Program-made: the position numbers and the translations under genes | DNA from: Pseudomonadales bacterium | Lineage (GTDB): Bacteria > Patescibacteriota > Microgenomatia > UBA1400 > PJMF01 | Length of the DNA: 64,000 nt | Assembly (NCBI GenBank): GCA_020632265.1 | Contig: JACKFW010000001.1 | Span: 727,272-791,271 of the forward strand | Reading direction: 5' to 3' | Shown: piece by piece, positions 1-64,000 of the stretch | Layout of the letters: every line of letters starts with the position of its first letter | How positions within the stretch are numbered: the stretch's first letter is position 1 | The notes under the pieces: generated by a model | Seen by the model: the letters and a program-made list of their open reading frames with translations, nothing else | Told to the model about the DNA's origin: nothing | Databases searched by the model: none

Positions 1-19
1 ATACTGTGCCGCAGAGGAC

Positions 20-2431
20 GTGATAATCAAACCAGAATATAATACAGATGAATTAATTCGTACATTTTTAAGACAATATCCTGGTGGCATAAGTCTTAAA
101 ACTGACTCAATTGAGCATCTTGAATTTGAAAACGCAAAATACCCAATTTGGCGAGATGTTTCAGACAAGAAGTTTTTACTTTCTTCTCTAGAAGAATATT
201 TTGGTTTTAAAGATGTTTACGAAACAGATCCAGCAATATCTGAAATCACTACAGCACCAATAAACTCACTTCTATCGCAAAAACAAGCTTGTGTCCAAGG
301 ATGGAAAGATTTGGTTGCACAAGAACTTACCTGCGAACACTTAGTTAAACCAGACGAGTGTGCCCTTTTCCCAAGACCAGTGCCAGGAACAAATTTCACC
401 ATCGCAACGATTCTAGCAGAATTGAAAAAATATGATCCATTTTATAGAGATGGCAGAGCTGCAAAAGGTTGTGAAGAACTTTTTACGCAATTAGATCCTC
501 AGTGGAAGAATTTAAGAATCGGACTAACCAACGTACCTACATATTTTGACCGTGCTTATAGATTTGGTTTTGTAGTTGCTGCTATTCATGCTAAAAAACC
601 TGTCCGGTCAGGAAATATTGCAACAAGAATTTTTAACTTTTTTACCAAAGAAACAGAATACGAAGAACCTAGAGATGAAGTTTTAGCTGCAGCTTTCAAA
701 TTGCCCGACATTGGAACAAATAAGGGCGGAGGAGAAGACACTGGACATCAATACTGGGACGATCCCCTAGATTTAACTCGTCAAGTATTAACAACCAAAC
801 AAAATCAATATTATCATGAGGAAAAATCAAGAGTTGTTAGAATTGATGATGCGGGAAATGAAATTACGGAGGGAACAGCACGTCCAGAGGTACGAAAATC
901 AATTTTAAAAAAATCCATCAAAGCAGAAATTCAAAGTGATCTGAGTAAAATATATTGTTATGATGGCATGTGGCCTAATGGATATGGAAGTCCGTCATGT
1001 AAAAATGCATTAATCAAAGCTTTAACCGACATTATAAATGGCAACGAGAATGGATGTGGAGAAGAAGAAGCAGTAAAAATTATTAGAGATATGGCAGGAT
1101 TTGCTGATCCCACCTTAAAATATGGTAAAGTTTTCACAAAAGATTATGGCGGACAAGTATTACTCTATCTATTTGGTGGCTCAATGTACAACTGGAATGG
1201 TGAATTCTTTAATCCACAAATCGCCAAAACAGATGTTAACGGAGTGCATCATTTAGACACAATATTCACTATTCGTCGAAACACTTACCCTCCTCTTGTA
1301 AATAACACAACAGTAGATTTTTATATCGTTTATCCAGTAGGCTTTGAATTAGCGGCCGTAGAAGAAGCGATGAAAGGAGCATTTTTTTCTCGCGAACAAA
1401 TCGGGGCAATGGATGCTGATCCAAGCATAGTCGATGGCTTTGAAATGACCGATCAAGTTCAGGCATTGGGTGGTGGGAGTGTAAATTGGGATTTTGTTGA
1501 TAAAGAAAAAACAGCTAGAGGCGAATGTGGAACAGACCCTCAAACACAGCAAAATTACCCTTGTGTAGAAAATGTAAACATTGTTATCACTCAAGATGAT
1601 GCGGGAATTGGAATTCTTGGAGCTAAGCTCGGATGGTGGCTTAGAAAAATTCAATTAACACTTAGTTCAAAAATTTCTTTTGCCCACGATTATTATCAAT
1701 CATGTAAAACAATGGAAGAATTCTTGCTTGGAAAATGCAAAGCCTTTAATGCAGACGGAAGTAATAACGGCGAAGATCCTCCAATTGATCCAATTGATCC
1801 ACCAATTAGTGACGAAAATTTATATTGTGTAGATTGGATCGGCCTAACTCCAGACCAAGTTAATACTTATAAACAAAGCATGAGAGCTTATCTAATGAGC
1901 TTTACTTATTCCACAGGAAGTCAAAAACCAGGATTTATCACCGAACTTGAATCACAAAATCACATTGATTGGACAGGCAGAACAATCCTCCCAGAAGAAA
2001 CAAATGGTTGGGAAGATTGGTATGGAGGAGGTAGAGCATTACTTTGGACTAAAAATCCTGCATGTGGAGGTCAAGTATGCTTTGACTACATTATGGATAT
2101 GTGTGGCAATAGAGGAGTTAATCCAGCAATCTGTATCGCTATGAGTATTACTGAAAGTGGTGGCCTAAATCACCTAAGATTTCCTGGATCCTATGACTTT
2201 GGTTGTAAAGCCGCAACTCCAAATGATATTCAATCTGGACTAGACTGTCTTTTAAATAATTTTTTCTTTAGTACTCGTCCTAGAGACGGCAAACTAATTC
2301 AAGACATGAACTTTAACGAAATGTGGTTACAATTTGCAGGCGAAGGCTTCGCATCGTCTAGCTATAGAAATCTTGAGAACATACTAAAAGCAGCTGGAGA
2401 AGTTGGTTATATTAACCAACCTTGTAACTAA
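20..2431 (+). CDS. Large hypothetical protein, probably 5'-partial (the ORF may continue upstream of the window). The C-terminal region has a Cys-rich segment with a possible lysozyme-like E-S motif (ITESGG). It is associated with the T4SS-like cluster.
   Basis: Uninterrupted 803-codon ORF from a GTG at 20, and the frame is open to the window edge. No recognisable family. The PIDPIDPP linker and ...AICIAMSITESGGLNHLRF... are seen in the translation. Confidence 0.5.
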   Translation: MIIKPEYNTDELIRTFLRQYPGGISLKTDSIEHLEFENAKYPIWRDVSDKKFLLSSLEEYFGFKDVYETDPAISEITTAPINSLLSQKQACVQGWKDLVAQELTCEHLVKPDECALFPRPVPGTNFTIATILAELKKYDPFYRDGRAAKGCEELFTQLDPQWKNLRIGLTNVPTYFDRAYRFGFVVAAIHAKKPVRSGNIATRIFNFFTKETEYEEPRDEVLAAAFKLPDIGTNKGGGEDTGHQYWDDPLDLTRQVLTTKQNQYYHEEKSRVVRIDDAGNEITEGTARPEVRKSILKKSIKAEIQSDLSKIYCYDGMWPNGYGSPSCKNALIKALTDIINGNENGCGEEEAVKIIRDMAGFADPTLKYGKVFTKDYGGQVLLYLFGGSMYNWNGEFFNPQIAKTDVNGVHHLDTIFTIRRNTYPPLVNNTTVDFYIVYPVGFELAAVEEAMKGAFFSREQIGAMDADPSIVDGFEMTDQVQALGGGSVNWDFVDKEKTARGECGTDPQTQQNYPCVENVNIVITQDDAGIGILGAKLGWWLRKIQLTLSSKISFAHDYYQSCKTMEEFLLGKCKAFNADGSNNGEDPPIDPIDPPISDENLYCVDWIGLTPDQVNTYKQSMRAYLMSFTYSTGSQKPGFITELESQNHIDWTGRTILPEETNGWEDWYGGGRALLWTKNPACGGQVCFDYIMDMCGNRGVNPAICIAMSITESGGLNHLRFPGSYDFGCKAATPNDIQSGLDCLLNNFFFSTRPRDGKLIQDMNFNEMWLQFAGEGFASSSYRNLENILKAAGEVGYINQPCN

Positions 2432-2473
2432 AAAAATTATTGATGTTCAATTCTCGGTTAATCGCAAATAATA

Positions 2474-3592
2474 TCAGCCTCCAGATGGACTAAAACCGCT
2501 CGGGTTGTATTTTAAATCACCAGGCTTAATGTTTTTTGTTTTGGCGCTTCCCAATTTCTTATCTACCTTTTTTGAAACCTTAGGCTTTGTTGCCTGATTG
2601 TTTCTATTAAGTTGGTTTTTACGTTTTGCTGAATAGGACTTAGTTTTTTGTTTTTTTTGTTTATGAACAGCTTTTTGATCGTTGCTCCTTGGATTTTCAA
2701 TTTTTGAAAATACTTTCTGTTCGTTTCTTTCAGTTTGATTTTTCAATTTATCAAGTTCTGAAAATTGCTGAAAATTTTCTTGACCTTTATTATCACGATT
2801 GTTATTTTCTTGATCATTATCTTCTTGATCATCTTTAAAAATTCTTCGAGCTCCTGCTCTCATCAATTTTGAAATAACTTCGAAAGTATCGGCTGTTGCC
2901 GTATATGATTTAAAACCATTCGTTTCTTCGTCAATTCCTTTAAGTAAATTTGTGGCAGAATCTTGATCAATTGGAATTTCCAAATCATTTAATATTTGAG
3001 CCACAAATTCGCTAAAGCACGAAGTTCCCAAGATATCATACTTTAAATTACCAAAATCAGTTTCATAAGAATTCAAGCTTACTAAAGCCGTGCTATTAAA
3101 TAAGTTTTCGTATCCAAAATATAGTTTGCCCAAAGATTCTAAGTCATCTACACCCATGAGAATTATCATATCTGCGTGAGCGCCAGTGTATGAAAATTCT
3201 ACATTTTCACTTGAAAGCGGTTGAAAGCCCTTATTAGGTTTTATGGTTAAATAAAATTTTTTTGTTTCTTCATTAATATGATAAGAAACTTTATCTATTG
3301 ATTCTTCTTGATAGTCCAAGCTTATACAAAGATCTTCGTGTCCCATCTCTGTTTGAAGTTCGCTCACGTATAAAATGTCTTTTTCAAGTTTTGAAAAATC
3401 AACAGGACACAATAACTTTACGCTCTTTTTTGTATTAACTTTTAGAGTTGCATAAAGTGAAGTTGCGGCAAACAATTGGTCTCTAATTGAATCATTAGCA
3501 CAAATAATTAATATCGACTCACTGCGAATAAAAAGCTCTTTAAATAACTCAAGTTTACGTTTATCTATCATTAATGTGTCTTTCTGTATCAA
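2474..3592 (-). CDS. Hypothetical protein with a strongly basic Lys-rich C-terminal tail
   Basis: 372-aa ORF. The acidic/basic low-complexity C-terminus (KQKKQKTKSYSAKRKNQ...) suggests nucleic-acid binding. The N-terminal half has weak, unconfirmed resemblance to DHH-type folds. Confidence 0.45.
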   Translation of the reverse strand: MIQKDTLMIDKRKLELFKELFIRSESILIICANDSIRDQLFAATSLYATLKVNTKKSVKLLCPVDFSKLEKDILYVSELQTEMGHEDLCISLDYQEESIDKVSYHINEETKKFYLTIKPNKGFQPLSSENVEFSYTGAHADMIILMGVDDLESLGKLYFGYENLFNSTALVSLNSYETDFGNLKYDILGTSCFSEFVAQILNDLEIPIDQDSATNLLKGIDEETNGFKSYTATADTFEVISKLMRAGARRIFKDDQEDNDQENNNRDNKGQENFQQFSELDKLKNQTERNEQKVFSKIENPRSNDQKAVHKQKKQKTKSYSAKRKNQLNRNNQATKPKVSKKVDKKLGSAKTKNIKPGDLKYNPSGFSPSGG

Positions 3593-3646
3593 TTATATAC
3601 CAATATTGCTATACTTGAATATTCATTTTTTGCTATAATTAATGAT

Positions 3647-5446
3647 ATGGCTAAAAAAGCCCTACTTTTTCTGGTTACAACTTTCTCACTATTATTTTTT
3701 GCTGCCAAAAACACCAGTGCTCAAGAAACTCCTGCGTGGGGACCTAGTTATGATGAAGCACAAATGAATGCTTATCGCGATGCCATAGAACTCGATAACT
3801 GCGCCACTCCATCGCTCGAATGCTTGGTGCACCAAACCTCTAGATTTGTGGCTATCGAATGGGTCAATGATATTCTCTATCCTGAAAGACCATTTAAGCC
3901 TAATTCTGGCGTAGCCGCTGGAAACGGAACTCAGGTTGTAAGAAGCAGAGGTTTTATCGGTGGCATGGCCTATCTTATGGGAGAAATGTATCGATATCCA
4001 GCTGCAAGAACATCCGTTTATGTAGCCGACTTACTAGAAAATGCTCATATTATTACCCCTGCCTATGCTCAAGGTCTCGGCTTTGCATCTCTTAATCCGG
4101 TGTTAGAACTATGGAAAGTCTTTAGAAATGTTGCTTACATGCTGTTTGTACTCATTTTTATAATTCTTGGATTTATGATTATGTTTAGACAAAAAATTAG
4201 TGGACAATCTGCGGTTACTGCACAACAGGCAATTCCAAGTGTAATCACTAGCTTAATATTTGTTACCTTTTCTTATGCCATTGCTGGATTTTTAATTGAC
4301 ATGATGTATTTACTTATGTTTATGATTATTGGCGTTTTTGGTCAAACAGGTCCTGGTTTGGATGGCGGAATTATTGATTTTAATATTTTAGACTTAATGG
4401 GAAGATTGTTCAAAGATGTGAGTGGATTTGATAGTAATGTTGATATTGTTTCAAACCTCTTTTCTTCCCTAGTTGAAAGTCAAGCTCTAGGAAATGTCCT
4501 AGGAGTAATCGGCGGACTTACACTATCACTTGTTTTAGCTGTCGCAATTTTAATTGGCACCTTCAAACTCTTTTTTGAATTGTTAAAATCATACGCCTCT
4601 GTTATTTTGTCAGTTGTAACTGCTCCAATTGTGTTATTGGCAGGAGCTTTTCCTGGCAACAATAAGTTTGGACCATGGATTAAAAATCTCATTGCTAATC
4701 TTTCGGCCTTTCCAACGGTTTTAATGGTAATTATTTTGTTTTACCAATTTACTAGCAAAACAACTGGCGCAGATACAACTGGTGGATTTATCCCTCCTTT
4801 TCTACTGGGAAGAGGTCAAGCTGGAGCAATTACTACTCTAATGGGACTGGCAATTATTTTAGCTTTACCAGAAATTGTTAAAGATGTTAAAAAGAAACTC
4901 GGCGCAACTGAAGGATTCGGCTCAATGATTGCTAGTGCTGCTGGGGCAAGGGCTAAAGAAGGAGTTCCTCTCGGTGGAAGAGTCAGCATGGGCGCATTTG
5001 GCGGAGCAGCTGGTGGAGCTCTTGGAACTCTTGGAGGCGGAGTTGAAGGATTTTATAGAGGTGCTCAAAAAGCTGGAACTCTTGCAGCTAGAGGACAAAT
5101 TGGCAAAGCAGGTCGCGTATTAGTTAGAAATACTGTTGGTGGAGCATTTATGGGAAATGAAAGAATAAAGAAAGATAAGGATGGAAATGTAATGAGAGAT
5201 GAAAGTGGAAAACCAATAACATACAATGTTGGAGGACTTTTTAGAGGCGCTAGAAGAGGTGTTGGATTAGGAATAAGAACAACTTCTGAGGTTGCAAGTA
5301 AGTCCGGAATAAGACAGCCTGATTATTTAAATCCAATAACGGGAGCAATAGATAAACTCGACCCAAAAACATCTGAAAAAGAAAAATCGAGACAAGAGTG
5401 GGAAGATAGATTTGACGCACTTAGGCGCCAAGGCAGAGGCGGATAA
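3647..5446 (+). CDS. Secreted/polytopic membrane protein; VirB6/TrbL-like T4SS channel component candidate
   Basis: N-terminal signal peptide (MAKKALLFLVTTFSLLFFAAKNTSAQE), then 6 or more hydrophobic helices, then a Gly/Ala-rich C-terminal tail. It sits inside the cluster with the VirB4-like ATPase. Confidence 0.45.
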   Translation: MAKKALLFLVTTFSLLFFAAKNTSAQETPAWGPSYDEAQMNAYRDAIELDNCATPSLECLVHQTSRFVAIEWVNDILYPERPFKPNSGVAAGNGTQVVRSRGFIGGMAYLMGEMYRYPAARTSVYVADLLENAHIITPAYAQGLGFASLNPVLELWKVFRNVAYMLFVLIFIILGFMIMFRQKISGQSAVTAQQAIPSVITSLIFVTFSYAIAGFLIDMMYLLMFMIIGVFGQTGPGLDGGIIDFNILDLMGRLFKDVSGFDSNVDIVSNLFSSLVESQALGNVLGVIGGLTLSLVLAVAILIGTFKLFFELLKSYASVILSVVTAPIVLLAGAFPGNNKFGPWIKNLIANLSAFPTVLMVIILFYQFTSKTTGADTTGGFIPPFLLGRGQAGAITTLMGLAIILALPEIVKDVKKKLGATEGFGSMIASAAGARAKEGVPLGGRVSMGAFGGAAGGALGTLGGGVEGFYRGAQKAGTLAARGQIGKAGRVLVRNTVGGAFMGNERIKKDKDGNVMRDESGKPITYNVGGLFRGARRGVGLGIRTTSEVASKSGIRQPDYLNPITGAIDKLDPKTSEKEKSRQEWEDRFDALRRQGRGG

Positions 5447-5580
5447 GAACACTTATTTTCAGTTTAATAATACAGCTTATTGGATTAAACTTTACACTAA
5501 AGCAGCGCTATAAAAGTTTGTTGCAAACTTAAGTTTGAAAATTTGTTCCATATATTCTCAATTGAAAAAGTAAGCAGTTT

Positions 5581-8500
5581 TTATTTATCCTTTGGATCAG
5601 CGGCAAGATTTTTTGGTCTTGCGTAAATTTCAATAGCCTGAAAGAATTCATGATTTCTAAGTCTCTTAACTATGTTCTCAATATCATTGGTATCGAGCGT
5701 GTTGTCGAAAAACGCTCCCCAATAAGTAAACTTATCAAGAAAACCCCTTGACTGTTCTTTAATAAGATTGCTAAGTCGACCACCCCCACTCACTATGGCA
5801 GGTCCCTCTTCAATTTCATCAAACACCGTGCCGCAAAGATCTAGTCTAGTTGCAACGGCTTCAGGAGTCGTACCCGGCTCAGTATCTACCAAGTGCTGAG
5901 GAAGTGTTTTTGAACTTCTTAGCATTGGAGAAACAATGTGAACGAACCTAGAAAGACTACTTTTTCCTCTTTCAGCAAGTCTCTTGGGATTAAAGTAGTG
6001 TATACCTTCCTGAGCAATTTCTCCAGCAACTAAATCCTTATAAGAATTATAGAGTTTCTTTAGGTAAACGAGCATTAATAGTTGTATATATGGTGTAAAA
6101 AGCTCATCTTCCTTGGTGTTAATAACTCCAAATATTCCTTTCATCATCTTAGCTTTAGCTATCATTTCTCCAACATGAGTGTCAACATCATCGATGTGCT
6201 TCAATGGTCGAAACTCTTTGTGAACAAAATCATAAAATGCTTTTATATTTGTCATAAGGTCATTATATTCTTCCAGCGTCGGCCTATATAAAAGCTTTTT
6301 ACCATCAAACTCACCAGTAACTATTTGATAAAAGCTAGGAAGTATTTGCAAATGAGGTTTTAGTTGAACCTTGCCAAATTCCACAGGAGATAAAAAGGTT
6401 CTCAGGACCTCCTCAATTTGTCTCGAAAGCACAATATTTTCTCTATTTTTACAATTTGCGGGCAAAATAAACTTTGTGTTTGGTTTCATTTCCATTTCAT
6501 AACCCACTTGCCTAGTTGGCAGATTTACAACAGTATTTGTACTATCCCATCCCACTCTTTCTTGAGGTGTGGTAGATTCAACCGTTGGTAAAGAAAATAA
6601 AAATGGTTGTAAATTTCTATCTATAAATGTTGAGGATTGAACATTATATAAATGCTGAGCTTCTGGCGCAATAACATCTAAATCTTCAAAGTCTTGAATT
6701 CCTGGTATTGGTGAAACTGTATACGCAGCAAAGTTTACAATTAAGTGTTGCTTTCTCATTTCAGACAAAGGTATAAACAAACTGAATGCATCTAAAACAA
6801 ATGAGGGCATCTTTGTTAGCTCCGGAAACTCAGCGGCCAGTCTTTCTTCGATTCTTGGAATTGGATCGCCGTTTACATCAGTTTCTCCACGAAGAGGATT
6901 TCCGTTAATGGCATAAGTAAAAGTTTTTACGTTTCCTATGTCATCTAATTTTTCCCAACTGACTGTTTTAAAATATTCCTCAAGTTTTTTTACCAATTCT
7001 TGCACGTTTATTGTGTGAGGATCGCCTTCAGAATCTTCGAAAGTTACATCGCCTAAGTTATAAAAAGCTATTAATTCCTGAGTATTAAAAAACAATCTCA
7101 TTGCAAATCTTGCCTCGCTAGTAGAGCGGGCGTACATTAAGGTATCACCCACATTTTTAGTCGTATTTGGATTGTAACCATCTCTAAACCTAAAATATAA
7201 ATCCATCAAGCGCTTAAACTCAGGAGATTGATGCTCTGTAAGATTTCTAAGTCTTTCAACATTTGGGGAAATAATTGTTTGCTGAGTAGAGTTAACAGAT
7301 GCTAAATAATTTTTATCCAATGCTTCAATCTGCTTTTCAATTTCAATCATTGAATTTTGAATTTGCGCTCTCAATTCTTTTAACTTTGTGAGAGCCATTG
7401 AATATTCCCCAACGCTTGAGTCTGCTCCAAAAATTCTTGCTCTAATTGCCTCAACTCTTGGAGGAGTTTTAAGTGATTTCGCTTTTATGTCGGTGGCAAG
7501 GGAGTTAAATTCGTCTTCTAAATCTTTAATTATCTTATCAACTTGACGAACGTTGTTTGCTTTAAAGCTAGTTGCTAATATAATTTTAATTAATTCTTCT
7601 AACTTCTTTACTTTTATCTGATATTCCTGAATTGTAAGTTCTTCAGCAGCAAAAGCTGCTTCTCCCTGAACTCTTTCTAGTTTTTCAAAAATACCTTGAC
7701 GAACAGCGCCTAGAATTGTTTTTGCTTTAGCAATTTCATCTTCAGTTTTTTTGATTGAAACAGACTTATCTCCAAACTTTGGCAAATCTTCTGTATAAAG
7801 ATCTATCTCAATTAATAAATTTTCCAAATCTGCTACGGAAGTAGTTGTTGTTAATCTTGTTTTAAAATCATTCGACTTGTCTGAAATATTTTTTTCAAAA
7901 GCTTTTTTCCAATCTTCAAACTTTTTATTATCAATCTCTTCAGCTCTCTTTTTAAGTTCCCTTTGTAAGTCTAAAGCAGGCTTAAAATATATGTTGTGTA
8001 TTGCCTCATCTCTTCTAAATGCAACCAATGCATCAACTCTAGGATCATTTTTATAAACTTCTCTAATTGCTCTAGCTCTTTCAAGAGCTTGATCAATTGT
8101 TTGAATTAAGTTTGTAGTTGATCCATCTGCCATCCCAACTTCTCTTGGATCCAAAGCGGGGTCGCTCAAAACATTTTTGTGGTCTGCAACTAATTTAAAA
8201 AGCGAAACAAATTCGGCAGGATGAGTATCATAAGAAGCGTCCCATTTTTCCCCTACTTCTTCTACTTCTGCTTTTTCTGCCACATCTTTAACAGATTCCT
8301 TTTTTTTCTGTAAGCGTTTTCTTAATTTATCTAATAAATTATTGAAGTTTTCAAAAGATCTATCATGATGCTCTGCCATAGCGACTTCAATAGAATCATC
8401 AAGTTTTTCAAGCTCTTGTTCTATTAAAGCAATTTCATCTGAGACAATCGAGTCATCAAGACCCCTGAGTTTTAGAACTATTTGATTTCTTTCTGCAACA

Positions 8501-8685
8501 AATCTATCTTTCCACCTATCAAACGGTGACACCTCAACTTCTGCAGTCGCTTCAGCATCAACGGGCACGCCAACTGTTTCTGCGGCTACCTCTGGAGGTG
8601 TTCCGGCGTCATCACCGCCCTCATTTGGCTTTCCCAAAACTTCATCTTTACCTGGATTTTCACCTTGTGTTTCTAATTCGGTCAT
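5581..8685 (-). CDS. Large (1034 aa) acidic, coiled-coil-rich cytoplasmic hypothetical protein
   Basis: Long intact ORF with no signal peptide or TM segment. It has a Glu/Lys-rich heptad-like central region. No nucleotide-binding or HUH motifs were seen. Confidence 0.5.
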   Translation of the reverse strand: MTELETQGENPGKDEVLGKPNEGGDDAGTPPEVAAETVGVPVDAEATAEVEVSPFDRWKDRFVAERNQIVLKLRGLDDSIVSDEIALIEQELEKLDDSIEVAMAEHHDRSFENFNNLLDKLRKRLQKKKESVKDVAEKAEVEEVGEKWDASYDTHPAEFVSLFKLVADHKNVLSDPALDPREVGMADGSTTNLIQTIDQALERARAIREVYKNDPRVDALVAFRRDEAIHNIYFKPALDLQRELKKRAEEIDNKKFEDWKKAFEKNISDKSNDFKTRLTTTTSVADLENLLIEIDLYTEDLPKFGDKSVSIKKTEDEIAKAKTILGAVRQGIFEKLERVQGEAAFAAEELTIQEYQIKVKKLEELIKIILATSFKANNVRQVDKIIKDLEDEFNSLATDIKAKSLKTPPRVEAIRARIFGADSSVGEYSMALTKLKELRAQIQNSMIEIEKQIEALDKNYLASVNSTQQTIISPNVERLRNLTEHQSPEFKRLMDLYFRFRDGYNPNTTKNVGDTLMYARSTSEARFAMRLFFNTQELIAFYNLGDVTFEDSEGDPHTINVQELVKKLEEYFKTVSWEKLDDIGNVKTFTYAINGNPLRGETDVNGDPIPRIEERLAAEFPELTKMPSFVLDAFSLFIPLSEMRKQHLIVNFAAYTVSPIPGIQDFEDLDVIAPEAQHLYNVQSSTFIDRNLQPFLFSLPTVESTTPQERVGWDSTNTVVNLPTRQVGYEMEMKPNTKFILPANCKNRENIVLSRQIEEVLRTFLSPVEFGKVQLKPHLQILPSFYQIVTGEFDGKKLLYRPTLEEYNDLMTNIKAFYDFVHKEFRPLKHIDDVDTHVGEMIAKAKMMKGIFGVINTKEDELFTPYIQLLMLVYLKKLYNSYKDLVAGEIAQEGIHYFNPKRLAERGKSSLSRFVHIVSPMLRSSKTLPQHLVDTEPGTTPEAVATRLDLCGTVFDEIEEGPAIVSGGGRLSNLIKEQSRGFLDKFTYWGAFFDNTLDTNDIENIVKRLRNHEFFQAIEIYARPKNLAADPKDK

Positions 8686-8787
8686 ATCTAGAATATTATA
8701 TCATTTTTGAGAAACAAATTGCCATACTCTATAATTAAATCCAACATCTTCTAGTAAATTGCTTCTTACAAAAGGTATAATCATTTT

Positions 8788-11700
8788 GTGGCTGATGAAA
8801 AACAAAAATACCAATTTAGACGTAGATTGGACAATATTCAAGATATTGTTTATGGAATTAACGCTGGTGACTCCGCTAAAATTGCAAATTTTGTTGAATC
8901 CCTAAGAAATGTCTCTGTCGAGGAAATATTTACTCAACCGGTAACATCTATAAATATTGGAAACAACCTTACTCTTCTTTCCACAAATCTTAAAACCCTC
9001 GAAAGTGGATTTGGAGCAATTGAGTTAAACCGATTTTATACATATCTTTTTCCTAGCGATCTAGTGAGAGCTCTTTCAAATATTGCAGCAATATTGGTAG
9101 AAAAAGATTCAAGGCTTAGTGAGTATGCAAAAGGAGAATTGCACCTTGTAAAAAAATGGGGTAATTTTGACACTGGATATAAAACTATCGATGAAGTTGA
9201 ATTTCTAAATCATTTTACAGAAGCTCAAGCCTTATTACAATCAGTTATTAGCGCCTTTGACGCAAACAGGGATTTTTTAAAAAGTAAAAACAAGTATGAA
9301 AACACTCTCAGCGACAAAGACTTAAAAAAACTAGTTGATGAATTAGCCAAGCAGGAAGAAGAAAAGAAAAAGGCTGAAGAAACTGCTCGGGTGGCCGAAG
9401 ATGAAGAACTACCTGGGGGATCGCCGGGAGGAGCACTTAGCGAAAGCGCGTCTCAATCAGTTGCTCCAATACCAATCTCTATTCCGAGCGCAGATCAAAC
9501 ATCACCGAGTGCATCCGTATCTCCCTCAACAACTCAAGGATCGACGTCTGGACCAACCAACCCCCTCACTCAAAAACAAAGACAGCAAATCCAATATGAA
9601 GTTGGTTGGATGTATAACCGAGCAGTTTATGAAATGTTTACTGCCTATGGGATCGAGACCAGCTTAGTCAATCAAGCACTTTTAGAAGGATTAAGAACTG
9701 ATATTTTCAAGTTCACTCTAGAAATGGATCAAAAAGATCTGGCTCTTATGTTTGGGAGCGCTTCAAAAAGACAAGCAGCACTTCTAAAGTTTTATCCTCG
9801 ATTTGGCAGCGACAACACAGTTCAACTTCAAGATTTTTATTCAAAAATTGTCAACGACCCAATGTATGCAGACCTAAGTGAAAAACAAAAAGAAAATTTC
9901 AGAGACTTTCACGTCACTCTAATTTCTGGACGAGCAATTAAAATTATTCCTCCTGCAGAGCTTTTTCGTGAATCAATAAATAACATTTTAAATTCTGACA
10001 GCCCTGTTTTAAATAAAAATATTCAAAATACCCTCGATGCCCTAGTGTTTCAATACGGAAAGGAACAAGATTTTTTTGTAATTGACCCCAACACCGGAGA
10101 GCTTACGATCAAATCCTCTAAATCAAAAGACGAAGCAATCAGGGATATGGAGGCAATTATCGAGGGAATGAGTGCAAAAAAACTCGCGCTAATCTTTGGA
10201 ATTCCAGAAAATATCTCTATATCAGATCAGCAACTAAAAAAACTCAAATCATCACTAATAAACTATTCCACTTTCAGAGTTTCAGAGCTTACCCTTAGCA
10301 TTCAAGACACCTCTCTTACGCGCGGACTAATGCGAGTTGACGCCGAGGAAGAAGAAAAACTTATAAGAAATGACTCTGAAACCAACGCAACTCACCTAGG
10401 ATTTACTGCCGGAACAAGGGCTGCGATCGAAAAAAATGGAGCCGAAACTGTCGTCGGTGGAATGGAAGAAAAAAATAACAGCAAACGCAAAGCAAAAATT
10501 GATAAAATTGCCAAGCAATACAAAACCTTCGTTCCGTTGTGGAATAATTTACAACCAAATGAACAAAGAATAGTTTATGAAAAATTTGGAATAGCATATG
10601 ATAAAAATGCCAACAAAGACACAAAACTTCAATTTATTCCAGAATTTCTATTTTTCGATGTTTCAAATCTTAAAACTTATAAAAATATTGGCAACACAGC
10701 CCAAAAAGCATCGAGCGAAGGCGTCAGCGAACTTACTCCTGAAGAAATGGTGTTATTCGAATTTTATGAAATAAATCAAAATCTTTCAAGCGAACAAAAC
10801 TATCGACAGTATGTGGCTGACTCATATCTTTATTATTCTGGAGATGAAAATGCGCTTTTAATTGCAGATTATCTTGTAGCGGGCGCTGCCCTTGCCGCAT
10901 ATCCCGACGCAGCTTTTTTTGACGATTACTCTCCTCGCGAAATCATGGAAGCAGATTACAATCTGCAAAACTCAAATTATCAGCTTTCAACTAAAAACAG
11001 ACCGCTAAAAAAAGTAAAAAGATTAAGAGACAGGGTTAAAAATTCAAAAATTTACAAGAAAGTTGCTAATAGATTTAAAAAATATACTAAAAAGAAACTA
11101 GATCCAACCAAAAAATTATTAAAGACATTTATAGACTCTTCAATATCAACTGCAGTCAAAGGTGTGTCTTTATTATTAAGCGAGATTCCAGGGGCTTCAA
11201 TAATTTTACCTCTTTTATACAAAGTTGCCAAAAAGATTGGCTTTAAAAAGATTATTGCTATTACAGGAATTTTGTTAGCAATGCTTATTAGAAACATTAT
11301 TTATCTACTTTCTTCTGTTGGAGGTTTAATTGGAGGAATCATTGGAGGTACGCTGGGATTTATGGCCGGAGGAGGAATCGGAGCTATTCCAGGCACTATT
11401 GCTGGTGCCAAAATTGGACAAGCAATTGAGAGCGCAATCTCTTCCAAATTTTCAACCTCACAAGCAACTACCCTAGGAGCTACCAATGCAACAACGGGAA
11501 CTATCGCTAACACTGCGGCCAATACAGCAATTCGTGCATCAGCAACTCAAACAGGTCTGCTTGCAAATGCCGCTGCTTCAAGTGGAGTTTTCTTTGGCTT
11601 ACCAATTTCCTTGCTTGCCCCCAGCGGAGCAATGATTATTGGGGTTATGGTCACAATATATACAATTACAACAATCCAAAGTGCTTTTCTAATACCTCTT

Positions 11701-12867
11701 CCTGTATCATATTCGAAAGCATTGTCTGTTGATCCAGATCTTACTGATGGGCTCGTTGCCTGTTGGCCTACCACGGGAAAAATATCACAACTTCCAACAA
11801 CGAGTCATGATGGCACTTACGTTGTTAATGGAGAAACCCAGGCTTTTGATATAGCTTGGGATGGCACAATATCCTATCCACCTCCAGTTCATGCGTCTCA
11901 CAATGGCACTATAACAGTGATAGATTCGGGCGCTTCTGGCTACGGACTTCACGTAAAAGTCACTTCAACTGATGGCTATATATCAATATACGCACACCTT
12001 TCCTTAATTGCTCCGGGACTAAAAACAGGACAAACCATTGGGAGAGGAGATCTTATTGGATATATGGGTAATACTGGAAACTCAAGTGGTCCGCATCTTC
12101 ATTATGAATTTCATCCAGGACTAATTAGAAGCGTTGTACCAAATGGTTCTGCTGTAAAACTAAATGATCACGTAGATGAAAGTTGTTCTACCGGAGGAAA
12201 TCCAAAGGATTTTGGATATATAGCTATTGGAAACATGAACACAACAAACGTGATTGCTTCAAGCTCAAACGAAATTAATTCTGGAGCCATCCTCACGTGT
12301 AGTTGGAGAAGTAGTAAAGGACTGATGGCGGCTGTAAATGCCAACTTTTTCAACAACGGAGGAACCGGACTTCCTGTTGGTCTAGCAGGAAATGGAACAG
12401 GAGATGTTCAATATTGGGAAGATGCTACAAGCAGCACAATCAACTCCATATTAAGAGCGTTCTCTATTCAGGGAAGTTCTCCTCAAATGACAGATCTTGC
12501 TATTGATTCATATAATGAAGCAACCATGAGCCTTGCCGTGACCGGCATTTGGTCTTCTGGAGGATCGTCTTCATCGACAAGATCAAATAGAACAATAATT
12601 GGTTTTGGATCACCTACATCAAGTTGTGCGGGCACAGCAATAACAGGAATTACAACTCCAACAGCAATGTTTATTGGAGTTTTGCCTCAAGCAACTTATG
12701 CGGAAGCAGAGGCCATGATGCGGGCCTGCGGAGCAACTCAACTCGTTCATATGGACGGTGGTGGCTCGACAGCTTTTTGTTCAGATGAATACAACTTTGA
12801 AACCACACGAGCCGTTCCAGTAAACATTGGTATGAAAAATGCAAACATTATTCCAATACCGCTTTAA
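8788..12867 (+). CDS. Membrane-anchored peptidoglycan hydrolase with an M23 (LytM-type) metallopeptidase domain. Candidate T4SS cell-wall-remodelling protein (PrgK/TraG-like role).
   Basis: 1359-aa ORF. It has a Ser/Thr/Pro-rich linker and a Gly-zipper hydrophobic block (GGLIGGIIGGTLGFMAGGGIGAIPG...). M23 signature motifs are present (HNGTITVID...; GNTGNSSGPHLHYEFH). Confidence 0.65.
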   Translation: MADEKQKYQFRRRLDNIQDIVYGINAGDSAKIANFVESLRNVSVEEIFTQPVTSINIGNNLTLLSTNLKTLESGFGAIELNRFYTYLFPSDLVRALSNIAAILVEKDSRLSEYAKGELHLVKKWGNFDTGYKTIDEVEFLNHFTEAQALLQSVISAFDANRDFLKSKNKYENTLSDKDLKKLVDELAKQEEEKKKAEETARVAEDEELPGGSPGGALSESASQSVAPIPISIPSADQTSPSASVSPSTTQGSTSGPTNPLTQKQRQQIQYEVGWMYNRAVYEMFTAYGIETSLVNQALLEGLRTDIFKFTLEMDQKDLALMFGSASKRQAALLKFYPRFGSDNTVQLQDFYSKIVNDPMYADLSEKQKENFRDFHVTLISGRAIKIIPPAELFRESINNILNSDSPVLNKNIQNTLDALVFQYGKEQDFFVIDPNTGELTIKSSKSKDEAIRDMEAIIEGMSAKKLALIFGIPENISISDQQLKKLKSSLINYSTFRVSELTLSIQDTSLTRGLMRVDAEEEEKLIRNDSETNATHLGFTAGTRAAIEKNGAETVVGGMEEKNNSKRKAKIDKIAKQYKTFVPLWNNLQPNEQRIVYEKFGIAYDKNANKDTKLQFIPEFLFFDVSNLKTYKNIGNTAQKASSEGVSELTPEEMVLFEFYEINQNLSSEQNYRQYVADSYLYYSGDENALLIADYLVAGAALAAYPDAAFFDDYSPREIMEADYNLQNSNYQLSTKNRPLKKVKRLRDRVKNSKIYKKVANRFKKYTKKKLDPTKKLLKTFIDSSISTAVKGVSLLLSEIPGASIILPLLYKVAKKIGFKKIIAITGILLAMLIRNIIYLLSSVGGLIGGIIGGTLGFMAGGGIGAIPGTIAGAKIGQAIESAISSKFSTSQATTLGATNATTGTIANTAANTAIRASATQTGLLANAAASSGVFFGLPISLLAPSGAMIIGVMVTIYTITTIQSAFLIPLPVSYSKALSVDPDLTDGLVACWPTTGKISQLPTTSHDGTYVVNGETQAFDIAWDGTISYPPPVHASHNGTITVIDSGASGYGLHVKVTSTDGYISIYAHLSLIAPGLKTGQTIGRGDLIGYMGNTGNSSGPHLHYEFHPGLIRSVVPNGSAVKLNDHVDESCSTGGNPKDFGYIAIGNMNTTNVIASSSNEINSGAILTCSWRSSKGLMAAVNANFFNNGGTGLPVGLAGNGTGDVQYWEDATSSTINSILRAFSIQGSSPQMTDLAIDSYNEATMSLAVTGIWSSGGSSSSTRSNRTIIGFGSPTSSCAGTAITGITTPTAMFIGVLPQATYAEAEAMMRACGATQLVHMDGGGSTAFCSDEYNFETTRAVPVNIGMKNANIIPIPL

Positions 12868-12905
12868 CAATTTATAAAAACCAAGAAAAATAATAAAGGC
12901 AAATT

Positions 12906-13892
12906 ATGAGAATTAAAGACAAGGCCTCAAAAATAATAAATCAATTAAAAAATAACAAACATGGAGTGTTTGTTGTTGTTATTTTGTTTTTTTTAGCAAC
13001 TGGTCTATTTTTAAACTATCTTGCTGAGGTTGTTACAAACAGGAACTCAATTGAGGTTGTTTCTCCTTCTATTACTAATCCACAAGTTTTAGAAACTCAA
13101 TTTGATGATATAAAAATAAGTACCAATTTGCCAAAAGTTGGAAACGAGATAGAGGTATATTCCTCTGGATCTAGCGAAACAGCCCTGGAGCTCGCAAAAG
13201 GTATGGCTCAAAAATTTAACCTAACTCCTCATCCAGAACTTGAAAATATTTGGGTAGATACAAATAATCAATATTTTTTAAGCTTTTCTCCAATCTCGGA
13301 CCAAATAACCCTCTCAGATCTTCAAGCTCATTCTGGAAACCAATCGCTCGACAAAGACGTAGCCATTAAATCTGCAAAAAACTTTATTGATCTACTTGAT
13401 TTGAATTTTCAGGTAGAAATTAATCAAGCGTCGCTCAATTCTAATTCATATGAAGTTCGCCAAGGAAAGCAAACCATTGTTGTTTCATTTGTTCAGAAAA
13501 TTAATGGTCTAAATTTATTCCATTCCAACAAAACAACCGACACAATCCATGTATTTGTAACACAAAACTACCAAATCTCCAAAGTGATTATAAATAACCC
13601 CTCGCTGGTCGCAAATTACTCTGGAAAAGCTCAGACTCTTTCTTCAGGAAAAGTATTATCGGAAATAAAAAATGGCATAGGATCTGTTTTAAGCATTACC
13701 ACCTCAACTGGAAATACAGACATTTTTTCGGAAGTCAGAAATATTAATCTTAACAGCGCAGAGCTTGAGTATAGAGATGATGTAAAAAACAAAAATATTA
13801 TTCCGTTTTACAGGCTTAAAGGGTCTGCTGAAACTATAGATGGCGAGCCATTAACAATTGAAATAATCTATCCTGCAATCAAAACGTCATAA
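12906..13892 (+). CDS. Hypothetical protein with an N-terminal membrane anchor
   Basis: 328-aa ORF with a single N-terminal TM (VFVVVILFFLATGLFLNYL). It is operonic, with a 38-nt gap to the upstream gene. Confidence 0.5.
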   Translation: MRIKDKASKIINQLKNNKHGVFVVVILFFLATGLFLNYLAEVVTNRNSIEVVSPSITNPQVLETQFDDIKISTNLPKVGNEIEVYSSGSSETALELAKGMAQKFNLTPHPELENIWVDTNNQYFLSFSPISDQITLSDLQAHSGNQSLDKDVAIKSAKNFIDLLDLNFQVEINQASLNSNSYEVRQGKQTIVVSFVQKINGLNLFHSNKTTDTIHVFVTQNYQISKVIINNPSLVANYSGKAQTLSSGKVLSEIKNGIGSVLSITTSTGNTDIFSEVRNINLNSAELEYRDDVKNKNIIPFYRLKGSAETIDGEPLTIEIIYPAIKTS

Positions 13893-13932
13893 ATGTTATT
13901 ATTAAATTTGAAGTATTTACTGTCCGATACTT

Positions 13933-15105
13933 ATGCAAGAACACACAATTCCGCAAGACATCACCGGCTATAGATTTCACATAATCGGAAGCATGACCTT
14001 GAAACAATTTGGCGAAATATTTTTAAGCGTTATTGTTGCAGTAATTATTTACAACACAAATCTTTCAGCAATAATTAAATGGCCACTAATATTTTTGTCC
14101 GTAGGCATAGGTGCCACCGCTGCTTTTGTTCCTATTGAAGAAAGACCTCTTGATCACTGGATAGCAACCCTTGTTAGAATAATGTATAAGCCCACCAAGT
14201 TTTTCTGGAAAAGAGAAGCATCTATTCCAGAGGCCTTCTTATATCAAAGTCTTAAATCAACTATAATTCAAGAGCCCGAGCTTGATTTAAGCGTTGCCAA
14301 ACATCAAAGAATTAGCGAATATTTAGGCTCAATTCCTGAAAGAAGCTCCTTCTCTGCCGATTACTCTCAAGATGAAATAATAAAAATGCAAAATATATTA
14401 TCTAGTTTTGAAAGTGTTAACATTAGTTCGCCAGTTACCAAATCAATTAAGCAAATAGCCAAAAAACCCAATCTTGATGTTAGGGTTAGAAGCTTGAGAA
14501 TTCCTAAAAATATCGATGATGTTAAAGTTTTTGAATCACAAGAAGATTTTTCTGAACCAGAATCAATGTTTGAGCCTAGAAAAAAACATACTATTGATCA
14601 AAAGGGCATGAAAAAGGCAGTTTTGTCTTCCGATCAAGTTGCTCAAAACATTGATGTTCCACAAGAGGGAACGGTCAAACTAATTTCAAAAGAAGAAGAG
14701 ATTGAAAGAGTAGTTGCCGGGCAATCAGGATCTGATTTAAGTGAAAAAACCTTTATTCAAAATCAAAAAAGAGTAGTAGATAATCTGAATGCTACCAAAG
14801 ATGTTTCTTTTAATTCAAGCCTGCCGTTTCCAATCAAACCAACCAAGCCAAACAAACTTGTTGGCATGGTTCTAAGCAAAACAAACGACCTATTAACAGA
14901 TTCAATTGTTGAGGTTCAAACCTTGGATGGAGGAATTGAAAGAGCAGTTAAAACAAACGCTCTTGGACAATTTTATATTACTACCCCTCTCAGAGCGGGC
15001 GAATACAAAGTTGTGGTCGAAAAAGATCATTATATTTTTGAGCCCATGCATATAACAATTAATGACACAATAATTCAACCAATTGAAATTAGGAGTGAAA
15101 ACTAG
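13933..15105 (+). CDS. VirB3-like small-membrane-domain protein with a C-terminal carboxypeptidase-regulatory-like beta-sandwich
   Basis: Two N-terminal TM helices lie directly upstream of the VirB4 gene, the typical VirB3 position. The C-terminus reads ...GMVLSKTNDLLTDSIVEVQTLDG...YKVVVEKDHYIFEP, resembling a CarbopepD_reg-like fold. Confidence 0.45.
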   Translation: MQEHTIPQDITGYRFHIIGSMTLKQFGEIFLSVIVAVIIYNTNLSAIIKWPLIFLSVGIGATAAFVPIEERPLDHWIATLVRIMYKPTKFFWKREASIPEAFLYQSLKSTIIQEPELDLSVAKHQRISEYLGSIPERSSFSADYSQDEIIKMQNILSSFESVNISSPVTKSIKQIAKKPNLDVRVRSLRIPKNIDDVKVFESQEDFSEPESMFEPRKKHTIDQKGMKKAVLSSDQVAQNIDVPQEGTVKLISKEEEIERVVAGQSGSDLSEKTFIQNQKRVVDNLNATKDVSFNSSLPFPIKPTKPNKLVGMVLSKTNDLLTDSIVEVQTLDGGIERAVKTNALGQFYITTPLRAGEYKVVVEKDHYIFEPMHITINDTIIQPIEIRSEN

Positions 15106-15138
15106 AATTAAATCAAAGAAAGATATAAACTATAAGTA

Positions 15139-16257
15139 ATGTCAAGCAAAATAATAAGCTCAACAACTCAACAATTCTTAGATATTTTTGATATCACAAA
15201 CGATCTTGTGATCATGAAGGATGGAACCACATCTTTAATTATTGCTATCGACGCAATGAATTTTGGTCTTTTAGCCGAAGAAGAACAAGATAGCATCATG
15301 TACGCATATGCAGGTCTATTAAATTCGCTAAACTACTCCATTCAAATTGTAATCAGATCTCAAACAAAAGATGTAACGGGATATTTACAACTTCTTAAGG
15401 ATCGAGAAAATTCTTCGCGAGACAGAAACAAACAAATTAGAATTCAAAAATATCGAGAATTTGTTAGCAATTTAATTAGAGAAAGAAATGTTCTTGATAA
15501 AAAATTTTATATTGTTATTCCTGCTCAGCCCGTGGAACTTGGAATTTTGCCTCCCTCAAGTATTTTGCCAGGAAAAGGTCAAATTAATATTACTTCGGTT
15601 GATAGAAATTTAATTCTTGAAAAAGCTAGAAATATTCTCGAGCCAAAAAGAGATCATCTTATTGCTCAATTTGCAAGAATTGGCTTGTATTCAAGACAGT
15701 TAGAAACTCAAGAAATTATTCAGCTGTTTTATTTAAGCTACAACCCAGAGGCATCTGAAGGTCAGCAACTTGGAAATAGCTTAAGTTACACATCTCCACT
15801 AGTATCAGCCAAAATAGAGGGAAATCTCATGAACGACAGTCAAGTTCAAACAGTCTCTCAAGACGAAACAGAAGGATTGGTCGTAGCGCCTAACCCTAGT
15901 CTAGCTGAAAATATTGTTTCGATGCCACAAGCAAATTTTGCATCTGCTCAAAATGGAGAAGTTTCTTCTCAAAATCTAGTAAACAGCAACATATCGTCAG
16001 AGTCTTCACAAAACCCAATAAACAATCAAACAATGACGAATTCTTCGCAAGCACCAACTTTGGCGACTCCGCCTGCTCCAGAAATTCCAAAAATGGAGCC
16101 CGGAATAACAGATAATCTCGTTCCTAAAGAAGTAGTTACAACGATCAAAGCTCCTGAAGAATCTTTTCCAAATTCCAACGCTGATACGAGCAACTCGGGT
16201 ACTTTAGTAACAAATCAAAATAGAGACAATGCGATGCCACCACTTGCAGAAATTTAG
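15139..16257 (+). CDS. Hypothetical protein with a Ser/Asn/Gln-rich C-terminal half, T4SS-associated
   Basis: 372-aa ORF immediately upstream of the VirB4-like ATPase. Same strand, tight spacing. Confidence 0.5.
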   Translation: MSSKIISSTTQQFLDIFDITNDLVIMKDGTTSLIIAIDAMNFGLLAEEEQDSIMYAYAGLLNSLNYSIQIVIRSQTKDVTGYLQLLKDRENSSRDRNKQIRIQKYREFVSNLIRERNVLDKKFYIVIPAQPVELGILPPSSILPGKGQINITSVDRNLILEKARNILEPKRDHLIAQFARIGLYSRQLETQEIIQLFYLSYNPEASEGQQLGNSLSYTSPLVSAKIEGNLMNDSQVQTVSQDETEGLVVAPNPSLAENIVSMPQANFASAQNGEVSSQNLVNSNISSESSQNPINNQTMTNSSQAPTLATPPAPEIPKMEPGITDNLVPKEVVTTIKAPEESFPNSNADTSNSGTLVTNQNRDNAMPPLAEI

Positions 16258-16326
16258 CAAATAGTTGGTGGCAAAATAGCTAAAATTAAAATAAGTAGAT
16301 AGTTTATAATTTTTCAAGTACAATGT

Positions 16327-18381
16327 TTGTTGATGCCCAATATTCTGAATTCATTACCATTTTTCAAAAAAAAAGATAACCAAGGAACAGAGTCTGCTCC
16401 AATCTTAAGCCAGGAGCAAAAAGATTTGGCCAAGCTTGAAGAGTTCTCAAGAGGTCTTGTAACAATTCAGGACATAATTGCTCCTGAAGCAATCGAGGTT
16501 GATTTTACTTTTCAAAAAATTAATTCCACCTACACCAGAACCATCTTTATTGCAGGTTATCCAAGAAGTGTGCCGGCAAATTGGCTTTCTCCCCTAATTA
16601 ACTATCCTCATCAAATGAATACCTCGATGTTTATTTATCCAGTAGATTCTGGAGAAATTTTAGACAACTTAAAAAGAAAAATCACTGAGATGGAGGCTGA
16701 GATTCAATCAGACCTAAGATCGGGGAAAATTAGTAACATTAATACCGAAATTAAACTTGAAGACGCTCGATTTATTAGAGAAGAACTGGCAAAAGGATCT
16801 GAAAGATTTTTCCAATTTGGCCTATATGTAACAATTCAAGCAGTTTCAAAAGAAGAATTGGATCGAATTACTAAAAGTATTCAATCTGCATTAGGTTCTC
16901 TTCTAATTGTGTCCAAAAAAGCCACGCTTCAAATGGACGAAGGCTTCAAAACCACTCTTCCTATGGGAACAGATAAGCTAAAAGTTACAAGAAACATGGA
17001 CACCACTTCCCTCGCAACAACCTTCCCTTTTACTTCTAGTGAATTAACTATGGAAACAGGAATTATGTATGGAATCAACGAACACAATGATTCTCTAGTA
17101 ATTTTTGACAGATTTAAAATGGAAAATGCCAACATGGTAATCTTTGCAAAATCTGGAGCTGGAAAATCTTACACCGTTAAACTTGAGATACTTAGACAAC
17201 TTATGTTTGGCGCTGAAATTATTGTTTTAGATCCTGAACACGAATATGAAGAGCTTTCTGGAGCGGTTAAAGGCGAATATATTAATTTTACTTTTGGATC
17301 AGAAACCAAACTAAACCCTTTTGACCTTTCTAACCTTTATGAAGAAGGCGAAAACGAACTTGGTCAAAAAATAATTTCTTTACACGGATTGTTAAAGGTC
17401 ATGTTGGGAGACATGACCCCTCAACAAGACGCTCTTCTAGACAGAGCATTAGTTGCTGCATACAAAGCAAAAGGAATTACCCCAGATCCTGCAACACAAA
17501 CAAACGAACCACCTCTTATGGAAGACGTATATAAAGCATTAATTGGAATGGAGGCCAAAGAAGCCGATGATATTTCCGCAAGATTGGAAAAATATATTAT
17601 TGGATCTTTTAGAGGTATATTTGATCAAAAATCTAACTTTGATATTAAGAATCAATTAACAATTTTTTCTGTTAAAGAAATGGAAGAAGCAATCAGGCCA
17701 GTTGCAATGTATGTTATTTTGGATTTCATCTGGACCAGAGTTAAAAAAGATCTAAAAAAACGAATACTCATTGTTGACGAAGCCTGGTATTTTATGAAAA
17801 ACCAAGATTCTGCTTCGTTTTTACACTCAATGGTCAAAAGAGCAAGAAAATATTATCTTGGAGTAACTACAATTACTCAAGACGTTGAAGACTTTCTACA
17901 TAACGACTACGGTAGAGCGATTGTTACAAATGCGTCTATTCAGTTTTTGATGAAACAATCCACCGCCTCAATTCCAATTTTGGCCGAAACATTTTATTTG
18001 TCTCAAGGAGAACGCCAACTTTTAGTTTCTTCTGACGTTGGCGAAGGTATTTTCTTTGCAGGACAAAACCACGTCGCTCTCAGAGTGGTGGCTTCAGAAG
18101 AAGAGCATTTGGTTATCACAACTAATCCTGAAGAACTAGTTGAAAGAAAAAGATTAAAACTATCAAATATGCCTGGAAATGACTCTATTGTGAGACAACC
18201 GCCCACAAACAGTCAACCAAACATTGATGATACTGAAGAAGAAAAAAAGCGAAAAGAAGAAATTATGAAACAATTTAATAGTATTGATGAAACAAACAAA
18301 AGCACCTCTACCGCTGAAAAAGAAATGAAAACCGCAACCGACATGTATTCTATTGACTCCTATAACCCTCCTTCTTCTTGA
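16327..18381 (+). CDS. virB4: VirB4/TrbE/CagE-family type IV secretion ATPase
   Basis: Walker A FAKSGAGKSYTVK and Walker B RILIVDEAWYFM (the DEAW form typical of VirB4). Size 684 aa with the domain order expected for VirB4. Confidence 0.85.
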   Translation: MLMPNILNSLPFFKKKDNQGTESAPILSQEQKDLAKLEEFSRGLVTIQDIIAPEAIEVDFTFQKINSTYTRTIFIAGYPRSVPANWLSPLINYPHQMNTSMFIYPVDSGEILDNLKRKITEMEAEIQSDLRSGKISNINTEIKLEDARFIREELAKGSERFFQFGLYVTIQAVSKEELDRITKSIQSALGSLLIVSKKATLQMDEGFKTTLPMGTDKLKVTRNMDTTSLATTFPFTSSELTMETGIMYGINEHNDSLVIFDRFKMENANMVIFAKSGAGKSYTVKLEILRQLMFGAEIIVLDPEHEYEELSGAVKGEYINFTFGSETKLNPFDLSNLYEEGENELGQKIISLHGLLKVMLGDMTPQQDALLDRALVAAYKAKGITPDPATQTNEPPLMEDVYKALIGMEAKEADDISARLEKYIIGSFRGIFDQKSNFDIKNQLTIFSVKEMEEAIRPVAMYVILDFIWTRVKKDLKKRILIVDEAWYFMKNQDSASFLHSMVKRARKYYLGVTTITQDVEDFLHNDYGRAIVTNASIQFLMKQSTASIPILAETFYLSQGERQLLVSSDVGEGIFFAGQNHVALRVVASEEEHLVITTNPEELVERKRLKLSNMPGNDSIVRQPPTNSQPNIDDTEEEKKRKEEIMKQFNSIDETNKSTSTAEKEMKTATDMYSIDSYNPPSS

Positions 18382-18517
18382 TTAAATATTGAAAAAAGCT
18401 AATTTTTTTACCCCTTGTACTTTGTGGATAACTTTGTGTATAAGTATATATATCTTCTGTCCAAGTTTTGTTTTAAAAAATATTATTTACTAAAATTTAC
18501 CTTAGTATCGATTAATT
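18382..18517. promoter_or_regulatory. dnaA upstream region with DnaA boxes (oriC/dnaA promoter candidate)
   Basis: TGTGGATAA (perfect complement of TTATCCACA) at 18423-18431 and TGTGTATAA (1 mismatch) at 18435-18443. AT-rich. Confidence 0.55.
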
Positions 18518-20086
18518 ATGCAATTAAATAACGCACCCATTGATGAAGTGAGGCACCTTTGGGAACAAGCTTGCGCCCAGCTACAACTACAACTTTCACC
18601 AGCAGTTTATAACACTTGGATTGTTTCAAATCCTGTCACATCATTAAATTATTTAGAAAATAACAATTGTTTAGCAACAATTACCAGTCCTACGGCTTTT
18701 CATTCAACCAATCTCAAAAAAAATTTACATTTGCAAATAAAACAAGCCTTAGACAAAGTAACTGGTAAAAATTGTGAAATAGAATACGTTGTCGGCACCA
18801 TAACCTTCGTCCCAGCTACTTCAAGCAAATCAAAAGTTCATCAAATGGGATTTACAACTATAAAAAAGACAATTCAACCAGAACTAGCAAAAACTCAATT
18901 TAGGTCGTCTCAATCTATTGATTCGTTTTTTACAAAATCTCAGAAGGATTTTGAAGATTCAAAAAAATTTTCCCAATCTCCTAGAGTTGAAGACTTGTTT
19001 TCTGAAAATATATTATCTTCTGCTTCTGAAGACAGAGTTGCGGCACTAATTAGGGCTGTGGGTTTAAGAAAAGATTATACTTTTGAAACTTTTGCTGTTT
19101 CAACAACCAACGAGATGGCTCACGCTGCAGCTACGGCCGTCTCAAATAGGCCAGGAACCGCTTATAACCCTTTGTTTTTATATGGAGGAGTTGGAGTAGG
19201 AAAAACCCACCTTATGCACGCAATAGGAAGCAACATCCTTCACAACGATCCTAATAAAAAAATTATTTATTGTACTGGTGAAGAATTCACAAATGAAATT
19301 GTTCATTCGATCCAAAAAAAGAACACCAGTCAATTTAAATCCAGATATAGAAACGCCGATGTTTTATTAATAGATGATATTCAGTTTATTGCAGGAAAAA
19401 ACGCCGTACAGGAAGAATTCTTTCATACATTTAATGCTCTTAACAAACAACAAAGTCAAATTGTTTTAACCTCAGACAGACCTCCTCATGAAATGCTTTT
19501 GTTAGAAAATCGTTTAAGATCCAGGTTTGAAGCAGGCTTGATGATTGATATTCAGATTCCCTCTTTCGAACTCAGAACTGCTATATTGTTGGTAAAAGCC
19601 AAAGCCATCGGTCTCTCAATCCCAATAGATATTGCAAAAACAATTGCCGCCAAAGTAGAAAGCGCAAGAAAAATAGAAGGAGTTATAACTAGCATTAGAT
19701 CTGAGGTTGAATTAAAAGGTAAATTAATAAACAATGAATTAATTAATGCTTTACTAGACACCGAAATTATCGAAAAACATCAAAATATTAATTCTTCTCC
19801 AACCGAAATAATTAAAACAGTGGCGGATCACTACAAACTTAAACAAACTGCCTTAAAAGGAAAAAGAAGAGTAAAATCGCTTGTTACAGCAAGACATATT
19901 GCTATGTATTTACTTAAAAATGAACTAAGCCTACCTTTAGTTGAAATTGGAAGGTGGTTTTCTGGAAGAGATCATACAAGTGTTTTGCATGCTGTAAGAA
20001 AAATTGAAAAAGATTTAAAAACAAATGATGTAATTATGCGTGATGTATCAGCTCTTAGAACAACACTCCTTCTTACATCTCGCTAA
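18518..20086 (+). CDS. dnaA: Chromosomal replication initiator protein DnaA
   Basis: Domain I-like N-terminus, AAA+ Walker A GVGKTHLMHAIG, and a C-terminal DNA-binding domain IV (ARHIAMYLLKNELSLPLVEIGRWFSGRDHTSVLHAVRKIE). Confidence 0.95.
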   Translation: MQLNNAPIDEVRHLWEQACAQLQLQLSPAVYNTWIVSNPVTSLNYLENNNCLATITSPTAFHSTNLKKNLHLQIKQALDKVTGKNCEIEYVVGTITFVPATSSKSKVHQMGFTTIKKTIQPELAKTQFRSSQSIDSFFTKSQKDFEDSKKFSQSPRVEDLFSENILSSASEDRVAALIRAVGLRKDYTFETFAVSTTNEMAHAAATAVSNRPGTAYNPLFLYGGVGVGKTHLMHAIGSNILHNDPNKKIIYCTGEEFTNEIVHSIQKKNTSQFKSRYRNADVLLIDDIQFIAGKNAVQEEFFHTFNALNKQQSQIVLTSDRPPHEMLLLENRLRSRFEAGLMIDIQIPSFELRTAILLVKAKAIGLSIPIDIAKTIAAKVESARKIEGVITSIRSEVELKGKLINNELINALLDTEIIEKHQNINSSPTEIIKTVADHYKLKQTALKGKRRVKSLVTARHIAMYLLKNELSLPLVEIGRWFSGRDHTSVLHAVRKIEKDLKTNDVIMRDVSALRTTLLLTSR

Positions 20087-20392
20087 ATTATCAACAATTG
20101 TGGATAATCTTGTGTAAAAAGTGTTGAAAATAATGTTAATTAATGTGAAATACTTTTGTGAATGTTAATAAGAAGTAAAGTGTTTAAAATGTTTCAACAC
20201 TAATCAACATCGATTATTAACATTGCTTATACTGATAACTACACATAGAATTCACTTATAAATTATTGATGTAATATAGTTATTTGTCCACAGCTTTTCA
20301 CTACACTACTACTAAAACTACTAGATATAAATATAATAATATACTTAAAAGCAATTAATAAAAAATAATTTAAAAAACAGTTAAGGCTCTAA
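20087..20392. promoter_or_regulatory. oriC candidate: DnaA-box cluster plus AT-rich unwinding region between dnaA and dnaN
   Basis: TTATCAACA (20088-20096) converges on a perfect TGTGGATAA (20099-20107). TTGTCCACA is at 20284-20292. A very AT-rich tract with TACTA/ATA repeats lies at 20300-20390. Confidence 0.6.
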
Positions 20393-21505
20393 ATGAAATT
20401 AAAACTCTTACAAGAAAATTTAAATCAGTCTTTGAATAATTTGCAAAAAGCCATTCCTAATAAACCTCAATTACCAATTTTATCTTCAATTCTAATTGAA
20501 GCAGAAGGAAATGAATGTGTTATCTCGGCAACAGATTTATATTTTGGTGTAAGATCTAATGTTAAATCAGATATTGAGAAGAGTGGAAAAATAGTTGTAC
20601 CTGGAAAGCAATTTAAAGAAATAATATCTTCTTTAAATCCAGGAATTTTAACTTTAGAATTGTTAAAAAATAGTTTCAATATTTTGTCAGACAAAACAAA
20701 AACTTCTTTGTCATATCAGGTCAGTGATGAATATCCTCCTTTTCCTCTTATCAAGGGAGAAGAGTTTCGAATTTCCGCAGATCATCTAGAAAAAATTGAA
20801 AAGTTTGTGTCTTTTAGCGCATCTTCAGATCAAGCACGTCCAGTTTTAACAGCTATTTTATTTAAATTTTCCAGAAGAGGGTTTGAAGTTGTTAGTACAG
20901 ATGGATTTAGATTATCAGTTTTGCTTTTAGATGAATCAAAAATATATGAAGAAGAAAAAACCTTTTTAATTCCCGCTTTGTCATTATCTGAAGTTTATAG
21001 AATTATGACAAAAATGGATGAAAAGGAAGTTTCATTTAAAATATCTCATGAACTAAAACAAATCTTCTTTTCAATTGAGGGAGTAACTATTTTTGTACGC
21101 CTTATAGATGGTAATTATCCTCCTTACGATAAAATTATTCCTCAAGAATTTAATACAGAAATTATTTTTGATGCAGAAGAATTATTGGAAAATCTTAAAA
21201 GAGCAATGATTTTTGCAAGAGAATCTTCTAATATTGTTAAATTTATTATTAATGATAAAACTGTTGAAATACACTCTTCATCTCCATCTTTTGGCAACTT
21301 TAAAGGCGTTCTACAAAATGCTGTGATTAAAGGTGTTCAAGGAGAAATTGCTTTTAATATTAAATATCTAATTGACTATCTTACTGCGACAAAAGCAACA
21401 GAACATTGGTTTGGTATGAGTGAAAGTCTTAAACCAGCTCTTTTCAAACCAGAAAAAAATGGAAATTATAGCTATATTATTATGCCTTTCAAGGTAAATA
21501 ATTAA
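20393..21505 (+). CDS. dnaN: DNA polymerase III beta sliding clamp
   Basis: 370 aa. The N-terminus MKLKLLQENLNQSLNNLQKAIPNKPQLPILSSILIEA is typical of DnaN. Position immediately after dnaA. Confidence 0.9.
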   Translation: MKLKLLQENLNQSLNNLQKAIPNKPQLPILSSILIEAEGNECVISATDLYFGVRSNVKSDIEKSGKIVVPGKQFKEIISSLNPGILTLELLKNSFNILSDKTKTSLSYQVSDEYPPFPLIKGEEFRISADHLEKIEKFVSFSASSDQARPVLTAILFKFSRRGFEVVSTDGFRLSVLLLDESKIYEEEKTFLIPALSLSEVYRIMTKMDEKEVSFKISHELKQIFFSIEGVTIFVRLIDGNYPPYDKIIPQEFNTEIIFDAEELLENLKRAMIFARESSNIVKFIINDKTVEIHSSSPSFGNFKGVLQNAVIKGVQGEIAFNIKYLIDYLTATKATEHWFGMSESLKPALFKPEKNGNYSYIIMPFKVNN

Positions 21506-21559
21506 TTTTTAAATATTTACTATATTAATCAAAAATTCTTCTGGTATAATATCATCCTT

Positions 21560-21706
21560 ATGAAAAGAACATGGAATCCAAAAAAACATAAAAGAATGAA
21601 AAAACATGGGTTTTTAAAAAGGCTTCAAAGCCTTGGTGGTTTAAAAATTCTTAAAAGAAGAAGAGCCAAAGGAAGAAAGACTCTTGCTGTATTAAAGAAA
21701 AAATAA
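21560..21706 (+). CDS. rpmH: 50S ribosomal protein L34
   Basis: 48-aa ORF below the ORF-track size cut: [48 protein letters not shown], matching the L34 consensus. A TATAAT hexamer lies at 21545-21550 just upstream. Confidence 0.9.
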
Positions 21707-21715
21707 GGTTTGTAA

Positions 21716-22069
21716 ATGTTGCCTAAATCACTTAAATTAGATTTGAGAAGTGACAAATCATTTTTTTTCAATTGTAAAAAAAAACACTCAAGATATTTTA
21801 GCTTATTTTACAAAAAAAATAATGAACTTGGTCTTAAAATTGCTATAATTGTTCCAAAAAAACTTGTGAATTTAGCAACAAAAAGAAACAAAATTAAGAG
21901 AATTTTTAGTTCTTCTATAAACTTAATATTAGAAGATAAAAATATTAAATTAGAATTATTCAAAAAAAGTCTTGATTTAGCTCTTGTAGTGAACAAAGGC
22001 GGTCTTGAAATACAAAAAGTAAAATTAGCAGAAATAATTAAAGGTAGCTTAATTGAAATTGAGATATAA
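21716..22069 (+). CDS. rnpA: Ribonuclease P protein component
   Basis: 117 aa, basic, with the RNR-like motif ATKRNKIKR. Conserved rpmH-rnpA order. Confidence 0.85.
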   Translation: MLPKSLKLDLRSDKSFFFNCKKKHSRYFSLFYKKNNELGLKIAIIVPKKLVNLATKRNKIKRIFSSSINLILEDKNIKLELFKKSLDLALVVNKGGLEIQKVKLAEIIKGSLIEIEI

Positions 22070-22256
22070 AATACTTTTAGCAATTTATCAATTTTTTCGT
22101 TCATTAAGATATAATATTTTACAAAGCACTTTTGGAATTACAGTTCATTGTAAACACACTCCCACCTGCGGGACTTATACATTTAAACAAATAGAGAAAA
22201 ATGGCTTAATTATTGGTATTATTAAGAGCTTAAAGCGAGTTTTAACTTGCTGGTAA
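22053..22256 (+). CDS. yidD: Membrane protein insertion efficiency factor YidD
   Basis: 67 aa with the CxxxPTCxxY motif (CKHTPTCGTY). Overlaps the rnpA end and precedes yidC. Confidence 0.85.
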   Translation: MKLRYKILLAIYQFFRSLRYNILQSTFGITVHCKHTPTCGTYTFKQIEKNGLIIGIIKSLKRVLTCW

Positions 22257-22283
22257 AATATTGAAATTAAATTTAAAGGATTT

Positions 22284-23054
22284 ATGAGTTTTATTACAGA
22301 GATTTTTAACAATTTTTTAGTGTTTTTAATTGGAACTACCGGAAGTCTTGGACTCTCAATCATTATTTTTACTTTTTTGATTAGAAGCGCTTTGATTCCT
22401 ATAACTCTTCCCTCTCTCAAGGCTACTGGGAAAATGAGAGATCTTCAGCCAAAAATTAAAGACCTTCAAAAAAAGCACGGCAAAGATAAACAAGCTTTAC
22501 AAAAAGCTCAAATGGAACTTTATAAAAAATATAATATCAATCCCCTAGCAGGATGCATTCCTCAGCTTGCTCAGCTAGGTGTGTTAATTATTTTATATAG
22601 AGTTTTAATTAATTTTTTAAACGCTCCAACTATTAACGGAATAACAATTGATCCATACTTTTTATGGTTAAATTTAAGTGTTCCTGATTCAAAATATATT
22701 TTGCCCGTATTGGCTGCTTTTACTCAACTCATTTTATCTTTGATGATATCACCTGGAGCTGAAATTCCAGATATAGTGCCAAATAAAAGCAAAAACAAAA
22801 AAGTTATTCTTGAGAATAAAAAAGAAGAAAACACTGCGGATATGGCCCAATCAATGCAACAACAAATGATGTTTATTATGCCAGTAATGACAGGGTTTAT
22901 TGCTTTAGGATTTCCGTCTGGTCTAGCTCTATATTGGGTGGCAACAACAATATTTAGCATTGGTCAACAATGGTATGTCTCTGGACCAGGAGGACTATTA
23001 ATTTATTATAAAAGAGCCTTGTCTTTCGTATCAAAAAATAAAAAGGAAACATGA
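22284..23054 (+). CDS. yidC: Membrane protein insertase YidC (short, monoderm-type)
   Basis: 256 aa, 5 TM. Conserved region ...ALIPITLPSLKATGKMRDLQPKIKDLQKKHG...YKKYNINPLAGCIPQLAQLGVLIILYRVL. Confidence 0.85.
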   Translation: MSFITEIFNNFLVFLIGTTGSLGLSIIIFTFLIRSALIPITLPSLKATGKMRDLQPKIKDLQKKHGKDKQALQKAQMELYKKYNINPLAGCIPQLAQLGVLIILYRVLINFLNAPTINGITIDPYFLWLNLSVPDSKYILPVLAAFTQLILSLMISPGAEIPDIVPNKSKNKKVILENKKEENTADMAQSMQQQMMFIMPVMTGFIALGFPSGLALYWVATTIFSIGQQWYVSGPGGLLIYYKRALSFVSKNKKET

Positions 23055-23512
23055 AATTAAAAACATTTTTAGTTCAACTATGTGAACACTGTGGCTTATC
23101 TGAAGATGATCTGGAAATAGATTTAAAAGAAAATGATCAGGGAGTTATTGTAAATTTAAACGTTCCTGAAGAAGACTCGGGAATTTTTATTGGTCATCAC
23201 GGAGACTCAATTGATTCAATTCAAAGAATTCTTAGAATAGTTTTTCAAGAAGAATATGAAAACAAAAGATTAATATTAAACATTAATAATTACAGAGAAA
23301 AAAGAGAAGATAGATTAAAAGATTTAACTTATTCTGTTGCGAACAAAGTTTTAGATACTGGCTCAAAACATGTTTTTGATTCGTTTTTGCCAGCTCACGA
23401 AAGATATATTATTCACTCAACTCTTTCTGAAGAGAGTGAGTTTAAAGATTTAGAAAGTGTTTCGGAGGGAATTGGCAGAAACAGAAAATTAATTATTCGT
23501 TTAAAAGACTAA
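23051..23512 (+). CDS. jag: Jag/KhpB-like RNA-binding protein (KH + R3H domains)
   Basis: 153 aa with a KH-like GIFIGHHGDSIDSIQRILRIV and a C-terminal R3H-like HERYIIHSTL. The stop/start overlaps yidC, the canonical yidC-jag arrangement. Confidence 0.8.
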   Translation: MKLKTFLVQLCEHCGLSEDDLEIDLKENDQGVIVNLNVPEEDSGIFIGHHGDSIDSIQRILRIVFQEEYENKRLILNINNYREKREDRLKDLTYSVANKVLDTGSKHVFDSFLPAHERYIIHSTLSEESEFKDLESVSEGIGRNRKLIIRLKD

Positions 23513-23579
23513 TAAAATATTAATTTAAAAAAATAATACAAGAATGATTTGATAAAGATAATTTTGAATAGGCTAGTTT

Positions 23580-24023
23580 ATGAACTTAAAGATATTTACT
23601 GACGGTGGTTCAAGAGGTAATCCTGGAAATGCTGGGATTGGAGTTGTAGTTTATCAAGTAGAAGATGAAACTGATTTTAATGATATTTTTAATTTTAAAA
23701 CAAAGTATGAATTTTCAGGATTTATTGGAACCGCGACCAATAACGAAGCAGAATATAAAGCTCTTTTAAAAGCAATTGAATGGCTTTCTTCTAACAGCGA
23801 AGGCGTAAAGTCCGTAGATTTCTATCTTGATTCCAAACTCGTTGTTGAGCAAATAAATAAAAATTGGAAAATTAAAGAAGAAAGACTAAAAAAATTTGCA
23901 GTCGAAATATGGACAAATGTCTCAAAATTTAACTTTGATATTAAATTTATCCACGTAAGAAGAGAGAAAAATAAAGAGGCTGATAAATTGGTCAACCAGG
24001 CTTTAGATGCCCACCAACCTTAA
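23580..24023 (+). CDS. rnhA: Ribonuclease HI
   Basis: 147 aa. The N-terminal IFTDGGSRGNPGNAGIGVVV, then TNNEAEYKALLKAIEW and DSKLVVEQI, match RNase H fold catalytic regions. Confidence 0.8.
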   Translation: MNLKIFTDGGSRGNPGNAGIGVVVYQVEDETDFNDIFNFKTKYEFSGFIGTATNNEAEYKALLKAIEWLSSNSEGVKSVDFYLDSKLVVEQINKNWKIKEERLKKFAVEIWTNVSKFNFDIKFIHVRREKNKEADKLVNQALDAHQP

Positions 24024-24066
24024 ACTCCTCTTTAATATAAATCTTAATTTTTCTACAATTGAATAG

Positions 24067-27000
24067 ATGTCACAATTAGAAACTCACTTTTTAGCTGAGG
24101 ATCCTTCTATTGTTTTAATAGCAAACAATACGGTTCTGCGAAGTTATGTTGTAAAAATGTTGCAACATCAAAGTCTTCAAGTAATTATCATAGACTTTGA
24201 TAAATTATTTACTGGGGATTACGATCTAAAAATTCTCGAAAATGCATATAAAATTGTTTGGCTTTATGAAAGCAAGGAAGATAGCTATGATAATTATCTT
24301 AATGTTCTAAGTATACTTAAAGAAATTAATACTCCGACGATTGTTATCTCAAATATTATTGTAAATATTAAAAATTTTAACAGCGATTTGCTTGAAAACT
24401 GGAGAATTAGATCTGAAAAACAGTTACAATTTATTGTTGACTGTAATTATTATTTACCCAAAGCAAGTTTTATATTTGTTCAAGATTTAATTATTAATGA
24501 TGAGCTTGGAACAAGCTTAGAATTTATTGTTGAAAACATTAATCAAGGAATATTAGTGAATCCAAACATTAATTTGAGTTTTGTTGAGGTAGACGCTTTT
24601 TTAGAAAAGCTGAAAAAACTACTTTTTGTACCCGGAAAACAAAGTAGTGTGTTAATAAAAGGTGAGATTTCTGATAGTTCTCAAATAATTGATTTATTAA
24701 AAAAAATCTATGATGCATATCATAATGTTAATACAGAAATTATCTCTGATATTGTTGATGTTTTAGAACCAATCCCCTTCTCTACCAAGATAGAACTGGT
24801 CAAGTTTAATTTGAGAAGTATTGCAACAAAAATAGTCAAAAATTTAAAGACTCCTCAATTAATTGAAGAAAAACTTAATATTGAAAAGCCGGAATTAAAA
24901 ACGACGTCGTTTAGCGATCACGATGTTAATAATTTTAACAATAAATATTCGTCTGATTATGATGTCGGGGCTAGGCCGCTTGGAGAGATTGTAGACAATT
25001 CTACTTTGTCAGTGCCCACCACAATCAAGGTTTCGAGCGTTTCTTTCCCAGCGCCCACGGCGATTAAGGATACAAACGATGTCCCAGCGCCTACGGCGAT
25101 TAAGACCTCAAATACTTCTGTCCCCTTAACAAATTATATATCTTCAGAGCCTTCGGCCATCAAAGTTGAAAAAGCAAACCAACAGATTGACGTAAATAAT
25201 GAAATTCAGCGCATTTTCCAGACAAGTAGAACCGATGTGAAAGTTAACAGAATTAGAAAAATTGCAAAAACAACAACAAAAATAACAAAAAAATCATTGA
25301 GAAAAAGACTTTTATTTATCGGAGGAATTGGAATTACTGGAGCGGCAATTGGAGTGCTAGTTTTGGCATTGATTTTTGTTGTTTCTCAATCCATTTTAAA
25401 GAAAGAATTGTTGTCTTTGGTTTTAAAAGGTGGAATAAGCGAACATAGTATTATTGTTGAAAAAAACAATCTTGGTAAGATCTCTAATTTTGTGGGCATA
25501 CAAGCCGATGCCTATGGATCAATTATTGACAGCAATTTAATCTCTCAGGCCACTTCAATGGTGAGAATCAGCGAAGATGTTCAAGTTATGCCACAAGTAT
25601 TGCTGGAAGCCAATGAAGCGTCTAAAAACCTCTTTTTACAGGTACTTGCTGGCAATTCTGGCAAAACAACTGAATTAGCCGAAATATTAGACGATAAAAT
25701 CCGTCTAGCATATGAAAAACTTTCAAACATTCAAGCTAGTCTAGAACAAGTTGATTTTAATGTAGATTCAGCAGAAATTAGTTCGGTGGTAAAGGAATAT
25801 GAGAGTGAATTGGTAAAACTAAGGTCTGGAATGGCAATTCAACAACAGCTTCATCCAATAATATCCTCTCTAACAGGAGAAGAATCTAAAAAAACCTATG
25901 CAATAATTTTGCAAAACAACCAAGAGTTAAGGCCAACTGGAGGCTTTATTCAAGCCATAGCATTATTAAATTTTGATCAAGGCACACTTGTCTCTCATGA
26001 GGTTTATAGTGTTTATGACTTAGATAAAAATTTGCCCGGAGAGATCATTCCTCCAGAAGATATAAAAAAGTATCTTGGAGAAGAAAAATGGTATTTAAGA
26101 GACAGCAATTGGAGCCCCGATTTTCCAACAGTGAGCAAACAAGTAGAGTGGTTTTTGAATAAAAGTTTAGGAATAAATGTTGACGGAGTTATTGCTTTAA
26201 ACTTGTTTTCAGTTAAAGACATTCTTGAGGCCACAGGCCCAATTGATTTGCCTGAGTATAATGAGGTTTTAACTTATAAAAATTTACTTGAAAGAATGGA
26301 GTTTCACTCGGAGGTTGTTCTAGTAAACTCACCAGAATCAATAGATTATTCTGTCACAATATTCAAAAAACTAATTAACAAAATTATTACTATTGATAGA
26401 GACAATGTATCTCCTCTTCTCTCTGCAATTCATGATTCTTTGGACGAAAATCAATTATTGATTTCTGTTTTTGAGGAAAGTGATCAATTGGTGCTACATA
26501 GCTTGGGTTGGACTGGAAGCTTGGTTGAACCTCAGTGCCCTACTCGACTCAGTGTTGTAGATTGTCGCGTTGATGTTATGGCTCAAGTGGAAGCTAACAT
26601 TGGTGTTAACAAAGCAAATTATTATCTTGACAGAGAAATCAATCATAAAGTGATAATCGATCGAGAAAAAGCCACTCATAGCAGGAACATAACTTTTACA
26701 AATAATGCCAAATCAAATTCTTGGCCAAAAGGAACGTATAAGTCTTATCAAAGATTTTATATTGATAAAAAGGCAATTTTAGATCAGGTGTTAATTAATG
26801 GCTCTGCTTTAATAGATGAACAAATTGCTATTAAGGACTACGGAGATTTTAAGGAAGTTGGTATTAGAGTTGACGTTCCAATTCAAAAACAAGTCGTTGT
26901 AGAGTTAAAATATTCAACTCCTCTGGATACAACTGGTAATTTTTCTTATGTATTTTTTAATCAGAGACAGCCTGGAACATTTGGAGATCCAATGACCGTG

Positions 27001-27123
27001 ACTTTTGAACATTCGGCTGATATTAAGCCGGTTTTAATTGCGCCGGCAGCAGAGGTGTTCGGTAAAATTATTACTTTTTCATCAGCTCATGACAGTTCAT
27101 TATTTGGTGTTGAATTTGAATAA
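24067..27123 (+). CDS. Large membrane-anchored hypothetical protein (1018 aa) with short VPAPTAIK repeats; possibly DUF4012-like
   Basis: Single TM near residue 430 (LLFIGGIGITGAAIGVLVLALIFVV). Repeats read FPAPTAIKDTNDVPAPTAIKTSNTSVP. The motif ELRPTGGFIQAIALLNFDQG is recalled as DUF4012-like, unconfirmed. Confidence 0.5.
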   Translation: MSQLETHFLAEDPSIVLIANNTVLRSYVVKMLQHQSLQVIIIDFDKLFTGDYDLKILENAYKIVWLYESKEDSYDNYLNVLSILKEINTPTIVISNIIVNIKNFNSDLLENWRIRSEKQLQFIVDCNYYLPKASFIFVQDLIINDELGTSLEFIVENINQGILVNPNINLSFVEVDAFLEKLKKLLFVPGKQSSVLIKGEISDSSQIIDLLKKIYDAYHNVNTEIISDIVDVLEPIPFSTKIELVKFNLRSIATKIVKNLKTPQLIEEKLNIEKPELKTTSFSDHDVNNFNNKYSSDYDVGARPLGEIVDNSTLSVPTTIKVSSVSFPAPTAIKDTNDVPAPTAIKTSNTSVPLTNYISSEPSAIKVEKANQQIDVNNEIQRIFQTSRTDVKVNRIRKIAKTTTKITKKSLRKRLLFIGGIGITGAAIGVLVLALIFVVSQSILKKELLSLVLKGGISEHSIIVEKNNLGKISNFVGIQADAYGSIIDSNLISQATSMVRISEDVQVMPQVLLEANEASKNLFLQVLAGNSGKTTELAEILDDKIRLAYEKLSNIQASLEQVDFNVDSAEISSVVKEYESELVKLRSGMAIQQQLHPIISSLTGEESKKTYAIILQNNQELRPTGGFIQAIALLNFDQGTLVSHEVYSVYDLDKNLPGEIIPPEDIKKYLGEEKWYLRDSNWSPDFPTVSKQVEWFLNKSLGINVDGVIALNLFSVKDILEATGPIDLPEYNEVLTYKNLLERMEFHSEVVLVNSPESIDYSVTIFKKLINKIITIDRDNVSPLLSAIHDSLDENQLLISVFEESDQLVLHSLGWTGSLVEPQCPTRLSVVDCRVDVMAQVEANIGVNKANYYLDREINHKVIIDREKATHSRNITFTNNAKSNSWPKGTYKSYQRFYIDKKAILDQVLINGSALIDEQIAIKDYGDFKEVGIRVDVPIQKQVVVELKYSTPLDTTGNFSYVFFNQRQPGTFGDPMTVTFEHSADIKPVLIAPAAEVFGKIITFSSAHDSSLFGVEFE

Positions 27124-27306
27124 TATATAGATAAGTCTTGATATATCAATGTTTATTTTTATTTGTGATTTTAAAAAATTACATCAAGATTTGCATATTC
27201 TCCTCAAGGGCTCTATACTAATCATTCAATATTTTAAAATTTGCATACAAATGTTATTTTTGCAAATTAATAATAGCTAAAAATTAACAGAAAGTACATC
27301 AAACCT

Positions 27307-28023
27307 ATGACAAACACATCTGATAAAATCGTGTTTCACGTCTCTACAAGGCATAAGCTGGGAACAGGCAATGTTTCACGGCTCAGAAAAGAGGGTAAGA
27401 TACCCGGAAACATTTATGGTTTAAAAGAGAAGTCTCAATCAATAGTTGTCGATTATAAAGGCTTAAAAAAACTTTATGAAGATCAAGGTGATACGGGACT
27501 AATATTTCTTCAGATTGATGATGAAAAAAAACAAACTCCGGTGTTAATTCACGAGGTTGAACATGTAAAGATAGGTGAGGGAATTTTACATGTTTCCTTC
27601 AAGAGAGTTAATCTTAATGTCAAAATTGAAGCTGAGATTCCGGTCGAAATGATTGGAGAAACCAAAATCGATGACGCAACTGTCTCAATGGTCAAGGATT
27701 CGGTGCTTGTTGAAGCACTTCCTGCAGATTTACCAGATAACTTTGAAGTTGACATCTCAGTTCTTACAGAAGTTGGACAAAGTATTTCATTGGCAGATTT
27801 AGTTTTTGATAAGTCTAAAGTAACTTTAGTTCTTGGTGAAGACGAAGATCTGTCTGAGGTCTTGCTTGTCAATGTACAAGCAATTAAGGAAGAGGTTGAG
27901 GAAGAAGTACCTACCGAATCCGAAGTTAATGTAGGATCTGGAGAAGCTGAAACAATTGATAAAACTGAAGATAATAATTCTAGCAAGGAAGACGCTGAGA
28001 ACAGTGACAAAAAATCAGAATAA
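27307..28023 (+). CDS. rplY: 50S ribosomal protein L25 / general stress protein Ctc
   Basis: N-terminal ...SRLRKEGKIPGNIYG, and C-terminal beta-domain motifs VEHVKIGEGILHVSFKRVNLNVKIEAEIPVEMIGE and LPDNFEVDISVLTEVGQSISLADL. The acidic tail is typical of Ctc-form L25. Confidence 0.88.
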   Translation: MTNTSDKIVFHVSTRHKLGTGNVSRLRKEGKIPGNIYGLKEKSQSIVVDYKGLKKLYEDQGDTGLIFLQIDDEKKQTPVLIHEVEHVKIGEGILHVSFKRVNLNVKIEAEIPVEMIGETKIDDATVSMVKDSVLVEALPADLPDNFEVDISVLTEVGQSISLADLVFDKSKVTLVLGEDEDLSEVLLVNVQAIKEEVEEEVPTESEVNVGSGEAETIDKTEDNNSSKEDAENSDKKSE

Positions 28024-28063
28024 ATAAAGTACAATTTTTAGCTTGAATCTTGGAGTAATATCT

Positions 28064-28100
28064 GTAAAAACCTCGAATAAAATCGAGGTTTTTTATTTTT
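28064..28100. terminator. Bidirectional intrinsic terminator
   Basis: An A-run, then stem cctcga (28071-28076), loop ataaaa, stem tcgagg (28083-28088), then a T-run. It lies between convergent rplY (+) and a minus-strand ORF. Confidence 0.6.
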
Positions 28101-28551
28101 GAAATAGGGGATTGTTGGGGTCAATTAATTTGGCTTTTTCCCACAATAAGTTAGCTTCATCATTTTCGTTTAAAAGTCTTTTTAGGTTTGATAAATTTAT
28201 TAGAGCATCTCTCGAGTGAGGTTGTTTTTTTACCACATCTTCCCAAAACTCAACTTCTGTTTGTATTTCCTCAAATGTTTTCTGAGATTTTATGTACAAA
28301 TCTGATCTGCTGGGACTGTACTCGACATTATTTTCCGGAGTAATTTTTGAGATTTTTTTAATATTTATATACAAAAGAAGCAAGCTTAGTATTAAGAATA
28401 ATAAAAAAATTCCAACTAAAACTAGTTTTCCTTTTTTTGCTTGAAGCAAAATTAGTTTAAAGGAAAATAATGACAAATAATAAAGTAGCTTAAGTTTAAA
28501 GATAAATAACTTCATTAGTTTATGATACTGGAGTAGGCCAGTCAGAGACAA
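28093..28551 (-). CDS. Small membrane protein with a TPR-like C-terminal segment (hypothetical)
   Basis: 152-aa ORF with two TM helices. Its 5' end overlaps the valS 3' end by about 30 nt. Low information. Confidence 0.4.
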   Translation of the reverse strand: MSLTGLLQYHKLMKLFIFKLKLLYYLSLFSFKLILLQAKKGKLVLVGIFLLFLILSLLLLYINIKKISKITPENNVEYSPSRSDLYIKSQKTFEEIQTEVEFWEDVVKKQPHSRDALINLSNLKRLLNENDEANLLWEKAKLIDPNNPLFQK

Positions 28552-30913
28552 TCAGTAGTTTATTTTTTACCACTTTTTTCTCGAGTAATTCCTGCCAAAT
28601 TGTTTCGGTTACAAATGGCATAAATGGATGTAATAGTTTCAAAAAAGTGATTAATCCATAAGAGAGTTTTTTTAGAGATACATCTCCGTCTTTTGATTTT
28701 TCAATACAAATATCACAAAACCAATGCCAAAATTCGTTATAAACCACTTCAGCGGCTAAACCTACTTTTAGGTTAGAAAAGTGTTGAGTAACCTCAACAA
28801 TAATATCGTTTAGTTTTTGGTCAAACTCTTGATCTAGAGGAGAGTTTTCGGTGACAGTTTTGTCGTGGGGTTCTTCAGTCATCATGATAATAAAGCGAGC
28901 AGCGTTCCAAGTTTTATTAGTTAAATTTCTCATTGCTTTAAAATCAGGTTTTCCAACAGATTTATCTTGTCCAGGAGTTGATCTAATAATTAATGCCATT
29001 CTGAGCGCATCTGCGCCAAACTCGCTTTTTACCTCAATTGGGTTGATTACATTACCCTTGGATTTACTCATTTTTTTACCTTTTTCGTCTCTGATTAATC
29101 CATGTAGGTATACATTTTCAAAAGGAGATTTGTTGGTCATATAAATACCCAACATCATCATTCTCATTACCCAAAATGGAAGAATGTCATAACCGGTTTC
29201 CATAACAGAAAGGGGATAGAATCTTTCAAAATCAGATTTATTATTGGTTTTTAAGGTGACTATTGGCCACTGGCTTGAGGAGAACCAAGTGTCAAAGGTA
29301 TCTGATTCTTGAATATAATTGCCGTCAGTTGGTTCGTTAACTGAAACAGAGTAGGGGACTGAAATATTTGCGCTAATTGATTGTATATTTTGTTTAATTT
29401 CCTCAAGAGAATATGTTTTTAGCCAATCTGACAAAAGTCCGGTTTGATATTGGTTTTCCTTATCAAGAAAATTAACAATTATATTTTCTTCATTGCCGTC
29501 AGTTTTATACCAAACTGGAATCGAAATTCCCCATGTGATTTGACGTGAAATATTCCAATCTTTTAAATTATTTAGCCAGTGTCTAAGGATTTTTTCTCTA
29601 CCAGCACCAAAGATTTTTGTTTCATTTGTATCGAGTGCGTTAAGAGCATTTTGGACGAGATTAATTTTGTCATCAGCAACTTTGATGAAAAATTGTGGCA
29701 AAGGTAATGGTTCTATTAGTCTTCCACAGCGATAGCAAGTTCCCACTGAGTGAGTATATTTTTCATTGACTGAAATGAGGAGTGACTTTCCTTCGGCAGT
29801 TTTGTAAGATTTGTAGTCTTTAAGAACTGCTTCTCTGGCGTTTACTACACCAAGATTATTATATTTATCGGGAGAATTAATGATTTTTCCGCTGGTGTCG
29901 ATAACGGGAATTGGTTGTTCGATTATTTCATTTTTGTGGGTTTCCCACATTTGGAAATCATTGGCGTCGTGGTAAGGAGTAACTTTTACAGCTCCTGTGC
30001 CAAATTTTGGATCAACATATTCATCGGCAATAACTATCATGGTTTTTTTACCCCATGGAAACTCAACTTCCAAGTGCTTGCCAACATACTCTTTATATCT
30101 GGGATCATTGGGATTTACTGCGATGGCTACATCTCCAAAAATAGTTTCTGGTCTAACAGTTGAAACTTGAAGAGGGCCATATTGAATTGTATAAAGCGGA
30201 TCGATTCGTTCAACATGGTCTACTTCAAGCTCGGAATAGCTAGTGCCACACTTTGTGCAGTAGTTAACAAGCTTAAAATCGCGATATATCAATCCATCTC
30301 TGTATAATGATTGGAATGTTTCTAATACTTCTGCGACAATGTCTTCGTCGAGGGTAAATTTAAATCTAGACCAATCTAGACTAAAACCAAGTTTTTTTAA
30401 TTGATCTACCGCAACCTCAGAATTTTCTTGGACGTATTGCCAAATCATTTGATAAAGCGATTTTCGATCAAAGTTAAACCTACTTTTACCTTCTTTTTTA
30501 AGTTTTTTTTCAAAAACAAATTGGGTTTCAATGCCAGCGTGATCTGTTCCAGGTATCCAGAGGGTGTCGTCTCCTAGCATCCGGTGGTATCTGATCATTA
30601 CGTCTTCGACAACATACATGGCGTGGCCAACGTGTAGGGGGTCGTTGGCGTTGGGAGGGGGTAAAACTATAGAAAACTTGTTGCCTGTAGCTACTGCTGT
30701 TCCTTTATTAGGTTGGTTATTTTTGTCTTTTTGAAGTTCAATCTTGGAATCTGGGTTAAAAGCATCAGCTTGGCGTAACTTCAACACAGAATCTGGGTTA
30801 TCGGCATCATTTTGGCGCAACTTAAGCACCGAATCTGGGTTAAAAGCATCAGCTTCCTCCCACAATTTGTATATTTTTTCTTCAGATAATTTAAAATCGT
30901 ATCTCGAGTCCAT
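28520..30913 (-). CDS. valS: Valine--tRNA ligase (short form lacking the C-terminal coiled coil)
   Basis: PPPNANDPLHVGHA (HIGH region) plus ...LWIPGTDHAGIETQ..., the KMSKSKGN motif, and a CP1 editing-domain-sized insert. 797 aa. Confidence 0.88.
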   Translation of the reverse strand: MDSRYDFKLSEEKIYKLWEEADAFNPDSVLKLRQNDADNPDSVLKLRQADAFNPDSKIELQKDKNNQPNKGTAVATGNKFSIVLPPPNANDPLHVGHAMYVVEDVMIRYHRMLGDDTLWIPGTDHAGIETQFVFEKKLKKEGKSRFNFDRKSLYQMIWQYVQENSEVAVDQLKKLGFSLDWSRFKFTLDEDIVAEVLETFQSLYRDGLIYRDFKLVNYCTKCGTSYSELEVDHVERIDPLYTIQYGPLQVSTVRPETIFGDVAIAVNPNDPRYKEYVGKHLEVEFPWGKKTMIVIADEYVDPKFGTGAVKVTPYHDANDFQMWETHKNEIIEQPIPVIDTSGKIINSPDKYNNLGVVNAREAVLKDYKSYKTAEGKSLLISVNEKYTHSVGTCYRCGRLIEPLPLPQFFIKVADDKINLVQNALNALDTNETKIFGAGREKILRHWLNNLKDWNISRQITWGISIPVWYKTDGNEENIIVNFLDKENQYQTGLLSDWLKTYSLEEIKQNIQSISANISVPYSVSVNEPTDGNYIQESDTFDTWFSSSQWPIVTLKTNNKSDFERFYPLSVMETGYDILPFWVMRMMMLGIYMTNKSPFENVYLHGLIRDEKGKKMSKSKGNVINPIEVKSEFGADALRMALIIRSTPGQDKSVGKPDFKAMRNLTNKTWNAARFIIMMTEEPHDKTVTENSPLDQEFDQKLNDIIVEVTQHFSNLKVGLAAEVVYNEFWHWFCDICIEKSKDGDVSLKKLSYGLITFLKLLHPFMPFVTETIWQELLEKKVVKNKLLIVSDWPTPVS

Positions 30914-30979
30914 AGGAGGTTATTATAGCATTTTTATCCACTTAAATAAGTTGAGGTTAAAAAGTTGGGAGTGGAAAAA

Positions 30980-33115
30980 TTACATCCCCACCATATACTT
31001 AGCTGACCAAGGACGATAGTTTGAATAGTATTTTTCTTCGTTTGTGATGTTTCCATCTTTATCTTTAATAGTATGTGTGAACTCTGTTTTAATTCCCGAT
31101 ACAGACCAATCCACTTGAACGGTTTTGCCGGTTGGTAGATCTGGAGTAGGGAAGTATTCCGGAGCCGGCGGTTTTCTAAAATCCCATTGTTTATAGTTTG
31201 AAATTTCAGTTGTCCTACCATCGCTTGTTCCAAAAATCTCAATATTCATATATCTATTATCCACATCAACGAAACTGTAAATTAAGATGTGGTCGTTGGT
31301 GTCATTAATAAACCTAAAGTCAATATTGCCAGAATAAACAGTAGCATCAAAACCTGGTTCAGAATTTAATTCATAATATGAAACTCTATATGAGTGTTGT
31401 AATCTTTTACTAACTTTTAGTCCTGCGTCCAAAACAGCTCTAAACAATGTACTACTGACCTGACAAACACCTCCTCCATCACCTAAAACTGTTTTTCCTC
31501 CAGAAATTACGTATGCAGATCTATATCCAGTTCTTGCTGAAACTTCTCCGAGAGTTTTATTAAAAGAGAATTCTTCTCCTGGAGGAACAATTGTAAGAGA
31601 AATTCTCTCTGAAGTAATTGATACATTGTGAACTCTATTATTAATTGAATGATAATAATAGCTCTCGCCAAAGCCAATTCTTTCCTTAATACCCAGGTCA
31701 TTAGTGCTTTCAAGGGATTTTTGAGGACTGGTTTTCTTGAGAGGAATTTCTAAGACTAGGTCTTTGGTTTTTTCATTTACATTTTGACTCAGACCCTGAT
31801 CAAAGTTTTGGTTTAACTCTATATTTGAATTTTGATTCAGCTCCTTTCGCAAGTCCTGATTTGTTGAAAACTTCTGAGAATCAGCTTCATCTTTATTTTT
31901 ATGGCTATCGCTTTGATTTTTGTTTTCAAGGTCTTCAAGCCAACTTAATAACATCTTTTTTGAAGCCTGGACATTTATCTCTAGTCCTTCAAGATGTGGT
32001 TTAAATGATTTCACCTCTAGAGTTTCTCTGTTGTAATCAAATTCTGCATCTTGAGGTTCTCTATTAACCTCCTTGCTCCATTCTAAAATTAGATTTTCAA
32101 TTTTATTTTCATCATATTTTTCCAAAGGCTTGACAAAGCTTATTAGGTCTTTGTCGGATAGTTCATATTTTTTATCTTCAGCTTTAAGCTTGAGAATCTC
32201 CCCAACAAAATTTTTTGCTCGATCAATTGTAGAGTCTATTTGATCGTCGCTGAGCACTGCGCTAGTAGAAGCAATTACCGCAGAAACTTTGATTGTTTCC
32301 AAATTTAAATCAGAGTTTTTAATATTTAAATCTGTGTTTTCTTTTTCAGGTACAAATTTCACTCCAATTTTAGGTACTAATTTTAATTCAGTTTCAAGCA
32401 CAGATTTTTCTCCTGTATCAGACATAGAATTTGTTTCAACTTCAACTACGGGTTCTTCTCTCATTGAACGGAGGTTTTCAAACATTCTTTCTGGATTTTC
32501 ACTTATCAGTTTTTTGATATTATTTTTTGTTTCAGTTTCATTAACCATTCTTCCGGGCTCACCTTCAAAAACACTTATAGAGCTTGCGTCGTTGGATTGA
32601 AGCAATCTTACGCTTGGATTTTTTCCCTCAATAGTCACATCTTTTTGTAAAAGCGAAATTAAATCATCAATTTTTTCATCGTTATACCAGATTTGAGCAG
32701 TTGATGTGCTTTTCTGAGTAAACGAATTAGTAATATTTTTAATTCTCTGGAATAGAGTTTCGCCCCTACTATTTATATAGATATCATTGAGAGCTTGATG
32801 ATAATCAATGTAAGCCTCTAGTTCGGCTGAAGAACTTGATACTTTTATCCCATCAATGTCAATTTCCAGATTATGAGGTGAAATTTTTTGATTACCGCTT
32901 TCTAAAACCTTTAATGCCTGCGGTGGGGACAAACCAGATATTTCAATATTGTTGAGATATGTGTTTGGAAGAAATTTATCTTGATAATGATTGACGTTTA
33001 AAATCACTCCAGTAATGATAAAAGTTGTACCACCAACAAAAAGAAAGAATACTAGTTCTTTTGCACCCAAATTCTTTAAATTTTGAAAATATCCTAGAAG
33101 CAAACTTGTTTTCAT
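30980..33115 (-). CDS. VanW-family protein with an N-terminal membrane anchor
   Basis: N-terminal TM, and the VanW signature region ...SGGKTVLGDGGGVCQVSSTLFRAVLDAGL... Confidence 0.75.
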   Translation of the reverse strand: MKTSLLLGYFQNLKNLGAKELVFFLFVGGTTFIITGVILNVNHYQDKFLPNTYLNNIEISGLSPPQALKVLESGNQKISPHNLEIDIDGIKVSSSSAELEAYIDYHQALNDIYINSRGETLFQRIKNITNSFTQKSTSTAQIWYNDEKIDDLISLLQKDVTIEGKNPSVRLLQSNDASSISVFEGEPGRMVNETETKNNIKKLISENPERMFENLRSMREEPVVEVETNSMSDTGEKSVLETELKLVPKIGVKFVPEKENTDLNIKNSDLNLETIKVSAVIASTSAVLSDDQIDSTIDRAKNFVGEILKLKAEDKKYELSDKDLISFVKPLEKYDENKIENLILEWSKEVNREPQDAEFDYNRETLEVKSFKPHLEGLEINVQASKKMLLSWLEDLENKNQSDSHKNKDEADSQKFSTNQDLRKELNQNSNIELNQNFDQGLSQNVNEKTKDLVLEIPLKKTSPQKSLESTNDLGIKERIGFGESYYYHSINNRVHNVSITSERISLTIVPPGEEFSFNKTLGEVSARTGYRSAYVISGGKTVLGDGGGVCQVSSTLFRAVLDAGLKVSKRLQHSYRVSYYELNSEPGFDATVYSGNIDFRFINDTNDHILIYSFVDVDNRYMNIEIFGTSDGRTTEISNYKQWDFRKPPAPEYFPTPDLPTGKTVQVDWSVSGIKTEFTHTIKDKDGNITNEEKYYSNYRPWSAKYMVGM

Positions 33116-33211
33116 TATGTTATTATTATATCAGTAGTAAGATCTGCAATTTATTTGTTTGTATGGAGTATTTTGTCAAATATGAGGATTTAATACTAGG
33201 TATAGATTTAT

Positions 33212-35308
33212 ATGAATAATCAACCTCTGCCAAAGCCAACGCCAGTTATTAAGGCTGATGACTCACATAAAAATGATGTTGGCGCAACGCCACCCCCATC
33301 AGCATTAAATAAAAACCCAGGGATTACTTCTTCCAGTCCAGCCACTTCTACCACTTCTACTGCTCCAATGACAAGTCAAAGCCTATCAGACTTGTCTTCT
33401 AATCCTGGAGACGTTTCAACTCAGGATAAATTAGCTGCGGGATCAAATAAACAAGGCGTTGTTTTTGATAGTAACAATGCTAATTCGAGGATTCCGCTTG
33501 CTCAAAAATTACCTTCAGATTCACTTCCAGATTTAGACAAATCAACGAAACCTACTCAAAAAAACGAAGAAATTGCTTTACCACCAACTTCACTTAGCGC
33601 TCTATCTTCTATGAGTAGCACTACCATTCCAAACGGAAGTAATACCAATAAAGTTATCATGCCTGAAAAAACTGTTTTAGGCAGACCTATTCCTCAAACC
33701 ATAAGGGGAGAGAAGATGCCAAAGGGATTGAGCGCAAATTCTTCAGAGTCTGTTCCCGGAGGAGTTGGATCAAATCCTGCTGGGTTTGCTCCATCAAGAT
33801 CTTCGGTTCCTTCTCCAAGAATGGTTCAAAGCAAGACTTCTCCAGTGCCCACTTCTCAAAATACCGAGATTAACACTGGAGGCGGTGATAGTTCAATAAA
33901 TAAAAAAAAGCCTATGTTTGCAACCGAAAACAAATCAATGTTTAAATTTCTTCCATTTATTGTCGGTGGTATTACTTTGCTAGCGGTGATTGTTTTTGTA
34001 GCTTCAAAATTTTTAGGAGGTAGTGGCGCAACTCCATTGCCAGCTCAACAAGCAAATACTGCCAACAACAACGTAGTTCAAAATAATCCTAACGCAGACA
34101 CTGGCAAAAGAACCGAGGTTCCAGCCGAACAAAAAGAGATACTATATTGGGGACTTTGGGAACCAAATGAAGTATTTGATGAGATAATTTCTTCATTTGA
34201 GGCAGAAAATCCTGGGGTTAAAGTTACATACGTTAAACAATCTCATAAAGATTATCGAGAGAGATTGCAAACTGCTCTTGATAGAGGAACTGGTCCAGAT
34301 GTGTTCAGATTTCACGCTTCTTGGTCGCCGATGCTGAAATCAAATTTATCTCCAATTCCATCAAATATTATTTCTCCAAAAGAGTTTAAGGACAACTATT
34401 ATCCAATTGTTACAGATCAATTGGTAGTTGGAGGACAATATGTTGGAGTACCACTCATGTATGATGGCCTGGCTTTATATTACAACGAAGATATTTTGAA
34501 TTCCGCCAACGAAACCCCTCCAACCACTTGGGCTGAACTTCGTTTATTAGCTTCCAAGCTGACGGTTAAATCTGCGTCAGGCATTCAAAGAGCTGGTTTG
34601 GCAATTGGTAATACATCCAATGTAGATCATTTTTCTGACATACTAGCAGTATTAATGCTTCAAAATGGTGCAGATTTTAACAATCCTAATTCTCAAGAAA
34701 CCCAGGACGCCTTGCTTTTTTATACAAATTTCGTGACGAAAGATGGTGTTTGGGATGATAAACTGCCAAGTTCGACAGTTGCTTTTGCTAGAGGAGATGT
34801 GGCCATGATGTTTGCTCCGTCTTGGAGAGCTCATGAAATTGCTGCTCAAAATCCCGATCTTAAGTTTAAGACAACTACTCTTCCTCAACTTTCTGACGAG
34901 AGAATCTCTTGGGGTTCTTACTGGGCGGAGGGAATCAACTCCTTAAGTAAAAACAAGGATATAGCCGCTAAATTTGTTAGTTATTTAAGTAGTGATGAAA
35001 ATTTATCAAAATTGTTCTCAACAGCTAGTGAGATTAGATCCTTTGGTGAGATTTATCCAAAAGCAAGTATGGCTGAAAAATTAATAAATAATGAGATTGT
35101 TTCCCCATATCTAGATGATGCTCCATATGCCAAGGGTTGGTACATGAGTTCTTTTACTCATGACAATGGAATTAACGACCAAATGATTCAATATTACAAA
35201 GATGCAATTAACGCATTGATTAAAGGTGAAAAGATTGATGATATTTTAACAACACTTGAGTCTGGAACTAGAGAAGTGCTCCAGCGGTATGGAATTAGTT
35301 CTAAGTAG
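33212..35308 (+). CDS. ABC transporter extracellular solute-binding protein (family 1, sugar-type). Membrane-tethered, with a long Ser/Thr/Pro-rich N-terminal extension.
   Basis: TM at about residue 245 (FKFLPFIVGGITLLAVIVFVA), then an SBP_bac_1-like domain (EILYWGLWEPNEVFDEIISSFEAENPGVKVTYVKQSHKDYRERLQTALDRGTGPDVF...). Confidence 0.75.
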   Translation: MNNQPLPKPTPVIKADDSHKNDVGATPPPSALNKNPGITSSSPATSTTSTAPMTSQSLSDLSSNPGDVSTQDKLAAGSNKQGVVFDSNNANSRIPLAQKLPSDSLPDLDKSTKPTQKNEEIALPPTSLSALSSMSSTTIPNGSNTNKVIMPEKTVLGRPIPQTIRGEKMPKGLSANSSESVPGGVGSNPAGFAPSRSSVPSPRMVQSKTSPVPTSQNTEINTGGGDSSINKKKPMFATENKSMFKFLPFIVGGITLLAVIVFVASKFLGGSGATPLPAQQANTANNNVVQNNPNADTGKRTEVPAEQKEILYWGLWEPNEVFDEIISSFEAENPGVKVTYVKQSHKDYRERLQTALDRGTGPDVFRFHASWSPMLKSNLSPIPSNIISPKEFKDNYYPIVTDQLVVGGQYVGVPLMYDGLALYYNEDILNSANETPPTTWAELRLLASKLTVKSASGIQRAGLAIGNTSNVDHFSDILAVLMLQNGADFNNPNSQETQDALLFYTNFVTKDGVWDDKLPSSTVAFARGDVAMMFAPSWRAHEIAAQNPDLKFKTTTLPQLSDERISWGSYWAEGINSLSKNKDIAAKFVSYLSSDENLSKLFSTASEIRSFGEIYPKASMAEKLINNEIVSPYLDDAPYAKGWYMSSFTHDNGINDQMIQYYKDAINALIKGEKIDDILTTLESGTREVLQRYGISSK

Positions 35309-35336
35309 TCTTGAAACTACTTAACTCAGGCTTATA

Positions 35337-36242
35337 ATGAAGGTCATGTTCAAAGACCTTTCAAAAAAAATTATTTTTACAATTGCTTATACTGATCAGT
35401 TTCAATATCCTTTGACTAAGGAAGAAATCTACTTAAGAATCATCGGCAATCACAAGAAAGTTTCTTTCAAATTTTTTGAAAATTTGTTAAAAAAATTAGT
35501 GACAAATGATAAGATCTCATTGATAAATGGACTATATTTTCTAAAGGGAAGTGAAAAAACGGTGGGTCTAAGAGTTAATAGAAATGCATATTCTCAGATA
35601 AAATGGGGGGAAGCTGAGGATTTTGTAAAACTAGTTAAATTTATTCCTTGGATTAAAGGAGTTGCGGTAACTGGTTCTTTGGCAGTAAATAATGCCAGAA
35701 AAAATGATGACATTGATTTTTTGATTGTTACACAAAATAGTAGGCTTTGGCTAACAAGAATTATTATTGTATTAATTGCACAGATTAAAGGAAGAAAAAG
35801 ATCTTGGGATAATGAGGAGGCTAATAGCTGGTGTTTGAATTTGTGGCTAGAGGAAAAAACCCTAAAATTGCCCAATAGGCTTAAAAATATTTATGGTGCA
35901 TTTGAAGTTTGCCAGGCTATTTGGATTTATGAAAAAGGAAATACAAAGAGCATGTTTTTTCAGTTAAATAATTGGGTAATTAAATATCTTCCAAATTTTT
36001 ATCTTTTTCAAAAAAATAACAACGACAAACTGATTTCAGTTAAAAATTCTAGTCAATTATCTGCGTTAAAATATCTGTTAGACGTCCTTAATCAAATATT
36101 GTTTTATTTGCAGTTTTTGTATATGAAACCGCACATGACCAAAGAAAGTGTTGGAGTTAATTTTGCATTTTTTCATCCCAGAGATACAAAAAAATTAATT
36201 TTTAGCAAATGGTTCAGAAAATTTAGCAACTACACAATATAA
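35337..36242 (+). CDS. Nucleotidyltransferase-fold domain protein (hypothetical)
   Basis: GS...DxD motif typical of Pol-beta-like NTases: TGSLAVNNARKNDDIDFLIV. Confidence 0.5.
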   Translation: MKVMFKDLSKKIIFTIAYTDQFQYPLTKEEIYLRIIGNHKKVSFKFFENLLKKLVTNDKISLINGLYFLKGSEKTVGLRVNRNAYSQIKWGEAEDFVKLVKFIPWIKGVAVTGSLAVNNARKNDDIDFLIVTQNSRLWLTRIIIVLIAQIKGRKRSWDNEEANSWCLNLWLEEKTLKLPNRLKNIYGAFEVCQAIWIYEKGNTKSMFFQLNNWVIKYLPNFYLFQKNNNDKLISVKNSSQLSALKYLLDVLNQILFYLQFLYMKPHMTKESVGVNFAFFHPRDTKKLIFSKWFRKFSNYTI

Positions 36243-36249
36243 TAAGACT

Positions 36250-36750
36250 GTGACAAACAATCAAGCTATCTCATCAGCTCATTTACCAGATAAAATTCAA
36301 AAAGTAATTGATTTATCTTTAGCAAATTTAAAGAAAATTATTTTGGTAACAGGGGTTTTTGATGTTTTACACCTTGAACACGAAGTCTTTTTAAAAAAGG
36401 CCAAGCAATTAGGAGATGTTTTAATTGTTGCAATTGAATCTGATTTTCGCGTTCGTCAAATTAAAGGAGAGAGTAGGCCAATTAATCATCAAGAAAAAAG
36501 GATTTCAAATTTATTGAGTCTTGGAATTACTGACTATGTTTTTATTTTGCCAGATGATTTTGGTCACTCAAAAAATCATATTGATTTGATTAAAACTGTT
36601 AGGCCAAGTGTTTTAGCTGTTTCTTCTCACACCGCTCATCTAGACAAAAAAAAAGCAATTATGAAATTGGTTGGTGGCAGAGTGTTAATAATTCATCAAC
36701 ATAATCCCAATGTTTCTTCTACAAGTATTATTAATCATTCTGGATTTTAG
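36250..36750 (+). CDS. Cytidylyl/adenylyltransferase family protein (TagD / HldE domain II-like)
   Basis: ILVTGVFDVLHLEHEVFLKKAKQLGDVLIVAIESD, an HxxH nucleotidyltransferase motif with following conserved segments resembling glycerol-3-phosphate cytidylyltransferase. Confidence 0.7.
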   Translation: MTNNQAISSAHLPDKIQKVIDLSLANLKKIILVTGVFDVLHLEHEVFLKKAKQLGDVLIVAIESDFRVRQIKGESRPINHQEKRISNLLSLGITDYVFILPDDFGHSKNHIDLIKTVRPSVLAVSSHTAHLDKKKAIMKLVGGRVLIIHQHNPNVSSTSIINHSGF

Positions 36751-36807
36751 ATCTAGTGATTCCGATTGATAGTCAACATTGCTTGTAAATTTGGTAGGAT
36801 GATGTAT

Positions 36808-37143
36808 ATGAAATTTAATAAAATCTTTTTAAAAATGAAAAATTATTATTTGTCACTAATTTTTTTAGTAATATTTGCCACTTTTCTTAGCGGATGTACC
36901 CAAAAAGTCAATGATGGTGCTATAAATATTTTGTCTAATCCCGAACTTGAAAATAAAAATCAGGAAGTTGTTTTATCTGGATTGTTGACTCATCCCGGAG
37001 ATTTATATTTGATAACCACAAATTCGGGAAAGATTCAGGATTTAGAAAGTTATACAATTAACTTTGATGATTATGTGGGCAAAAATGTTGAGGTAACAGG
37101 CGAGTATAGCGGCAACACCTTGTTTGTTACCGAAATCAAGTAA
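36808..37143 (+). CDS. Small lipoprotein (hypothetical)
   Basis: Signal peptide with lipobox LSGC (…LSLIFLVIFATFLSGCTQK). The ORF track starts at 36766, but a downstream Met at 36808 gives a canonical lipoprotein signal. Confidence 0.5.
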   Translation: MKFNKIFLKMKNYYLSLIFLVIFATFLSGCTQKVNDGAINILSNPELENKNQEVVLSGLLTHPGDLYLITTNSGKIQDLESYTINFDDYVGKNVEVTGEYSGNTLFVTEIK

Positions 37144-37179
37144 TTTGAAATTAACAAAAATATATTTAAACTAAACTGT

Positions 37180-37280
37180 TACTAAATTGAGTTAAGCCAA
37201 AATATGCTGAAACTAAATTAAGTTAAGCCAAAACATGCTGAAACTAAATTAAGTTAAGCCAAAACATGCTGAAACCAAGT
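37180..37280. repeat. Intergenic tandem repeat, about 31 nt x 3
   Basis: ctaaattRagttaagccaaaaYatgctgaaa repeated three times head-to-tail upstream of radA. Confidence 0.75.
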
Positions 37281-37334
37281 CAAATTAAATTAAAATATAC
37301 TAAAATATATTAAAATCAAACTGAAATTAAATTA

Positions 37335-38735
37335 ATGTCAAAAAATTCAAGTATTTATATTTGTCAAAATTGCGGGTGGTCATCGCTTCGTTGGGTTGGT
37401 CAGTGTCAGGGATGTAATAACTGGAACACATTGGTCGAAGAATTGACAGAAAAAAGCAAAACAGGAAAAACCATAAGTTCTGATGAAAAAATTAATGATT
37501 TTACGATTCCTCTTTCTCAAGTGGAGGCTTTCAAGTCCGTAAAACCGAGGCTTTCTACTTTCATTGATGAGTTTGACAGGGTTTTGGGAGGTGAAAAATT
37601 TAATAGAGGAATGGTTGATGGGGCGGTGATGCTAATTGGCGGTGAGCCCGGTATTGGAAAGTCAACCCTATTAACACAAGTTGTTGTTAGTATGCTTGCA
37701 AAAACAAGCAAAGGCAAAAGAGGGAATGAATTGGGAAAAAATGGCAAAATTGCATATGTTTGCGGTGAAGAGAATCCAGCTCAGGTTGCACTGAGAATAA
37801 ATCGATTAAAAGAAACTGACTATGATCAAGATAATTTAATTTTCATTACGTCTACAAATGTTGATTCAGTTATTAAAGCAGTTAAGAAAATTGAACCCAA
37901 AGTTGTGGTAATTGATAGTATTCAAACAATGACCACATTTGACCTTGCTGGAAGTGCGGGTAGCGTGGGACAAGTTAGAGAATGTACTGAAAGACTTACT
38001 GGTATAGCTAAAGCATTAGATGTTCCAATTTTTTTAGTCGGTCATGTGACCAAAGAAGGCACAATTTCAGGCCCTAAAGTGCTTGAACACATTGTAGACT
38101 CAGTTTTAGAGTTAAGTGGTGATAGAACCGGGGATCTAAGAATATTAAGAGCGATCAAAAATCGTTTTGGAGCCACAGATGAAGTGGGGGTCTTTAGAAT
38201 GAGAGATTTTGGATTTGAATCAGTCTCAAACCCAAGCGAGTTGTTTTTGGAGTATGCTGACGTAGGTGTCCCAGGCAGTGCAACTGTTTGTGTAATGGAA
38301 GGCACTAGACCTTTGTTAATTGAAATTCAGAGCTTGGTGGTCTCTTCGCATCTCGCAATGCCTAGAAGAGTGGGTCGAGGAATAAAGTTGTCCAGAATTC
38401 AAGTTTTAGCGGCAGTGTTACAAAAGCATTGTAATTTACCCTTAGGAAGCCATGATATTTTTACTAGTGTTGCGGGAGGTTTTAACGTCAGCGAACCAGC
38501 TTTGGACTTGGGGTTAGCCGTGGCAATAGCGAGTTCCTTGGTAAATATGCCAATAAAAGAAAAAGCAGTTTTTATCGGAGAAGTCGGCCTTTTAGGTGAG
38601 ATTAGATCTGTAAATTTACTCGATAGAAGAATTAAAGAAGCAAAAAGACTTGGTTTTCAAAGGATTATTTCAAAAAAAACTCATTCATCGGTTAAAAACG
38701 TATTAAAAGAATTTGGTTTACTAAAAAAATTCTAA
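37335..38735 (+). CDS. radA: DNA repair protein RadA/Sms
   Basis: N-terminal C4 zinc ribbon (CQNCGWSSLRWVGQCQGCNNWNT), Walker A GGEPGIGKSTLL, the KNRFG motif, and a C-terminal Lon-like domain. Confidence 0.9.
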   Translation: MSKNSSIYICQNCGWSSLRWVGQCQGCNNWNTLVEELTEKSKTGKTISSDEKINDFTIPLSQVEAFKSVKPRLSTFIDEFDRVLGGEKFNRGMVDGAVMLIGGEPGIGKSTLLTQVVVSMLAKTSKGKRGNELGKNGKIAYVCGEENPAQVALRINRLKETDYDQDNLIFITSTNVDSVIKAVKKIEPKVVVIDSIQTMTTFDLAGSAGSVGQVRECTERLTGIAKALDVPIFLVGHVTKEGTISGPKVLEHIVDSVLELSGDRTGDLRILRAIKNRFGATDEVGVFRMRDFGFESVSNPSELFLEYADVGVPGSATVCVMEGTRPLLIEIQSLVVSSHLAMPRRVGRGIKLSRIQVLAAVLQKHCNLPLGSHDIFTSVAGGFNVSEPALDLGLAVAIASSLVNMPIKEKAVFIGEVGLLGEIRSVNLLDRRIKEAKRLGFQRIISKKTHSSVKNVLKEFGLLKKF

Positions 38736-38788
38736 CTAAAAAACTCTAAATAAAAAGTTCTAACTTAAAAAAAATAATAAGTTCATGT

Positions 38789-39592
38789 TTAGGATTTCTT
38801 CGCGTATCTTTCACCACTTACTTGAATAACCTTGTTTCTATTTAAGTTACTGCTTTTTGCTAAAGCGAGAGTTTGTGCTGGGAATGGCTTGGATACCATG
38901 TTATCAATTGAGAGTTTGTTGATAATTTGATATCTATTAAGTGAAACTAAATCTTCAGTTGAATATTTATCACCAAATTCCTTGGCAAAGACTTGAGCAT
39001 CTTCAGCTCCCATTACAAAACTCATCATGCTTCCACAGTTTCCAAAAATTGCTTTTTGAACTTCTTCAGGAATTTGAGCAATATATTGATTGGCTAAAAT
39101 TAAGTTTAGTCGATATTTTCTGGCTTCTGATAAAATTTTATTAAATGATTCGGTGGCAAAGTTCTGGAATTCATCTACATATAGATAGAAGTCTTTTCTT
39201 TGTTCTTCAGGTATGTTCACTCTAGACATGGCTGCGAGCTGAATTTTGGTAATCATCATTGATCCTAAAAGAGTAGCGTTGTCTTCGCCTAGTTTTCCCT
39301 GAGAAAGGTTTACTAAGATAATCTTTCCAGAGCTCATTGCCTCTTCAATACTAAAAGAACTTTTCCTTGCATTAACAATATTTCTGACAATTGGTGAAGA
39401 TACAAATTGACCCACTTTATTTAAAATCGAAGCAATGGATTCAGTTCTTTGTCTGTCCTGCATCATATTGTATTCATCAACCCAAAAGCTTTTTAGAATT
39501 GGATCGTCAAGAGTTTCAACAATATTGTCTCTAAATTTTTTGTTGGTGAGAAGTTCTAATATGTCTGAAAGTCTGGCTTGATCAACTTTCAA
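38789..39592 (-). pseudogene. C-terminal fragment of a VirD4/TraG/HerA-superfamily (coupling-protein-like) ATPase. Carries Walker B.
   Basis: YLYVDEFQNFA (Walker B) followed by LILANQYIAQIPEEVQKAIFGNCGSMMSF..., typical of T4SS coupling proteins. TTG start in the ORF track, but its frame stays open upstream to 39740 and overlaps the previous ORF. Confidence 0.55.
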
Positions 39593-39612
39593 TAAGGTAA
39601 GCAGTGAGTTTC

Positions 39613-40983
39613 TTAAAATGTACTCAAGCCTGGGACCCCAAGAATATCCATATAATTTTTTGAAAACTGAAACAATTCCAGACGCAATGAGTTCTCTATG
39701 AGCAACATTTTCTCCTTCAAAGAGATTGAGTTTAAAGTTCTATTTGGATCACTTGGATCAAAGTAAATAACATCATTGATTCTTCTTGAGGGAATATAGT
39801 TTAAAATTGTTTCAATTAGGTCGCCGTGGGGGTCGATGATACATATTCCTTCGTTGTTTTTGAGATCATTAATCGCCATGTTAGCCAGAAGAGTAGATTT
39901 ACCGGTACCGGTTTTTCCGATTACATACATGTGTCTTCTTCTGTCGTCGCGTTTAAGACCATAAACAACATCATTGTTCTTATACTGAGTTTTGGCAAAG
40001 GCATTAATTTCGCCTTTTAATTCTGGATCCATGTCTCGGGTAATAATAGGCAAATTCTCAGGTGGTTCTCCGAGTAAATTTTTTCCCCAAGCAATGTTGG
40101 AAATGGTTGACAATTTCAAATTTGGCATATGTAACAGCGTAGCAGCTTCTTCTAAGGACAAATTGAATTTTGGAGAGCCCTTAAAACTTCTAGACTTTAA
40201 GAGTTTCAAAAATCTTTTTTTAAGGACATATTTTCGATGCAAAATTAAACTATTACCTTCACTATCGGATACAACGTCAAAAGCAGCTGCAAGAGTGTCA
40301 AATATAACCTTGCTTCTTTGTTGACTATCAGAAGAAATGGCTAATCTAATAGAAGTCTTTAGCGACTTACTGTCAAGTTTTTTATTTACTTTCTGTTTTT
40401 GAACACTCAAAATTTGAAGAGGAGAATTTTCATTTTCAGTGTTAGCTGTTCTATCTGTTGTAATTCCAGCTTTCCACTTTTCCGAGCTTTTTGATATTAC
40501 ATATTGAATTATTACTCGATCAAATTCTTCTAATTTTGACAGAGTAGAGAGTATGGCTGACATCGGATCTGTGTCGCTGAAATCTTTGTAGGTTTTGAGC
40601 GGAAGATATTGAGGCTTTTTTAAGTTGAAACTGCCCATTTCGAAGAAATGACTTTTATTTTTTGCATAATTATCGTGGCGGTTAAGAAATCCATCCAATG
40701 AGTCATGATTAATTTCTGCAATTAAAATTTCAGGATAACTAGCAATTAATATGCTTTTAACATAATTAATCAATCTATCTGGTACATACATTTGAAAAAA
40801 TATGGTTTGATTCTCAACAATAATTTCAAAACTAAGATGTTCGTCTTTTCTGAGTAATTTCCAGTGCCAACGATTTTTTAAGTTGGGTAGGGATGCGAAG
40901 AGTTGAACTGCTGATTCAGGCGTATGTTCGCTATCGCGACCAGTTCTTAGTTCGAGGATAGTGTGGCTTGCGGGCATGTACAA
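39613..40983 (-). pseudogene. N-terminal fragment of the same VirD4/TraG/HerA-superfamily ATPase. Carries Walker A.
   Basis: YVIGKTGTGKSTLLANM (Walker A) then IIDPHGDL. No N-terminal TM. It ends 20 nt before the next ORF, in a different frame. Confidence 0.55.
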
Positions 40984-41842
40984 AGTATATCACTTGTTCA
41001 AGTTAACGTATATCAGATTTGTAATCTTTGTCATTAGATTTGCTTCTATGAATTAGTACATATTAGATAAATTATCTTTGACAAATAGGAGACTATTTCA
41101 ATCAAAGTAAAAAACCCGAAAATAGGTAGAAAAATATTAAAATAGTTGTTAACATTATCATCTTTGATTGGTTTAATGTGGATAACTTTTTTATATATAT
41201 CTATAAATTACAAACAAAAAATTATATAAGACGTACTAATTACGCACAATATTAAACTATAGGTTGACTATTTAAATTTTAATAGTTATACTAGGGTAAT
41301 AAAAGGTTTGTTTTGAGGTTAGGGGATTAAAAAAAGCATTATTATCGCTGGACAGACCACGAATAACAATGCTCTTTTCGTTTACATGGCGTTTAATTAA
41401 AAACTTTTAAGAACCATGTGAGTCCAAGATTACTTGACTAGAAACAAATTGTAAATTCGATCTTTATGATTCTAAGTACATCGAATAACATCAAAGTGAT
41501 TTTTTGAACACAGATGTTGTGCGGAGGTTCGGTAGTTGGGCAGGCAACCGAGCTTCCACACAGCATCTTGTTAAGCTACTTTTAATTTTTTCTTTCTTCA
41601 TATTTTTGTTTGATTTTGCATTTTCTTTTGACTTTTTGATGTTTGTTTGTCATAATACCAAGTAGCTTCAAATTTTTATCATTTTTCTTAATATTCATCC
41701 TAAGTATTATATTCAGATTTAGTTTATTAAGTAGAATTTTATTTTTCACTATTTTTTGCAAATAAAATTATCCTTAGTTAATTACTTTTACACCCAGTTA
41801 TTTATAAGTTATTAAAAATTATTATCAATTAGAAAATCTAAT

Positions 41843-43177
41843 ATGACAGATAAAAAATCTGAAAAAGATGTTGTTGAGCCAGTCTCAAATACAACAGTAA
41901 AAAATGTTGTTGAGCCAGTCTCAAATACAACAGTAAAAAATGTAACAAATACCTTGCCAAAGGCAAGTCAAGACATTGTTACTGAGAGCTTGAAAAGAGT
42001 TCCTGTAATGCCTTTAATGAAAAATAATTACGTAAAAACAGAAGAAAATGGCAAGATGATTACAGGATTTCTAGATCTTTCTAGAGATGGACATGGAGTT
42101 TTAAGAGCTTCCTTGACAGGTGAAGATGATTTAGATGCTTATATTTCGACTTCTCAAATTAGAAGATTTGGACTCAGAGCCGGAGATATAATTTCTGGTC
42201 CTGCTAGAGAACCAAAAGATAACGAAAGATTTTGGGGATTACTAAAGATATCAGAAATTAATGGTATGCCAGCCGATGAAGCAAAAAAATTACATCGAGC
42301 AATATTTAATAAATTTACTCCAGTTTATCCTGATTCAAGACTAAAGTTAGAGATTAATCCAGAGCTACTATCATTAAGAATTATCGATATGATCGCTCCA
42401 ATTGGTAAAGGACAAAGGAGTTTAATTGTTTCACCACCAAAAGCAGGTAAGACAACCTTATTAAAAGATATTGCTACTGGAGTTGCACAGAACCATCCTG
42501 AAGTTCATGTTATGGCTGTTCTAGTTGGTGAACGACCTGAAGAGGTAACTGATATCAAGCGTCATATCGCAAGAATTACTGATAGCAAGGGCGAGGTTGC
42601 ATCTAGCAATTTTGACGAATCAGCAGTAGATCAATGTCGCGTCGCCGAGTTAGCTTTGGAAAGAGCAAAGAGATTGGTAGAAGAAGGCAAAGATGTTTTG
42701 ATTCTTCTAGATTCAATTACTCGTCTGGCCAGAGCATACAACCTTTCAATTCCAACTTCTGGTAGAACTCTGTCCGGTGGTTTTGATCCAGCTGCTTTAT
42801 TCCCACCAAAAAAATTCTTTGGAGCTGCAAGAAATTTTGAAACTCCAGGTAGTTTGACAATTGTAGGAACCGCATTGGTTGAAACAGGTTCAAGAATGGA
42901 CGATTTAGTTTATGAAGAGTTTAAAGGAACGGGCAACCAAGAAATCCATTTAGACAGAAGGTTGGCTGAGAGAAGAATTTTTCCATCCATTGATGTTCAA
43001 AAATCTGGAACTAGAAGAGATGATCTATTAATTGATAGTATGGAGTATCTTTCTATTACAACTTTGCATAGAATGTTAGATATGTTGGATAAAGATAAAA
43101 GAACATCAACTCTTATTCAGCAGTTAAAGAAAACAAAATCAAATAAAGAATTTTTAGCTTCACTAAAAAATGGCTAA
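41843..43177 (+). CDS. rho: Transcription termination factor Rho
   Basis: OB-fold/CSD-like N-terminal domain, Walker A GKGQRSLIVSPPKAGKTTLLKDIA, Q/R loops, and a C-terminal ...RRIFPSIDVQKSGTRRDDLL. 444 aa. Confidence 0.92.
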   Translation: MTDKKSEKDVVEPVSNTTVKNVVEPVSNTTVKNVTNTLPKASQDIVTESLKRVPVMPLMKNNYVKTEENGKMITGFLDLSRDGHGVLRASLTGEDDLDAYISTSQIRRFGLRAGDIISGPAREPKDNERFWGLLKISEINGMPADEAKKLHRAIFNKFTPVYPDSRLKLEINPELLSLRIIDMIAPIGKGQRSLIVSPPKAGKTTLLKDIATGVAQNHPEVHVMAVLVGERPEEVTDIKRHIARITDSKGEVASSNFDESAVDQCRVAELALERAKRLVEEGKDVLILLDSITRLARAYNLSIPTSGRTLSGGFDPAALFPPKKFFGAARNFETPGSLTIVGTALVETGSRMDDLVYEEFKGTGNQEIHLDRRLAERRIFPSIDVQKSGTRRDDLLIDSMEYLSITTLHRMLDMLDKDKRTSTLIQQLKKTKSNKEFLASLKNG

Positions 43178-43188
43178 AATAAACTAGT

Positions 43189-44301
43189 ATGGTAAAAATT
43201 ACGCTTAAATTAAGATTGCCACAATTAATTAAGGACGTTTCTGGATACTTTCTTTTTATAAAAATATATTTAAGAAGCAGAGTTTATAAGTGGTTTTCAA
43301 GATTTGAATTATTCAAGGATTCACTAGTTGATCTTCTTTATAAAAAAAGAGGTAAGTATGCACGCCCATTTCTTCATTTTGGCACCATTGGATTAATTTT
43401 TTTGGCTATTACAGTGGGTCCTTATGTTTTTTCTGGTTCTGATGATAATAATGAAGTAGCTACAGATGGTGTTTTGGTTTCAAAGGCCTATGGCTCAAAC
43501 TTTTTTACACAACAAGCAGAAGAAGTTAGATTATTCAGGGGGGGTGAAATTATTACGCACATAGTTGGTGAAGGAGAAACTATTTCTAGTATTGCTCAAA
43601 GATATGGTTTAGATGTTAGTACAATTCTTTGGGAAAATTCTCTTACTGAAACAAGCAAAATAAAACCTGGAGATGAGCTGAGAATTTTGCCAATTGACGG
43701 CGTAAGACATAAGGTTCAAAGAGGCGAGACGATATATTCTATTGGAAAGAAATATAGTCTTGATGAATCTCAGGTTCAGGTGATAGTTGACTATCCATTC
43801 AACGAGTTTTTAAATGATGAAAGTTTTGAGTTGGCAACGGGTCAGTACATCATGGTTCCAGATGGCATCAAAACAATTAAGGCTATTCCAACTATTGCTA
43901 GAAGTGTTTATACAACTCCAGACGCTGGATCAGTAACTGCAGTAGGATCCTTTGTCTGGCCGGCAAGCGGAAGAATTACTCAGGGATATCGTTTTTACCA
44001 CAAGGCTTATGATATTGCTAACTCATCCGGTGGCTCAATTCTTGCCGCAGATAGTGGAACAGTAATTGATACTGGTTGGGATCCTTCGGGTTATGGAAAT
44101 AAAATAGTTATCGATCATGGTAATAGCTATATAACTTTATATGCACATTTAAGCGTGATTCAGGTAGTTGGTGGACAAAGAGTGAACAGAGGAGACGTTA
44201 TCGGGCAGATGGGGAACACTGGAAGATCAACGGGTACTCATTTGCATTTCGAAATTAGACAAAATAGTGTACTTCTTGATCCAGGAAGTTTCTTAAGATA
44301 A
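43189..44301 (+). CDS. LysM-domain peptidoglycan DD-metalloendopeptidase (M23 family)
   Basis: N-terminal TM, two LysM repeats (HIVGEGETISSIAQRYGLDVSTILWEN; HKVQRGETIYSIGKKYSL), and M23 motifs (GNTGRSTGTHLHFEIRQN). Confidence 0.82.
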   Translation: MVKITLKLRLPQLIKDVSGYFLFIKIYLRSRVYKWFSRFELFKDSLVDLLYKKRGKYARPFLHFGTIGLIFLAITVGPYVFSGSDDNNEVATDGVLVSKAYGSNFFTQQAEEVRLFRGGEIITHIVGEGETISSIAQRYGLDVSTILWENSLTETSKIKPGDELRILPIDGVRHKVQRGETIYSIGKKYSLDESQVQVIVDYPFNEFLNDESFELATGQYIMVPDGIKTIKAIPTIARSVYTTPDAGSVTAVGSFVWPASGRITQGYRFYHKAYDIANSSGGSILAADSGTVIDTGWDPSGYGNKIVIDHGNSYITLYAHLSVIQVVGGQRVNRGDVIGQMGNTGRSTGTHLHFEIRQNSVLLDPGSFLR

Positions 44302-44515
44302 GTTTATTGAAAAATGGCTAAGTTTATAAAGAATAGATAAAATTATTTAAAATAGCCATGATTATTAATAACTAGCTAAGTTCATTGGCAAATAGGATTA
44401 GCATATTTATAAAATTTGCTGATAATTTAGGACAAAACTGTGCCAAGTGTTATAATGCAGTTAACACATTTTTATGCGCATAGAATTTGCTTTCATAAAT
44501 AAAAAAAAGATATAA

Positions 44516-45784
44516 ATGATTGATTTGGTTAAACTAATACTAGTTGCTGGCGATGGAGGCTTGGGAAGAGTTTCTTTTAGGCGTGAACGAAGAATAACTA
44601 AGGGTGGTCCTGATGGTGGAGATGGAGGTAAGGGAGGATCAATTATTCTTAGAGGAGATAAAAATTTAGCCACATTAAAAGCATTTCAAGGCAAGGTTTT
44701 GTATGAATCCGAAGATGGTGTTCCTGGTGGCAAGAAAAATAAAATTGGAGCAAAGGGTCAAGATTTAATTCTCGATGTTCCCATTGGAACACAAATTTCA
44801 GTAGTTGCTGAGAGTGGCACTGCCAAAAAAAGAAGAATGTTTGTAGGTATTAATTCTTTATTAAGTAGAGACGATGTACGTTTTGAAAAATACTATTTAG
44901 AAAAAGAAGGTCAAGGAATACCTGCTCGTGATGTTGATAATTTTTATCTTCCTGGAGGGAATGAGCCGATATTACCAGATGTTCAAGAAGTATTGAATGC
45001 AACCAAAGGAGCGCCTTTAATTGAACTTGCGACAATTACCGAACATAATCAAGAAATAGTTATTTGTCAGGGTGGATTTGGAGGAAGAGGGAATGATAGA
45101 TTCAAGAATTCCAGAAACACAACTCCTCTTGAAGCTGAGTACGGAACATTTGGAGAGAAACGAGCGGTGTTATTAGAACTCAAGCTCCTAGCTGATGTTG
45201 GTCTTGTGGGCTTTCCAAATGCTGGAAAAAGTACTATTCTATCTGTGATTACAAAAGCCAGACCAAAAATTGCCTCATATCCATTTACCACCATTGAGCC
45301 CAATTTAGGAATTTTAGATTTTGGAGATTATCAAGTAACTTCAGGATTAAAAGAGGTTGTTTTGGCTGACATTCCAGGATTGATTGAGGGTGCGAGCGAA
45401 GGGAAAGGTTTGGGACACTCGTTTTTAAGACATGTAGAAAATTGTTCAACAATGTTGTTTGTTCTGGCATTAACAGAAGAAGAAGTATTTGATGAAACAA
45501 TTACTAATAAGCAAAAGGCAAAAATTCTTTATAAACAATTAAAAAGTCTGAAAACTGAGTTAAAAAACCATGGTCTTAAATCCGAAAATAGCAAAATTCT
45601 AAAGGATAAAAAATTTTTTGTAAGCATTAATAAAACCGATTTGTATTCAAAAGAACTAATTGCTGAAATAAAAAGAGAGTTTAAAAGTAAAAAAATTGAA
45701 GTGATATTTTTTAGTGCTGCTACAAAAGTTGGAATTGATGTTTTGGCTGGAAAATTAAGAGAAATTATTACTTGTTTAGATTAA
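44516..45784 (+). CDS. obg: GTPase Obg/CgtA
   Basis: Obg-fold N-terminus (DLVKLILVAGDGGLGRVSFRRERRITKGGPDGGDGGKGGSIIL), G1 GFPNAGKST, G3 DIPGLIEGA. There is an inserted segment between the Obg fold and the G domain. Confidence 0.9.
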   Translation: MIDLVKLILVAGDGGLGRVSFRRERRITKGGPDGGDGGKGGSIILRGDKNLATLKAFQGKVLYESEDGVPGGKKNKIGAKGQDLILDVPIGTQISVVAESGTAKKRRMFVGINSLLSRDDVRFEKYYLEKEGQGIPARDVDNFYLPGGNEPILPDVQEVLNATKGAPLIELATITEHNQEIVICQGGFGGRGNDRFKNSRNTTPLEAEYGTFGEKRAVLLELKLLADVGLVGFPNAGKSTILSVITKARPKIASYPFTTIEPNLGILDFGDYQVTSGLKEVVLADIPGLIEGASEGKGLGHSFLRHVENCSTMLFVLALTEEEVFDETITNKQKAKILYKQLKSLKTELKNHGLKSENSKILKDKKFFVSINKTDLYSKELIAEIKREFKSKKIEVIFFSAATKVGIDVLAGKLREIITCLD

Positions 45785-45928
45785 TAAAATTTTCAAAAAT
45801 CTTAAGAAAAAATGCGGGTTATTAAAAACGCTAATTATTAAAATGATAGTGATTAAAAATGCTAATCATAAAAATAAGATTAATCAAAAAATAGGATTAA
45901 TTAAAAAATTAGTTGATCTCCAAGCTAT

Positions 45929-45965
45929 AAAAAAACCACGAATAAAATAATTCGTGGTTTTTTAT
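45929..45965. terminator. Bidirectional intrinsic terminator
   Basis: aaaaaa-CCACGAAT-aaaat-AATTCGTGG-tttttta. An 8-bp stem flanked by A- and T-runs, between convergent obg (+) and the minus-strand membrane/TPR gene. Confidence 0.7.
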
Positions 45966-45989
45966 TAATTCTTTTAGTAAATATTTTGA

Positions 45990-48146
45990 CTAATTTAGTT
46001 CTTCAGACAAATTAGTAGCTGGTTCATTTTCTTTGACCATTAAATCTTGGTCTCCAGGGTTCAAATTAACGTCGGAGCTTGCTTCTGGATCAACTTCAGT
46101 TCCATTATTGAGTGTTTGCTCAATGATCGAAGGAGCTTGGACTCCGCTTGACTCTGGATTTGGAGCTTGACCATTTTCTTGAGTCTGATCTGTTTCTGGT
46201 TCCAAACTGATTCCTTTCTCATTCATCATGGTTTCAAGCTCTTCAATTTTTTGATTTACGATTGTATATTCTTCAGAACTTGGATCAAGAAGAACTAAAG
46301 CTCTTTGATAAGAAATTCTTGCTTCTCTGTAAGCGTCTGGTTGATCAATTTGTTCCAATACAACTGCAAGATTATAATGAGATCCAGCTAAATCAGGTTT
46401 AAGATTGACAGCCTGAGTTAGTATATTAAGAGCTTGCTGATAATCCTTCTGAGTTACAAAAACATTTGCTAACATAATCCTGAGTGTTGGATCATTTGGA
46501 TTGGTTTCAATTGCTGAAGTATATGATTGAATGGTCCATTGAGCGGCATCAGTTGAAACGCCAATCATATTTTCATAAATTTGTGCCAAGCTTGCCCAAT
46601 TTTGTGATTCGATTGAATCCAAAGTTGTAGCTGCTCTTGCTTCTCTAACTGATTGCTGAAGCAGAGAAGAAACCTGTTCTTTTTCAATGTCTGAAATATC
46701 TGCTTTATTTGATAATGCTATGGCAATAAGAGCATTGGTTGAAGCATATCTTCTTCTAAAAATATCAAGATATGGATTCAATTCTACTGCTTTTTGTTGC
46801 AATTCATATGCCTTTACTAGGTCATTTTCTGCAATAGCTTTGGTAGATTGTGCCATGACAACATTTGCAGCGTATGCTCTGCCAGTCAAATAAAAAAGAG
46901 TTGTTACACCAACCATTCCAATAGCCACAGTGAGGAAAAGAGGAGCATTAAAAGAGTTTGCGGATTTATGATCAAAATCTACTTTATTGAGAACTTTTAA
47001 TCGAAGTGTTTGTAACTGCAATAAAGGAAGCCTGTGTTTTTCATTGGCGATTATACAAGCGATAGCTATTGCCTGAATTGTTAAAATTATTGTATTTATG
47101 GGCATTAATAATTGTAGAATTAAACTGGTCCCTACCATGAAAATAACTGGCTTACTTGTTGTTAAGGATCTTTTTTGTAATTTTGCAAACTTATAGACAA
47201 AAAATACCCAAGATCCAAATCCGAGAACTCCCATGGTTGAAAGTAGGGTTAACGGAAAATTGGTTGCTTGAGAGAAAATCGATGCCCATTGATTAGTGTT
47301 GTTCATCCAGATTGGCTTGAATGCGCTATATATATTTGAATAGGCGCTTGGTCCTGCTCCTATAAGAGCTGATCTTGGATTTCTAATTGTATCAAGCATT
47401 ATTGACCAACTTGCATTTAAAGGAGGTAATATTAGCGCATTTTCTTTTCCTGGAAGTAAATTGAATGCAAATATTCCTGCTCCAATAACCAATATTGGCA
47501 ATGTCACTGCAAATAATTTATTGACTTTTTTGGTGGAAATTATTTCTGTTAAAATTCCCACCAAGGTTATACCGATTATTTGAAGGGCAATGAATGGAGA
47601 TCCTGCAAGATTAAAAACCATGCTAGTTGGTAAGTTTACGTTAACTAATTGGTTAAATAATTGAGCTGGTCCAAATCCGACCATTTGCAAAATTGATAAA
47701 ATTACAAGTAATGAACTTGCAATGGTCATTCCCAACAGAAATTTTGAAATTGATTCTTTGGGGATTAATGATCCTGCAAAAATTGCAATGATTGTCATAG
47801 CAATATAAAGCCCTCCCATGCCGAGAAGAGATTCAACTGGATAGTTGGAGGTAAAAAATGTTGAGGCAGTGGCGGCAAGTCCAAAAAGTAATAATGCATT
47901 TGATATTGGACTGACAGTAAACCTAATTGATTTTTCTAAAAAAGTTTTTATTACGAACAAAAAAAGCACAAGTATGGCCCCAAAGAACAAAATATAGCTT
48001 TTTGTGTTGTCAATGAAATTATCGGTAATCGGAATTACTAATAATATTGATGCGAATGCGGTTCCTAATATCGACCACAGTGATATTTGTTTGAAAAATG
48101 TATTATTTTCCATAATTTGTTCTCCTAGAACATACTTTATATTCAC
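45990..48146 (-). CDS. Polytopic membrane protein with C-terminal TPR repeats (O-antigen ligase/Wzy-like family candidate)
   Basis: About 12 predicted TM helices in the N-terminal 430 aa. The C-terminal region has TPR-like repeats, then an acidic tail. Confidence 0.5.
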   Translation of the reverse strand: MNIKYVLGEQIMENNTFFKQISLWSILGTAFASILLVIPITDNFIDNTKSYILFFGAILVLFLFVIKTFLEKSIRFTVSPISNALLLFGLAATASTFFTSNYPVESLLGMGGLYIAMTIIAIFAGSLIPKESISKFLLGMTIASSLLVILSILQMVGFGPAQLFNQLVNVNLPTSMVFNLAGSPFIALQIIGITLVGILTEIISTKKVNKLFAVTLPILVIGAGIFAFNLLPGKENALILPPLNASWSIMLDTIRNPRSALIGAGPSAYSNIYSAFKPIWMNNTNQWASIFSQATNFPLTLLSTMGVLGFGSWVFFVYKFAKLQKRSLTTSKPVIFMVGTSLILQLLMPINTIILTIQAIAIACIIANEKHRLPLLQLQTLRLKVLNKVDFDHKSANSFNAPLFLTVAIGMVGVTTLFYLTGRAYAANVVMAQSTKAIAENDLVKAYELQQKAVELNPYLDIFRRRYASTNALIAIALSNKADISDIEKEQVSSLLQQSVREARAATTLDSIESQNWASLAQIYENMIGVSTDAAQWTIQSYTSAIETNPNDPTLRIMLANVFVTQKDYQQALNILTQAVNLKPDLAGSHYNLAVVLEQIDQPDAYREARISYQRALVLLDPSSEEYTIVNQKIEELETMMNEKGISLEPETDQTQENGQAPNPESSGVQAPSIIEQTLNNGTEVDPEASSDVNLNPGDQDLMVKENEPATNLSEELN

Positions 48147-48282
48147 CTATCATTTAACCCTAGTATCACTCGATTGTAAATAGGTTCAATTCGTGATTTT
48201 TTTGTGATAAAAAATATAGGATGATTTTGGAGTCTCAACTTGAGCTAGATTTTATTACATTAGATGATGTAATATTATTAAT

Positions 48283-48966
48283 ATGAAAATCAATGATATG
48301 AATGGGTCTTTTTTAACAAGAAAAAATTCAGGTTTTACATTGATTGAATTATTAATAGTGGTTGCCATTTTAGCAATTTTGATCATGATGGCCATTTCTA
48401 CTTTGCCAAAACAACTTGAAAAAGCAAGGGATTCAGAAAGAAAAAGCGATCTGCAAAAAATTAAGATTGCCTTTGAAAATTATCATAATGATAATGGTTG
48501 TTATCCCCCAGCAAATGTTTTAAATAATTGTGGAGGTACATCTCCTGCCAATCACGAACTTAGTCCTTATTTACAAAATATTCCTTGTGATCCAAAAGAT
48601 GAAAAACCATATTTATATTTGCCATACGATAAAAATGGTGGCGCTAATACGTGTGATGGTTATAGGGTTTGGGCAAATTTAGAGAAAAATGATGATCCCT
48701 CAATAGTATTGTTGAATTGTGCCGGGGGTAGTGGTTGTGGAGCATATGCTTTTTTTGCTTCAACACTTGGAGATGAAGCTTCAGAATATAACTATGGCGT
48801 TTCTGAAGGTGTGCCCGTATCTACTGGTGAGCAAGCAATAACTCTGACTAGCGGTTATTGTTGTGCTGGATCATGCAATGAATGGAATATTGATACTGGA
48901 GTTTGTGCAGATGGTCCATATCCATCTTATCAAGATTGCGTGGACATAAGTTATTGCAATGATTAA
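48283..48966 (+). CDS. Prepilin-type N-terminal cleavage/methylation domain protein (type IV pilin/pseudopilin-like), Cys-rich C-terminal domain
   Basis: Class III signal ...RKNSG|FTLIELLIVVAILAILIMMAI with Glu at +5. Confidence 0.78.
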   Translation: MKINDMNGSFLTRKNSGFTLIELLIVVAILAILIMMAISTLPKQLEKARDSERKSDLQKIKIAFENYHNDNGCYPPANVLNNCGGTSPANHELSPYLQNIPCDPKDEKPYLYLPYDKNGGANTCDGYRVWANLEKNDDPSIVLLNCAGGSGCGAYAFFASTLGDEASEYNYGVSEGVPVSTGEQAITLTSGYCCAGSCNEWNIDTGVCADGPYPSYQDCVDISYCND

Positions 48967-48990
48967 AATAAAATTAAATAACAGGAAATT

Positions 48991-49518
48991 ATGAAACAAA
49001 AAAATAAGAGCATTTTGGGATTTACAATGATTGAGTTGTTAATTGTGATTGTAATATTGGGCATTCTATCGGTAATTGGACTTGGCTCTTTTACTGCTGC
49101 ACAACAAAAATCACGAGATGCTAATAGAAAAAGTAGCTTAAATGGCATCGCAACTGCTTTGGAGGTTTATTATAATGATCATGGTGCTTATCCTCAGGGA
49201 GTTTCTGGCTCAATTTACGGATGTGGAGTTTCTGGAGTTGAAATATGTGTTTATGGTGCAATCTGGCAGGACGACAATAATACAGTTTATATGGTCCAAA
49301 TACCAACGGATCCGCGACAAAATTCTTTTTATTATGTTTCTGATGGAACAGAATATCAACTCTATGCAAGACTAGAAAATGTTAACGATAGATCGGTTCC
49401 TCAGGTTGGTAATAATCCTGGTGTTTATGCAGTTGCAAGTTCATTTTGTGGTGGATCTGGATGCAATTATGGAATTGCGAGTAGCAATAGTACTTTAGGT
49501 GTCACTGAAGCAGATTAA
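48991..49518 (+). CDS. Prepilin-type N-terminal cleavage/methylation domain protein (type IV pilin-like)
   Basis: ...SILG|FTMIELLIVIVILGILSVIGLGSF; Glu+5. Confidence 0.78.
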   Translation: MKQKNKSILGFTMIELLIVIVILGILSVIGLGSFTAAQQKSRDANRKSSLNGIATALEVYYNDHGAYPQGVSGSIYGCGVSGVEICVYGAIWQDDNNTVYMVQIPTDPRQNSFYYVSDGTEYQLYARLENVNDRSVPQVGNNPGVYAVASSFCGGSGCNYGIASSNSTLGVTEAD

Positions 49519-49554
49519 TATTGGATTATTAATAATATAGTAGGGTAGATAAAT

Positions 49555-50013
49555 ATGAAAAAAAAGAGAATAACAACAAAGGGTTTTACTCTAATTGAAT
49601 TACTAGTGGTGATTTCCATCATTGGAGTCTTAACAGCACTTTTGCTTTCAAATTTTGTAGGTATCAGGGCCCGAGCAAAAGACGCCCAATTAAAAGCTGA
49701 TCTTCAACAAATGAAAACTGCTTTAAGACTTTACTATAATGATTTCCAACAATATCCTGAAAGTAATTTAAATACATTTAAAAGTTGCAATGAGGAAGCT
49801 TGTGTTCAGGGTTCTGAATTCAACTCAGCTGCTGGAGGAACTGTATATATGAAAGAGTTGCCTGCATTCAGCGAGTATGTACGTACTAACAACGGCGATG
49901 GTTTTTATTTAGGTGTAGTTTTGGAAAATTCTTCCGATCAGGATATTACCGAAAGTGCTACAAAATGTTCTGCCCCTGGAACAGCAGACACATTTTATGT
50001 TTGTTCTGACTAA
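49555..50013 (+). CDS. Prepilin-type N-terminal cleavage/methylation domain protein (type IV pilin-like)
   Basis: ...TTKG|FTLIELLVVISIIGVLTALLLSNF; Glu+5. The C-terminal disulfide pair is typical of pilins. Confidence 0.78.
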   Translation: MKKKRITTKGFTLIELLVVISIIGVLTALLLSNFVGIRARAKDAQLKADLQQMKTALRLYYNDFQQYPESNLNTFKSCNEEACVQGSEFNSAAGGTVYMKELPAFSEYVRTNNGDGFYLGVVLENSSDQDITESATKCSAPGTADTFYVCSD

Positions 50014-50145
50014 TACTTTGTGATTTCTTAGACTGATACTTTGTGATTTCTTAGACTAATACTTTGTGATTTCTTAGACTGATACTTTGTGATTTCTTAG
50101 ACTAATACTTTGTGATTTCTTAGACTGATATTTTTGTGTTTGATG
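50011..50145. repeat. 23-nt tandem repeat array (about 5.5 copies) between the pilin cluster and the 3' end of the giant gene
   Basis: aatactttgtgatttcttagactR repeated head-to-tail from the pilin stop codon onward, alternating ...actga/...actaa variants. Confidence 0.85.
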
Positions 50146-50170
50146 AAATTTACCTCACATTTTAGATTAA

Positions 50171-53100
50171 CTAATTTACTAACCACCAGTTGAATGAAAC
50201 GTCAGAAGAGGTAGCTTGATCAAAGCCAACAACAAACTCTCCTTCATTTATTGGAGTTTCTTGGTTTTCAGCAGTTTGTTCTTTGACATAAAGCACTTGA
50301 TTTCCTGTGCTTCCAACCGCTGTAACATAGATTAATGTTTTGTCAGTGATTGAGCTTGACTTTATTTTTACTTGAGATGCATTTGCTTTAATTGTTGCTT
50401 TTCCAGAAGTTTTTTCTGAATTAAGTTCGTTGGTTGTTGATGAACCCAGATCTTGACTGCCGATACCAATACCACCAGCAAATTCTGCTTTTCCTTGGGC
50501 AGAAAAGGTTGCGACTGGAGCACCGACTTCATTAATAATTTCGAATCTTGATTCTTTGATATTGCCACTTTGAGTATCAACACCTGCTACTTGAACTTGG
50601 AATGGATTGCCAAAGTCTGTTGGTTTAATTAAATTTGCTAATAGAGTTTTGCCAACTTTTACATCACCAGTACTTTCAAAATTACCATTTACTGTGACCA
50701 TTCCAGAATCGTTGATAGTAACAATTCCTGCCAACAATTCAATCGATCCTTTTCCTTGAGGCTGAATTTTTAGAATTTGATCATCTGGACTTATTGAATT
50801 ATAGGCAATAATGCCATTAGAGATTGAAGTATTTGTATCTTTTGTTCCGATAATTAGCGAGTTATTAACAAAAATTGAGTTTCCAACTGCAAGAGAATCA
50901 GAAATGTATCCAGCTCCGTTTACTTTGAAATATTTTTCGATAAACAATGAAGAACCAGTAAGCGTAACATCATTTCCTAAAAATGAAAGATCGCTAATAC
51001 TTAGATCTAGTTGCGCACTAGTAGTGGCTCCAAATTCTGATTTATTAATTACGTCATAAAGTTCTTCCATATAAGATGCTGAAGTTGTGCTGTCTTTGCC
51101 AATTAATAAGTCTAATAATCCTGGAGTCTGCAGAGTATTGGTAATAGTTTGTTCAAAATTATAAATATTATCGGCGTAAAGTGTTCCAGATATTGTTGCA
51201 GTTACTATCTCAGCTGTATTGGCTTTGATTTTTTCTAATTCTGCAATTCCAGCTTCGAGAGCGGTAATTCTTGCAGAAGTGGCCTCAACTTTATTGGCCA
51301 ATAATGTGCCAGATATCGTTGCATTATTGGCAACGTTCAAGGAGCCAGAAATGGTGGCTTCCTGAGCAAGAAGTATACCGAGATTAGTTTTGCTGGCATT
51401 AATTTCATTGGCTGATAATTTTCCTGAAATAGTAGCTATTGAAGTTTTAAGCTCATTTGAAAGCAAAGTACTTGATTTAATACTTCCAGATATCGTTGCA
51501 TTTCCTTGTGTGGTGAGTGATCCCGAGAGATTTAAATCACCTTTGTTTGATAGCTGAGCAACGGAAACATCAGTGTTATTTTTGAATAATACAGAACCAC
51601 TGTCTGAGTCGATCTTAATTGCTGTATCATCGCCAATTGGAGAGATGAGCGTAGAATTATCATTAGTTGTTCCAGCTGTAACATTATTTATTATATCGGT
51701 AACATAGTTGGTAATTGATTTTCCACCAATAGTAAGTGAATTTACGGAAAGATTATTAATTGAAGCAGTTGATTGAACAACTAATTTTTTCGTGTTGATC
51801 ATTCCTGCTTGAATATTGCCGACAACGGTTTCAGAAAAAAGTGCAATTTTTGAGATTAATCCTTGAGAACTTGAAACATTGTATTTATTTAAAACGATGT
51901 TGTCTTCATTGATGACTACATCATTGGTATTTGCAATTTCAATCATGGGATCAATATGGCTGAGCTGTTCGGTTACTGAATTAAGTGAGAGTTGTTGTTC
52001 TTGAACTGCCTTCACAAGAAGAGGGGTTAGTTTCCCATAATCTACCGACCAATACTCATCGGGATTTTCTGGAATATACACTGCCTCTGGATATATTTGG
52101 GCTAACTGTTGAGCAATAAAGCCAGTGTGGGTTCTTTTTGAATCTTCAGAAATGAACTCATAATCTTTTACTTCAACCTGCAGTAAATCTGCGAGAGAGA
52201 AATTAGTTTCTCTGATATTTTCTTTCAAGCGAATATCTGATGAAGTGCCATAGGTAGTGGTTGTCCCACTGAAAGTAATTTCACCAACGTCTGTGCCATC
52301 ACCGTCATTGAACTGAATGAGGGTACCACTCCCACTATCTGCTCCTGCTTTGATTAATAAACCAAGCCGATTGGCATTATTACCATCATTGAAAAACTTC
52401 GAAACATAATTTGCAGAATCAACAATTACTTCTAATTTTGCTGTGGGAGAATTTTGTCCGACTCCAAAATTGCCCGCATTGTCCAGAATTGCTGCCAATG
52501 TATCATTGGAGAAAAACGACAGTGCATCCTTACCATGTTCGTACTGAATTCTTCCCGAATCATCTCTGTCAGTATCACCAAAAAGAATGCCGGCATTACC
52601 AGTATTTCCTGAGATTACAGAAATAAACGAGTTGTCTGAGGCGGCCGATGATTCATTGGCAACAAAATTAGTTCCAGAGCTGAGTGTTGGGATTGATCCA
52701 CCATCTGCATTGATGTGAAGTTTCACTCCAGCAGTACTAGTGCCAATTCCGATATTGCCGTTGCCATTGACTATGCCCAAGACGGTTCCAGCACTATTTT
52801 GCCATTCGGTGAGGTTGGCGGTTTGGGAGGAGTGGCCTTTGACTATGAATTGCTGAGTATCTGCCGCACCTCGAATAATTGTTGCTCCAGTGATATCGAC
52901 GGGTCTGTCTGCCGTAGCTACGGCTCCAAATTTGATATTGCCAGCGTGCATGGATTGTCCTCCTGTCGAATAGAGTGTCCAGCCAGACTGGGTGCCGGTA
53001 TAGAGAGCTATACCAGTGCTGGTACCACTTGGCTGTTGATCTCCAACAAAAATTCCATAGTTTGAGGTAACGCTAGTGGTGGTGGGAGCACTTACATATA

Positions 53101-56100
53101 GTTGATAGAGGTTACTGGCTGAGTTTACAGATTGGCTAATATTAAGCCCTTTGACCGTTGTTGATGATCCTGACAATTGATTGAGAATATTAATTCCAGT
53201 TGGACTAGTAATAGTTTTTCCTGTTCCAGAAGAAACTCCAGTATTGACACCCGTTGCCGCTGCAATAGTACCGTCTCCCTGTTGTGATACCAGATAGTTC
53301 ATTCCGTATAAAGAACTGATAGTTTGAGCATTAGAATGAATTGCGGATCCATATACAGAAGAATAGTTGCCCCCCGCACTTGTTGGATCGATTACCCAGT
53401 TAAAAATGGCCGATTGTGCATCTGTAGCTGCTGTTTGAGTCCAAGAAGAAGTTAGTTGTCCGTACATCGATAATTTTCCGTTTGCATCAATGGTTAGTTT
53501 TGGATTGCCACTACTGTCTTGCCATTCTTGTAGGTTGGCGGTTTGAGATCCAGAATTAGCTTTAATAATTTGACCAATGGCGGCATCAGCTCCTGTGTTG
53601 ATTTGTAACTTAGCTCCCGCAGTCGTTGTCCCAATCCCCACATTTCCACCAAAGTATGCTTTTCCATTACTCTGCAACAAGATATCGGCACTAGCTGTAC
53701 TAGTGCCACCAATGGCTAGATCAACTACACTAGCTAGTTCATTTTTGGGATGCAAGACGTTGGCTGTATTAGACCACAAGCTAAATCCAGAACCTAGTGA
53801 CGCAGGATCTGTCCAAGTATTTGCTCCACCCGCAGAGGAGGTGAGTAGGTACCCACTCGTACCTGCATTACCTGCTACTCTAATAGCATCAGTGAGATTG
53901 AGTTCACCGACTACATCGAGAGCGTAGCCGGGAGCAGTAGAACCGATGCCGACGTTGCTACCGAAGTATGCGCCCCCGTCTTTGTTTATAAATGCTTTTT
54001 CAGTTGTGTAATTTATAAATGATATAATTTTAGCACCAGCGGTTACAAATGATTCTCCAGTTCTAAATTGATGAGCAATCGCACTAGCTCCGTCATTAAT
54101 CCATCCAGTAGAGTACACAGCGTTTCCCGAGGTGCCTCCAATTCCATAGATATTTACATAACCTCTAGAATAGATTTCTAATGGCCAACCATTTGAATTT
54201 GGAGTTGAAATAGAAGAATATATGCTTCCTGGAATCGTAGCTGCTTCAAAGCCTAATTTTCGTGCTCCAAGAAACATACTTCCAGATCCACCGCTATCTT
54301 TAATTCTAACTGTTTGAGTAGTTCCTGCATCAAGAAGATCAAGTTTATACCCACCAGTCGTCGTCCCAATCCCAACATTGCCAGCAACTAACAATGAATT
54401 GCCTCCAGATGCAGGGTCAAGATAATAACTTGAATTTGTATTGTCTACAAATCTTTCTGCATAAACAAAACCATCTCGAGCGACTTGAAACTTTAAGACT
54501 CCAGAGGCAGATGCAGAAATGATTGGTTGATCACCCGTTTCATTAAGGATAAACAATGATTTTCCCGTAACTTTACCTTCAATATTAAGTAATCCAACCG
54601 GAGTGTTGGTGCCGATACCAATATTTCCACTACTTCCTTGTAGAAATAGCGCATTTGTTTTTCCCGAGGCTTCTATTCTAAAGTCAGCGTTGCTTCCTTG
54701 CTCATTAAATATTGCTGAACCATTTGCTAATAAATGTATATTTGCACTAGCAGTACTAGTGCCACCAATAGCTAGATCAACCACACCAGCTAGTTCATTT
54801 TTGGGATGAAGGACATTGGCTGTATTAGACCACAAACTAAATCCAGAACCCAGTGACGCAGGATCTGTCCAAGTATTTGCTCCACCAGCAGAGGAGGTCA
54901 GTAGGTACCCACTTGTACCTGCATTACCTGCTACTCTAATAGCATCAGTGAGATTGAGTTCACCGACTACATCTAGAGCGTAGCCGGGGTTGCTAGATCC
55001 AATACCTATATTGCCGTTTTCATCAACGGCACCTAGCACAGTGCCCGCACTGTTTTGCCATTCAGTGAGGTTGGCGGTTTGAGATGTAATTGATTTTATC
55101 GCGATTGTAGGCGTGGATATTGTGTGAGTTTGTATGGTCAACGATCCAGTTGGAGTAACTGAGTGACCAATTGTAACGTTTCTATCTTCAAATGAAGTAA
55201 AGACGCTATAATCACTGCTATTAGAAAAGCGAATAGAATCGCTTGAACTTAGTGTTTTGAAGCTTATTTTTTTACCAGTAGTTGCAGACGTTCTAAATTC
55301 AATATCTTTATTAGTACCTGCTGCCCATATCCCAGATCCACTATTATATGTTAATGACATAAGTGTTTCATTACTTGGATTTATAAATTTAATTATGTCA
55401 TCGCTACCAGAGCTTTTTATAGCTAGCGTAGAATTTAAACCAGAATTTGTTGTCCCAATTCCCACATTCCCTCCAAAGTATGCTTTACCATTACTCTGTA
55501 ACAAAATATCGGCACTAGCAGTACTAGTACCACCAATAGCTAGATCAACCACACTTGCCAACTCATTCTTGGGATGCAAGACATTCAGTGTGTTTGCCCA
55601 AATGTTAGAAACAGCTAGGGTAGCAGGATCTGTCCAAGTATTTGCTCCACCAGCAGAGGAGGTGAGTAGGTACCCACTTGTACCTGCATTACCTGCTACT
55701 CTAATAGCATCAGTGAGATTGAGTTCACCGACTACATCGAGAGCGTAGCCGGGAGCAGTAGAACCGATGCCGACGTTGCCATTGCCATCAAGCCTCATTC
55801 CTTCAATGTAACCATTCGTTCCTCCTCCAGCAGTTCCAGTGGGCGAATAAAAGAACTTAAGACCTGCGGCAGCGCCACTTCCCCACGAAGTTCCACTTCT
55901 TATACTTAACCACTGGCCATATCGATTGGTTAACCCGGCATCAGGTCCAGACAGGGCGACATCTGAGCCCCATTGACCAAGAATAAGATGTGTTCCTTGC
56001 CAAGTCATGGGTCCAGATCCCGCCCAAAATGACATAGTATTTACAGCACTTCGGCGTATGTATAAATCTGATCCGGTTGGATTGTCGAAGTATAAGTAGC

Positions 56101-59100
56101 CCGTGGTTCTTAAATTGCCTGCAATCTCTAGTTTCTGAGAAGGCGCATTCGTCCCAATCCCCACATTCCCTCCAAAGTATGCTTTCCCATTACTTTGTAG
56201 CAAGATATCGGCACTGGCAGTACTGGTGCCTCCAATGGCTAGATCAACCACACTAGCTAATTCGTCCTTTGGATGCAGGACATTAGCTGTATTAGACCAC
56301 AAGCTAAATCCAGAACCCAATGATGCAGGATCTGTCCAGGTATTTGCACCACCAGCAGAGGAGGTGAGTAGATATCCACTTGTACCGGCACTACCAGCTA
56401 CTCTAATAGCATCTGTGAGATTCAGTTCACCGACAACATCGAGAGTGTAACCTGGAGCGGTGGAACCGATGCCGACGTTGCCAACATTTTGAATCACAAA
56501 TCTATTTGTTCCAGAAGCTGAAGCAGCAAAGATGTCTTGATTGCCCGTTTCATTGAGGATGGTCAGGGCTTTGCCGGTGGCTTTGCCAGAAATATTGAGT
56601 AGTCCAATTGGTGTCGTTGTCCCAATTCCTATGTTACCCGAAGAATTTACGATCATTCTTTGTGTTCCATCCGTAAGTAAGGCAAGGTCTCTAGCTGAGC
56701 CACCGCTGGAACCTTTTGAAGTTCCAATATTCAAAACATTCGAGTTCCAGTAGAAGTCGCCACGTTCGTATGAAGTTCCTGAGGAGTAGGTATTATAGAT
56801 TCTGAAAGATTGTGCGTTCGTAGAATTTCGAAGTGAAATATTGTTCGCTTCGTCGGAAAGCAGAAATGCGCTAGGTCCTGTTGCGGAATTAAACCCAAGA
56901 GCATAGCCCGCCTGTATTGCTAGCGCTGCAGTGGCATTATTGATACCTAATAAATCGGCACCGGATTTTGAAAAAAATATCGCCGCCCCGTTTTGCCGGA
57001 TTCCGACTCCGGACGCGTTTGTAAAAGATAAAGATGGGGCCGCCGCCGTCCCATTGGGCAGCAATAATTGTCCCGATGCTAGCTCTAAAGTACCTCCTGG
57101 TGTCGTCGTCCCAATCCCCACATTCCCCCCGAAGTATGCTTTCCCATTACTCTGTAACAAGATGTCGGCACTAGCAGTACTGGTGCCACCAATGGCTAGA
57201 TCAACCACGCTGGCCAACTCATTCTTTGGATGCAGGACATTGAGTGTATTTGCCCAGATATTGGAAACAGCCAAGGTTGCAGGATCTGTCCAAGTATTAG
57301 CACCACCAGCAGAGGAGGTGAGTAGATATCCACTTGTACCAGCATTACCTGCTACTCTAATAGCATCTGTCAAGTTTAGTTCACCGACAACATCGAGAGC
57401 GTAGCCGGGAGTGGTGGAACCGATGCCGACGTTGCCGGTATTGGCTACAAATAGAGTTGGAGTTGAATCTGCTGCAGTACCACCAATACCAACATTACCT
57501 CCTTGGTTTAAAAAGAGGTTCCACTGATTACTAGTTTGAAACCCAAGATTAATACCACTTGCGTTGACAATTTTATTACCCGTTCCATTAAATAACAGAG
57601 AACTTCCAGCAGAGAGCTGTATATTTCCAGCAACATCTAGCTTTTGTCCGGGGCTGACAGTCCCAATCCCAACATTGCCACCATTTTGAATCACAAATCT
57701 ATTTGTTCCAGAAGCTGAAGCAGCAAAGATGTTTTGATCACCTGTTTCATTGAGGATAGTCAGGGCTTTGCCGGTGGCTTTGCCAGAAACATTGAGTAGT
57801 CCAATTGGAGTCGTTGTCCCAATTCCCACATTGCCGACTCTGAAAAGTGCGGCATAGTGACTGCCTGTCAGAGAAGTGACTGTTGGATTGTAATCAATAC
57901 CGACAACACTACCATCATATGTTCCACTGGTAGAAATAGTTGGGCTGATATCTAAATATTTCTTTTGGCCAGTGCCACTACTTGGGTTAAATACCGTCCC
58001 GTGCAATCTTAACACTGAATCTGTTGAATTACCGTAGCCATCAAATACTGCAACCTCATTATTTCCTGCCCAGACGCTAATATTGGTGTTACCCGAATCA
58101 TTGCTTTTAAATCCAGTAAAACCGCCATCACCCATGGTCGGAGGCCTAAGATTATAACCTGTTGCTTTGATGTATTGATTTGTAATGATGTCATATCCCG
58201 TAGTGTAGTTTTCTGTAAAGTTGCCAACTTTGAGTATGCCGTTAATTTGAGCTGCTTGAGTTGGATTGGTTGTCCCAATCCCCACATTTCCTCCAAAGTA
58301 TGCTTTTCCATTACTCTGCAACAAGATATCGGCACTAGCAGTACTAGTGCCACCAATAGCTAGATCAACTACACTTGCCAACTCATTCTTGGGATGTAGG
58401 ACATTAGCTGTATTAGACCACAAGCTAAATCCAGAACCTAGTGACGCAGGATCTGTCCAAGTATTTGCTCCACCCGCAGAGGAGGTGAGTAGATAGCCAG
58501 AAGTACCAGCATTACCTGCAACTCTAATAGCATCAGTGAGATTCAGTTCACCGACTACATCTAGAGCGTAGCCGGGGTTACTAGATCCAATACCTATGTT
58601 GCCGTTTTCATCAACGGCACCTAACACAGTCCCAGCACTATTTTGCCATTCCTGCAAATTTGAAGCTTGAGAGGCAATACCCTTAACTCTGAGGGGAACG
58701 CCGTCTGTTGCTTGAGAATGAATTGTTAAACCTGCGCCAGTACCACTGAAAAGTCCATAAATGAGAGGTGTAGCTGTATTTGAGTTGGCAATGTAGAGTC
58801 TGTTTGAGCCGGTTTCGTTGGAGCCAGCCTGATAACCAATCATGACACTACCGACCGAACCTTGGTATCCTGCCTGATAGCCGATTGCCGTTAGATTACT
58901 GGAGCTGGTATTTGTGGCGCCGTATCCAGCTTGATTTCCAACTAAGGTAGCATTTCGGGTTTGGATTAAATTATTACCAACTTGATAACCAATAGCTGAA
59001 TTACTATTTCCCACTCCCGGCCAGTTTAGGGAAGTTAATGCTTGAATGCCAATCGCGACGTTATTTAATTCGGTTGTGGAGGTGTTGAGTGCCAAATCTC

Positions 59101-62100
59101 CTATTGCCACATTGTTGCCACCTTCAGTTAAGTTTTGAAGAGCAGATCTTCCAAGACCAAAGTTTGAATATCCAGTTGTGACTGCTTGTAGTGAATATGA
59201 ACCCAAAGAAATATTCTTAGTCCCACTTGTAAGAGCAGTTTGACTTAGGTAGCCAATGGCAACATTGTTGTTTCCTGTATTTGTTGAATTTCCAGCCAAA
59301 TAACCTGCAAAAAAGTTAGTATTGCCTGTACCTAAATTGGCTTCTAGTCTTCCAGTTCCACTAATAAATGAAAGTGGGGTGCCACTACTATTTTGCCACT
59401 CCTGTAGGTTTGCAGTTTGAGAGCCAGAATTGGCTTTAATGATTTGCCCAATGGCGGCATCAGCTCCTGTGTTGATTTGTAACTTAGCTCCTGCAGTCGT
59501 TGTCCCAATCCCCACATTCCCCCCAAAGTATGCTTTACCATTACTTTGCAACAAGATATCGGCACTAGCAGTACTAGTGCCACCAATAGCTAGATCAACT
59601 ACACTTGCCAACTCATTCTTGGGATGCAAGACATTCAGTGTGTTTGCCCAAATGTTAGAAACAGCTAGGGTAGCAGGATCTGTCCAAGTATTAGCGCCAC
59701 CCGCAGAGGAGGTGAGTAGGTACCCACTTGTACCAGCATTACCTGCAACTCTAATAGCATCTGTCAGATTTAGTTCACCGACTACATCTAGAGCGTAGCC
59801 AGGAGTGGTGGAACCGATGCCGACGTTTCCGGCATCAGTTATTCTTAGTCTCTCTGTGAGAGTAGTTCCAGTTTCGAAACTAATGTAATCTCCGTTGTTG
59901 TTTGAAGCAGAGATCACAATAGGTCTAATTTCAGAATGAATAGATAAAACCTCACTTTTGCTAGGATGTTGACCAAAGTAGTAGCTATCAGAAGACGTCG
60001 TTGATCTTGCATAAATTCCTTGAGAAAATGATCCAGAACCATTCACTGCTAATTTATGAGTTGGACTTGCCGTCCCAATTCCAATATTACCATCATTTTG
60101 AATTACAAATCTATTTGTTCCAGAAGCTGAAGCAACAAAAATATTTTGATCACCTGTTTCATTGAGGATAGTCAGGGCTTTGCCGGTTGCTTTACCCGAA
60201 ACATTGAGTAGGCCAATTGGAGTCGTCGTCCCAATCCCCACATTGCCGTTGTCTAGAATCACCACTTCACTCGTGGTATCGCCATCAGGATCAAAGCCAA
60301 GATAATTACTAGTGGTGTTGTATCCTAGAATTGCTTCGTTACCATCGTCACCAATATGAATACTCGAACCTTTGACAAATAACTCAGTCCAACGAGAACT
60401 TGAAGAACCAAGACTACTGACTCCATCAGCAGCAGGTAAGAAATCATCTGAAGCTATTAAATCGGAACCATTCCATCTCAAATACTCAGTTGCACCATTG
60501 CCAAAGTAGAGATAATTAGCTAACTCAATATCACCTGCTACATCTAACAATTGGCTAGCAGTCGTCGTCCCAATCCCCACATTCCCCCCAAAGTATGCTT
60601 TGCCATTACTCTGCAACAAGATATCGGCACTAGCAGTACTGGTGCCACCAATAGCTAGATCAACTACACTAGCTAGTTCATTTTTGGGATGCAAGACATT
60701 CAGTGTGTTTGCCCAAATGTTAGAAACAGCTAGGGTAGCAGGATCTGTCCAGGTATTAGCACCACCAGCAGAGGAGGTGAGTAAATAGCCACTTGTACCA
60801 GCACTACCAGCGACTCTAATAGCATCAGTTAAGTTTAATTCACCGACAACATCGAGAGCGTAGCCGGGAGTGGTGGAACCGATACCGACGTTGCCGGTAT
60901 TGGCTACAAATAGAGTTGGAGTTGAATCTGCTGCAGTACCACCAATACCAACATTACCTCCTTGGTTTAAAAAGAGGTTCCACTGATTACTAGTTTGAAA
61001 CCCAAGATTAATACCACTTGCGTTGACAATTTTATTACCCGTTCCATTAAATAACAGAGAACTTCCAGCAGAGAGCTGTATATTTCCAGCAACATCTAGC
61101 TTTTGTCCGGGGCTGACAGTCCCAATCCCAACATTGCCAGCATTTTGAATTACAAATCTATTTGTTCCAGAAGCTGAAGCAACAAAGATGTTTTGATCAC
61201 CTGTTTCATTGAGGATGGTCAGGGCTTTGCCGGTGGCTTTACCTGAAACATTGAGTTTTCCGATCGCGGAAGTGGTCCCAATACCAACATTTCCTCCACT
61301 TGCTTGTAAATTCATGCTATAGGCAATAGCCGTACTAGTTCTGCCTGCCTGAATCCAAGAATCTCCACTACCACTTCTACCAAAGTAGAGTCCATATCCC
61401 TCTGAAGGTTTTGCAATAGCAAATGCAATTCCTGCTGAGCTACCCAGAATCATTGAGGTTGAATCTATCGAGGCAGCCACCTCAAGCTTGGCTTGTGGAA
61501 TATTTGTACCAATTCCAACGTTGGAAGTTCCACCATCTAAATAAAATGTATTTTCATCTGTATCGCTTTCAATTCTGAAATTACTATCAACGCCAGCATC
61601 ATTGAAAGTTGCACCAGAGTAAGCAATACTTAATAAATTTGTTGAACCAGCTAAAAATTGAACAGATTTTCCCGCTCCGCCTCCGAATCGAAACTGTAAA
61701 TTATCATAAATATCTGTTCCAACAGATGAATCTTGATCTTGAGCACTAACCCCACTAAAGGTAATTACATTATTTCCAGGCATTGCCAGTATTGATTCTG
61801 GAGAAGTACTGCCAATCCCCACATTCCCCCCAAAGTATGCTTTCCCATTACTTTGCAACAAGATATCGGCACTAGCAGTACTGGTGCCACCAATAGCTAG
61901 ATCAACTACACTTGCCAACTCATTCTTGGGATGCAAGACGTTGGCTGTATTAGACCACAAACTAAATCCAGAACCTAGGGTAGCAGGATCGGTCCAAGTG
62001 TTAGCGCCACCTCCCGAAGAGGTAAGAAGATAGCCAGCAGTACCAGCATTACCACCAGCTCTAACTGCACCGGACATATTAACATCACCGACAACATCAA

Positions 62101-64000
62101 GTTTGTAGCCCGGGGTTACAGAGCCCACACCAACGTTTCCACCCCCCGTGAGTGCTTGTACGGTTAAAATATTTTGATCGCCGTTCTTGACGTTAAGGAG
62201 CGAAATGTTATTGCGATATCCAGAGCCTCCATCAATTTGGACAACTGTTCCCGTGAGAGTATCACCAATTTGATTTGTGAGTAGATGCTGAAGGGTCGTG
62301 TTATTCGATTGATACATTATAGTAGCACCACTAAAGATTCTTGGTTTAGATTCAGTTCCATCAATAAGAAGGAGAGAGCCATTTGGAGGATGAAATGCCG
62401 TGATACCAACAACGTCGAGAGTATAGCCAGGAGCAGTAGAACCAATCCCCACATTGCCGTTGTCTAGAATCACCACTTCACTCGTGGTATCGCCATCAGG
62501 ATCAAAGCCAAGATAATTACTAGTGGTGTTGTATCCTAGAATTGCTTCGTTACCATCGTCACCAATATGAATACTCGAACCTTTGACAAATAACTCAGTC
62601 CAACGAGAACTTGAAGAACCAAGACTACTGACTCCATCAGCAGCAGGTAAGAAATCATCTGAAGCTATTAAATCGGAACCATTCCATCTCAAATACTCAG
62701 TTGCACCATTGCCAAAGTAGAGATAATTAGCTAACTCAATATCACCTGCTACATCTAACAATTGGCTAGCAGTCGTCGTCCCAATCCCCACATTCCCCCC
62801 AAAGTATGCTTTGCCATTACTCTGCAACAAGATATCGGCACTAGCAGTACTGGTGCCACCAATAGCTAGATCAACTACACTAGCTAGTTCATTTTTGGGA
62901 TGCAAGACATTCAGTGTGTTTGCCCAAATGTTAGAAACAGCTAGGGTAGCAGGATCTGTCCAGGTATTAGCACCACCAGCAGAGGAGGTGAGTAAATAGC
63001 CACTTGTACCAGCACTACCAGCGACTCTAATAGCATCAGTTAAGTTTAATTCACCGACAACATCGAGAGCGTAGCCGGGAGTGGTGGAACCGATACCGAC
63101 GTTGCCGGTATTGGCTACAAATAGAGTTGGAGTTGAATCTGCTGCAGTACCACCAATACCAACATTACCTCCTTGGTTTAAAAAGAGGTTCCACTGATTA
63201 CTAGTTTGAAACCCAAGATTAATACCACTTGCGTTGACAATTTTATTACCCGTTCCATTAAATAACAGAGAACTTCCAGCAGAGAGCTGTATATTTCCAG
63301 CAACATCTAGCTTTTGTCCGGGGCTGACAGTCCCAATCCCAACATTGCCAGCATTTTGAATTACAAATCTATTTGTTCCAGAAGCTGAAGCAACAAAGAT
63401 GTTTTGATCACCTGTTTCATTGAGGATGGTCAGGGCTTTGCCGGTGGCTTTACCTGAAACATTGAGTAGTCCAATTGGAGTAGTAGTACCTATGCCAATA
63501 TTTCCATTGTTTTGAATCACAAATCTATTTGTTCCAGAAGCTGAAGCAACAAAGATGTTTTGATCACCTGTTTCATTGAGGATAGTCAGGGCTTTGCCGG
63601 TGGCTTTACCAGAAACATTGAGTAGTCCAATTGGAGTAGTAGTACCTATGCCAATATTTCCATTGTTTTGAATCACAAATCTATTTGTTCCAGAAGCTGA
63701 AGCAACAAAGATGTTTTGGTTGCCGGTTTCATTGAGGATAGTCAGGGCTTTGCCGGTTGCTTTACCCGAAACATTGAGTAATCCAGTTGCAGTCGTCGTC
63801 CCAATCCCCACATTCCCCCCGAAGTATGCTTTCCCATTACTCTGTAACAAGATGTCGGCACTAGCAGTACTGGTGCCACCAATAGCTAGATCAACTACAC
63901 TTGCCAACTCATTCTTGGGATGCAAGACATTCAGTGTGTTTGCCCAAATGTTAGAAACAGCTAGGGTAGCAGGATCTGTCCAAGTATTAGCGCCACCCGC
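50171..64000 (-). CDS. Giant repetitive fibre-like surface protein, 5'-partial (more than 4584 aa; the frame is open to the window edge). Many ~50-aa Gly/Thr/Asn-rich repeats, with a Peptidase S74-like intramolecular chaperone/autoproteolysis domain about 640 aa from the C-terminus.
   Basis: Single open frame 50171..64000. Modules recur, including GNVGIGTTTPIGLLNVSGKATGKALTILNETGDQNIFVASASGTNRFVIQN, HPKNELASVVDLAIGGTSTASADILLQSNGKAYFGGNVGIG and YALDVVGELNLTDAIRVAGNAGTSGYLLTSSAGGANTWTDPA. SDIRLKENI... is at about 52213-52240 (minus strand). Confidence 0.8.
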   Translation of the reverse strand, partial: AGGANTWTDPATLAVSNIWANTLNVLHPKNELASVVDLAIGGTSTASADILLQSNGKAYFGGNVGIGTTTATGLLNVSGKATGKALTILNETGNQNIFVASASGTNRFVIQNNGNIGIGTTTPIGLLNVSGKATGKALTILNETGDQNIFVASASGTNRFVIQNNGNIGIGTTTPIGLLNVSGKATGKALTILNETGDQNIFVASASGTNRFVIQNAGNVGIGTVSPGQKLDVAGNIQLSAGSSLLFNGTGNKIVNASGINLGFQTSNQWNLFLNQGGNVGIGGTAADSTPTLFVANTGNVGIGSTTPGYALDVVGELNLTDAIRVAGSAGTSGYLLTSSAGGANTWTDPATLAVSNIWANTLNVLHPKNELASVVDLAIGGTSTASADILLQSNGKAYFGGNVGIGTTTASQLLDVAGDIELANYLYFGNGATEYLRWNGSDLIASDDFLPAADGVSSLGSSSSRWTELFVKGSSIHIGDDGNEAILGYNTTSNYLGFDPDGDTTSEVVILDNGNVGIGSTAPGYTLDVVGITAFHPPNGSLLLIDGTESKPRIFSGATIMYQSNNTTLQHLLTNQIGDTLTGTVVQIDGGSGYRNNISLLNVKNGDQNILTVQALTGGGNVGVGSVTPGYKLDVVGDVNMSGAVRAGGNAGTAGYLLTSSGGGANTWTDPATLGSGFSLWSNTANVLHPKNELASVVDLAIGGTSTASADILLQSNGKAYFGGNVGIGSTSPESILAMPGNNVITFSGVSAQDQDSSVGTDIYDNLQFRFGGGAGKSVQFLAGSTNLLSIAYSGATFNDAGVDSNFRIESDTDENTFYLDGGTSNVGIGTNIPQAKLEVAASIDSTSMILGSSAGIAFAIAKPSEGYGLYFGRSGSGDSWIQAGRTSTAIAYSMNLQASGGNVGIGTTSAIGKLNVSGKATGKALTILNETGDQNIFVASASGTNRFVIQNAGNVGIGTVSPGQKLDVAGNIQLSAGSSLLFNGTGNKIVNASGINLGFQTSNQWNLFLNQGGNVGIGGTAADSTPTLFVANTGNVGIGSTTPGYALDVVGELNLTDAIRVAGSAGTSGYLLTSSAGGANTWTDPATLAVSNIWANTLNVLHPKNELASVVDLAIGGTSTASADILLQSNGKAYFGGNVGIGTTTASQLLDVAGDIELANYLYFGNGATEYLRWNGSDLIASDDFLPAADGVSSLGSSSSRWTELFVKGSSIHIGDDGNEAILGYNTTSNYLGFDPDGDTTSEVVILDNGNVGIGTTTPIGLLNVSGKATGKALTILNETGDQNIFVASASGTNRFVIQNDGNIGIGTASPTHKLAVNGSGSFSQGIYARSTTSSDSYYFGQHPSKSEVLSIHSEIRPIVISASNNNGDYISFETGTTLTERLRITDAGNVGIGSTTPGYALDVVGELNLTDAIRVAGNAGTSGYLLTSSAGGANTWTDPATLAVSNIWANTLNVLHPKNELASVVDLAIGGTSTASADILLQSNGKAYFGGNVGIGTTTAGAKLQINTGADAAIGQIIKANSGSQTANLQEWQNSSGTPLSFISGTGRLEANLGTGNTNFFAGYLAGNSTNTGNNNVAIGYLSQTALTSGTKNISLGSYSLQAVTTGYSNFGLGRSALQNLTEGGNNVAIGDLALNTSTTELNNVAIGIQALTSLNWPGVGNSNSAIGYQVGNNLIQTRNATLVGNQAGYGATNTSSSNLTAIGYQAGYQGSVGSVMIGYQAGSNETGSNRLYIANSNTATPLIYGLFSGTGAGLTIHSQATDGVPLRVKGIASQASNLQEWQNSAGTVLGAVDENGNIGIGSSNPGYALDVVGELNLTDAIRVAGNAGTSGYLLTSSAGGANTWTDPASLGSGFSLWSNTANVLHPKNELASVVDLAIGGTSTASADILLQSNGKAYFGGNVGIGTTNPTQAAQINGILKVGNFTENYTTGYDIITNQYIKATGYNLRPPTMGDGGFTGFKSNDSGNTNISVWAGNNEVAVFDGYGNSTDSVLRLHGTVFNPSSGTGQKKYLDISPTISTSGTYDGSVVGIDYNPTVTSLTGSHYAALFRVGNVGIGTTTPIGLLNVSGKATGKALTILNETGDQNIFAASASGTNRFVIQNGGNVGIGTVSPGQKLDVAGNIQLSAGSSLLFNGTGNKIVNASGINLGFQTSNQWNLFLNQGGNVGIGGTAADSTPTLFVANTGNVGIGSTTPGYALDVVGELNLTDAIRVAGNAGTSGYLLTSSAGGANTWTDPATLAVSNIWANTLNVLHPKNELASVVDLAIGGTSTASADILLQSNGKAYFGGNVGIGTTTPGGTLELASGQLLLPNGTAAAPSLSFTNASGVGIRQNGAAIFFSKSGADLLGINNATAALAIQAGYALGFNSATGPSAFLLSDEANNISLRNSTNAQSFRIYNTYSSGTSYERGDFYWNSNVLNIGTSKGSSGGSARDLALLTDGTQRMIVNSSGNIGIGTTTPIGLLNISGKATGKALTILNETGNQDIFAASASGTNRFVIQNVGNVGIGSTAPGYTLDVVGELNLTDAIRVAGSAGTSGYLLTSSAGGANTWTDPASLGSGFSLWSNTANVLHPKDELASVVDLAIGGTSTASADILLQSNGKAYFGGNVGIGTNAPSQKLEIAGNLRTTGYLYFDNPTGSDLYIRRSAVNTMSFWAGSGPMTWQGTHLILGQWGSDVALSGPDAGLTNRYGQWLSIRSGTSWGSGAAAGLKFFYSPTGTAGGGTNGYIEGMRLDGNGNVGIGSTAPGYALDVVGELNLTDAIRVAGNAGTSGYLLTSSAGGANTWTDPATLAVSNIWANTLNVLHPKNELASVVDLAIGGTSTASADILLQSNGKAYFGGNVGIGTTNSGLNSTLAIKSSGSDDIIKFINPSNETLMSLTYNSGSGIWAAGTNKDIEFRTSATTGKKISFKTLSSSDSIRFSNSSDYSVFTSFEDRNVTIGHSVTPTGSLTIQTHTISTPTIAIKSITSQTANLTEWQNSAGTVLGAVDENGNIGIGSSNPGYALDVVGELNLTDAIRVAGNAGTSGYLLTSSAGGANTWTDPASLGSGFSLWSNTANVLHPKNELAGVVDLAIGGTSTASANIHLLANGSAIFNEQGSNADFRIEASGKTNALFLQGSSGNIGIGTNTPVGLLNIEGKVTGKSLFILNETGDQPIISASASGVLKFQVARDGFVYAERFVDNTNSSYYLDPASGGNSLLVAGNVGIGTTTGGYKLDLLDAGTTQTVRIKDSGGSGSMFLGARKLGFEAATIPGSIYSSISTPNSNGWPLEIYSRGYVNIYGIGGTSGNAVYSTGWINDGASAIAHQFRTGESFVTAGAKIISFINYTTEKAFINKDGGAYFGSNVGIGSTAPGYALDVVGELNLTDAIRVAGNAGTSGYLLTSSAGGANTWTDPASLGSGFSLWSNTANVLHPKNELASVVDLAIGGTSTASADILLQSNGKAYFGGNVGIGTTTAGAKLQINTGADAAIGQIIKANSGSQTANLQEWQDSSGNPKLTIDANGKLSMYGQLTSSWTQTAATDAQSAIFNWVIDPTSAGGNYSSVYGSAIHSNAQTISSLYGMNYLVSQQGDGTIAAATGVNTGVSSGTGKTITSPTGINILNQLSGSSTTVKGLNISQSVNSASNLYQLYVSAPTTTSVTSNYGIFVGDQQPSGTSTGIALYTGTQSGWTLYSTGGQSMHAGNIKFGAVATADRPVDITGATIIRGAADTQQFIVKGHSSQTANLTEWQNSAGTVLGIVNGNGNIGIGTSTAGVKLHINADGGSIPTLSSGTNFVANESSAASDNSFISVISGNTGNAGILFGDTDRDDSGRIQYEHGKDALSFFSNDTLAAILDNAGNFGVGQNSPTAKLEVIVDSANYVSKFFNDGNNANRLGLLIKAGADSGSGTLIQFNDGDGTDVGEITFSGTTTTYGTSSDIRLKENIRETNFSLADLLQVEVKDYEFISEDSKRTHTGFIAQQLAQIYPEAVYIPENPDEYWSVDYGKLTPLLVKAVQEQQLSLNSVTEQLSHIDPMIEIANTNDVVINEDNIVLNKYNVSSSQGLISKIALFSETVVGNIQAGMINTKKLVVQSTASINNLSVNSLTIGGKSITNYVTDIINNVTAGTTNDNSTLISPIGDDTAIKIDSDSGSVLFKNNTDVSVAQLSNKGDLNLSGSLTTQGNATISGSIKSSTLLSNELKTSIATISGKLSANEINASKTNLGILLAQEATISGSLNVANNATISGTLLANKVEATSARITALEAGIAELEKIKANTAEIVTATISGTLYADNIYNFEQTITNTLQTPGLLDLLIGKDSTTSASYMEELYDVINKSEFGATTSAQLDLSISDLSFLGNDVTLTGSSLFIEKYFKVNGAGYISDSLAVGNSIFVNNSLIIGTKDTNTSISNGIIAYNSISPDDQILKIQPQGKGSIELLAGIVTINDSGMVTVNGNFESTGDVKVGKTLLANLIKPTDFGNPFQVQVAGVDTQSGNIKESRFEIINEVGAPVATFSAQGKAEFAGGIGIGSQDLGSSTTNELNSEKTSGKATIKANASQVKIKSSSITDKTLIYVTAVGSTGNQVLYVKEQTAENQETPINEGEFVVGFDQATSSDVSFNWWLVN
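60570..63350. repeat. Near-exact 2.2-kb direct duplication inside the giant gene
   Basis: Identical antisense ORF fragments at 60600..60788 and 62811..62999, with the same peptide and a 2211-nt offset. Hundreds of bp of flanking identity are visible by eye. A third, more diverged copy lies around 57100..57700. Confidence 0.8.

Follow-up and report, generated by a model that had tools for sequence, protein, structure and literature searches.

A Gram-positive-style type IV secretion locus adjoining the replication origin in ultrasmall Patescibacteria

The window analysed here is a stretch of 64,000 nucleotides carrying a Gram-positive-style type IV secretion (T4SS) locus that adjoins the replication origin. 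This locus of ultrasmall Patescibacteria is real and biologically important. The block derives from monoderm (MPF-FATA) conjugation machinery, is vertically inherited and is fixed directly upstream of dnaA/oriC. We are highly confident that the region is a chromosomal Patescibacteria (CPR / Minisyncoccota) T4SS; it most likely forms a pilus-bearing conduit or host-contact organelle and is very unlikely to be conjugative. The first-pass annotation had also read it as a fixed, monoderm-type T4SS-like apparatus at dnaA/oriC of a reduced-genome organism and not as an ICE, and the conserved gene order agrees with this, as does the failure to find relaxase or integrase families in the 64 kb. That interpretation is correct but matches Wang et al. 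2023 (PMC10633639) and Quinonero-Coronel et al. 2025 (PMC12102498), so the novelty it implied fails: the make-up of the locus, the missing relaxase, the remote T4CP and the position beside dnaA/dnaN were already described in 2023-2025. Our additions are small. One is a VirB6 assignment at the level of fold in a lineage with named relatives in the Microgenomates group, the class in which HMMs mostly miss this component; the other is a family of conserved secreted proteins (g01).

Components of the block

All ORFs were confirmed at the coordinates given earlier (Table 1), and the proposed core of VirB4, VirB3-like protein, VirB6-like protein and hydrolase was borne out by HMM or fold. The HMM check of VirB4 returned NCBIfam NF045971 (CD1110 family) at 383.2 bits (cutoff 325), with the match spanning positions 170-734 of the 752-position profile, together with Pfam P-loop_TraG, AAA_10 and CagE_TrbE_VirB. 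Both Walker motifs are evident in the sequence itself, A as KSGAGKS and B as ILIVDEAW. The nearest, and only, solved relative found is the C-terminal domain of Thermoanaerobacter VirB4 (4ag5, E 2.4e-44). The affinity of the system is monoderm: among NCBIfam models its VirB4 fits the clostridial CD1110 family best, and the solved relative is from Thermoanaerobacter.

Table 1. Features of the window (positions within the window)
Feature	Position	Strand	Description
g01	2..2431	+	Secreted Cys-rich protein, C-terminal 810 of 1174 aa; clipped by window edge
g02	2474..3592	-	Conserved 372-aa protein; no TM helix, K/N/Q-rich tail
VirB6-like protein	3647..5446	+	Polytopic membrane protein; signal peptide, 6 TM helices, VirB6 fold
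g04	5581..8685	-	1034-aa protein; coiled-coil-like acidic N-terminal half
Promoter-like site	8707..8735	+	Before the g05-virB4 string; TTGAGA-17-TATAAT, 11/12 positions matched
Cell-wall hydrolase	8788..12867	+	1359-aa membrane protein, VirB1 functional analogue; C-terminal Peptidase_M23 + NAGPA
g06	12906..13892	+	328-aa N-terminally anchored extracytoplasmic protein
PrgI/VirB3-like protein	13933..15105	+	2-TM protein with C-terminal beta-sandwich (CarboxypepD_reg-like); Pfam PF12666, TM hairpin
TrsD-like protein	15139..16257	+	Soluble VirB4 N-terminal domain homologue; NCBIfam TrsD, VirB4_plasma, PF26593
VirB4 ATPase	16327..18381	+	System motor; lacks the N-terminal domain, which TrsD supplies
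virB4-dnaA spacer	18382..18517		Two adjacent DnaA-box matches
dnaA	18518..20086	+	TIGR00362 450 bits; Pfam Bac_DnaA + Bac_DnaA_C
dnaA-dnaN spacer	20087..20392		AT-rich; three DnaA-box matches at 20088, 20099 (perfect), 20284
dnaN	20393..21505	+	Followed by rpmH, rnpA, yidC, jag
T4CP-like ATPase	38789..40983	-	DUF8128/DUF87 + TraG-D_C (Pfam), split; 20 kb from virB4

Two proteins of the block had been described as anchored unknowns. This holds for g06, a fast-evolving yet positionally conserved component for which a low-confidence model resembles YycI/YycH. The other has no predicted TM helix and is TrsD-like by HMM: it matches NCBIfam TrsD NF041427 (TrsD/TraD) with E 2e-4 and VirB4_plasma at profile positions 104-236 with E 3.4e-7, a precomputed PF26593 TraC-like match agrees, and its low-complexity tail is rich in S/N/Q/P. 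The 2-TM VirB3-like protein with its beta-sandwich was recovered as well. Over aa 6-90, a segment with two TM helices (hairpin at aa 21-62), PrgI PF12666 scored 27.7 bits and so barely exceeded its cutoff of 27, and the CarboxypepD_reg-like match (PF13620, aa 309-367) reached 24.8 bits, under its cutoff of 32.3.

The hydrolase, predicted earlier as a membrane-anchored M23 enzyme, matches Peptidase_M23 at 70.9 bits, NAGPA (phosphodiester glycosidase) at 27.4 bits (cutoff 25) and NCBIfam peptidoglycan hydrolase models, and contains a DUF6861/Gly-zipper TM block with TM helices at about aa 792-958. The genes from 8788 to 18381 are separated by gaps of 33-69 nt. Together with the promoter-like site, putative as it is a consensus match, these gaps fit the operon-like arrangement that had been proposed.

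The VirB6-like protein, recognised before as polytopic with a signal peptide, is 599 aa long and begins with a Sec signal peptide, followed by an extracytoplasmic Cys-containing N-domain, the TM helices and a Gly-rich tail. Its assignment is by fold, with identities of 7-14% and TM-scores of 0.34-0.43. Both here and in relatives g01 is flanked by the VirB6-like gene on one side and by VirB2-like pilin genes on the other. It had been listed as a very large unannotatable protein starting at position 20. The window copy indeed has no HMM or PDB match, and its terminal domains match no hydrolase, but the ORF is edge-clipped: no stop codon interrupts its frame back to base 2, and the ORF aligns from residue 373 of a 1172-aa homologue (44% identity). 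The complete gene, on contig L083 (100% identical to window 1-11121), encodes a protein of 1174 aa that starts with a signal peptide. At E <= 1e-3 we found 162 representatives of the family among 1.84 billion, and in the 34 members scanned for domains we found SLT_3 in four, SLT in two, GH5 in one and Glyco_hydro_cc in one.

VirB2 and VirB5 had both been reported missing. No VirB5 partner is recognisable, but on L083 the 1.8 kb to the left of the window hold a PF18895 T4SS_pilin gene and a portion of another; the pilin genes are missing from the window because it ends there. In relatives, multi-gene arrays of divergent pilins adjoin the T4SS.

Two minus-strand genes interrupt this part of the locus, and they are candidate parts of the T4SS by position. 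For g02 we found no Pfam, NCBIfam or PHROG match; its positional counterparts in loci L081 and L082 share 47% and 40% identity with it. The large g04, which is transcribed divergently from the hydrolase operon, remains unannotatable, with no family match and no predicted TM helix or signal peptide. It is fast-evolving and was found by tblastn in 2 of 80 related loci. In L081 and L082 a large minus-strand ORF fills its slot, g04 itself being undetected there by tblastn.

Replication origin and conservation across Patescibacteria

The position immediately upstream of dnaA/oriC was substantiated by DnaA, DnaN, five DnaA-box matches in the two short spacers flanking dnaA, and a cumulative GC-skew minimum at 18-20 kb. 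In the virB4-dnaA spacer the box at 18423-18431 is perfect and that at 18435-18443 has one mismatch. The dnaA-dnaN spacer is the probable oriC, and the 20-22 kb bin has a GC of 0.263. The usual origin-proximal genes follow dnaN: rpmH (21560-21706), rnpA (21716-22069), yidC and jag.

The 80 loci closest in VirB4 (71-88% identity) all belong to Patescibacteria MAGs or genomes, some of them mislabelled. Named relatives of the source lineage are labelled Pacebacteria, Woesebacteria or Microgenomates, and the nearest VirB4 relatives suggest that the window VirB4 belongs to the Patescibacteria clade. Some 80 genomes of Patescibacteria at species level (Pacebacteria, Woesebacteria, Microgenomates) share the order hydrolase-anchor-PrgI-TrsD-VirB4-DnaA-DnaN-YidC, and PrgI-TrsD-VirB4-DnaA-DnaN-YidC-Jag-RNaseH-DUF4012 is conserved among related loci. 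The synteny comparison found the block kept at dnaA: wherever downstream sequence is available (76 loci), dnaA comes directly after virB4, 76 times out of 76. Since the nearest VirB4 loci are all from Patescibacteria and this order is conserved, inheritance is vertical and chromosomal. The TrsD-like gene was found in 75 of the 80 loci (median identity 60%), the PrgI/VirB3-like gene in 71, and a hydrolase upstream of virB4 in 41 (tblastn). Median identities in the same loci were 81% for VirB4, 56% for DnaA and 45% for DnaN, values that suggest strong purifying selection on VirB4, whose conservation relative to its neighbours is inflated by the choice of loci on VirB4 similarity.

Coupling ATPase and the question of conjugation

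The coupling ATPase had been noted as 20 kb away and frameshifted, and we found both. Three-frame reading places a 1-nt frameshift near 39735-39745, and the same split (454 + 267 aa), 100% identical, occurs in the independent assemblies SRR12358675 and SRR776449. Because it is reproduced in independent read sets and assemblies, the frameshift is genuine. No TM helix is predicted in the N-terminal part of the T4CP-like protein. Across the 64 kb, the main non-overlapping ORFs with 100 aa or more matched no relaxase family, as reported before for relaxases, and no integrase family, and there is no tRNA gene. With no relaxase, and with the only T4CP-like gene remote and broken, a role in conjugation is very unlikely.

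The same evidence essentially refutes the view that the block is an ordinary ICE or conjugative-plasmid remnant which was inserted by chance beside dnaA and moves, or once moved, its own DNA. Its VirB4, PrgI and TrsD families do stem from Gram-positive conjugative elements and a T4CP-like gene is present. However, the 64 kb hold no relaxase, integrase or tRNA/att landmark, the T4CP gene is distant and frameshifted, the GC of the block (0.34-0.385) is within range of neighbouring bins (0.26-0.37), and the order relative to dnaA is identical in every informative species-level genome, with VirB4 more conserved than DnaA.

Relation to known systems and possible function

The closest counterpart is the Patescibacteria T4SS, described phylum-wide with TrsD, PrgI, pilin arrays, a remote T4CP and no relaxase, and with proximity to dnaA/dnaN in Microgenomatia (PMC12102498); Southlakia epibionticum (SEML1_0006-0019) cannot grow epibiotically without its T4SS and pilin genes (PMC10633639). 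Shared with these systems are an MPF-FATA-related VirB4 with an adjacent TrsD homologue, PrgI/VirB3-like and VirB6-like proteins, a nearby VirB2-like pilin array, peptidase-type wall hydrolases in place of canonical VirB1, a far-off T4CP without a relaxase, and a chromosomal site beside dnaA/dnaN with rnpA and rpmH nearby. Unlike in these systems, the window T4CP gene is frameshifted. Microgenomatia have few VirB6 homologues, and of their VirB3 hits only 22.6% are virB4-linked (PMC12102498), whereas in this lineage VirB3-like and VirB6-like genes are both present and linked, VirB6 being recognisable by fold only. The hydrolase upstream of virB4 carries a NAGPA domain, which the main text of PMC12102498 does not mention.

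With the MPF-FATA systems of Gram-positive bacteria (pCF10 PrgH-PrgL, pGO1 Trs, C. difficile CTn2 CD1110, pIP501) the locus shares the VirB4 family, TrsD, PrgI, a polytopic VirB6-type protein, a large membrane-anchored peptidoglycan hydrolase and the absence of outer-membrane core proteins. It differs in being chromosome-fixed instead of on a mobile element, in lacking a relaxase/oriT module, a functional T4CP and any recognisable VirB8-like (PrgL/TraM/TcpC) protein, and in having VirB2-like pilins, which Gram-positive T4SSs lack (PMC12857230). Compared with the R388 Trw stalk protein TrwI/VirB6 and Legionella DotA (7-14% sequence identity), the VirB6-like protein is longer, and differs from them in its Sec signal peptide, its N-domain with Cys residues and its Gly-rich C-terminal tail; unlike in R388 Trw, no VirB5 is recognisable beside it. 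Helicobacter ComB (DNA uptake), archaeal Ced (DNA import) and Bordetella Ptl (toxin export) likewise use a VirB4-type ATPase and need no relaxase or coupling protein. They are candidate functional analogues with orthology shown for the ATPase only, and envelope type and pilin content differ.

The function of Patescibacteria T4SSs has been termed 'completely unknown' (PMC11665869). Most likely the system builds a pilus-bearing conduit or contact organelle that epibionts need to exploit the host cell. We infer the following assembly. VirB4, paired with the separate TrsD-like equivalent of its N-terminal domain and probably held at the membrane through the PrgI/VirB3-like protein, would energise a platform centred on the VirB6-fold protein, from which the VirB2-like pilins would be polymerised. 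The M23+NAGPA hydrolase would open the cell's own wall and perhaps also the host's, and the large secreted g01 may assist, as some relatives carry lysozyme or glycosidase domains. Transport would be T4CP-independent.

As to cargo and direction, we lean tentatively towards import of host macromolecules, e.g. nucleic acids, over protein export. An import machine would take up nucleic acids or nutrients from host or environment and supply nucleotides the organisms cannot make, a quite possible role. ComB and Ced function without a relaxase, and the T4CP is broken here. Nucleotide acquisition through the T4SS has been proposed because Southlakia competence is dispensable and the T4SS essential (PMC11665869), and a 2026 preprint ties host-RNA feeding to tubular structures at the parasite-host interface that may be T4SS pili (bioRxiv 10.64898/2026.06.21.733656). 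VirB4 also gives a sub-threshold CedB match of 55 bits, but this is far under the cutoff of 700 (CedD likewise) and reflects the shared ATPase fold only, and the window contains no import-specific DNA-binding or translocase component. Somewhat less probable is an exporter that delivers hydrolases or toxins to the host, with the g01-family protein as cargo or tip factor. Bordetella Ptl and Brucella VirB set a T4CP-independent precedent, and the absence of coupling and relaxase proteins led Wang et al. to suggest protein export (PMC10633639). The Sec signal peptide of g01, its place between pilins and VirB6 and the swappable lysozyme, GH and nuclease-like termini of its family would suit this role, but we recognised no secretion signal or chaperone, the termini of the window g01 match no enzyme, and the idea is purely positional.

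A pilus used purely for adhesion or contact, in which VirB4 powers the building of variable VirB2-like pili that recognise the host and no substrate passes, seems unlikely. The divergent pilin arrays beside the system in relatives, whose variation may help adapt to different hosts (PMC12102498), and the lack of a functional T4CP are consistent with it. However, separate type IV pilin genes at 48283-50013 in the same genome could provide adhesion, and the conserved VirB6-fold channel protein and two large hydrolases suggest more than a fibre.

Components of the secretion locus

All twelve large ORFs listed by the first-pass annotation were recovered at their positions and most of them could be assigned by profile searches. 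The proposed VirB4 ATPase, in which the motifs KSGAGKS and ILIVDEAW are legible, was matched by its family profile above the cutoff and also by the Pfam families P-loop_TraG, AAA_10 and CagE_TrbE_VirB. Its sole solved sequence relative is the C-terminal domain of the VirB4 of Thermoanaerobacter, a Gram-positive firmicute (4ag5, E 2.4e-44), and together with the NF045971 match this indicates an affinity to MPF-FATA systems.

Features of the locus and its surroundings. Coordinates are those of the window, except for the pilin genes, which lie on a contig identical to the left end of the window (L083) and in the loci of two relatives (L081, L082).
Feature	Coordinates (strand)	Evidence
VirB2-like PF18895 pilin genes	L083:8691-12941 (1.8 kb left of window base 1); L081:2869-5195; L082:1-2594	directly upstream of the g01 gene
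g01 family protein	2-2431(+), cut by window edge	
g02	2474-3592(-)	
VirB6-like protein (g03)	3647-5446(+)	signal peptide, six TM helices
g04	5581-8685(-)	
Wall hydrolase (g05)	8788-12867(+)	Peptidase_M23 70.9 bits, NAGPA phosphodiester-glycosidase 27.4 bits, both after the TM/glycine-zipper block
Anchored protein (g06)	12906-13892(+)	N-terminal membrane anchor
PrgI/VirB3-like 2-TM protein	13933-15105	PF12666 27.7 bits vs cutoff 27, TM hairpin
TrsD homologue	15139-16257	NF041427 E 2e-4 and VirB4_plasma N-terminal region E 3.4e-7, both scores below the curated full-length cutoffs; PF26593 TraC-like (precomputed)
VirB4 ATPase	16327-18381	NF045971 (CD1110 family) 383.2 bits vs cutoff 325; profile positions 170-734 of 752
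DnaA	18518-20086(+)	450 bits
DnaN	20393-21505(+)	
DUF4012 protein	24067-27123(+)	1018 aa
T4CP-like ATPase	38789-40983(-)	DUF8128/DUF87 and TraG-D_C
Type IV pilin/pseudopilin genes	48283-50013(+)	three consecutive genes, N_methyl and T2SSG
Giant ORF	50171-63925(-)	4584 aa

The gene preceding virB4 had been read, together with g06, as one of two anchored unknowns. This description holds for g06 and fails for 15139-16257, in which no TM helix was predicted. The latter resembles TrsD/TraD and, in mycoplasma-type VirB4, the N-terminal region, and thus the N-terminal domain of VirB4 is a separate protein here. For the next gene upstream, described as a VirB3-like protein fused to a beta-sandwich domain, the two-helix VirB3-like part was borne out; the C-terminal match to a CarboxypepD_reg-like beta-sandwich was weaker and fell below the threshold.

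No HMM assigned the polytopic protein g03 as VirB6, and none of its more than 816 homologues, nearly all of them nameless or 'hypothetical', carried a Pfam domain. An AlphaFold2 model built from an alignment of 81 sequences reached a pLDDT of 74.9, and the top five Foldseek matches of this model in the PDB were chains of the VirB5/VirB6 stalk of the R388 T4SS. At the level of the predicted fold the earlier VirB6-like guess is thereby upheld, which is relevant because a phylum-wide survey found VirB6 homologues to be 'scarce' in Microgenomatia (PMC12102498). A weak TrbC/VirB2 match within g03 (E 0.021) was rejected as a pilin because the protein has the VirB6 fold.

The pilins lie just outside the window. 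A Logan contig covers window positions 1-11121 at 100% identity and reaches 1.8 kb further left, where upstream of g01 it encodes a 144-aa T4SS_pilin (PF18895, 40.1 bits) along with the final part of another pilin gene (27.3 bits). The lack of a pilin is thus only apparent and comes from the position of the window edge. There are at least two pilin genes in this leftward extension and arrays of five to six in two relatives, in which the array precedes, in this order, the homologues of g01 and g02 (that of g02 on the minus strand), the gene for the VirB6-like protein, a large ORF on the minus strand and the hydrolase.

The same extension corrected the reading of 20..2431 as a whole gene. Its frame is open back to base 2 with no in-frame stop before it, its alignment to a homologue of 1172 aa starts at residue 373 of the latter, and the full g01 on the Logan contig encodes 1174 aa with a signal peptide. 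The ORF listing gives 20..2431 as an ORF even so, and ORFs at an edge may wrongly seem complete. With 162 representatives at E <= 1e-3 among 1.84 billion proteins, g01 belongs to a small family (P0125-P0274 are members). Its members are secreted, Cys-rich proteins of ~1100-1700 aa with a conserved central module and variable or swappable terminal domains. In a scan of 34 members we found SLT_3 in four, SLT in two (six of 34 with either) and GH5, Glyco_hydro_cc and Exo_endo_phos (endo/exonuclease-phosphatase) in one each; one relative combines SLT with Glyco_hydro_cc. The window copy, considered as a possible VirB1-like lytic transglycosylase, gave no SLT/lysozyme-like or other domain match and ends in an unassigned conserved C-terminal domain with an invariant ESGG...DFGC. 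Searches of Pfam with relaxed thresholds, of PHROGs, and of the PDB with phmmer yielded nothing real for the terminal domains, nor did a C-terminal profile of eight sequences against the PDB. A BLIP-II match of g01 contained no individually significant segment and was discarded as an artefact of repeats.

The prediction of an M23 peptidoglycan hydrolase for g05 was confirmed by the Peptidase_M23 score. No Pfam, NCBIfam or PHROGs family matched its first 800 aa. The region preceding the TM block, aa 1-790 (window 8788-11160), shows no signal peptide, TM helix or family match, and a simple hydropathy scan left the number of TM helices, hence the membrane side of the M23/NAGPA domains, ambiguous. 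For g06, considered as a possible VirB8-like protein (PrgL/TraM/TcpC, NTF2-like fold), word-index searches returned four homologues only, and the structure model is weak because it was built on these four sequences; a 40-sequence ortholog profile from the related loci had no meaningful PDB or Pfam match. Neither g02 nor g04 matched anything in Pfam, NCBIfam or PHROGs; both position and sequence are conserved for g02, only position for g04.

Conservation beside the replication origin

The dnaA gene starts 137 nt past virB4 and is followed by genes for DnaN, rpmH, rnpA, yidC, jag and RNase H. Five DnaA-box matches fall into the two short spacers flanking dnaA. Across the whole window such matches are no more frequent than chance (19 observed vs 19.6 expected), so that only their clustering around dnaA carries meaning. 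As the cumulative GC skew is also lowest at 18-20 kb, proximity of the locus to oriC is well supported by these sequence signals.

The 80 loci with the most similar VirB4 (71-88% identity) all belong to Patescibacteria MAGs or genomes; the informative names among them are Pacebacteria, Woesebacteria or Microgenomates, and several are mislabelled. Using tblastn with the window proteins we found the hydrolase, anchored protein, PrgI, TrsD, VirB4, DnaA, DnaN, YidC, Jag, RNase H and DUF4012 in the same order. The TrsD homologue was found in 75 of the 80 loci and the PrgI/VirB3-like protein in 71. Most loci have an anchored ORF immediately ahead of PrgI, those of similar length being only 16-24% identical. 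In all 76 loci with sequence downstream of virB4, dnaA follows directly, which confirms conservation of the cluster at the origin across relatives. VirB4 was the best conserved protein with a median identity of 81% vs 57% for YidC, 56% for DnaA and 45% for DnaN, a contrast that is biased and somewhat inflated as the loci were picked by VirB4 similarity.

If the spacers on either side of dnaA (within 18382-20392) contain oriC, the 9.6-kb string from hydrolase to virB4 (8788-18381) would be transcribed towards the origin and head-on to the leftward fork, an orientation inferred from GC skew and DnaA boxes only. The direction of the string is common to the 76 loci. On the other side of dnaA, the DUF4012 protein belongs to the origin-proximal string downstream of RNase H and was detected in 56 of the 80 loci.

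The locus also occurs in many public genomes that bear the labels 'Pseudomonadales', 'Limisphaerales' or 'TM6' (e.g. CP011212; L003, L006, L012, L028, L056). Their VirB4 is 75-86% identical to that of Pacebacteria/Woesebacteria MAGs and their synteny with these is full, and therefore their labels are probably wrong. The genome of the window is itself recorded as 'H6772_03630 [Pseudomonadales bacterium]'.

Mobility and possible function

The first-pass annotation had favoured a chromosomally fixed system over an ordinary ICE, and we reached the same view. Family searches of the main ORFs (non-overlapping, 100 aa or longer) detected no relaxase in the 64-kb window, as had been proposed, nor was there an integrase family or a tRNA in the 64 kb. 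An ICE would be expected at variable locations; here about 80 species share one location and the order relative to dnaA is invariant (76/76 loci). An intact VirD4/TcpA-type coupling protein is also missing from the window, the sole candidate being the T4CP-like ATPase 20 kb from virB4. A one-base frameshift near 39735-39745 splits this gene into ORFs of 454/456 and 267 aa, the N-terminal part having no predicted TM helix. As already suspected the gene is broken: the identical split occurs in assemblies of two unrelated read sets (SRR12358675 and SRR776449), and thus the frameshift is no assembly error and is real in this population. In an exact-match look-up the C-terminal fragment was on record; the N-terminal fragment and RadA had no record. 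We rejected the ICE reading on synteny and on the modules missing from the 64 kb.

The gene set of VirB4, TrsD, VirB3-like protein, VirB6-fold protein, pilin and hydrolase is strongly conserved and has a fixed place at oriC, and neither a relaxase nor an intact T4CP accompanies it in the 64 kb. In the mechanism we propose, VirB4 with TrsD as its detached N-terminal domain would dock onto a PrgI/VirB6 membrane platform, and would extract and polymerise the VirB2-like pilins. The M23/NAGPA enzyme would open the wall, perhaps helped by g01, and the resulting pilus or conduit could serve T4CP-independent exchange with a host.

A homologous cluster and its pilins were essential for epibiotic growth of Southlakia in the Tn-seq study of Wang et al. 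2023 (PMC10633639). The Patescibacteria T4SS is the first shown to be essential for growth of its own carrier bacterium, with cargo and transport direction unknown (PMC12857230, PMC11665869). In reviews its function counts as unknown, effector delivery and nucleotide uptake being the roles put forward (PMC11665869, PMC12857230). A 2026 preprint describes tube-like structures, maybe T4SS pili, at a parasite-host interface and host-RNA feeding. Import of host macromolecules is a plausible role that we favour slightly over protein export, and a role in adhesion only seems improbable. A more specific combination, which we consider rather unlikely, is that the uncharacterised dedicated parts beyond the published core (g01 and g06) and the inactivated T4CP reflect a T4CP-independent feeding conduit piercing the host wall and not a usual secretion system. 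Under this combination the g01 family, always flanked by the pilin array on one side and the VirB6-fold gene on the other, could be a pilus-tip or host-envelope-breaching factor standing in for VirB5/VirB1, and the YycI/YycH-like anchored g06 may occupy the slot expected for VirB8.

Published systems and other probable surface genes

Quinonero-Coronel et al. 2025 placed a Patescibacteria VirB4 clade within MPF-FATA (PMC12102498). The window VirB4 may belong to this clade, as all 80 of its closest loci are from Patescibacteria genomes. In the published systems TrsD is the commonest companion of VirB4, accompanied by PrgI-type VirB3, VirB6 and arrays of VirB2-like pilins, the arrays especially in Microgenomatia and Saccharimonadia. 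VirB1 may be replaced by M23-type enzymes, relaxases are almost absent, T4CP genes are distant from virB4, and dnaA/dnaN, rnpA and rpmH are enriched beside virB4 in Paceibacteria and Microgenomatia (PMC12102498). The window system otherwise matches all main features: it has a VirB6-like polytopic protein, dnaA and dnaN close by, pilins outside the window on the identical contig, and no relaxase with a remote T4CP within the 64 kb. Since architecture, relaxase absence and position at dnaA are already published, little is added as discovery; the initial observation is confirmed, its interpretation supported, and the finding already known.

Patescibacteria account for a large share of bacterial diversity, and the locus is a clean, complete, oriC-fixed T4SS example from a lineage with named relatives in the Microgenomates group. 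The increments are a fold-level assignment of the VirB6 equivalent largely missed by HMM surveys in Microgenomatia, evidence from VirB4-selected loci that conservation is higher for VirB4 than for the DnaA of these genomes, a T4CP-like gene that is truly broken in this organism, and the delineation of g01, g02 and g06 as conserved partners and candidates for structural and functional work. They leave the overall picture unchanged.

Further probable surface genes lie at the far end of the window. The giant ORF has a GC content of 0.42-0.46 vs about 0.33 nearby. Around aa 3896-3950 it has a Peptidase_S74 (endosialidase chaperone) domain, and it also shows a weak match to a tail spike; it therefore probably encodes a huge surface fibre or adhesin. 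The three type IV pilin/pseudopilin genes adjoin this ORF and represent a pilus system distinct from the T4SS.

What the first reader, a model, noticed from the sequence alone, without database searches (positions are those of the whole stretch)
38789..40983. T4SS coupling-type (VirD4/TraG/HerA-superfamily) ATPase split by a frameshift in a window containing an A6 homopolymer
Walker A (GKTGTGKST, then IIDPHGDL) is in ORF 39613..40983. Walker B (YVDEFQNF) and the following ILANQ...GNCGSMM block are in ORF 38789..39592. The two frames overlap: the downstream frame is open back to 39740, and the upstream frame runs to its stop at 39613. A single +/-1 shift between 39616 and 39739 would restore one ATPase of about 720 aa. 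That interval contains a CAAAAAAT (A6) run on the coding strand (T6 at 39656-39661), a classic slippage or sequencing-error site.

This is therefore either a recently inactivated coupling ATPase, phase-variable or programmed slippage, or an assembly error. It matters for whether the T4SS-like system is functional. The product also lacks the N-terminal TM helices of canonical VirD4, so it may be a soluble HerA/TcpA-like ATPase.
Basis: seen in the sequence. Interest (0 to 1): 0.55.

Follow-up and report, generated by a model that had tools for sequence, protein, structure and literature searches.

The report
Frameshift-broken VirD4-like ATPase gene

Summary
Two minus-strand ORFs (39613-40977/40983 and 38789-39592, frame open back to 39739) are the two halves of one ~730 aa soluble VirD4/TrwB-like P-loop ATPase. 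It has an N-terminal DUF8128 domain and no TM helices.

This gene is intact in all 142 related Patescibacteria loci where both motifs could be scored, and it sits in conserved synteny (M23 peptidase-rho-[gene]-radA).

The frameshift is not at the A6 run (39656-39661). That run encodes the conserved F-K-K and has its native length. Homologue alignment places the lesion at 39733-39736: ancestral AGA ACT GTT AAA CTY became AGA ACT TT AAA CTC, a loss of the G of a Val codon.

The same lesion appears in three Logan read-set assemblies and in a JGI contig that differs by one synonymous SNP, so an assembly artefact is unlikely. No intact allele above 84% identity was found.

The downstream half keeps 171 of 172 family-invariant residues, so the lesion is young or partly compensated. 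The deletion happens to create U_UUA_AAC, a -1 slippery heptamer that would restore a protein of native length. There is no stimulatory structure, no conservation of the frameshift, and this heptamer type shifts poorly in bacteria.

Verdict: ordinary recent pseudogenisation of a probably dispensable gene. Low-to-moderate interest.

The parts
39736..40977 (-). N-terminal, native-frame part of the ATPase gene (residues 1-414). It contains the DUF8128 domain, Walker A GKTGTGKST (39892-39918) and IIDPHGD (39820-39840). NCBI annotates it as MCB9813494.1, 'DUF87 domain-containing protein'.
   Evidence: The ATG at 40977 lies about 8 nt downstream of a TATACT -10-like box.
39730..39736 (-). Frameshift site. 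The coding strand reads ACT|TTAAAC. One nucleotide is missing between 39736 and 39735, most simply the G of Val codon GTT. The lesion creates the heptamer T_TTA_AAC in the upstream frame.
   Evidence: Codon alignment with 76 GTDB loci. The nearest relatives, L004 and L068, read AGA ACT GTT AAA CTT; the window reads AGA ACT TT AAA CTC. In 142 of 143 related loci Walker A and SWGPR lie in one ORF, with Val in 136 and Ile in 6 at this position.
39613..39735 (-). Out-of-frame tail of the upstream ORF (LNSISLKEKMLLIENSLRLELFQFSKNYMDILGVPGLSTF*). It has no homology to the family.
38789..39735 (-). C-terminal part of the ATPase gene in the -1 frame (residues ~416-731). It contains KLNLFEGENV...SWGPRLEYILRN, Walker B YLYVDEFQNF (39158-39187), ILANQ and GNCGSMM. 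Only 38789-39592 has a start codon (TTG), and that stretch is annotated as MCB9813493.1, 'TraM recognition domain-containing protein'.
39656..39661 (-). It has its native length and encodes the conserved F-K-K in the downstream frame. It is not the lesion.
13933..18381 (+). Context: monoderm-type T4SS-like genes 21 kb away and next to dnaA. They are PrgI/VirB3-like (13933-15105), TrsD-like (15139-16257) and VirB4-like (16327-18381). All appear intact.
   Evidence: The arrangement is as described for Patescibacteria in PMC12102498.

Best explanation
The two ORFs are one orthologous gene for a soluble, DUF8128-fused VirD4/TrwB-like (T4CP-type) hexameric-ATPase homologue. This gene is nearly universal in this group of Patescibacteria.

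In this lineage a genuine single-base deletion has shifted the frame between Walker A and Walker B. The deleted base is the G of Val416 codon GTT, at window 39735/39736 on the coding strand. Ribosomes reading from the ATG at 40977 therefore make a 454 aa product. That product has Walker A but lacks everything from the conserved KLNLFEG...SWGPRLEY segment onward, including Walker B. It ends in 41 nonsense residues and cannot be an active ATPase.

The downstream 267-codon ORF has no promoter-like or SD-like signal and would lack 48 highly conserved residues, so it is unlikely to be made or to work. The gene is thus a young loss-of-function allele (pseudogene). It is tolerated because this T4CP homologue is probably dispensable. 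At most a trace (of the order of 0.1-1%) of full-length protein could arise by spontaneous -1 slippage on the accidentally created U_UUA_AAC.

Shown:
- gene identity
- position and nature of the lesion
- its presence in several assemblies
- intactness of the gene in relatives
- lack of decay downstream of the lesion

Inferred:
- loss of function
- dispensability
- recency
For: 1. One gene. The repaired protein gives a single Pfam TrwB_AAD_bind stretch, 346-673, across the junction. It shows 63-84% identity over 100% of its length to the top-120 listed intact homologues (of >5000 hits at E <= 1e-10). Synteny TPR-obg-M23-rho-[gene]-radA is conserved, with a single ORF in L004, L005, L006, L055 and L068.

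2. Lesion mapped. Frame A matches homologues up to ...DPNRT. Frame B matches from KLNLFEGENV. The nearest relatives read ACT GTT AAA where the window reads ACT TT AAA.

3. Lineage-specific. In 142 of 143 related loci from GTDB genomes and JGI metagenomes, Walker A and SWGPR are in one ORF. Apparent breaks in L041, L069 and L077 are runs of N.

4. Real DNA.
- Logan assemblies of SRR12358675, SRR12358676 and SRR776449 are 100% identical across the site.
- JGI 3300010350 contig Ga0116244_10094329 carries the same lesion and differs by one synonymous SNP in 2283 nt.
- The rest of the window has long intact ORFs, including one of 4584 aa, so indels are not frequent in this assembly.

5. Young. The post-shift part keeps 171 of 172 columns that are invariant in 40 homologues; the single mismatch (V vs F) is at the frameshift junction itself. 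It shows no rate acceleration: 86-91% identity to relatives, the same range as relatives show to each other.

6. Dispensability is plausible. PMC12102498 reports that most Patescibacteria T4CP homologues lie far from virB4. It also reports that the homologue in Ca. [quoted passage not shown]

7. No separate expression signal for the 3' ORF. Genes in this window typically have a TATAAT-like box just upstream of the start and no SD. The TTG at 39592 has neither.
Against: - No raw reads could be inspected, so a minority intact allele or a systematic error cannot be formally excluded.
- Some of the Logan runs may be the read sets from which this MAG was built, so independence is only partly established. 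It rests on the SNP in L080 and on the much older accession SRR776449.
- The complete absence of decay downstream, and recovery of the allele in several data sets with no intact allele anywhere, would also fit continued selection on the downstream half. That would imply some read-through.
- The deletion creates a textbook -1 slippery heptamer exactly where a slip would give a protein of native length. Only 3.4% of all possible 1-nt deletions in this gene would do this.
Confidence: 0.7

Rival explanations
1. Compensated ('saviour') frameshift. The deletion is real, but ribosomes slip -1 on U_UUA_AAC (39736-39730) often enough to supply a functional amount of full-length ATPase (…NRT-L-N-LNLFEG…, the same length as the native …NRT-V-K-LNLFEG…). 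The gene therefore remains under selection.
For: - The heptamer X_XXY_YYZ sits in the correct (upstream) frame exactly at the lesion. Only 3.4% of simulated single-nt deletions in this gene get such a heptamer within 2 codons.
- The downstream half shows no decay: 171 of 172 invariant residues are kept and there is no rate acceleration.
- The frameshifted allele is the only allele found in five assemblies, and no intact allele was found.
- Translational correction of indels is a recognised phenomenon (review PMC5009743, listed).
Against: - There is no stimulatory RNA structure downstream. MFE z-scores are +0.43 (80 nt) and +0.85 (161 nt), no better than shuffled sequence.
- No SD-like element lies upstream.
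- In E. coli, heptamers without stimulators shift only 2-10 times above a ~0.055% background. Bacterial ribosomes tolerate the AAC-to-AAA A-site re-pairing poorly (PMC4066793).
- The same TTTAAAC occurs in-frame 69 nt upstream in this gene. It is therefore not avoided as a dangerous site.
- The slip would replace the near-invariant Val and the K/Q residue.
- The frameshift is absent from all 142 scorable relatives, so it is not an evolved recoding signal.
Confidence: 0.13
2. Sequencing or assembly artefact. The true genome has an intact gene (ACT NTT AAA) and one base was lost in the consensus.
For: - The MAG contig is 1.08 Mb, which suggests long-read assembly, where indels are common.
- A related long contig, L082, has two frame changes in this gene, one of them in an A-run.
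- Reads could not be examined.
Against: - The identical lesion is present in three Logan per-run assemblies and in a JGI contig that differs by a SNP elsewhere.
- The context (ACT-TT-AAA, a run of 3) is not a long homopolymer.
- Every orthologue compared in the 30-48 kb stretch of the window is a single ORF of the expected length, and a 13.7 kb ORF elsewhere in the window is uninterrupted.
Confidence: 0.06
3. Functional split gene. The 454 aa N-terminal product (DUF8128 + Walker A) and the 267 aa C-terminal product (Walker B + TraG-D_C) are made separately and assemble into an active ATPase. This would be analogous to the TrsD + VirB4 split seen in the same genomes.
For: - NCBI PGAP annotates two proteins.
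- Patescibacteria do carry VirB4 split as TrsD plus a VirB4 C-terminal part.
Against: - The split falls inside the RecA-like core.
- It would delete 48 residues (KLNLFEG...LLTLL) that include about 30 family-invariant positions.
- The 3' ORF starts at a TTG with no -10-like or SD-like signal.
- No relative is split here.
Confidence: 0.04
4. Phase variation or slippage at the A6 homopolymer 39656-39661.
For: - An A6 run lies in the frame-overlap interval.
- It forms A_AAA_AAT in the upstream frame (one search lists two heptamers in the overlap interval).
Against: - The run has the same length and reading (TTC AAA AAA = F-K-K) as in intact orthologues.
- Homology to the downstream frame starts 25 codons upstream of it. 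A shift at the run would replace the conserved KLNLFEGENVAHRELIASGIVSVF segment with nonsense.
- Six A's is well below the run length that usually gives efficient slippage (general knowledge).
Confidence: 0.02

Closest known systems
Patescibacteria chromosomal T4CP (VirD4) homologues described by CONJScan profiling in 'The type IV secretion system of Patescibacteria is homologous to the bacterial monoderm conjugation machinery' (PMC12102498)
   Same: - It is a VirD4-type ATPase homologue encoded on the chromosome, far from virB4 (21 kb here) and with no relaxase nearby.
- The T4SS cluster (PrgI/VirB3-like, TrsD-like, VirB4-like) sits next to dnaA, exactly as that paper describes.
- The window gene shows 63-84% identity to hundreds of such proteins.
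   Different: This copy is interrupted by a 1-nt deletion. All 142 scorable relatives are intact.
TrwB (R388) / VirD4 / TraD / DotL type IV coupling proteins
   Same: - P-loop ATPase with Walker A and B and a helical insertion between them.
- Pfam TrwB_AAD_bind and TraG-D_C matches above threshold.
- Best PDB sequence hit is TrwB 1e9r/1gl6, E 5.7e-8 over residues 342-639.
- Foldseek of the orthologue model matches TrwB, DotL and Cag-beta with TM(target) 0.43-0.51.
   Different: - No N-terminal membrane anchor. Instead there is a ~330 aa soluble DUF8128 domain.
- Far below NCBIfam equivalog cut-offs: 46 bits against 250 for conju_CD1115 and 39 against 366 for TraD.
- Not linked to a relaxase.
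VirB4/TrwK and HerA (two-domain soluble ATPases of the same superfamily)
   Same: - Overall architecture of an N-terminal alpha/beta domain plus a C-terminal RecA-like ATPase.
- The best Foldseek E-values of the orthologue model are to full-length TrwK/VirB4 (8rtd, 7o42; 1.6e-10 to 4e-9), followed by HerA 4d2i.
- Pfam DUF87 (HerA central domain) hit of 34.8 bits.
   Different: - TM-scores are low (0.25-0.29), with rmsd of 17 A, so only the domain folds are similar and not their arrangement.
- Sequence profiles favour VirD4/TrwB over VirB4.
- A separate bona fide VirB4 (NCBIfam conju_CD1110, 383 bits against a cut-off of 325) is present at 16327-18381.
-1 programmed ribosomal frameshift sites (dnaX A_AAA_AAG; IS3/IS911; coronavirus U_UUA_AAC)
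   Same: An X_XXY_YYZ heptamer, identical to the coronavirus one, lies in the zero frame at the frame junction. A -1 slip there gives a full-length product.
   Different: - No downstream hairpin or pseudoknot beyond chance, and no upstream SD-like element.
- Not conserved in any orthologue.
- The heptamer class is inefficient in bacteria (PMC4066793).

Membership tests
VirD4/TrwB-type type IV coupling protein (T4CP) | P-loop NTPase core with Walker A and Walker B | tested here: met
   GKTGTGKST lies at 39892-39918 and YLYVDEFQNF at 39158-39187, but in two different frames.
VirD4/TrwB-type type IV coupling protein (T4CP) | Profile match to TrwB_AAD_bind (PF10412) / TraG-D_C (PF12696) above Pfam gathering score | tested here: met
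   The repaired protein scores 49.2 bits on PF10412 (cut-off 20.5) in one stretch, 346-673. It scores 33.9 bits on PF12696 (cut-off 22). The separate upstream ORF alone falls below the PF10412 cut-off (18.1 bits).
VirD4/TrwB-type type IV coupling protein (T4CP) | All-alpha domain inserted in the nucleotide-binding domain | tested here: met
   The AlphaFold model of orthologue P0001 has helices 425-534 between Walker A and Walker B. The TrwB alignment spans residues 342-639. Foldseek TM(target) to TrwB is ~0.5. The model is of an 84%-identical orthologue, not of the window protein itself.
VirD4/TrwB-type type IV coupling protein (T4CP) | N-terminal transmembrane anchor | tested here: not met
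   The maximum 19-residue Kyte-Doolittle mean is 1.32, below the usual ~1.6 TM threshold. The N-terminus is the soluble DUF8128 domain.
VirD4/TrwB-type type IV coupling protein (T4CP) | Genetic linkage to a relaxase and/or T4SS channel genes | tested here: not met
   The neighbours are radA and rho. The VirB4-like cluster is 21 kb away. No relaxase domain was found among the ~29 largest window ORFs scanned (~29 of the 50 ORFs of >=90 aa). The rest of the 1.08 Mb genome was not available.
VirD4/TrwB-type type IV coupling protein (T4CP) | Reaches a curated NCBIfam equivalog cut-off (conju_CD1115, TraD, TrbC, CedD) | tested here: not met
   The best score is 46 bits against a cut-off of 250.
Patescibacteria DUF8128-T4CP orthologous group | Full-length collinear similarity and conserved rho-[gene]-radA synteny | tested here: met
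   84% identity over 100% coverage to P0001. Synteny is conserved in five relatives.
Patescibacteria DUF8128-T4CP orthologous group | Single uninterrupted ORF of ~720-740 aa | tested here: not met
   A 1-nt deletion at 39735/39736 interrupts the ORF. 142 of 143 relatives have one ORF.
Programmed -1 ribosomal frameshift signal | Slippery heptamer X_XXY_YYZ in the upstream frame within the frame overlap | tested here: met
   T_TTA_AAC at 39736-39730.
Programmed -1 ribosomal frameshift signal | Stimulatory element (downstream hairpin or pseudoknot 5-9 nt away, or upstream SD-like sequence) | tested here: not met
   MFE z-scores are +0.43 and +0.85 against shuffles. There is only a 6-bp hairpin 4 nt downstream, made of conserved codons. 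No GGAGG-like motif lies upstream.
Programmed -1 ribosomal frameshift signal | Conservation of the two-frame arrangement among orthologues | tested here: not met
   None of the 142 scorable relatives is shifted at this site.
Programmed -1 ribosomal frameshift signal | Demonstrated trans-frame protein product | not testable with these tools
   This needs proteomics, Ribo-seq or a reporter assay.
HerA/DUF87 helicase family | DUF87 (HerA central domain) profile match and HerA-like fold | tested here: inconclusive
   DUF87 scores 34.8 bits (cut-off 23.2), but the match is weaker than to TrwB_AAD_bind. Foldseek to HerA 4d2i gives E 5.5e-7 with TM 0.26/0.38. The NCBIfam HerA_antiphage score is only 19 bits.

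The most novel reading that the evidence does not exclude
The frameshifted allele is maintained, not decaying. A single-base deletion in a near-universal Patescibacteria T4CP-like ATPase gene would be translationally 'rescued' by stimulator-independent -1 slippage on a coronavirus-type U_UUA_AAC heptamer. That slippage would set a very low level of the full-length ATPase alongside a Walker-A-only DUF8128 protein. This would be an example of nascent recoding in an ultra-small, leaderless-mRNA bacterium.
Probability: 0.1. Interest if true: 0.55.

Novelty: new member of a known kind. Interest (0 to 1): 0.25.

Why it matters
The practical consequences are three.
- GenBank carries this gene as two separate proteins (MCB9813494.1 and MCB9813493.1). 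It should be one pseudogene or frameshifted CDS.
- A naturally occurring knock-out of the chromosomal T4CP homologue, in a lineage whose VirB4/TrsD/PrgI cluster is intact, supports the published suggestion that this ATPase is not needed for the essential, non-conjugative role of the Patescibacteria T4SS (PMC12102498).
- The case shows that pinning a frameshift on the nearest homopolymer without homologue alignment can point to the wrong site.

If the minority reading (rescue by -1 slippage) were true, it would give a simple natural system for studying how recoding sites originate.

Tried and rejected
1. A6 run as the lesion: rejected.

2. Second frameshift suspected in ValRS (28520-30913) plus the overlapping 152 aa ORF (28093-28551): rejected.
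- The ValRS matches its model up to the anticodon-binding domain.
- The next ORF is an unrelated TM/TPR-like protein.

3. Exact look-up of the TTG-start 456 aa product found nothing. The ATG-start 454 aa product was found.

4. The DNA pattern scan of metagenome contigs, which allowed either allele, found nothing. The protein-based scan found only relatives of 84% identity or less. That collection therefore lacks this organism, and no intact near-identical allele could be retrieved.

5. The junction-spanning protein search returned no near-identical intact fragment.
- P0130/L081 is a contig-end fragment of a relative that is intact at the homologous site.
- P0127/L082 is a different species with two other frame changes.

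6. Literature searches for SRR776449, SRR12358675/6, 3300010350, Ga0116244 and MCB9813494 found nothing usable. The environments and sequencing platforms of these runs therefore remain unknown to me.

7. Rfam and tRNA scans of the window found nothing.

8. Apparent breaks in L041, L069 and L077 were runs of N, not frameshifts.
Full report
**Observation**

On the minus strand, ORF 39613-40983 carries GKTGTGKST (39892-39918) and IIDPHGD. It is 456 aa from a TTG start, or 454 aa from the ATG at 40977. ORF 38789-39592 is 267 aa and carries YLYVDEFQNF (39158-39187), ILANQ and GNCGSMM. The downstream frame is open back to 39739, just after a TAG at 39742-39740. The upstream frame ends at the TAA at 39615-39613. 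An A6 run lies at 39656-39661.

**One gene, and which gene**

- Each ORF alone gives only partial domain hits. The upstream ORF hits DUF87, and TrwB_AAD_bind below threshold. The downstream ORF hits TraG-D_C.
- The conceptually repaired 731 aa protein matches TrwB_AAD_bind in one stretch, 346-673, that crosses the junction (49.2 bits).
- A search of 5.8 billion protein clusters gave more than 5000 hits at E <= 1e-10. The top 120 were all Patescibacteria proteins of 679-825 aa (most 705-770), covering 95-100% of the query at 63-84% identity. They carry PF26449 (DUF8128), PF10412, PF01935 and PF12696.
- The best solved-structure relative by sequence is TrwB (1e9r/1gl6, E 5.7e-8).
- An AlphaFold model of the 84%-identical orthologue P0001 (pLDDT 77.7) matches full-length VirB4/TrwK, HerA, DotL, TrwB and Cag-beta.
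- There is no TM helix.
- The neighbours are housekeeping genes, and the order TPR-obg-M23 peptidase-rho-[gene]-radA is conserved in five relatives, each with a single ORF.
- A monoderm-type T4SS-like cluster (PrgI-like, TrsD-like, VirB4-like, plus a large M23/NAGPA hydrolase) lies at 8.8-18.4 kb beside dnaA. This is the arrangement reported for Patescibacteria in PMC12102498. That paper also notes that T4CP homologues are usually far from virB4, and that the Ca. Southlakia epibionticum homologue was not essential while other T4SS genes were.

**Where the frameshift is**

- Alignment with 40 homologues shows the upstream frame is homologous up to ...YFDPSDPNRT. The downstream frame is homologous from KLNLFEGENVAHRELIASGIVSVFKKLYGYSWGPRLEY onward.
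- At the DNA level the nearest relatives read AGA ACT GTT AAA CTT AAT. The window reads AGA ACT TT AAA CTC AAT. One nucleotide is missing at 39735/39736, most simply the G of a Val codon.
- Across 143 related loci from GTDB genomes and JGI metagenomes that contain both motifs, 142 have Walker A and SWGPR in one ORF, with Val (136) or Ile (6) at this position.
It is not the lesion.

**Real or artefact**

- The exact split products are on record at NCBI as MCB9813494.1 and MCB9813493.1. The source is a MAG mislabelled 'Pseudomonadales bacterium', on a contig of 1,082,363 bp.
- They are also in Logan assemblies of SRR12358675, SRR12358676 and SRR776449, which are 100% identical to the window across the site.
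- JGI metagenome 3300010350 has a contig with the same lesion plus one synonymous SNP in 2283 nt.
- The sequence context is a run of three, not a long homopolymer.
- The window otherwise contains long uninterrupted ORFs, one of 4584 aa.
- I therefore regard an artefact as unlikely (about 6%). Reads could not be inspected, and some Logan runs may be the MAG's own data.
- No intact allele above 84% identity exists in any collection searched.

**Consequence and age**

- The upstream product would have Walker A but nothing from the KLNLFEG segment onward, followed by 41 nonsense residues.
- The downstream ORF starts at a TTG with neither the TATAAT-like box that precedes most starts in this window nor an SD. 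It would also lack 48 residues rich in invariant positions. Loss of function is thus the expected outcome (inference).
- The post-shift half retains 171 of 172 columns that are invariant in 40 homologues; the single mismatch (V vs F) is at the frameshift junction itself. It shows no rate acceleration relative to its relatives.
- The lesion is therefore young (by my estimate fewer than ~3-5 amino-acid changes since it arose), or the downstream half is still selected.

**The slippery heptamer**

- The deletion creates T_TTA_AAC (39736-39730) in the upstream frame. This is a canonical X_XXY_YYZ motif. A -1 slip there yields ...NRT-L-N-LNLFEG..., the same length as the native ...NRT-V-K-LNLFEG....
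- In a simulation of all 2187 single-nt deletions in the repaired gene, 3.4% gained or retained such a heptamer within two codons, and 23% had one somewhere in the frame-overlap interval. This is suggestive but not compelling.
- Against programmed frameshifting:
  - Downstream RNA folds no better than shuffles (z = +0.43 and +0.85).
  - There is no upstream SD-like element.
  - Unstimulated heptamers in E. coli shift only 2-10 times above a ~0.055% background, and AAC-to-AAA re-pairing is poorly tolerated (PMC4066793).
  - The same heptamer occurs in-frame 69 nt upstream.
  - No orthologue shares the shift.
- I give functional rescue about 13%.

**Verdict**

This is a genuine, lineage-specific single-base deletion that has most likely recently inactivated a conserved but probably dispensable DUF8128-VirD4-like ATPase gene of a Patescibacteria ('Pacebacteria'-like) genome. 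Its proposed shift site and the homopolymer/phase-variation idea are wrong. Interest is modest: it is an annotation correction, and a natural knock-out consistent with published non-essentiality. There is a small chance of an incipient recoding event.

Noticed in passing
window 41165-41580 (+), between the ATPase gene and rho: A strongly conserved non-coding block. A conserved TTGACT-17-TATACT promoter-like site (41264-41292) is followed by three conserved hairpins, the first flanked by A- and T-runs. RNAalifold predicts 64 pairs, 9 of them with compensatory changes. A 58-nt stretch is 93-97% identical to relatives whose coding DNA is much more diverged. There is no Rfam match. It may be a rho leader/attenuator or an undescribed small RNA.
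   Followed up: partly
L150 (Ga0066639_10082981) 2040-2075: A distant orthologue carries a +1 insertion in a C-run (GAC CCC C AAT AAG ACC GTT) only 12 nt upstream of the position homologous to the window's deletion. It may be a homopolymer error on a short contig, but the proximity of two independent frame changes is curious.
   Followed up: partly
L082 (JGI 3300071326, Ga0612041_0369) 2899-5087: Another orthologue, in the same rho-[gene]-radA synteny, has two frame changes. One is an extra A in the Walker A codons (GGAAAAAACTGG) and one is near residue 688. It is called as 360 aa plus 326 aa proteins and is probably the result of long-read homopolymer errors.
   Followed up: partly
window 8788-20086: A monoderm-type T4SS-like cluster lies directly upstream of dnaA. 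It contains a 1359 aa M23/NAGPA hydrolase, an unannotated 328 aa ORF, a PrgI/VirB3-like protein with a CarboxypepD_reg domain, a TrsD-like protein and a VirB4-like protein (conju_CD1110, 383 bits). This matches the dnaA-proximal arrangement reported in PMC12102498.
   Followed up: partly
window-wide, start-codon upstream regions (e.g. 3647, 8685, 8788, 30913, 33115, 36250, 40977): Many genes have a TATAAT-like box 5-10 nt upstream of the start codon and no Shine-Dalgarno motif. This suggests predominantly leaderless mRNAs.
   Followed up: no
window 50171-63925 (-) and 48283-50013 (+): A giant 4584 aa ORF whose only Pfam hit is a Peptidase_S74 (endosialidase chaperone) domain near its C-terminus. 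It lies next to three type IV pilin-like genes with N_methyl motifs.
   Followed up: no
window 41843-41960 (+), 5' end of rho: The N-terminus of Rho contains a perfect tandem duplication (VVEPVSNTTVKN x2), i.e. a 36-nt direct repeat.
   Followed up: no
NCBI records MCB9813492-94; GTDB record titles: This MAG and many related Patescibacteria MAGs are labelled 'Pseudomonadales bacterium' in their public records. This is an evident taxonomic mislabel.
   Followed up: no

Follow-up and report, generated by a model that had tools for sequence, protein, structure and literature searches.

The minus-strand open reading frame that occupies the last 13.8 kb of the window (the whole 64,000-nucleotide stretch of DNA that was analysed) encodes most of a membrane-anchored surface fibre of an ultrasmall Microgenomates-group patescibacterium, assembled from phage-tail-fibre parts. 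Close to its C-terminus is an internal Peptidase S74 chaperone domain, of a kind already known from MYRF, and behind this domain lies a long tail that defines a large, hitherto undescribed fibre family. On balance we favour a model in which the chaperone and the tail together form a cassette that registers and folds the trimer and is cut at Ser3921, exposing a variable adhesive end.

The giant gene and its surroundings

The initial annotation described a frame that is open from 50171 to the window edge and incomplete. This holds: the frame comprises 4,609 codons without interruption, its first stop lies at 50171–50173, and the ORF listing shows it leaving the window. A search of representative proteins identified the full-length product, P0081 (5,466 aa), residues 858–5466 of which are identical to the in-window residues. 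The window contains the C-terminal 84% of this protein and the N-terminal 857 aa lie past its edge; in the in-window numbering used below, residue 1 is full-length residue 858. The source record carries the wrong label Pseudomonadales, the organism being a Microgenomates-type patescibacterium. The features of the region are as follows.

48283–50013, plus strand: three prepilin-type genes (N_methyl, T2SSG), convergent with the giant gene
50008–50134, no strand assigned: 5.5 tandem copies of a 23-nt repeat (GACTAATACTTTGTGATTTCTTA), separating the stop codons of the convergent genes
50171–64000, minus strand: giant fibre gene, C-terminal 4,609 codons plus stop (open frame; identity to P0081)
50174–50458, minus strand: terminal beta-sandwich, ~95 aa (pLDDT mostly 80–97, exceeding 90 over the final ~70 residues)
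50174–51373, minus strand: conserved tail core, aa 4210–4609 (at least 683 cluster representatives; identity among relatives; AF2)
51374–51970, minus strand: first tail part, aa 4011–4209 (alignment, 24–37% identity in relatives; ATISG motifs)
51971–52240, minus strand: Peptidase S74 domain, aa 3921–4010 (PF13884; conservation of Ser and Lys; profile matches to solved chaperones)
52223–52225, minus strand: codon of the base Lys3926 (full-length K4783)
52238–52240, minus strand: codon of the nucleophile Ser3921 (full-length S4778)
52241–53602, minus strand: unique, poorly conserved region before S74, aa 3467–3920, candidate distal end (alignment of relatives)
53603–64000, minus strand: mosaic fibre shaft, aa 1–3466 (conserved blocks and inserts; PHROG and PDB 8OND matches)
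63354–63793, minus strand: 2.8 tandem copies of a fibre unit of 156 nt (52 aa), with 95% matches by Tandem Repeats Finder

Pfam scans of the flanking ORFs place the giant gene among rho, obg, dnaA, radA, an M23 peptidase, a TPR protein and pilins, and the gene order is kept in a related locus (L031). Three ORFs upstream of the giant gene and convergent with it (48283–48966, 48991–49518 and 49555–50013) had been called pilin-like from their sequence, and they are indeed of the prepilin type, with N_methyl and T2SSG matches in Pfam. The same pilin and giant-gene arrangement is present in L031; the prepilin-type genes are neighbours of the giant gene, and the link between them is synteny in this one close relative. 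The 23-nt repeat array was likewise found where described, as a tandem array, and a short-read contig from the same organism (L029) terminates at it, at the 3' end of the giant gene.

Could this be the tail-fibre gene of a phage or prophage, and not that of a cellular surface protein? Such an origin would fit the PHROG tail-fibre matches and the fold matches to phage tailspikes, and S74 is typical of phage fibres, its part of the protein being matched by 216 phage records. The neighbours, however, are housekeeping genes and pilins in conserved synteny, a cytoplasmic N-terminal domain and membrane anchor are common to dozens of relatives, and the tail is absent from the 50,697 phage records searched and has no match in IMG/VR in a single-protein scan, which detects close relatives only. 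No tRNA genes were found within the window, and Pfam scans of 20 flanking ORFs gave no phage structural genes; the gene is not part of the structural module expected of a virion tail fibre. The locus is chromosomal and not a prophage; on the strength of the neighbours, the synteny, the anchor and the distribution of the tail we rejected the prophage reading, and consider a phage tail-fibre gene of any sort highly improbable.

Past the window edge, the full-length protein has two Phage_int_SAM_1 (integrase-SAM-like) matches N-terminal to a single hydrophobic segment at full-length aa ~441–466, which is preceded by six K/R residues and followed by two. The sequence indicates that the N-terminal ~440 aa are cytoplasmic and that the one membrane helix is oriented N-in. 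After the helix comes a base domain of ~150 aa, which is highly conserved, giving the overall order SAM-like domains, membrane helix, base, ~4,300-aa shaft, variable distal region, S74 and ~600-aa tail.

The in-window shaft had been read as dozens of near-identical ~50-aa modules. Instead, it contains 11 conserved blocks of ~120 aa with the pattern GNVGIGSTTPGYALDVVGELNLTDAIRVAG...TWTDPA...ADILLQSNGKAYFGGNVGIGT, spaced at 233–415 aa and separated by variable inserts of 112–293 aa. The core of the 52-aa unit, LLN[VI]SGKATGKALTILNETG, has six exact matches, three of them within the 156-nt tandem array, and the short motif GN[IV]GIG occurs 35 times. The suggestion that the repeats are of the phage-tail-fibre type was supported by matches to the PHROG tail-fibre families phrog_9942 and phrog_18345 and to the solved Bdellovibrio fibre Bd2133 (PDB 8OND; E 6.1e-15 and 7.9e-13), with GNVGIG...P..KLEV of the shaft aligned to Bd2133.

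Exact DNA repeats inside the gene reach 1,026 bp, and 62442–63505 is 98.9% identical to 60231–61294 over 1,064 nt; a duplication of 2,211 nt is also present. Because of the exact repeat the copy number of the shaft repeats is uncertain, and the short-read assembly also stops at the 23-nt array. These same observations would fit an assembly artefact, in which repeats that had been collapsed, expanded or wrongly joined produced the giant ORF or a large part of it. Identity between most repeat copies is only 84–94%, though, which makes them resolvable; the frame stays open across 13.8 kb; and the same succession of SAM-like domain, membrane helix, base, long fibre, chaperone and tail recurs in ~50 independent representatives of 2,000–5,600 aa. 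For these reasons an artefact of the whole ORF was rejected, and we regard an artefactual origin for much of it as improbable.

The internal S74 domain and the tail behind it

The S74 assignment had been made from the motif SSDIRLKENI, which begins at residue 3920 (window 52243–52214), and was to stand or fall by an HMM search and by S74 or structural similarity around SDIRLKENI. A search with PF13884 gave a Peptidase_S74 match at the predicted place, scoring 52.4 bits against a cut-off of 22 (E 6.4e-14) and spanning profile positions 1–58 of 58 at aa 3921–3975, with the Ser-Lys dyad intact in the motif S3921-D-I-R-L-K3926. A profile that includes the S74 segment matched solved S74 chaperones in the PDB, namely the S16 fibre (6F45, 1.4e-17), MYRF (7DC3, 3.4e-10), T5 pb1 (8HQZ, 1.8e-5) and 8JOV, and the S-D...K motif was aligned in these matches to SSDRRIK and ASDERLK of the solved chaperones. 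The chaperone domain is complete, since ~100 positions align to 6F45, 8JOV, 7DC3 and 8HQZ, through the ...LTPLLVKAVQEQQ... helix. A profile was needed for this, as single-sequence phmmer against the PDB returned chance matches only and no S74 structure; an NCBIfam search gave no match. Both Ser and Lys are kept in all 44 tail-family members that have S74.

The length of protein beyond the domain, put at about 640 residues in the initial annotation, is ~635 aa counted from the Pfam match, ~600 aa from the end of the whole chaperone and 689 aa from Ser3921 to the C-terminus. Ordinarily S74 is terminal, as had been noted, and in most homologues the distance from the Ser to the end is typically 90–145 aa. 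This position is usual but does not define the family, and MYRF is already known to carry S74 internally; the internal position in the window protein is compatible with S74 membership. The long tail is unusual when set against typical homologues, but it is not peculiar to this gene: a large family of Patescibacteria proteins is characterised by it.

The first part of the tail consists of a conserved segment (...GNIQAGMINTKKLVVQSTASINNLSVNSLTIGGKSITNYV...) and then a variable stretch with ATISG motifs, of which there are only five, all within the tail. This stretch, whose ATISGSL repeats had been described as coiled-coil-like in the initial annotation, received a low-confidence model, and a single helix of ~24 residues, just after it, was all that was predicted. 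The tail core comprises an amphipathic helix (ATSARITALEAGIAELEKIKANTAEI), a beta-rich region and the terminal beta-sandwich, and ends in FNWWLVN. An AF2 model of the last 442 aa, built with a 39-sequence alignment, had a mean pLDDT of 69 and is usable in its C-terminal half only, and a monomer model of S74 plus tail from 6 sequences was poor (pLDDT 38). In the predicted model the fold of the beta-sandwich resembles distal or C-terminal domains of tailspikes, or lectin or collagen-binding folds, and that of the whole tail is weakly like fibre tips (Bd2133, prob 0.87; lambda gpJ; R2 pyocin fibre).

A tail family with an exchangeable domain slot

The tail was found in at least 683 protein-cluster representatives (E<=1e-3), with P0081 as the top match, and it is C-terminal every time. 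Eighty-eight members are 850 aa or longer, and in these the slot that precedes the tail is occupied by S74 in 36, by a Peptidase_G2-like domain in 46 and by a third domain in five; S74 and the G2-like domain are mutually exclusive, no member having both. P0081 has what characterises the family, a tail core of ~400 aa ending in ...FNWW(I/L)VN with one slot domain before it. The alternative slot domain matched Pfam Peptidase_G2, an IMC autoproteolytic domain, at 25.5–30.6 bits (cut-off 25) in some members, a marginal match that was seen in 2 of 12 members and is partial, covering profile positions ~26–99 of 228. The domain also has a weak match (E 0.006) to the phi29 autochaperone 3GQH, from its first residue on. 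A slot-only profile of this domain had no match in the PDB, and the Peptidase_G2 reading therefore rests on the marginal Pfam scores and one weak 3GQH match. The third slot domain ('DPPYWI...YKYVIDF') has no Pfam or PDB match. A literature search found no paper linking S74 or G2 to Patescibacteria fibres.

Conservation was compared in 28 S74-bearing relatives. It is highest in the tail core (30–67% identity, with most of the 28 aligning over all or nearly all of its length), followed by S74 (27–52%) and then by the linker, and the region before S74 was mostly unalignable, or partly alignable at other positions. A variable binding end combined with a conserved chaperone is the pattern seen in phages.

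From these data we infer that the window protein is cleaved and trimerises, and the invariant dyad together with the module swapping in relatives strengthens the case for trimerisation and for release of a C-terminal fragment. After export, the chaperone-plus-tail cassette would register three chains from the C-terminus and nucleate folding of the trimeric beta-helical shaft. The S74 cut at Ser3921 would then sever the 689-aa chaperone-plus-tail fragment and bare the variable distal end, which would act as the contact surface, probably in attachment to a host cell. The sole pointer to host attachment is that cultivated Patescibacteria are reported to live as episymbionts (PMC11665869). For the tail itself the preferred reading is that of a family-specific element of the cassette for assembly and maturation, and not that of the variable receptor-binding element.

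The resemblance of the terminal beta-sandwich to tailspike C-terminal, lectin or collagen-binding folds would, however, fit binding as well as assembly, and the existence of short, mostly-tail members such as P0003 (872 aa, ~70% tail) sits awkwardly with a tail that is merely thrown away. Together with the weak likeness of the whole tail to fibre tips, these features allow the tail to be seen as the working end of the fibre, either a conserved tip that is lectin-like or adhesive, or else a deliberately released soluble 689-aa trimer, with S74 mainly a folding chaperone and the two halves staying associated or the cut regulated; strong conservation of the tail would be expected if the partner bound is itself conserved. 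Yet receptor-binding tips usually vary, whereas the tail is among the best-conserved modules and it is the region before S74 that varies. The dyad is invariant, which implies that the covalent link is probably broken, and the slot accommodates at least two, probably three, unrelated domains, two of them from autoproteolytic chaperone families, which argues for processing at the junction of slot and tail. We consider a working end at the tail possible but rather doubtful, and retain the cassette as the preferred reading.

A more far-reaching form of the cassette model is speculative, and we think it unlikely. It would be a Patescibacteria-specific maturation cassette, in which three unrelated interchangeable slot domains precede one ~600-aa tail, cleavage both arms the tip and frees a functional trimeric tailspike-like fragment, and the SAM-like domain links the fibre to DNA or signalling.

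Cultivated Patescibacteria live on host bacteria to which they are attached, in a manner that is poorly understood, and the giant-fibre family is a concrete and widespread candidate, with hundreds of clusters of membrane-anchored proteins of up to ~5,600 aa. If the Bd3182 model (~550 A for 922 aa) is taken as the scale, the fibre may be ~0.2 um long, roughly the length of the cell. The fixed frame, variable middle and swappable slot offer a handle on the determinants of host specificity, and the family offers one on how the chains of very long trimers come into register and fold outside a cell and on why a large conserved fragment trails the cleavage site. There is also a practical warning, in that such genes break short-read assemblies and, here, the record was taxonomically mis-labelled as well.

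Comparison with known fibre and chaperone systems

The MYRF ICA domain is likewise an internal S74-type domain with a long C-terminal continuation, and both MYRF and the window protein are membrane proteins with an N-terminal domain of a DNA-binding type. The MYRF chaperone lies on the cytoplasmic side, adjoining the DNA-binding domain and N-terminal to the membrane helix, and its cleavage frees a transcription factor. The window protein, by contrast, has a single membrane helix close to its N-terminus, from which S74 is separated by ~4,300 aa. Given that the only hydrophobic segment is at full-length aa ~441–466 and S74 at 4778, a MYRF-like release of the N-terminal domain was rejected.

Phage S74 fibres and tailspikes, such as the K1F endosialidase, T5 pb1 and the S16 fibre, share with the window protein the S74 domain with its Ser-Lys dyad, the variable distal region followed by a conserved chaperone and, in the terminal beta-sandwich, a tailspike-like fold. 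They differ in that the chaperone is the C-terminal end of the protein, with only ~90–145 aa after the Ser, in that the fibres are attached to a virion, and in that none of the phage records searched carries the tail. The autochaperone of the phi29/GA-1 pre-neck appendage (Peptidase_G2, PF11962) is related differently: the window protein itself has S74 and not G2, but about half of its relatives carry a G2-like domain precisely where it has S74, from which it follows that the slot holds interchangeable autoprocessing chaperones.

The mosaic adhesive trimer (MAT) fibres of Bdellovibrio bacteriovorus, which include an S74 subgroup (e.g. Bd3182), are ~1,000 aa long; they start with a signal peptide, behind which comes a beta-rich domain of ~130 aa, and finish in S74 or a tip domain; self-cleavage of S74 and trimer formation have been demonstrated experimentally, with cleavage in Bd3182 (Caulton et al., 2024, PMC10769870). 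The window protein departs from them in its length, in its cytoplasmic SAM-like domain and membrane anchor, and in the ~600-aa conserved tail behind S74, where a MAT would end. In other respects the two are alike. Both are cellular, phage-like fibres of mosaic build, Bdellovibrio being a bacterium that lives on other bacteria; both have beta-helical fibre repeats with a loop motif, the GNxGIG...P...KL..V shaft motifs aligning directly to Bd2133; and both have an S74 chaperone-protease with SDxxxK. The giant-fibre family thus reuses the receptor-binding architecture of phages, as Bdellovibrio does.

A giant gene in a Patescibacteria chromosome

Translation of the minus strand yielded 4,609 sense codons closed by a single stop, and the ORF listing indicates that the frame continues past the window edge. 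The coordinates of the initial annotation were all correct, including those of the SSDIRLKENI motif at in-window residue 3920 (window 52243-52214). The in-window product is 13.6% Gly, with Ser, Thr, Ala and Asn also abundant, and has no Cys in any of its 4,609 residues. When the last 599 aa were used in an exhaustive search, the whole protein was retrieved (P0081, 5,466 aa); its residue 858 is in-window residue 1. The giant gene is real. Its surroundings include the following features, together with obg, radA, an M23/LysM peptidase and pilins; neither a tRNA gene nor an Rfam RNA family was found within the window.

64000-50171, minus strand: giant fibre ORF
50008-50134: 23-nt tandem array, 5.5 copies, A/G alternating at position 5
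41843-43177: rho
18518-20086: dnaA
8788-18381 and 38789-40983: type IV secretion-like genes near dnaA
20-2431, 2474-3592, 5581-8685, 12906-13892 and 15139-16257: large ORFs (328-1,034 aa) with no Pfam match, the first three of which were compared with the giant fibre and showed no similarity to it

The source record, an NCBI MAG contig of 1,082,363 bp, is labelled 'Pseudomonadales bacterium', and its proteins (MCB98134xx) match those of the window exactly. Because the window has a G+C content of 36%, the contig measures just ~1 Mb, the closest named Rho relatives are from the Patescibacteria group, Woesebacteria and Pacebacteria (67-83% identity) and the related fibre loci are all from Microgenomates-type Patescibacteria, this label is wrong. 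Many related TPA MAGs also carry Gammaproteobacteria or Pseudomonadales labels.

A prophage origin was ruled out by the chromosomal location, the housekeeping neighbours (dnaA, rho, obg, radA) and synteny with L031, a locus from another metagenome in which a fibre 3' end is followed by one extra gene, three pilins, a TPR protein, obg, an M23 peptidase and rho. The three upstream convergent ORFs do encode prepilin-type proteins, as first proposed, and the 23-nt array occupies the space between the two convergent stops. This array, unique within the window, begins inside the third pilin gene, in its last codons, and reaches the stop of the giant gene; possible roles are those of a terminator region or a protein-binding site. 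The flanking proteins are identical in a short-read (Logan) assembly of the same organism, which stops at the array, directly after the third pilin.

Products of the type IV secretion-like genes include a PrgI-family protein, a VirB4/TraG-type ATPase, a 1,359-aa protein that combines M23 peptidase and NAGPA domains, and a coupling protein of the TraG/TraD type that is split (DUF87 and TraG-D_C). Conjugation-like type IV secretion systems are described in Patescibacteria, and these genes fit that picture.

Anchor, shaft and chaperone

The N-terminus of P0081, outside the window, has two Phage_int_SAM_1 matches (integrase N-terminal SAM-like domains of the core-binding type). Residues 1-466 comprise about 440 residues that are predicted to be cytoplasmic and contain both matches, and then a single membrane helix. 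Since this lone hydrophobic helix (~aa 441-466) has positive charges on its N-side, the fibre is predicted to be anchored N-terminally, with the S74 domain and tail at the far end. One or two SAM-like domains occur in 44 relatives, and a ~150-aa domain of the N-terminus is the best-conserved part of the family (63-86% identity in 47 relatives). The surface fibre would carry this DNA-binding-type domain inside the cell.

The shaft had been described as a string of ~50-aa units; it is instead built from 11 conserved blocks of ~120 aa (GNVGIGSTTPGYALDVVGELNLTDAIRVAG..GYLLTSSAGGANTWTDPA..LHPKNELASVVDLAIGGTSTASADILLQSNGKAYFGGNVGIGT) in the assembled sequence, separated by variable inserts of 112-293 aa, some of which are found more than once.

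In-window aa 1, 296, 618, 1033, 1388, 1797, 2186, 2504, 2738, 2993 and 3345, minus strand: starts of the conserved blocks
63354-63793: tandem array of a 156-nt (52-aa) unit, with further copies of the unit elsewhere
60231-61294 and 62442-63505: two copies, 2,211 nt apart, of a 1,064-nt intragenic duplication, 98.9% identical and sharing an exact core of 1,026 bp

Most repeat copies are 84-94% identical at the DNA level. The 1,064-nt repeat is a recent duplication or gene conversion within the gene and a hazard for assembly; the repeat copy number is the value of the present assembly, and long reads are needed to fix it.

The last block is followed by 455 unique residues and then by the S74 chaperone domain that had been postulated here, which Pfam Peptidase_S74 matches over its whole profile at in-window aa 3921-3975 (E 6.4e-14, 52.4 bits against a cut-off of 22). 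A single-sequence search of the PDB did not find an S74 structure; a 16-sequence profile including the window domain matched the phage S16 fibre (6F45, 1.4e-17), 8JOV (1.5e-14), MYRF (7DC3, 3.4e-10) and T5 pb1 (8HQZ, 1.8e-5). As both the S-D...K signature and the helical C-terminal part align with these solved chaperones, the domain is complete (~aa 3921-4010), with S3921/K3926 as its dyad. Both dyad residues are intact here and in 44/44 S74-bearing members. We regard it as very probable that this is a phage-like fibre that is cellular and has a genuine S74 domain, and active self-cleavage as likely.

A conserved tail behind an exchangeable slot

The tail, the conserved region after S74, is a hallmark of the family: at E<=1e-3 it matched 683 representatives (50% clusters), 105 of them at <=1e-30. 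It was C-terminal in every case, and many of the proteins are 2,000-5,600 aa long. S74 lies 540-790 aa from the C-terminus in 36 of the 88 members of >=850 aa; in 46 others its place is taken by a different domain of ~175 aa (ADLAExY...GD.V...LGIVST.PG...AL.GRVPVKV...GD.ITSS..PG.GMKAT.AG..VGKALE), and none has both. With 25.5 and 30.6 bits against a cut-off of 25, the alternative domain narrowly reaches Pfam Peptidase_G2 in some members, and it aligns with 3GQH, the cleaved phi29 autochaperone, at the first residues of the latter (E 0.006). Peptidase_G2 is the autoproteolytic chaperone of phi29-type appendages. Because a slot-only profile had no PDB match, we assign the domain as Peptidase_G2-like with moderate confidence.

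The remaining six members comprise one with a degenerate S74 and five (P0109, P0139, P0152, P0166, P0173) sharing a third domain in this slot, ~650-670 aa from their C-termini (TIDPPYWI.G.KYATY..SM.G..EE...LYKYVIDF...WL..R.ID.D..M.NL.VL.S...YKKD...QLI..G.AP.E). This domain had no match in Pfam or the PDB and is a candidate for a further processing or chaperone module. L030 (1-12619), on another Patescibacteria contig, has a tandem arrangement on a single strand of a 5,149-aa G2-type giant, a 376-aa ORF and an S74-type protein of 872 aa, and the giant and the 872-aa protein both end in a tail of identical type.

When the window protein was compared with 28 S74-bearing relatives, the 454 aa before S74 were mostly unalignable, whereas identity was 27-52% in S74, 24-37% in the linker and 30-67% in the tail core, which aligned from end to end in nearly all. 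With S74 and the tail core conserved and the Ser and Lys invariant, the variable element lies before the predicted cut site and the conserved elements behind it, an order also found in phage fibres. The chains would trimerise, with folding nucleating from the C-terminus; cleavage at S3921 would then free a 689-aa fragment and expose the variable adhesive end of a fibre that may act in host attachment.

A tail model from 39 sequences had pLDDT >70 over the last ~260 aa and >90 over about the last 70-80; as a whole it weakly matched the fibre tips of Bd2133, lambda gpJ and the R2 pyocin fibre. The tail sequence was absent from all phage records covered by sequence search. That the tail serves mainly as an assembly pro-domain, rather than as a working tip or as a factor that is released, has at best an even chance.

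Relation to known fibres

Bd2133, a Bdellovibrio fibre of solved structure, can be aligned with the shaft. Bdellovibrio has 21 such mosaic adhesive trimer (MAT) fibres, which measure about 1,000 aa, are trimeric and mosaic, and are employed by the predator on prey; S74 is C-terminal in 13/21, and self-cleavage of Bd3182 was demonstrated and is blocked by S782A (Caulton et al., PMC10769870). What MYRF has in common with the family is just that the domain lies internally; its topology differs. A literature search found no paper tying S74 or Peptidase_G2 to Patescibacteria fibres; the parts are already known, and apparently no description exists of the frame, the tail or the interchangeable slot. 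The present family has its shaft, its mosaic logic and S74 in common with the MAT fibres. It differs from them in that the present fibre is five times longer, a cytoplasmic domain and membrane helix take the place of the signal peptide, and a conserved tail stands behind the chaperone, whose slot is swappable in three ways.
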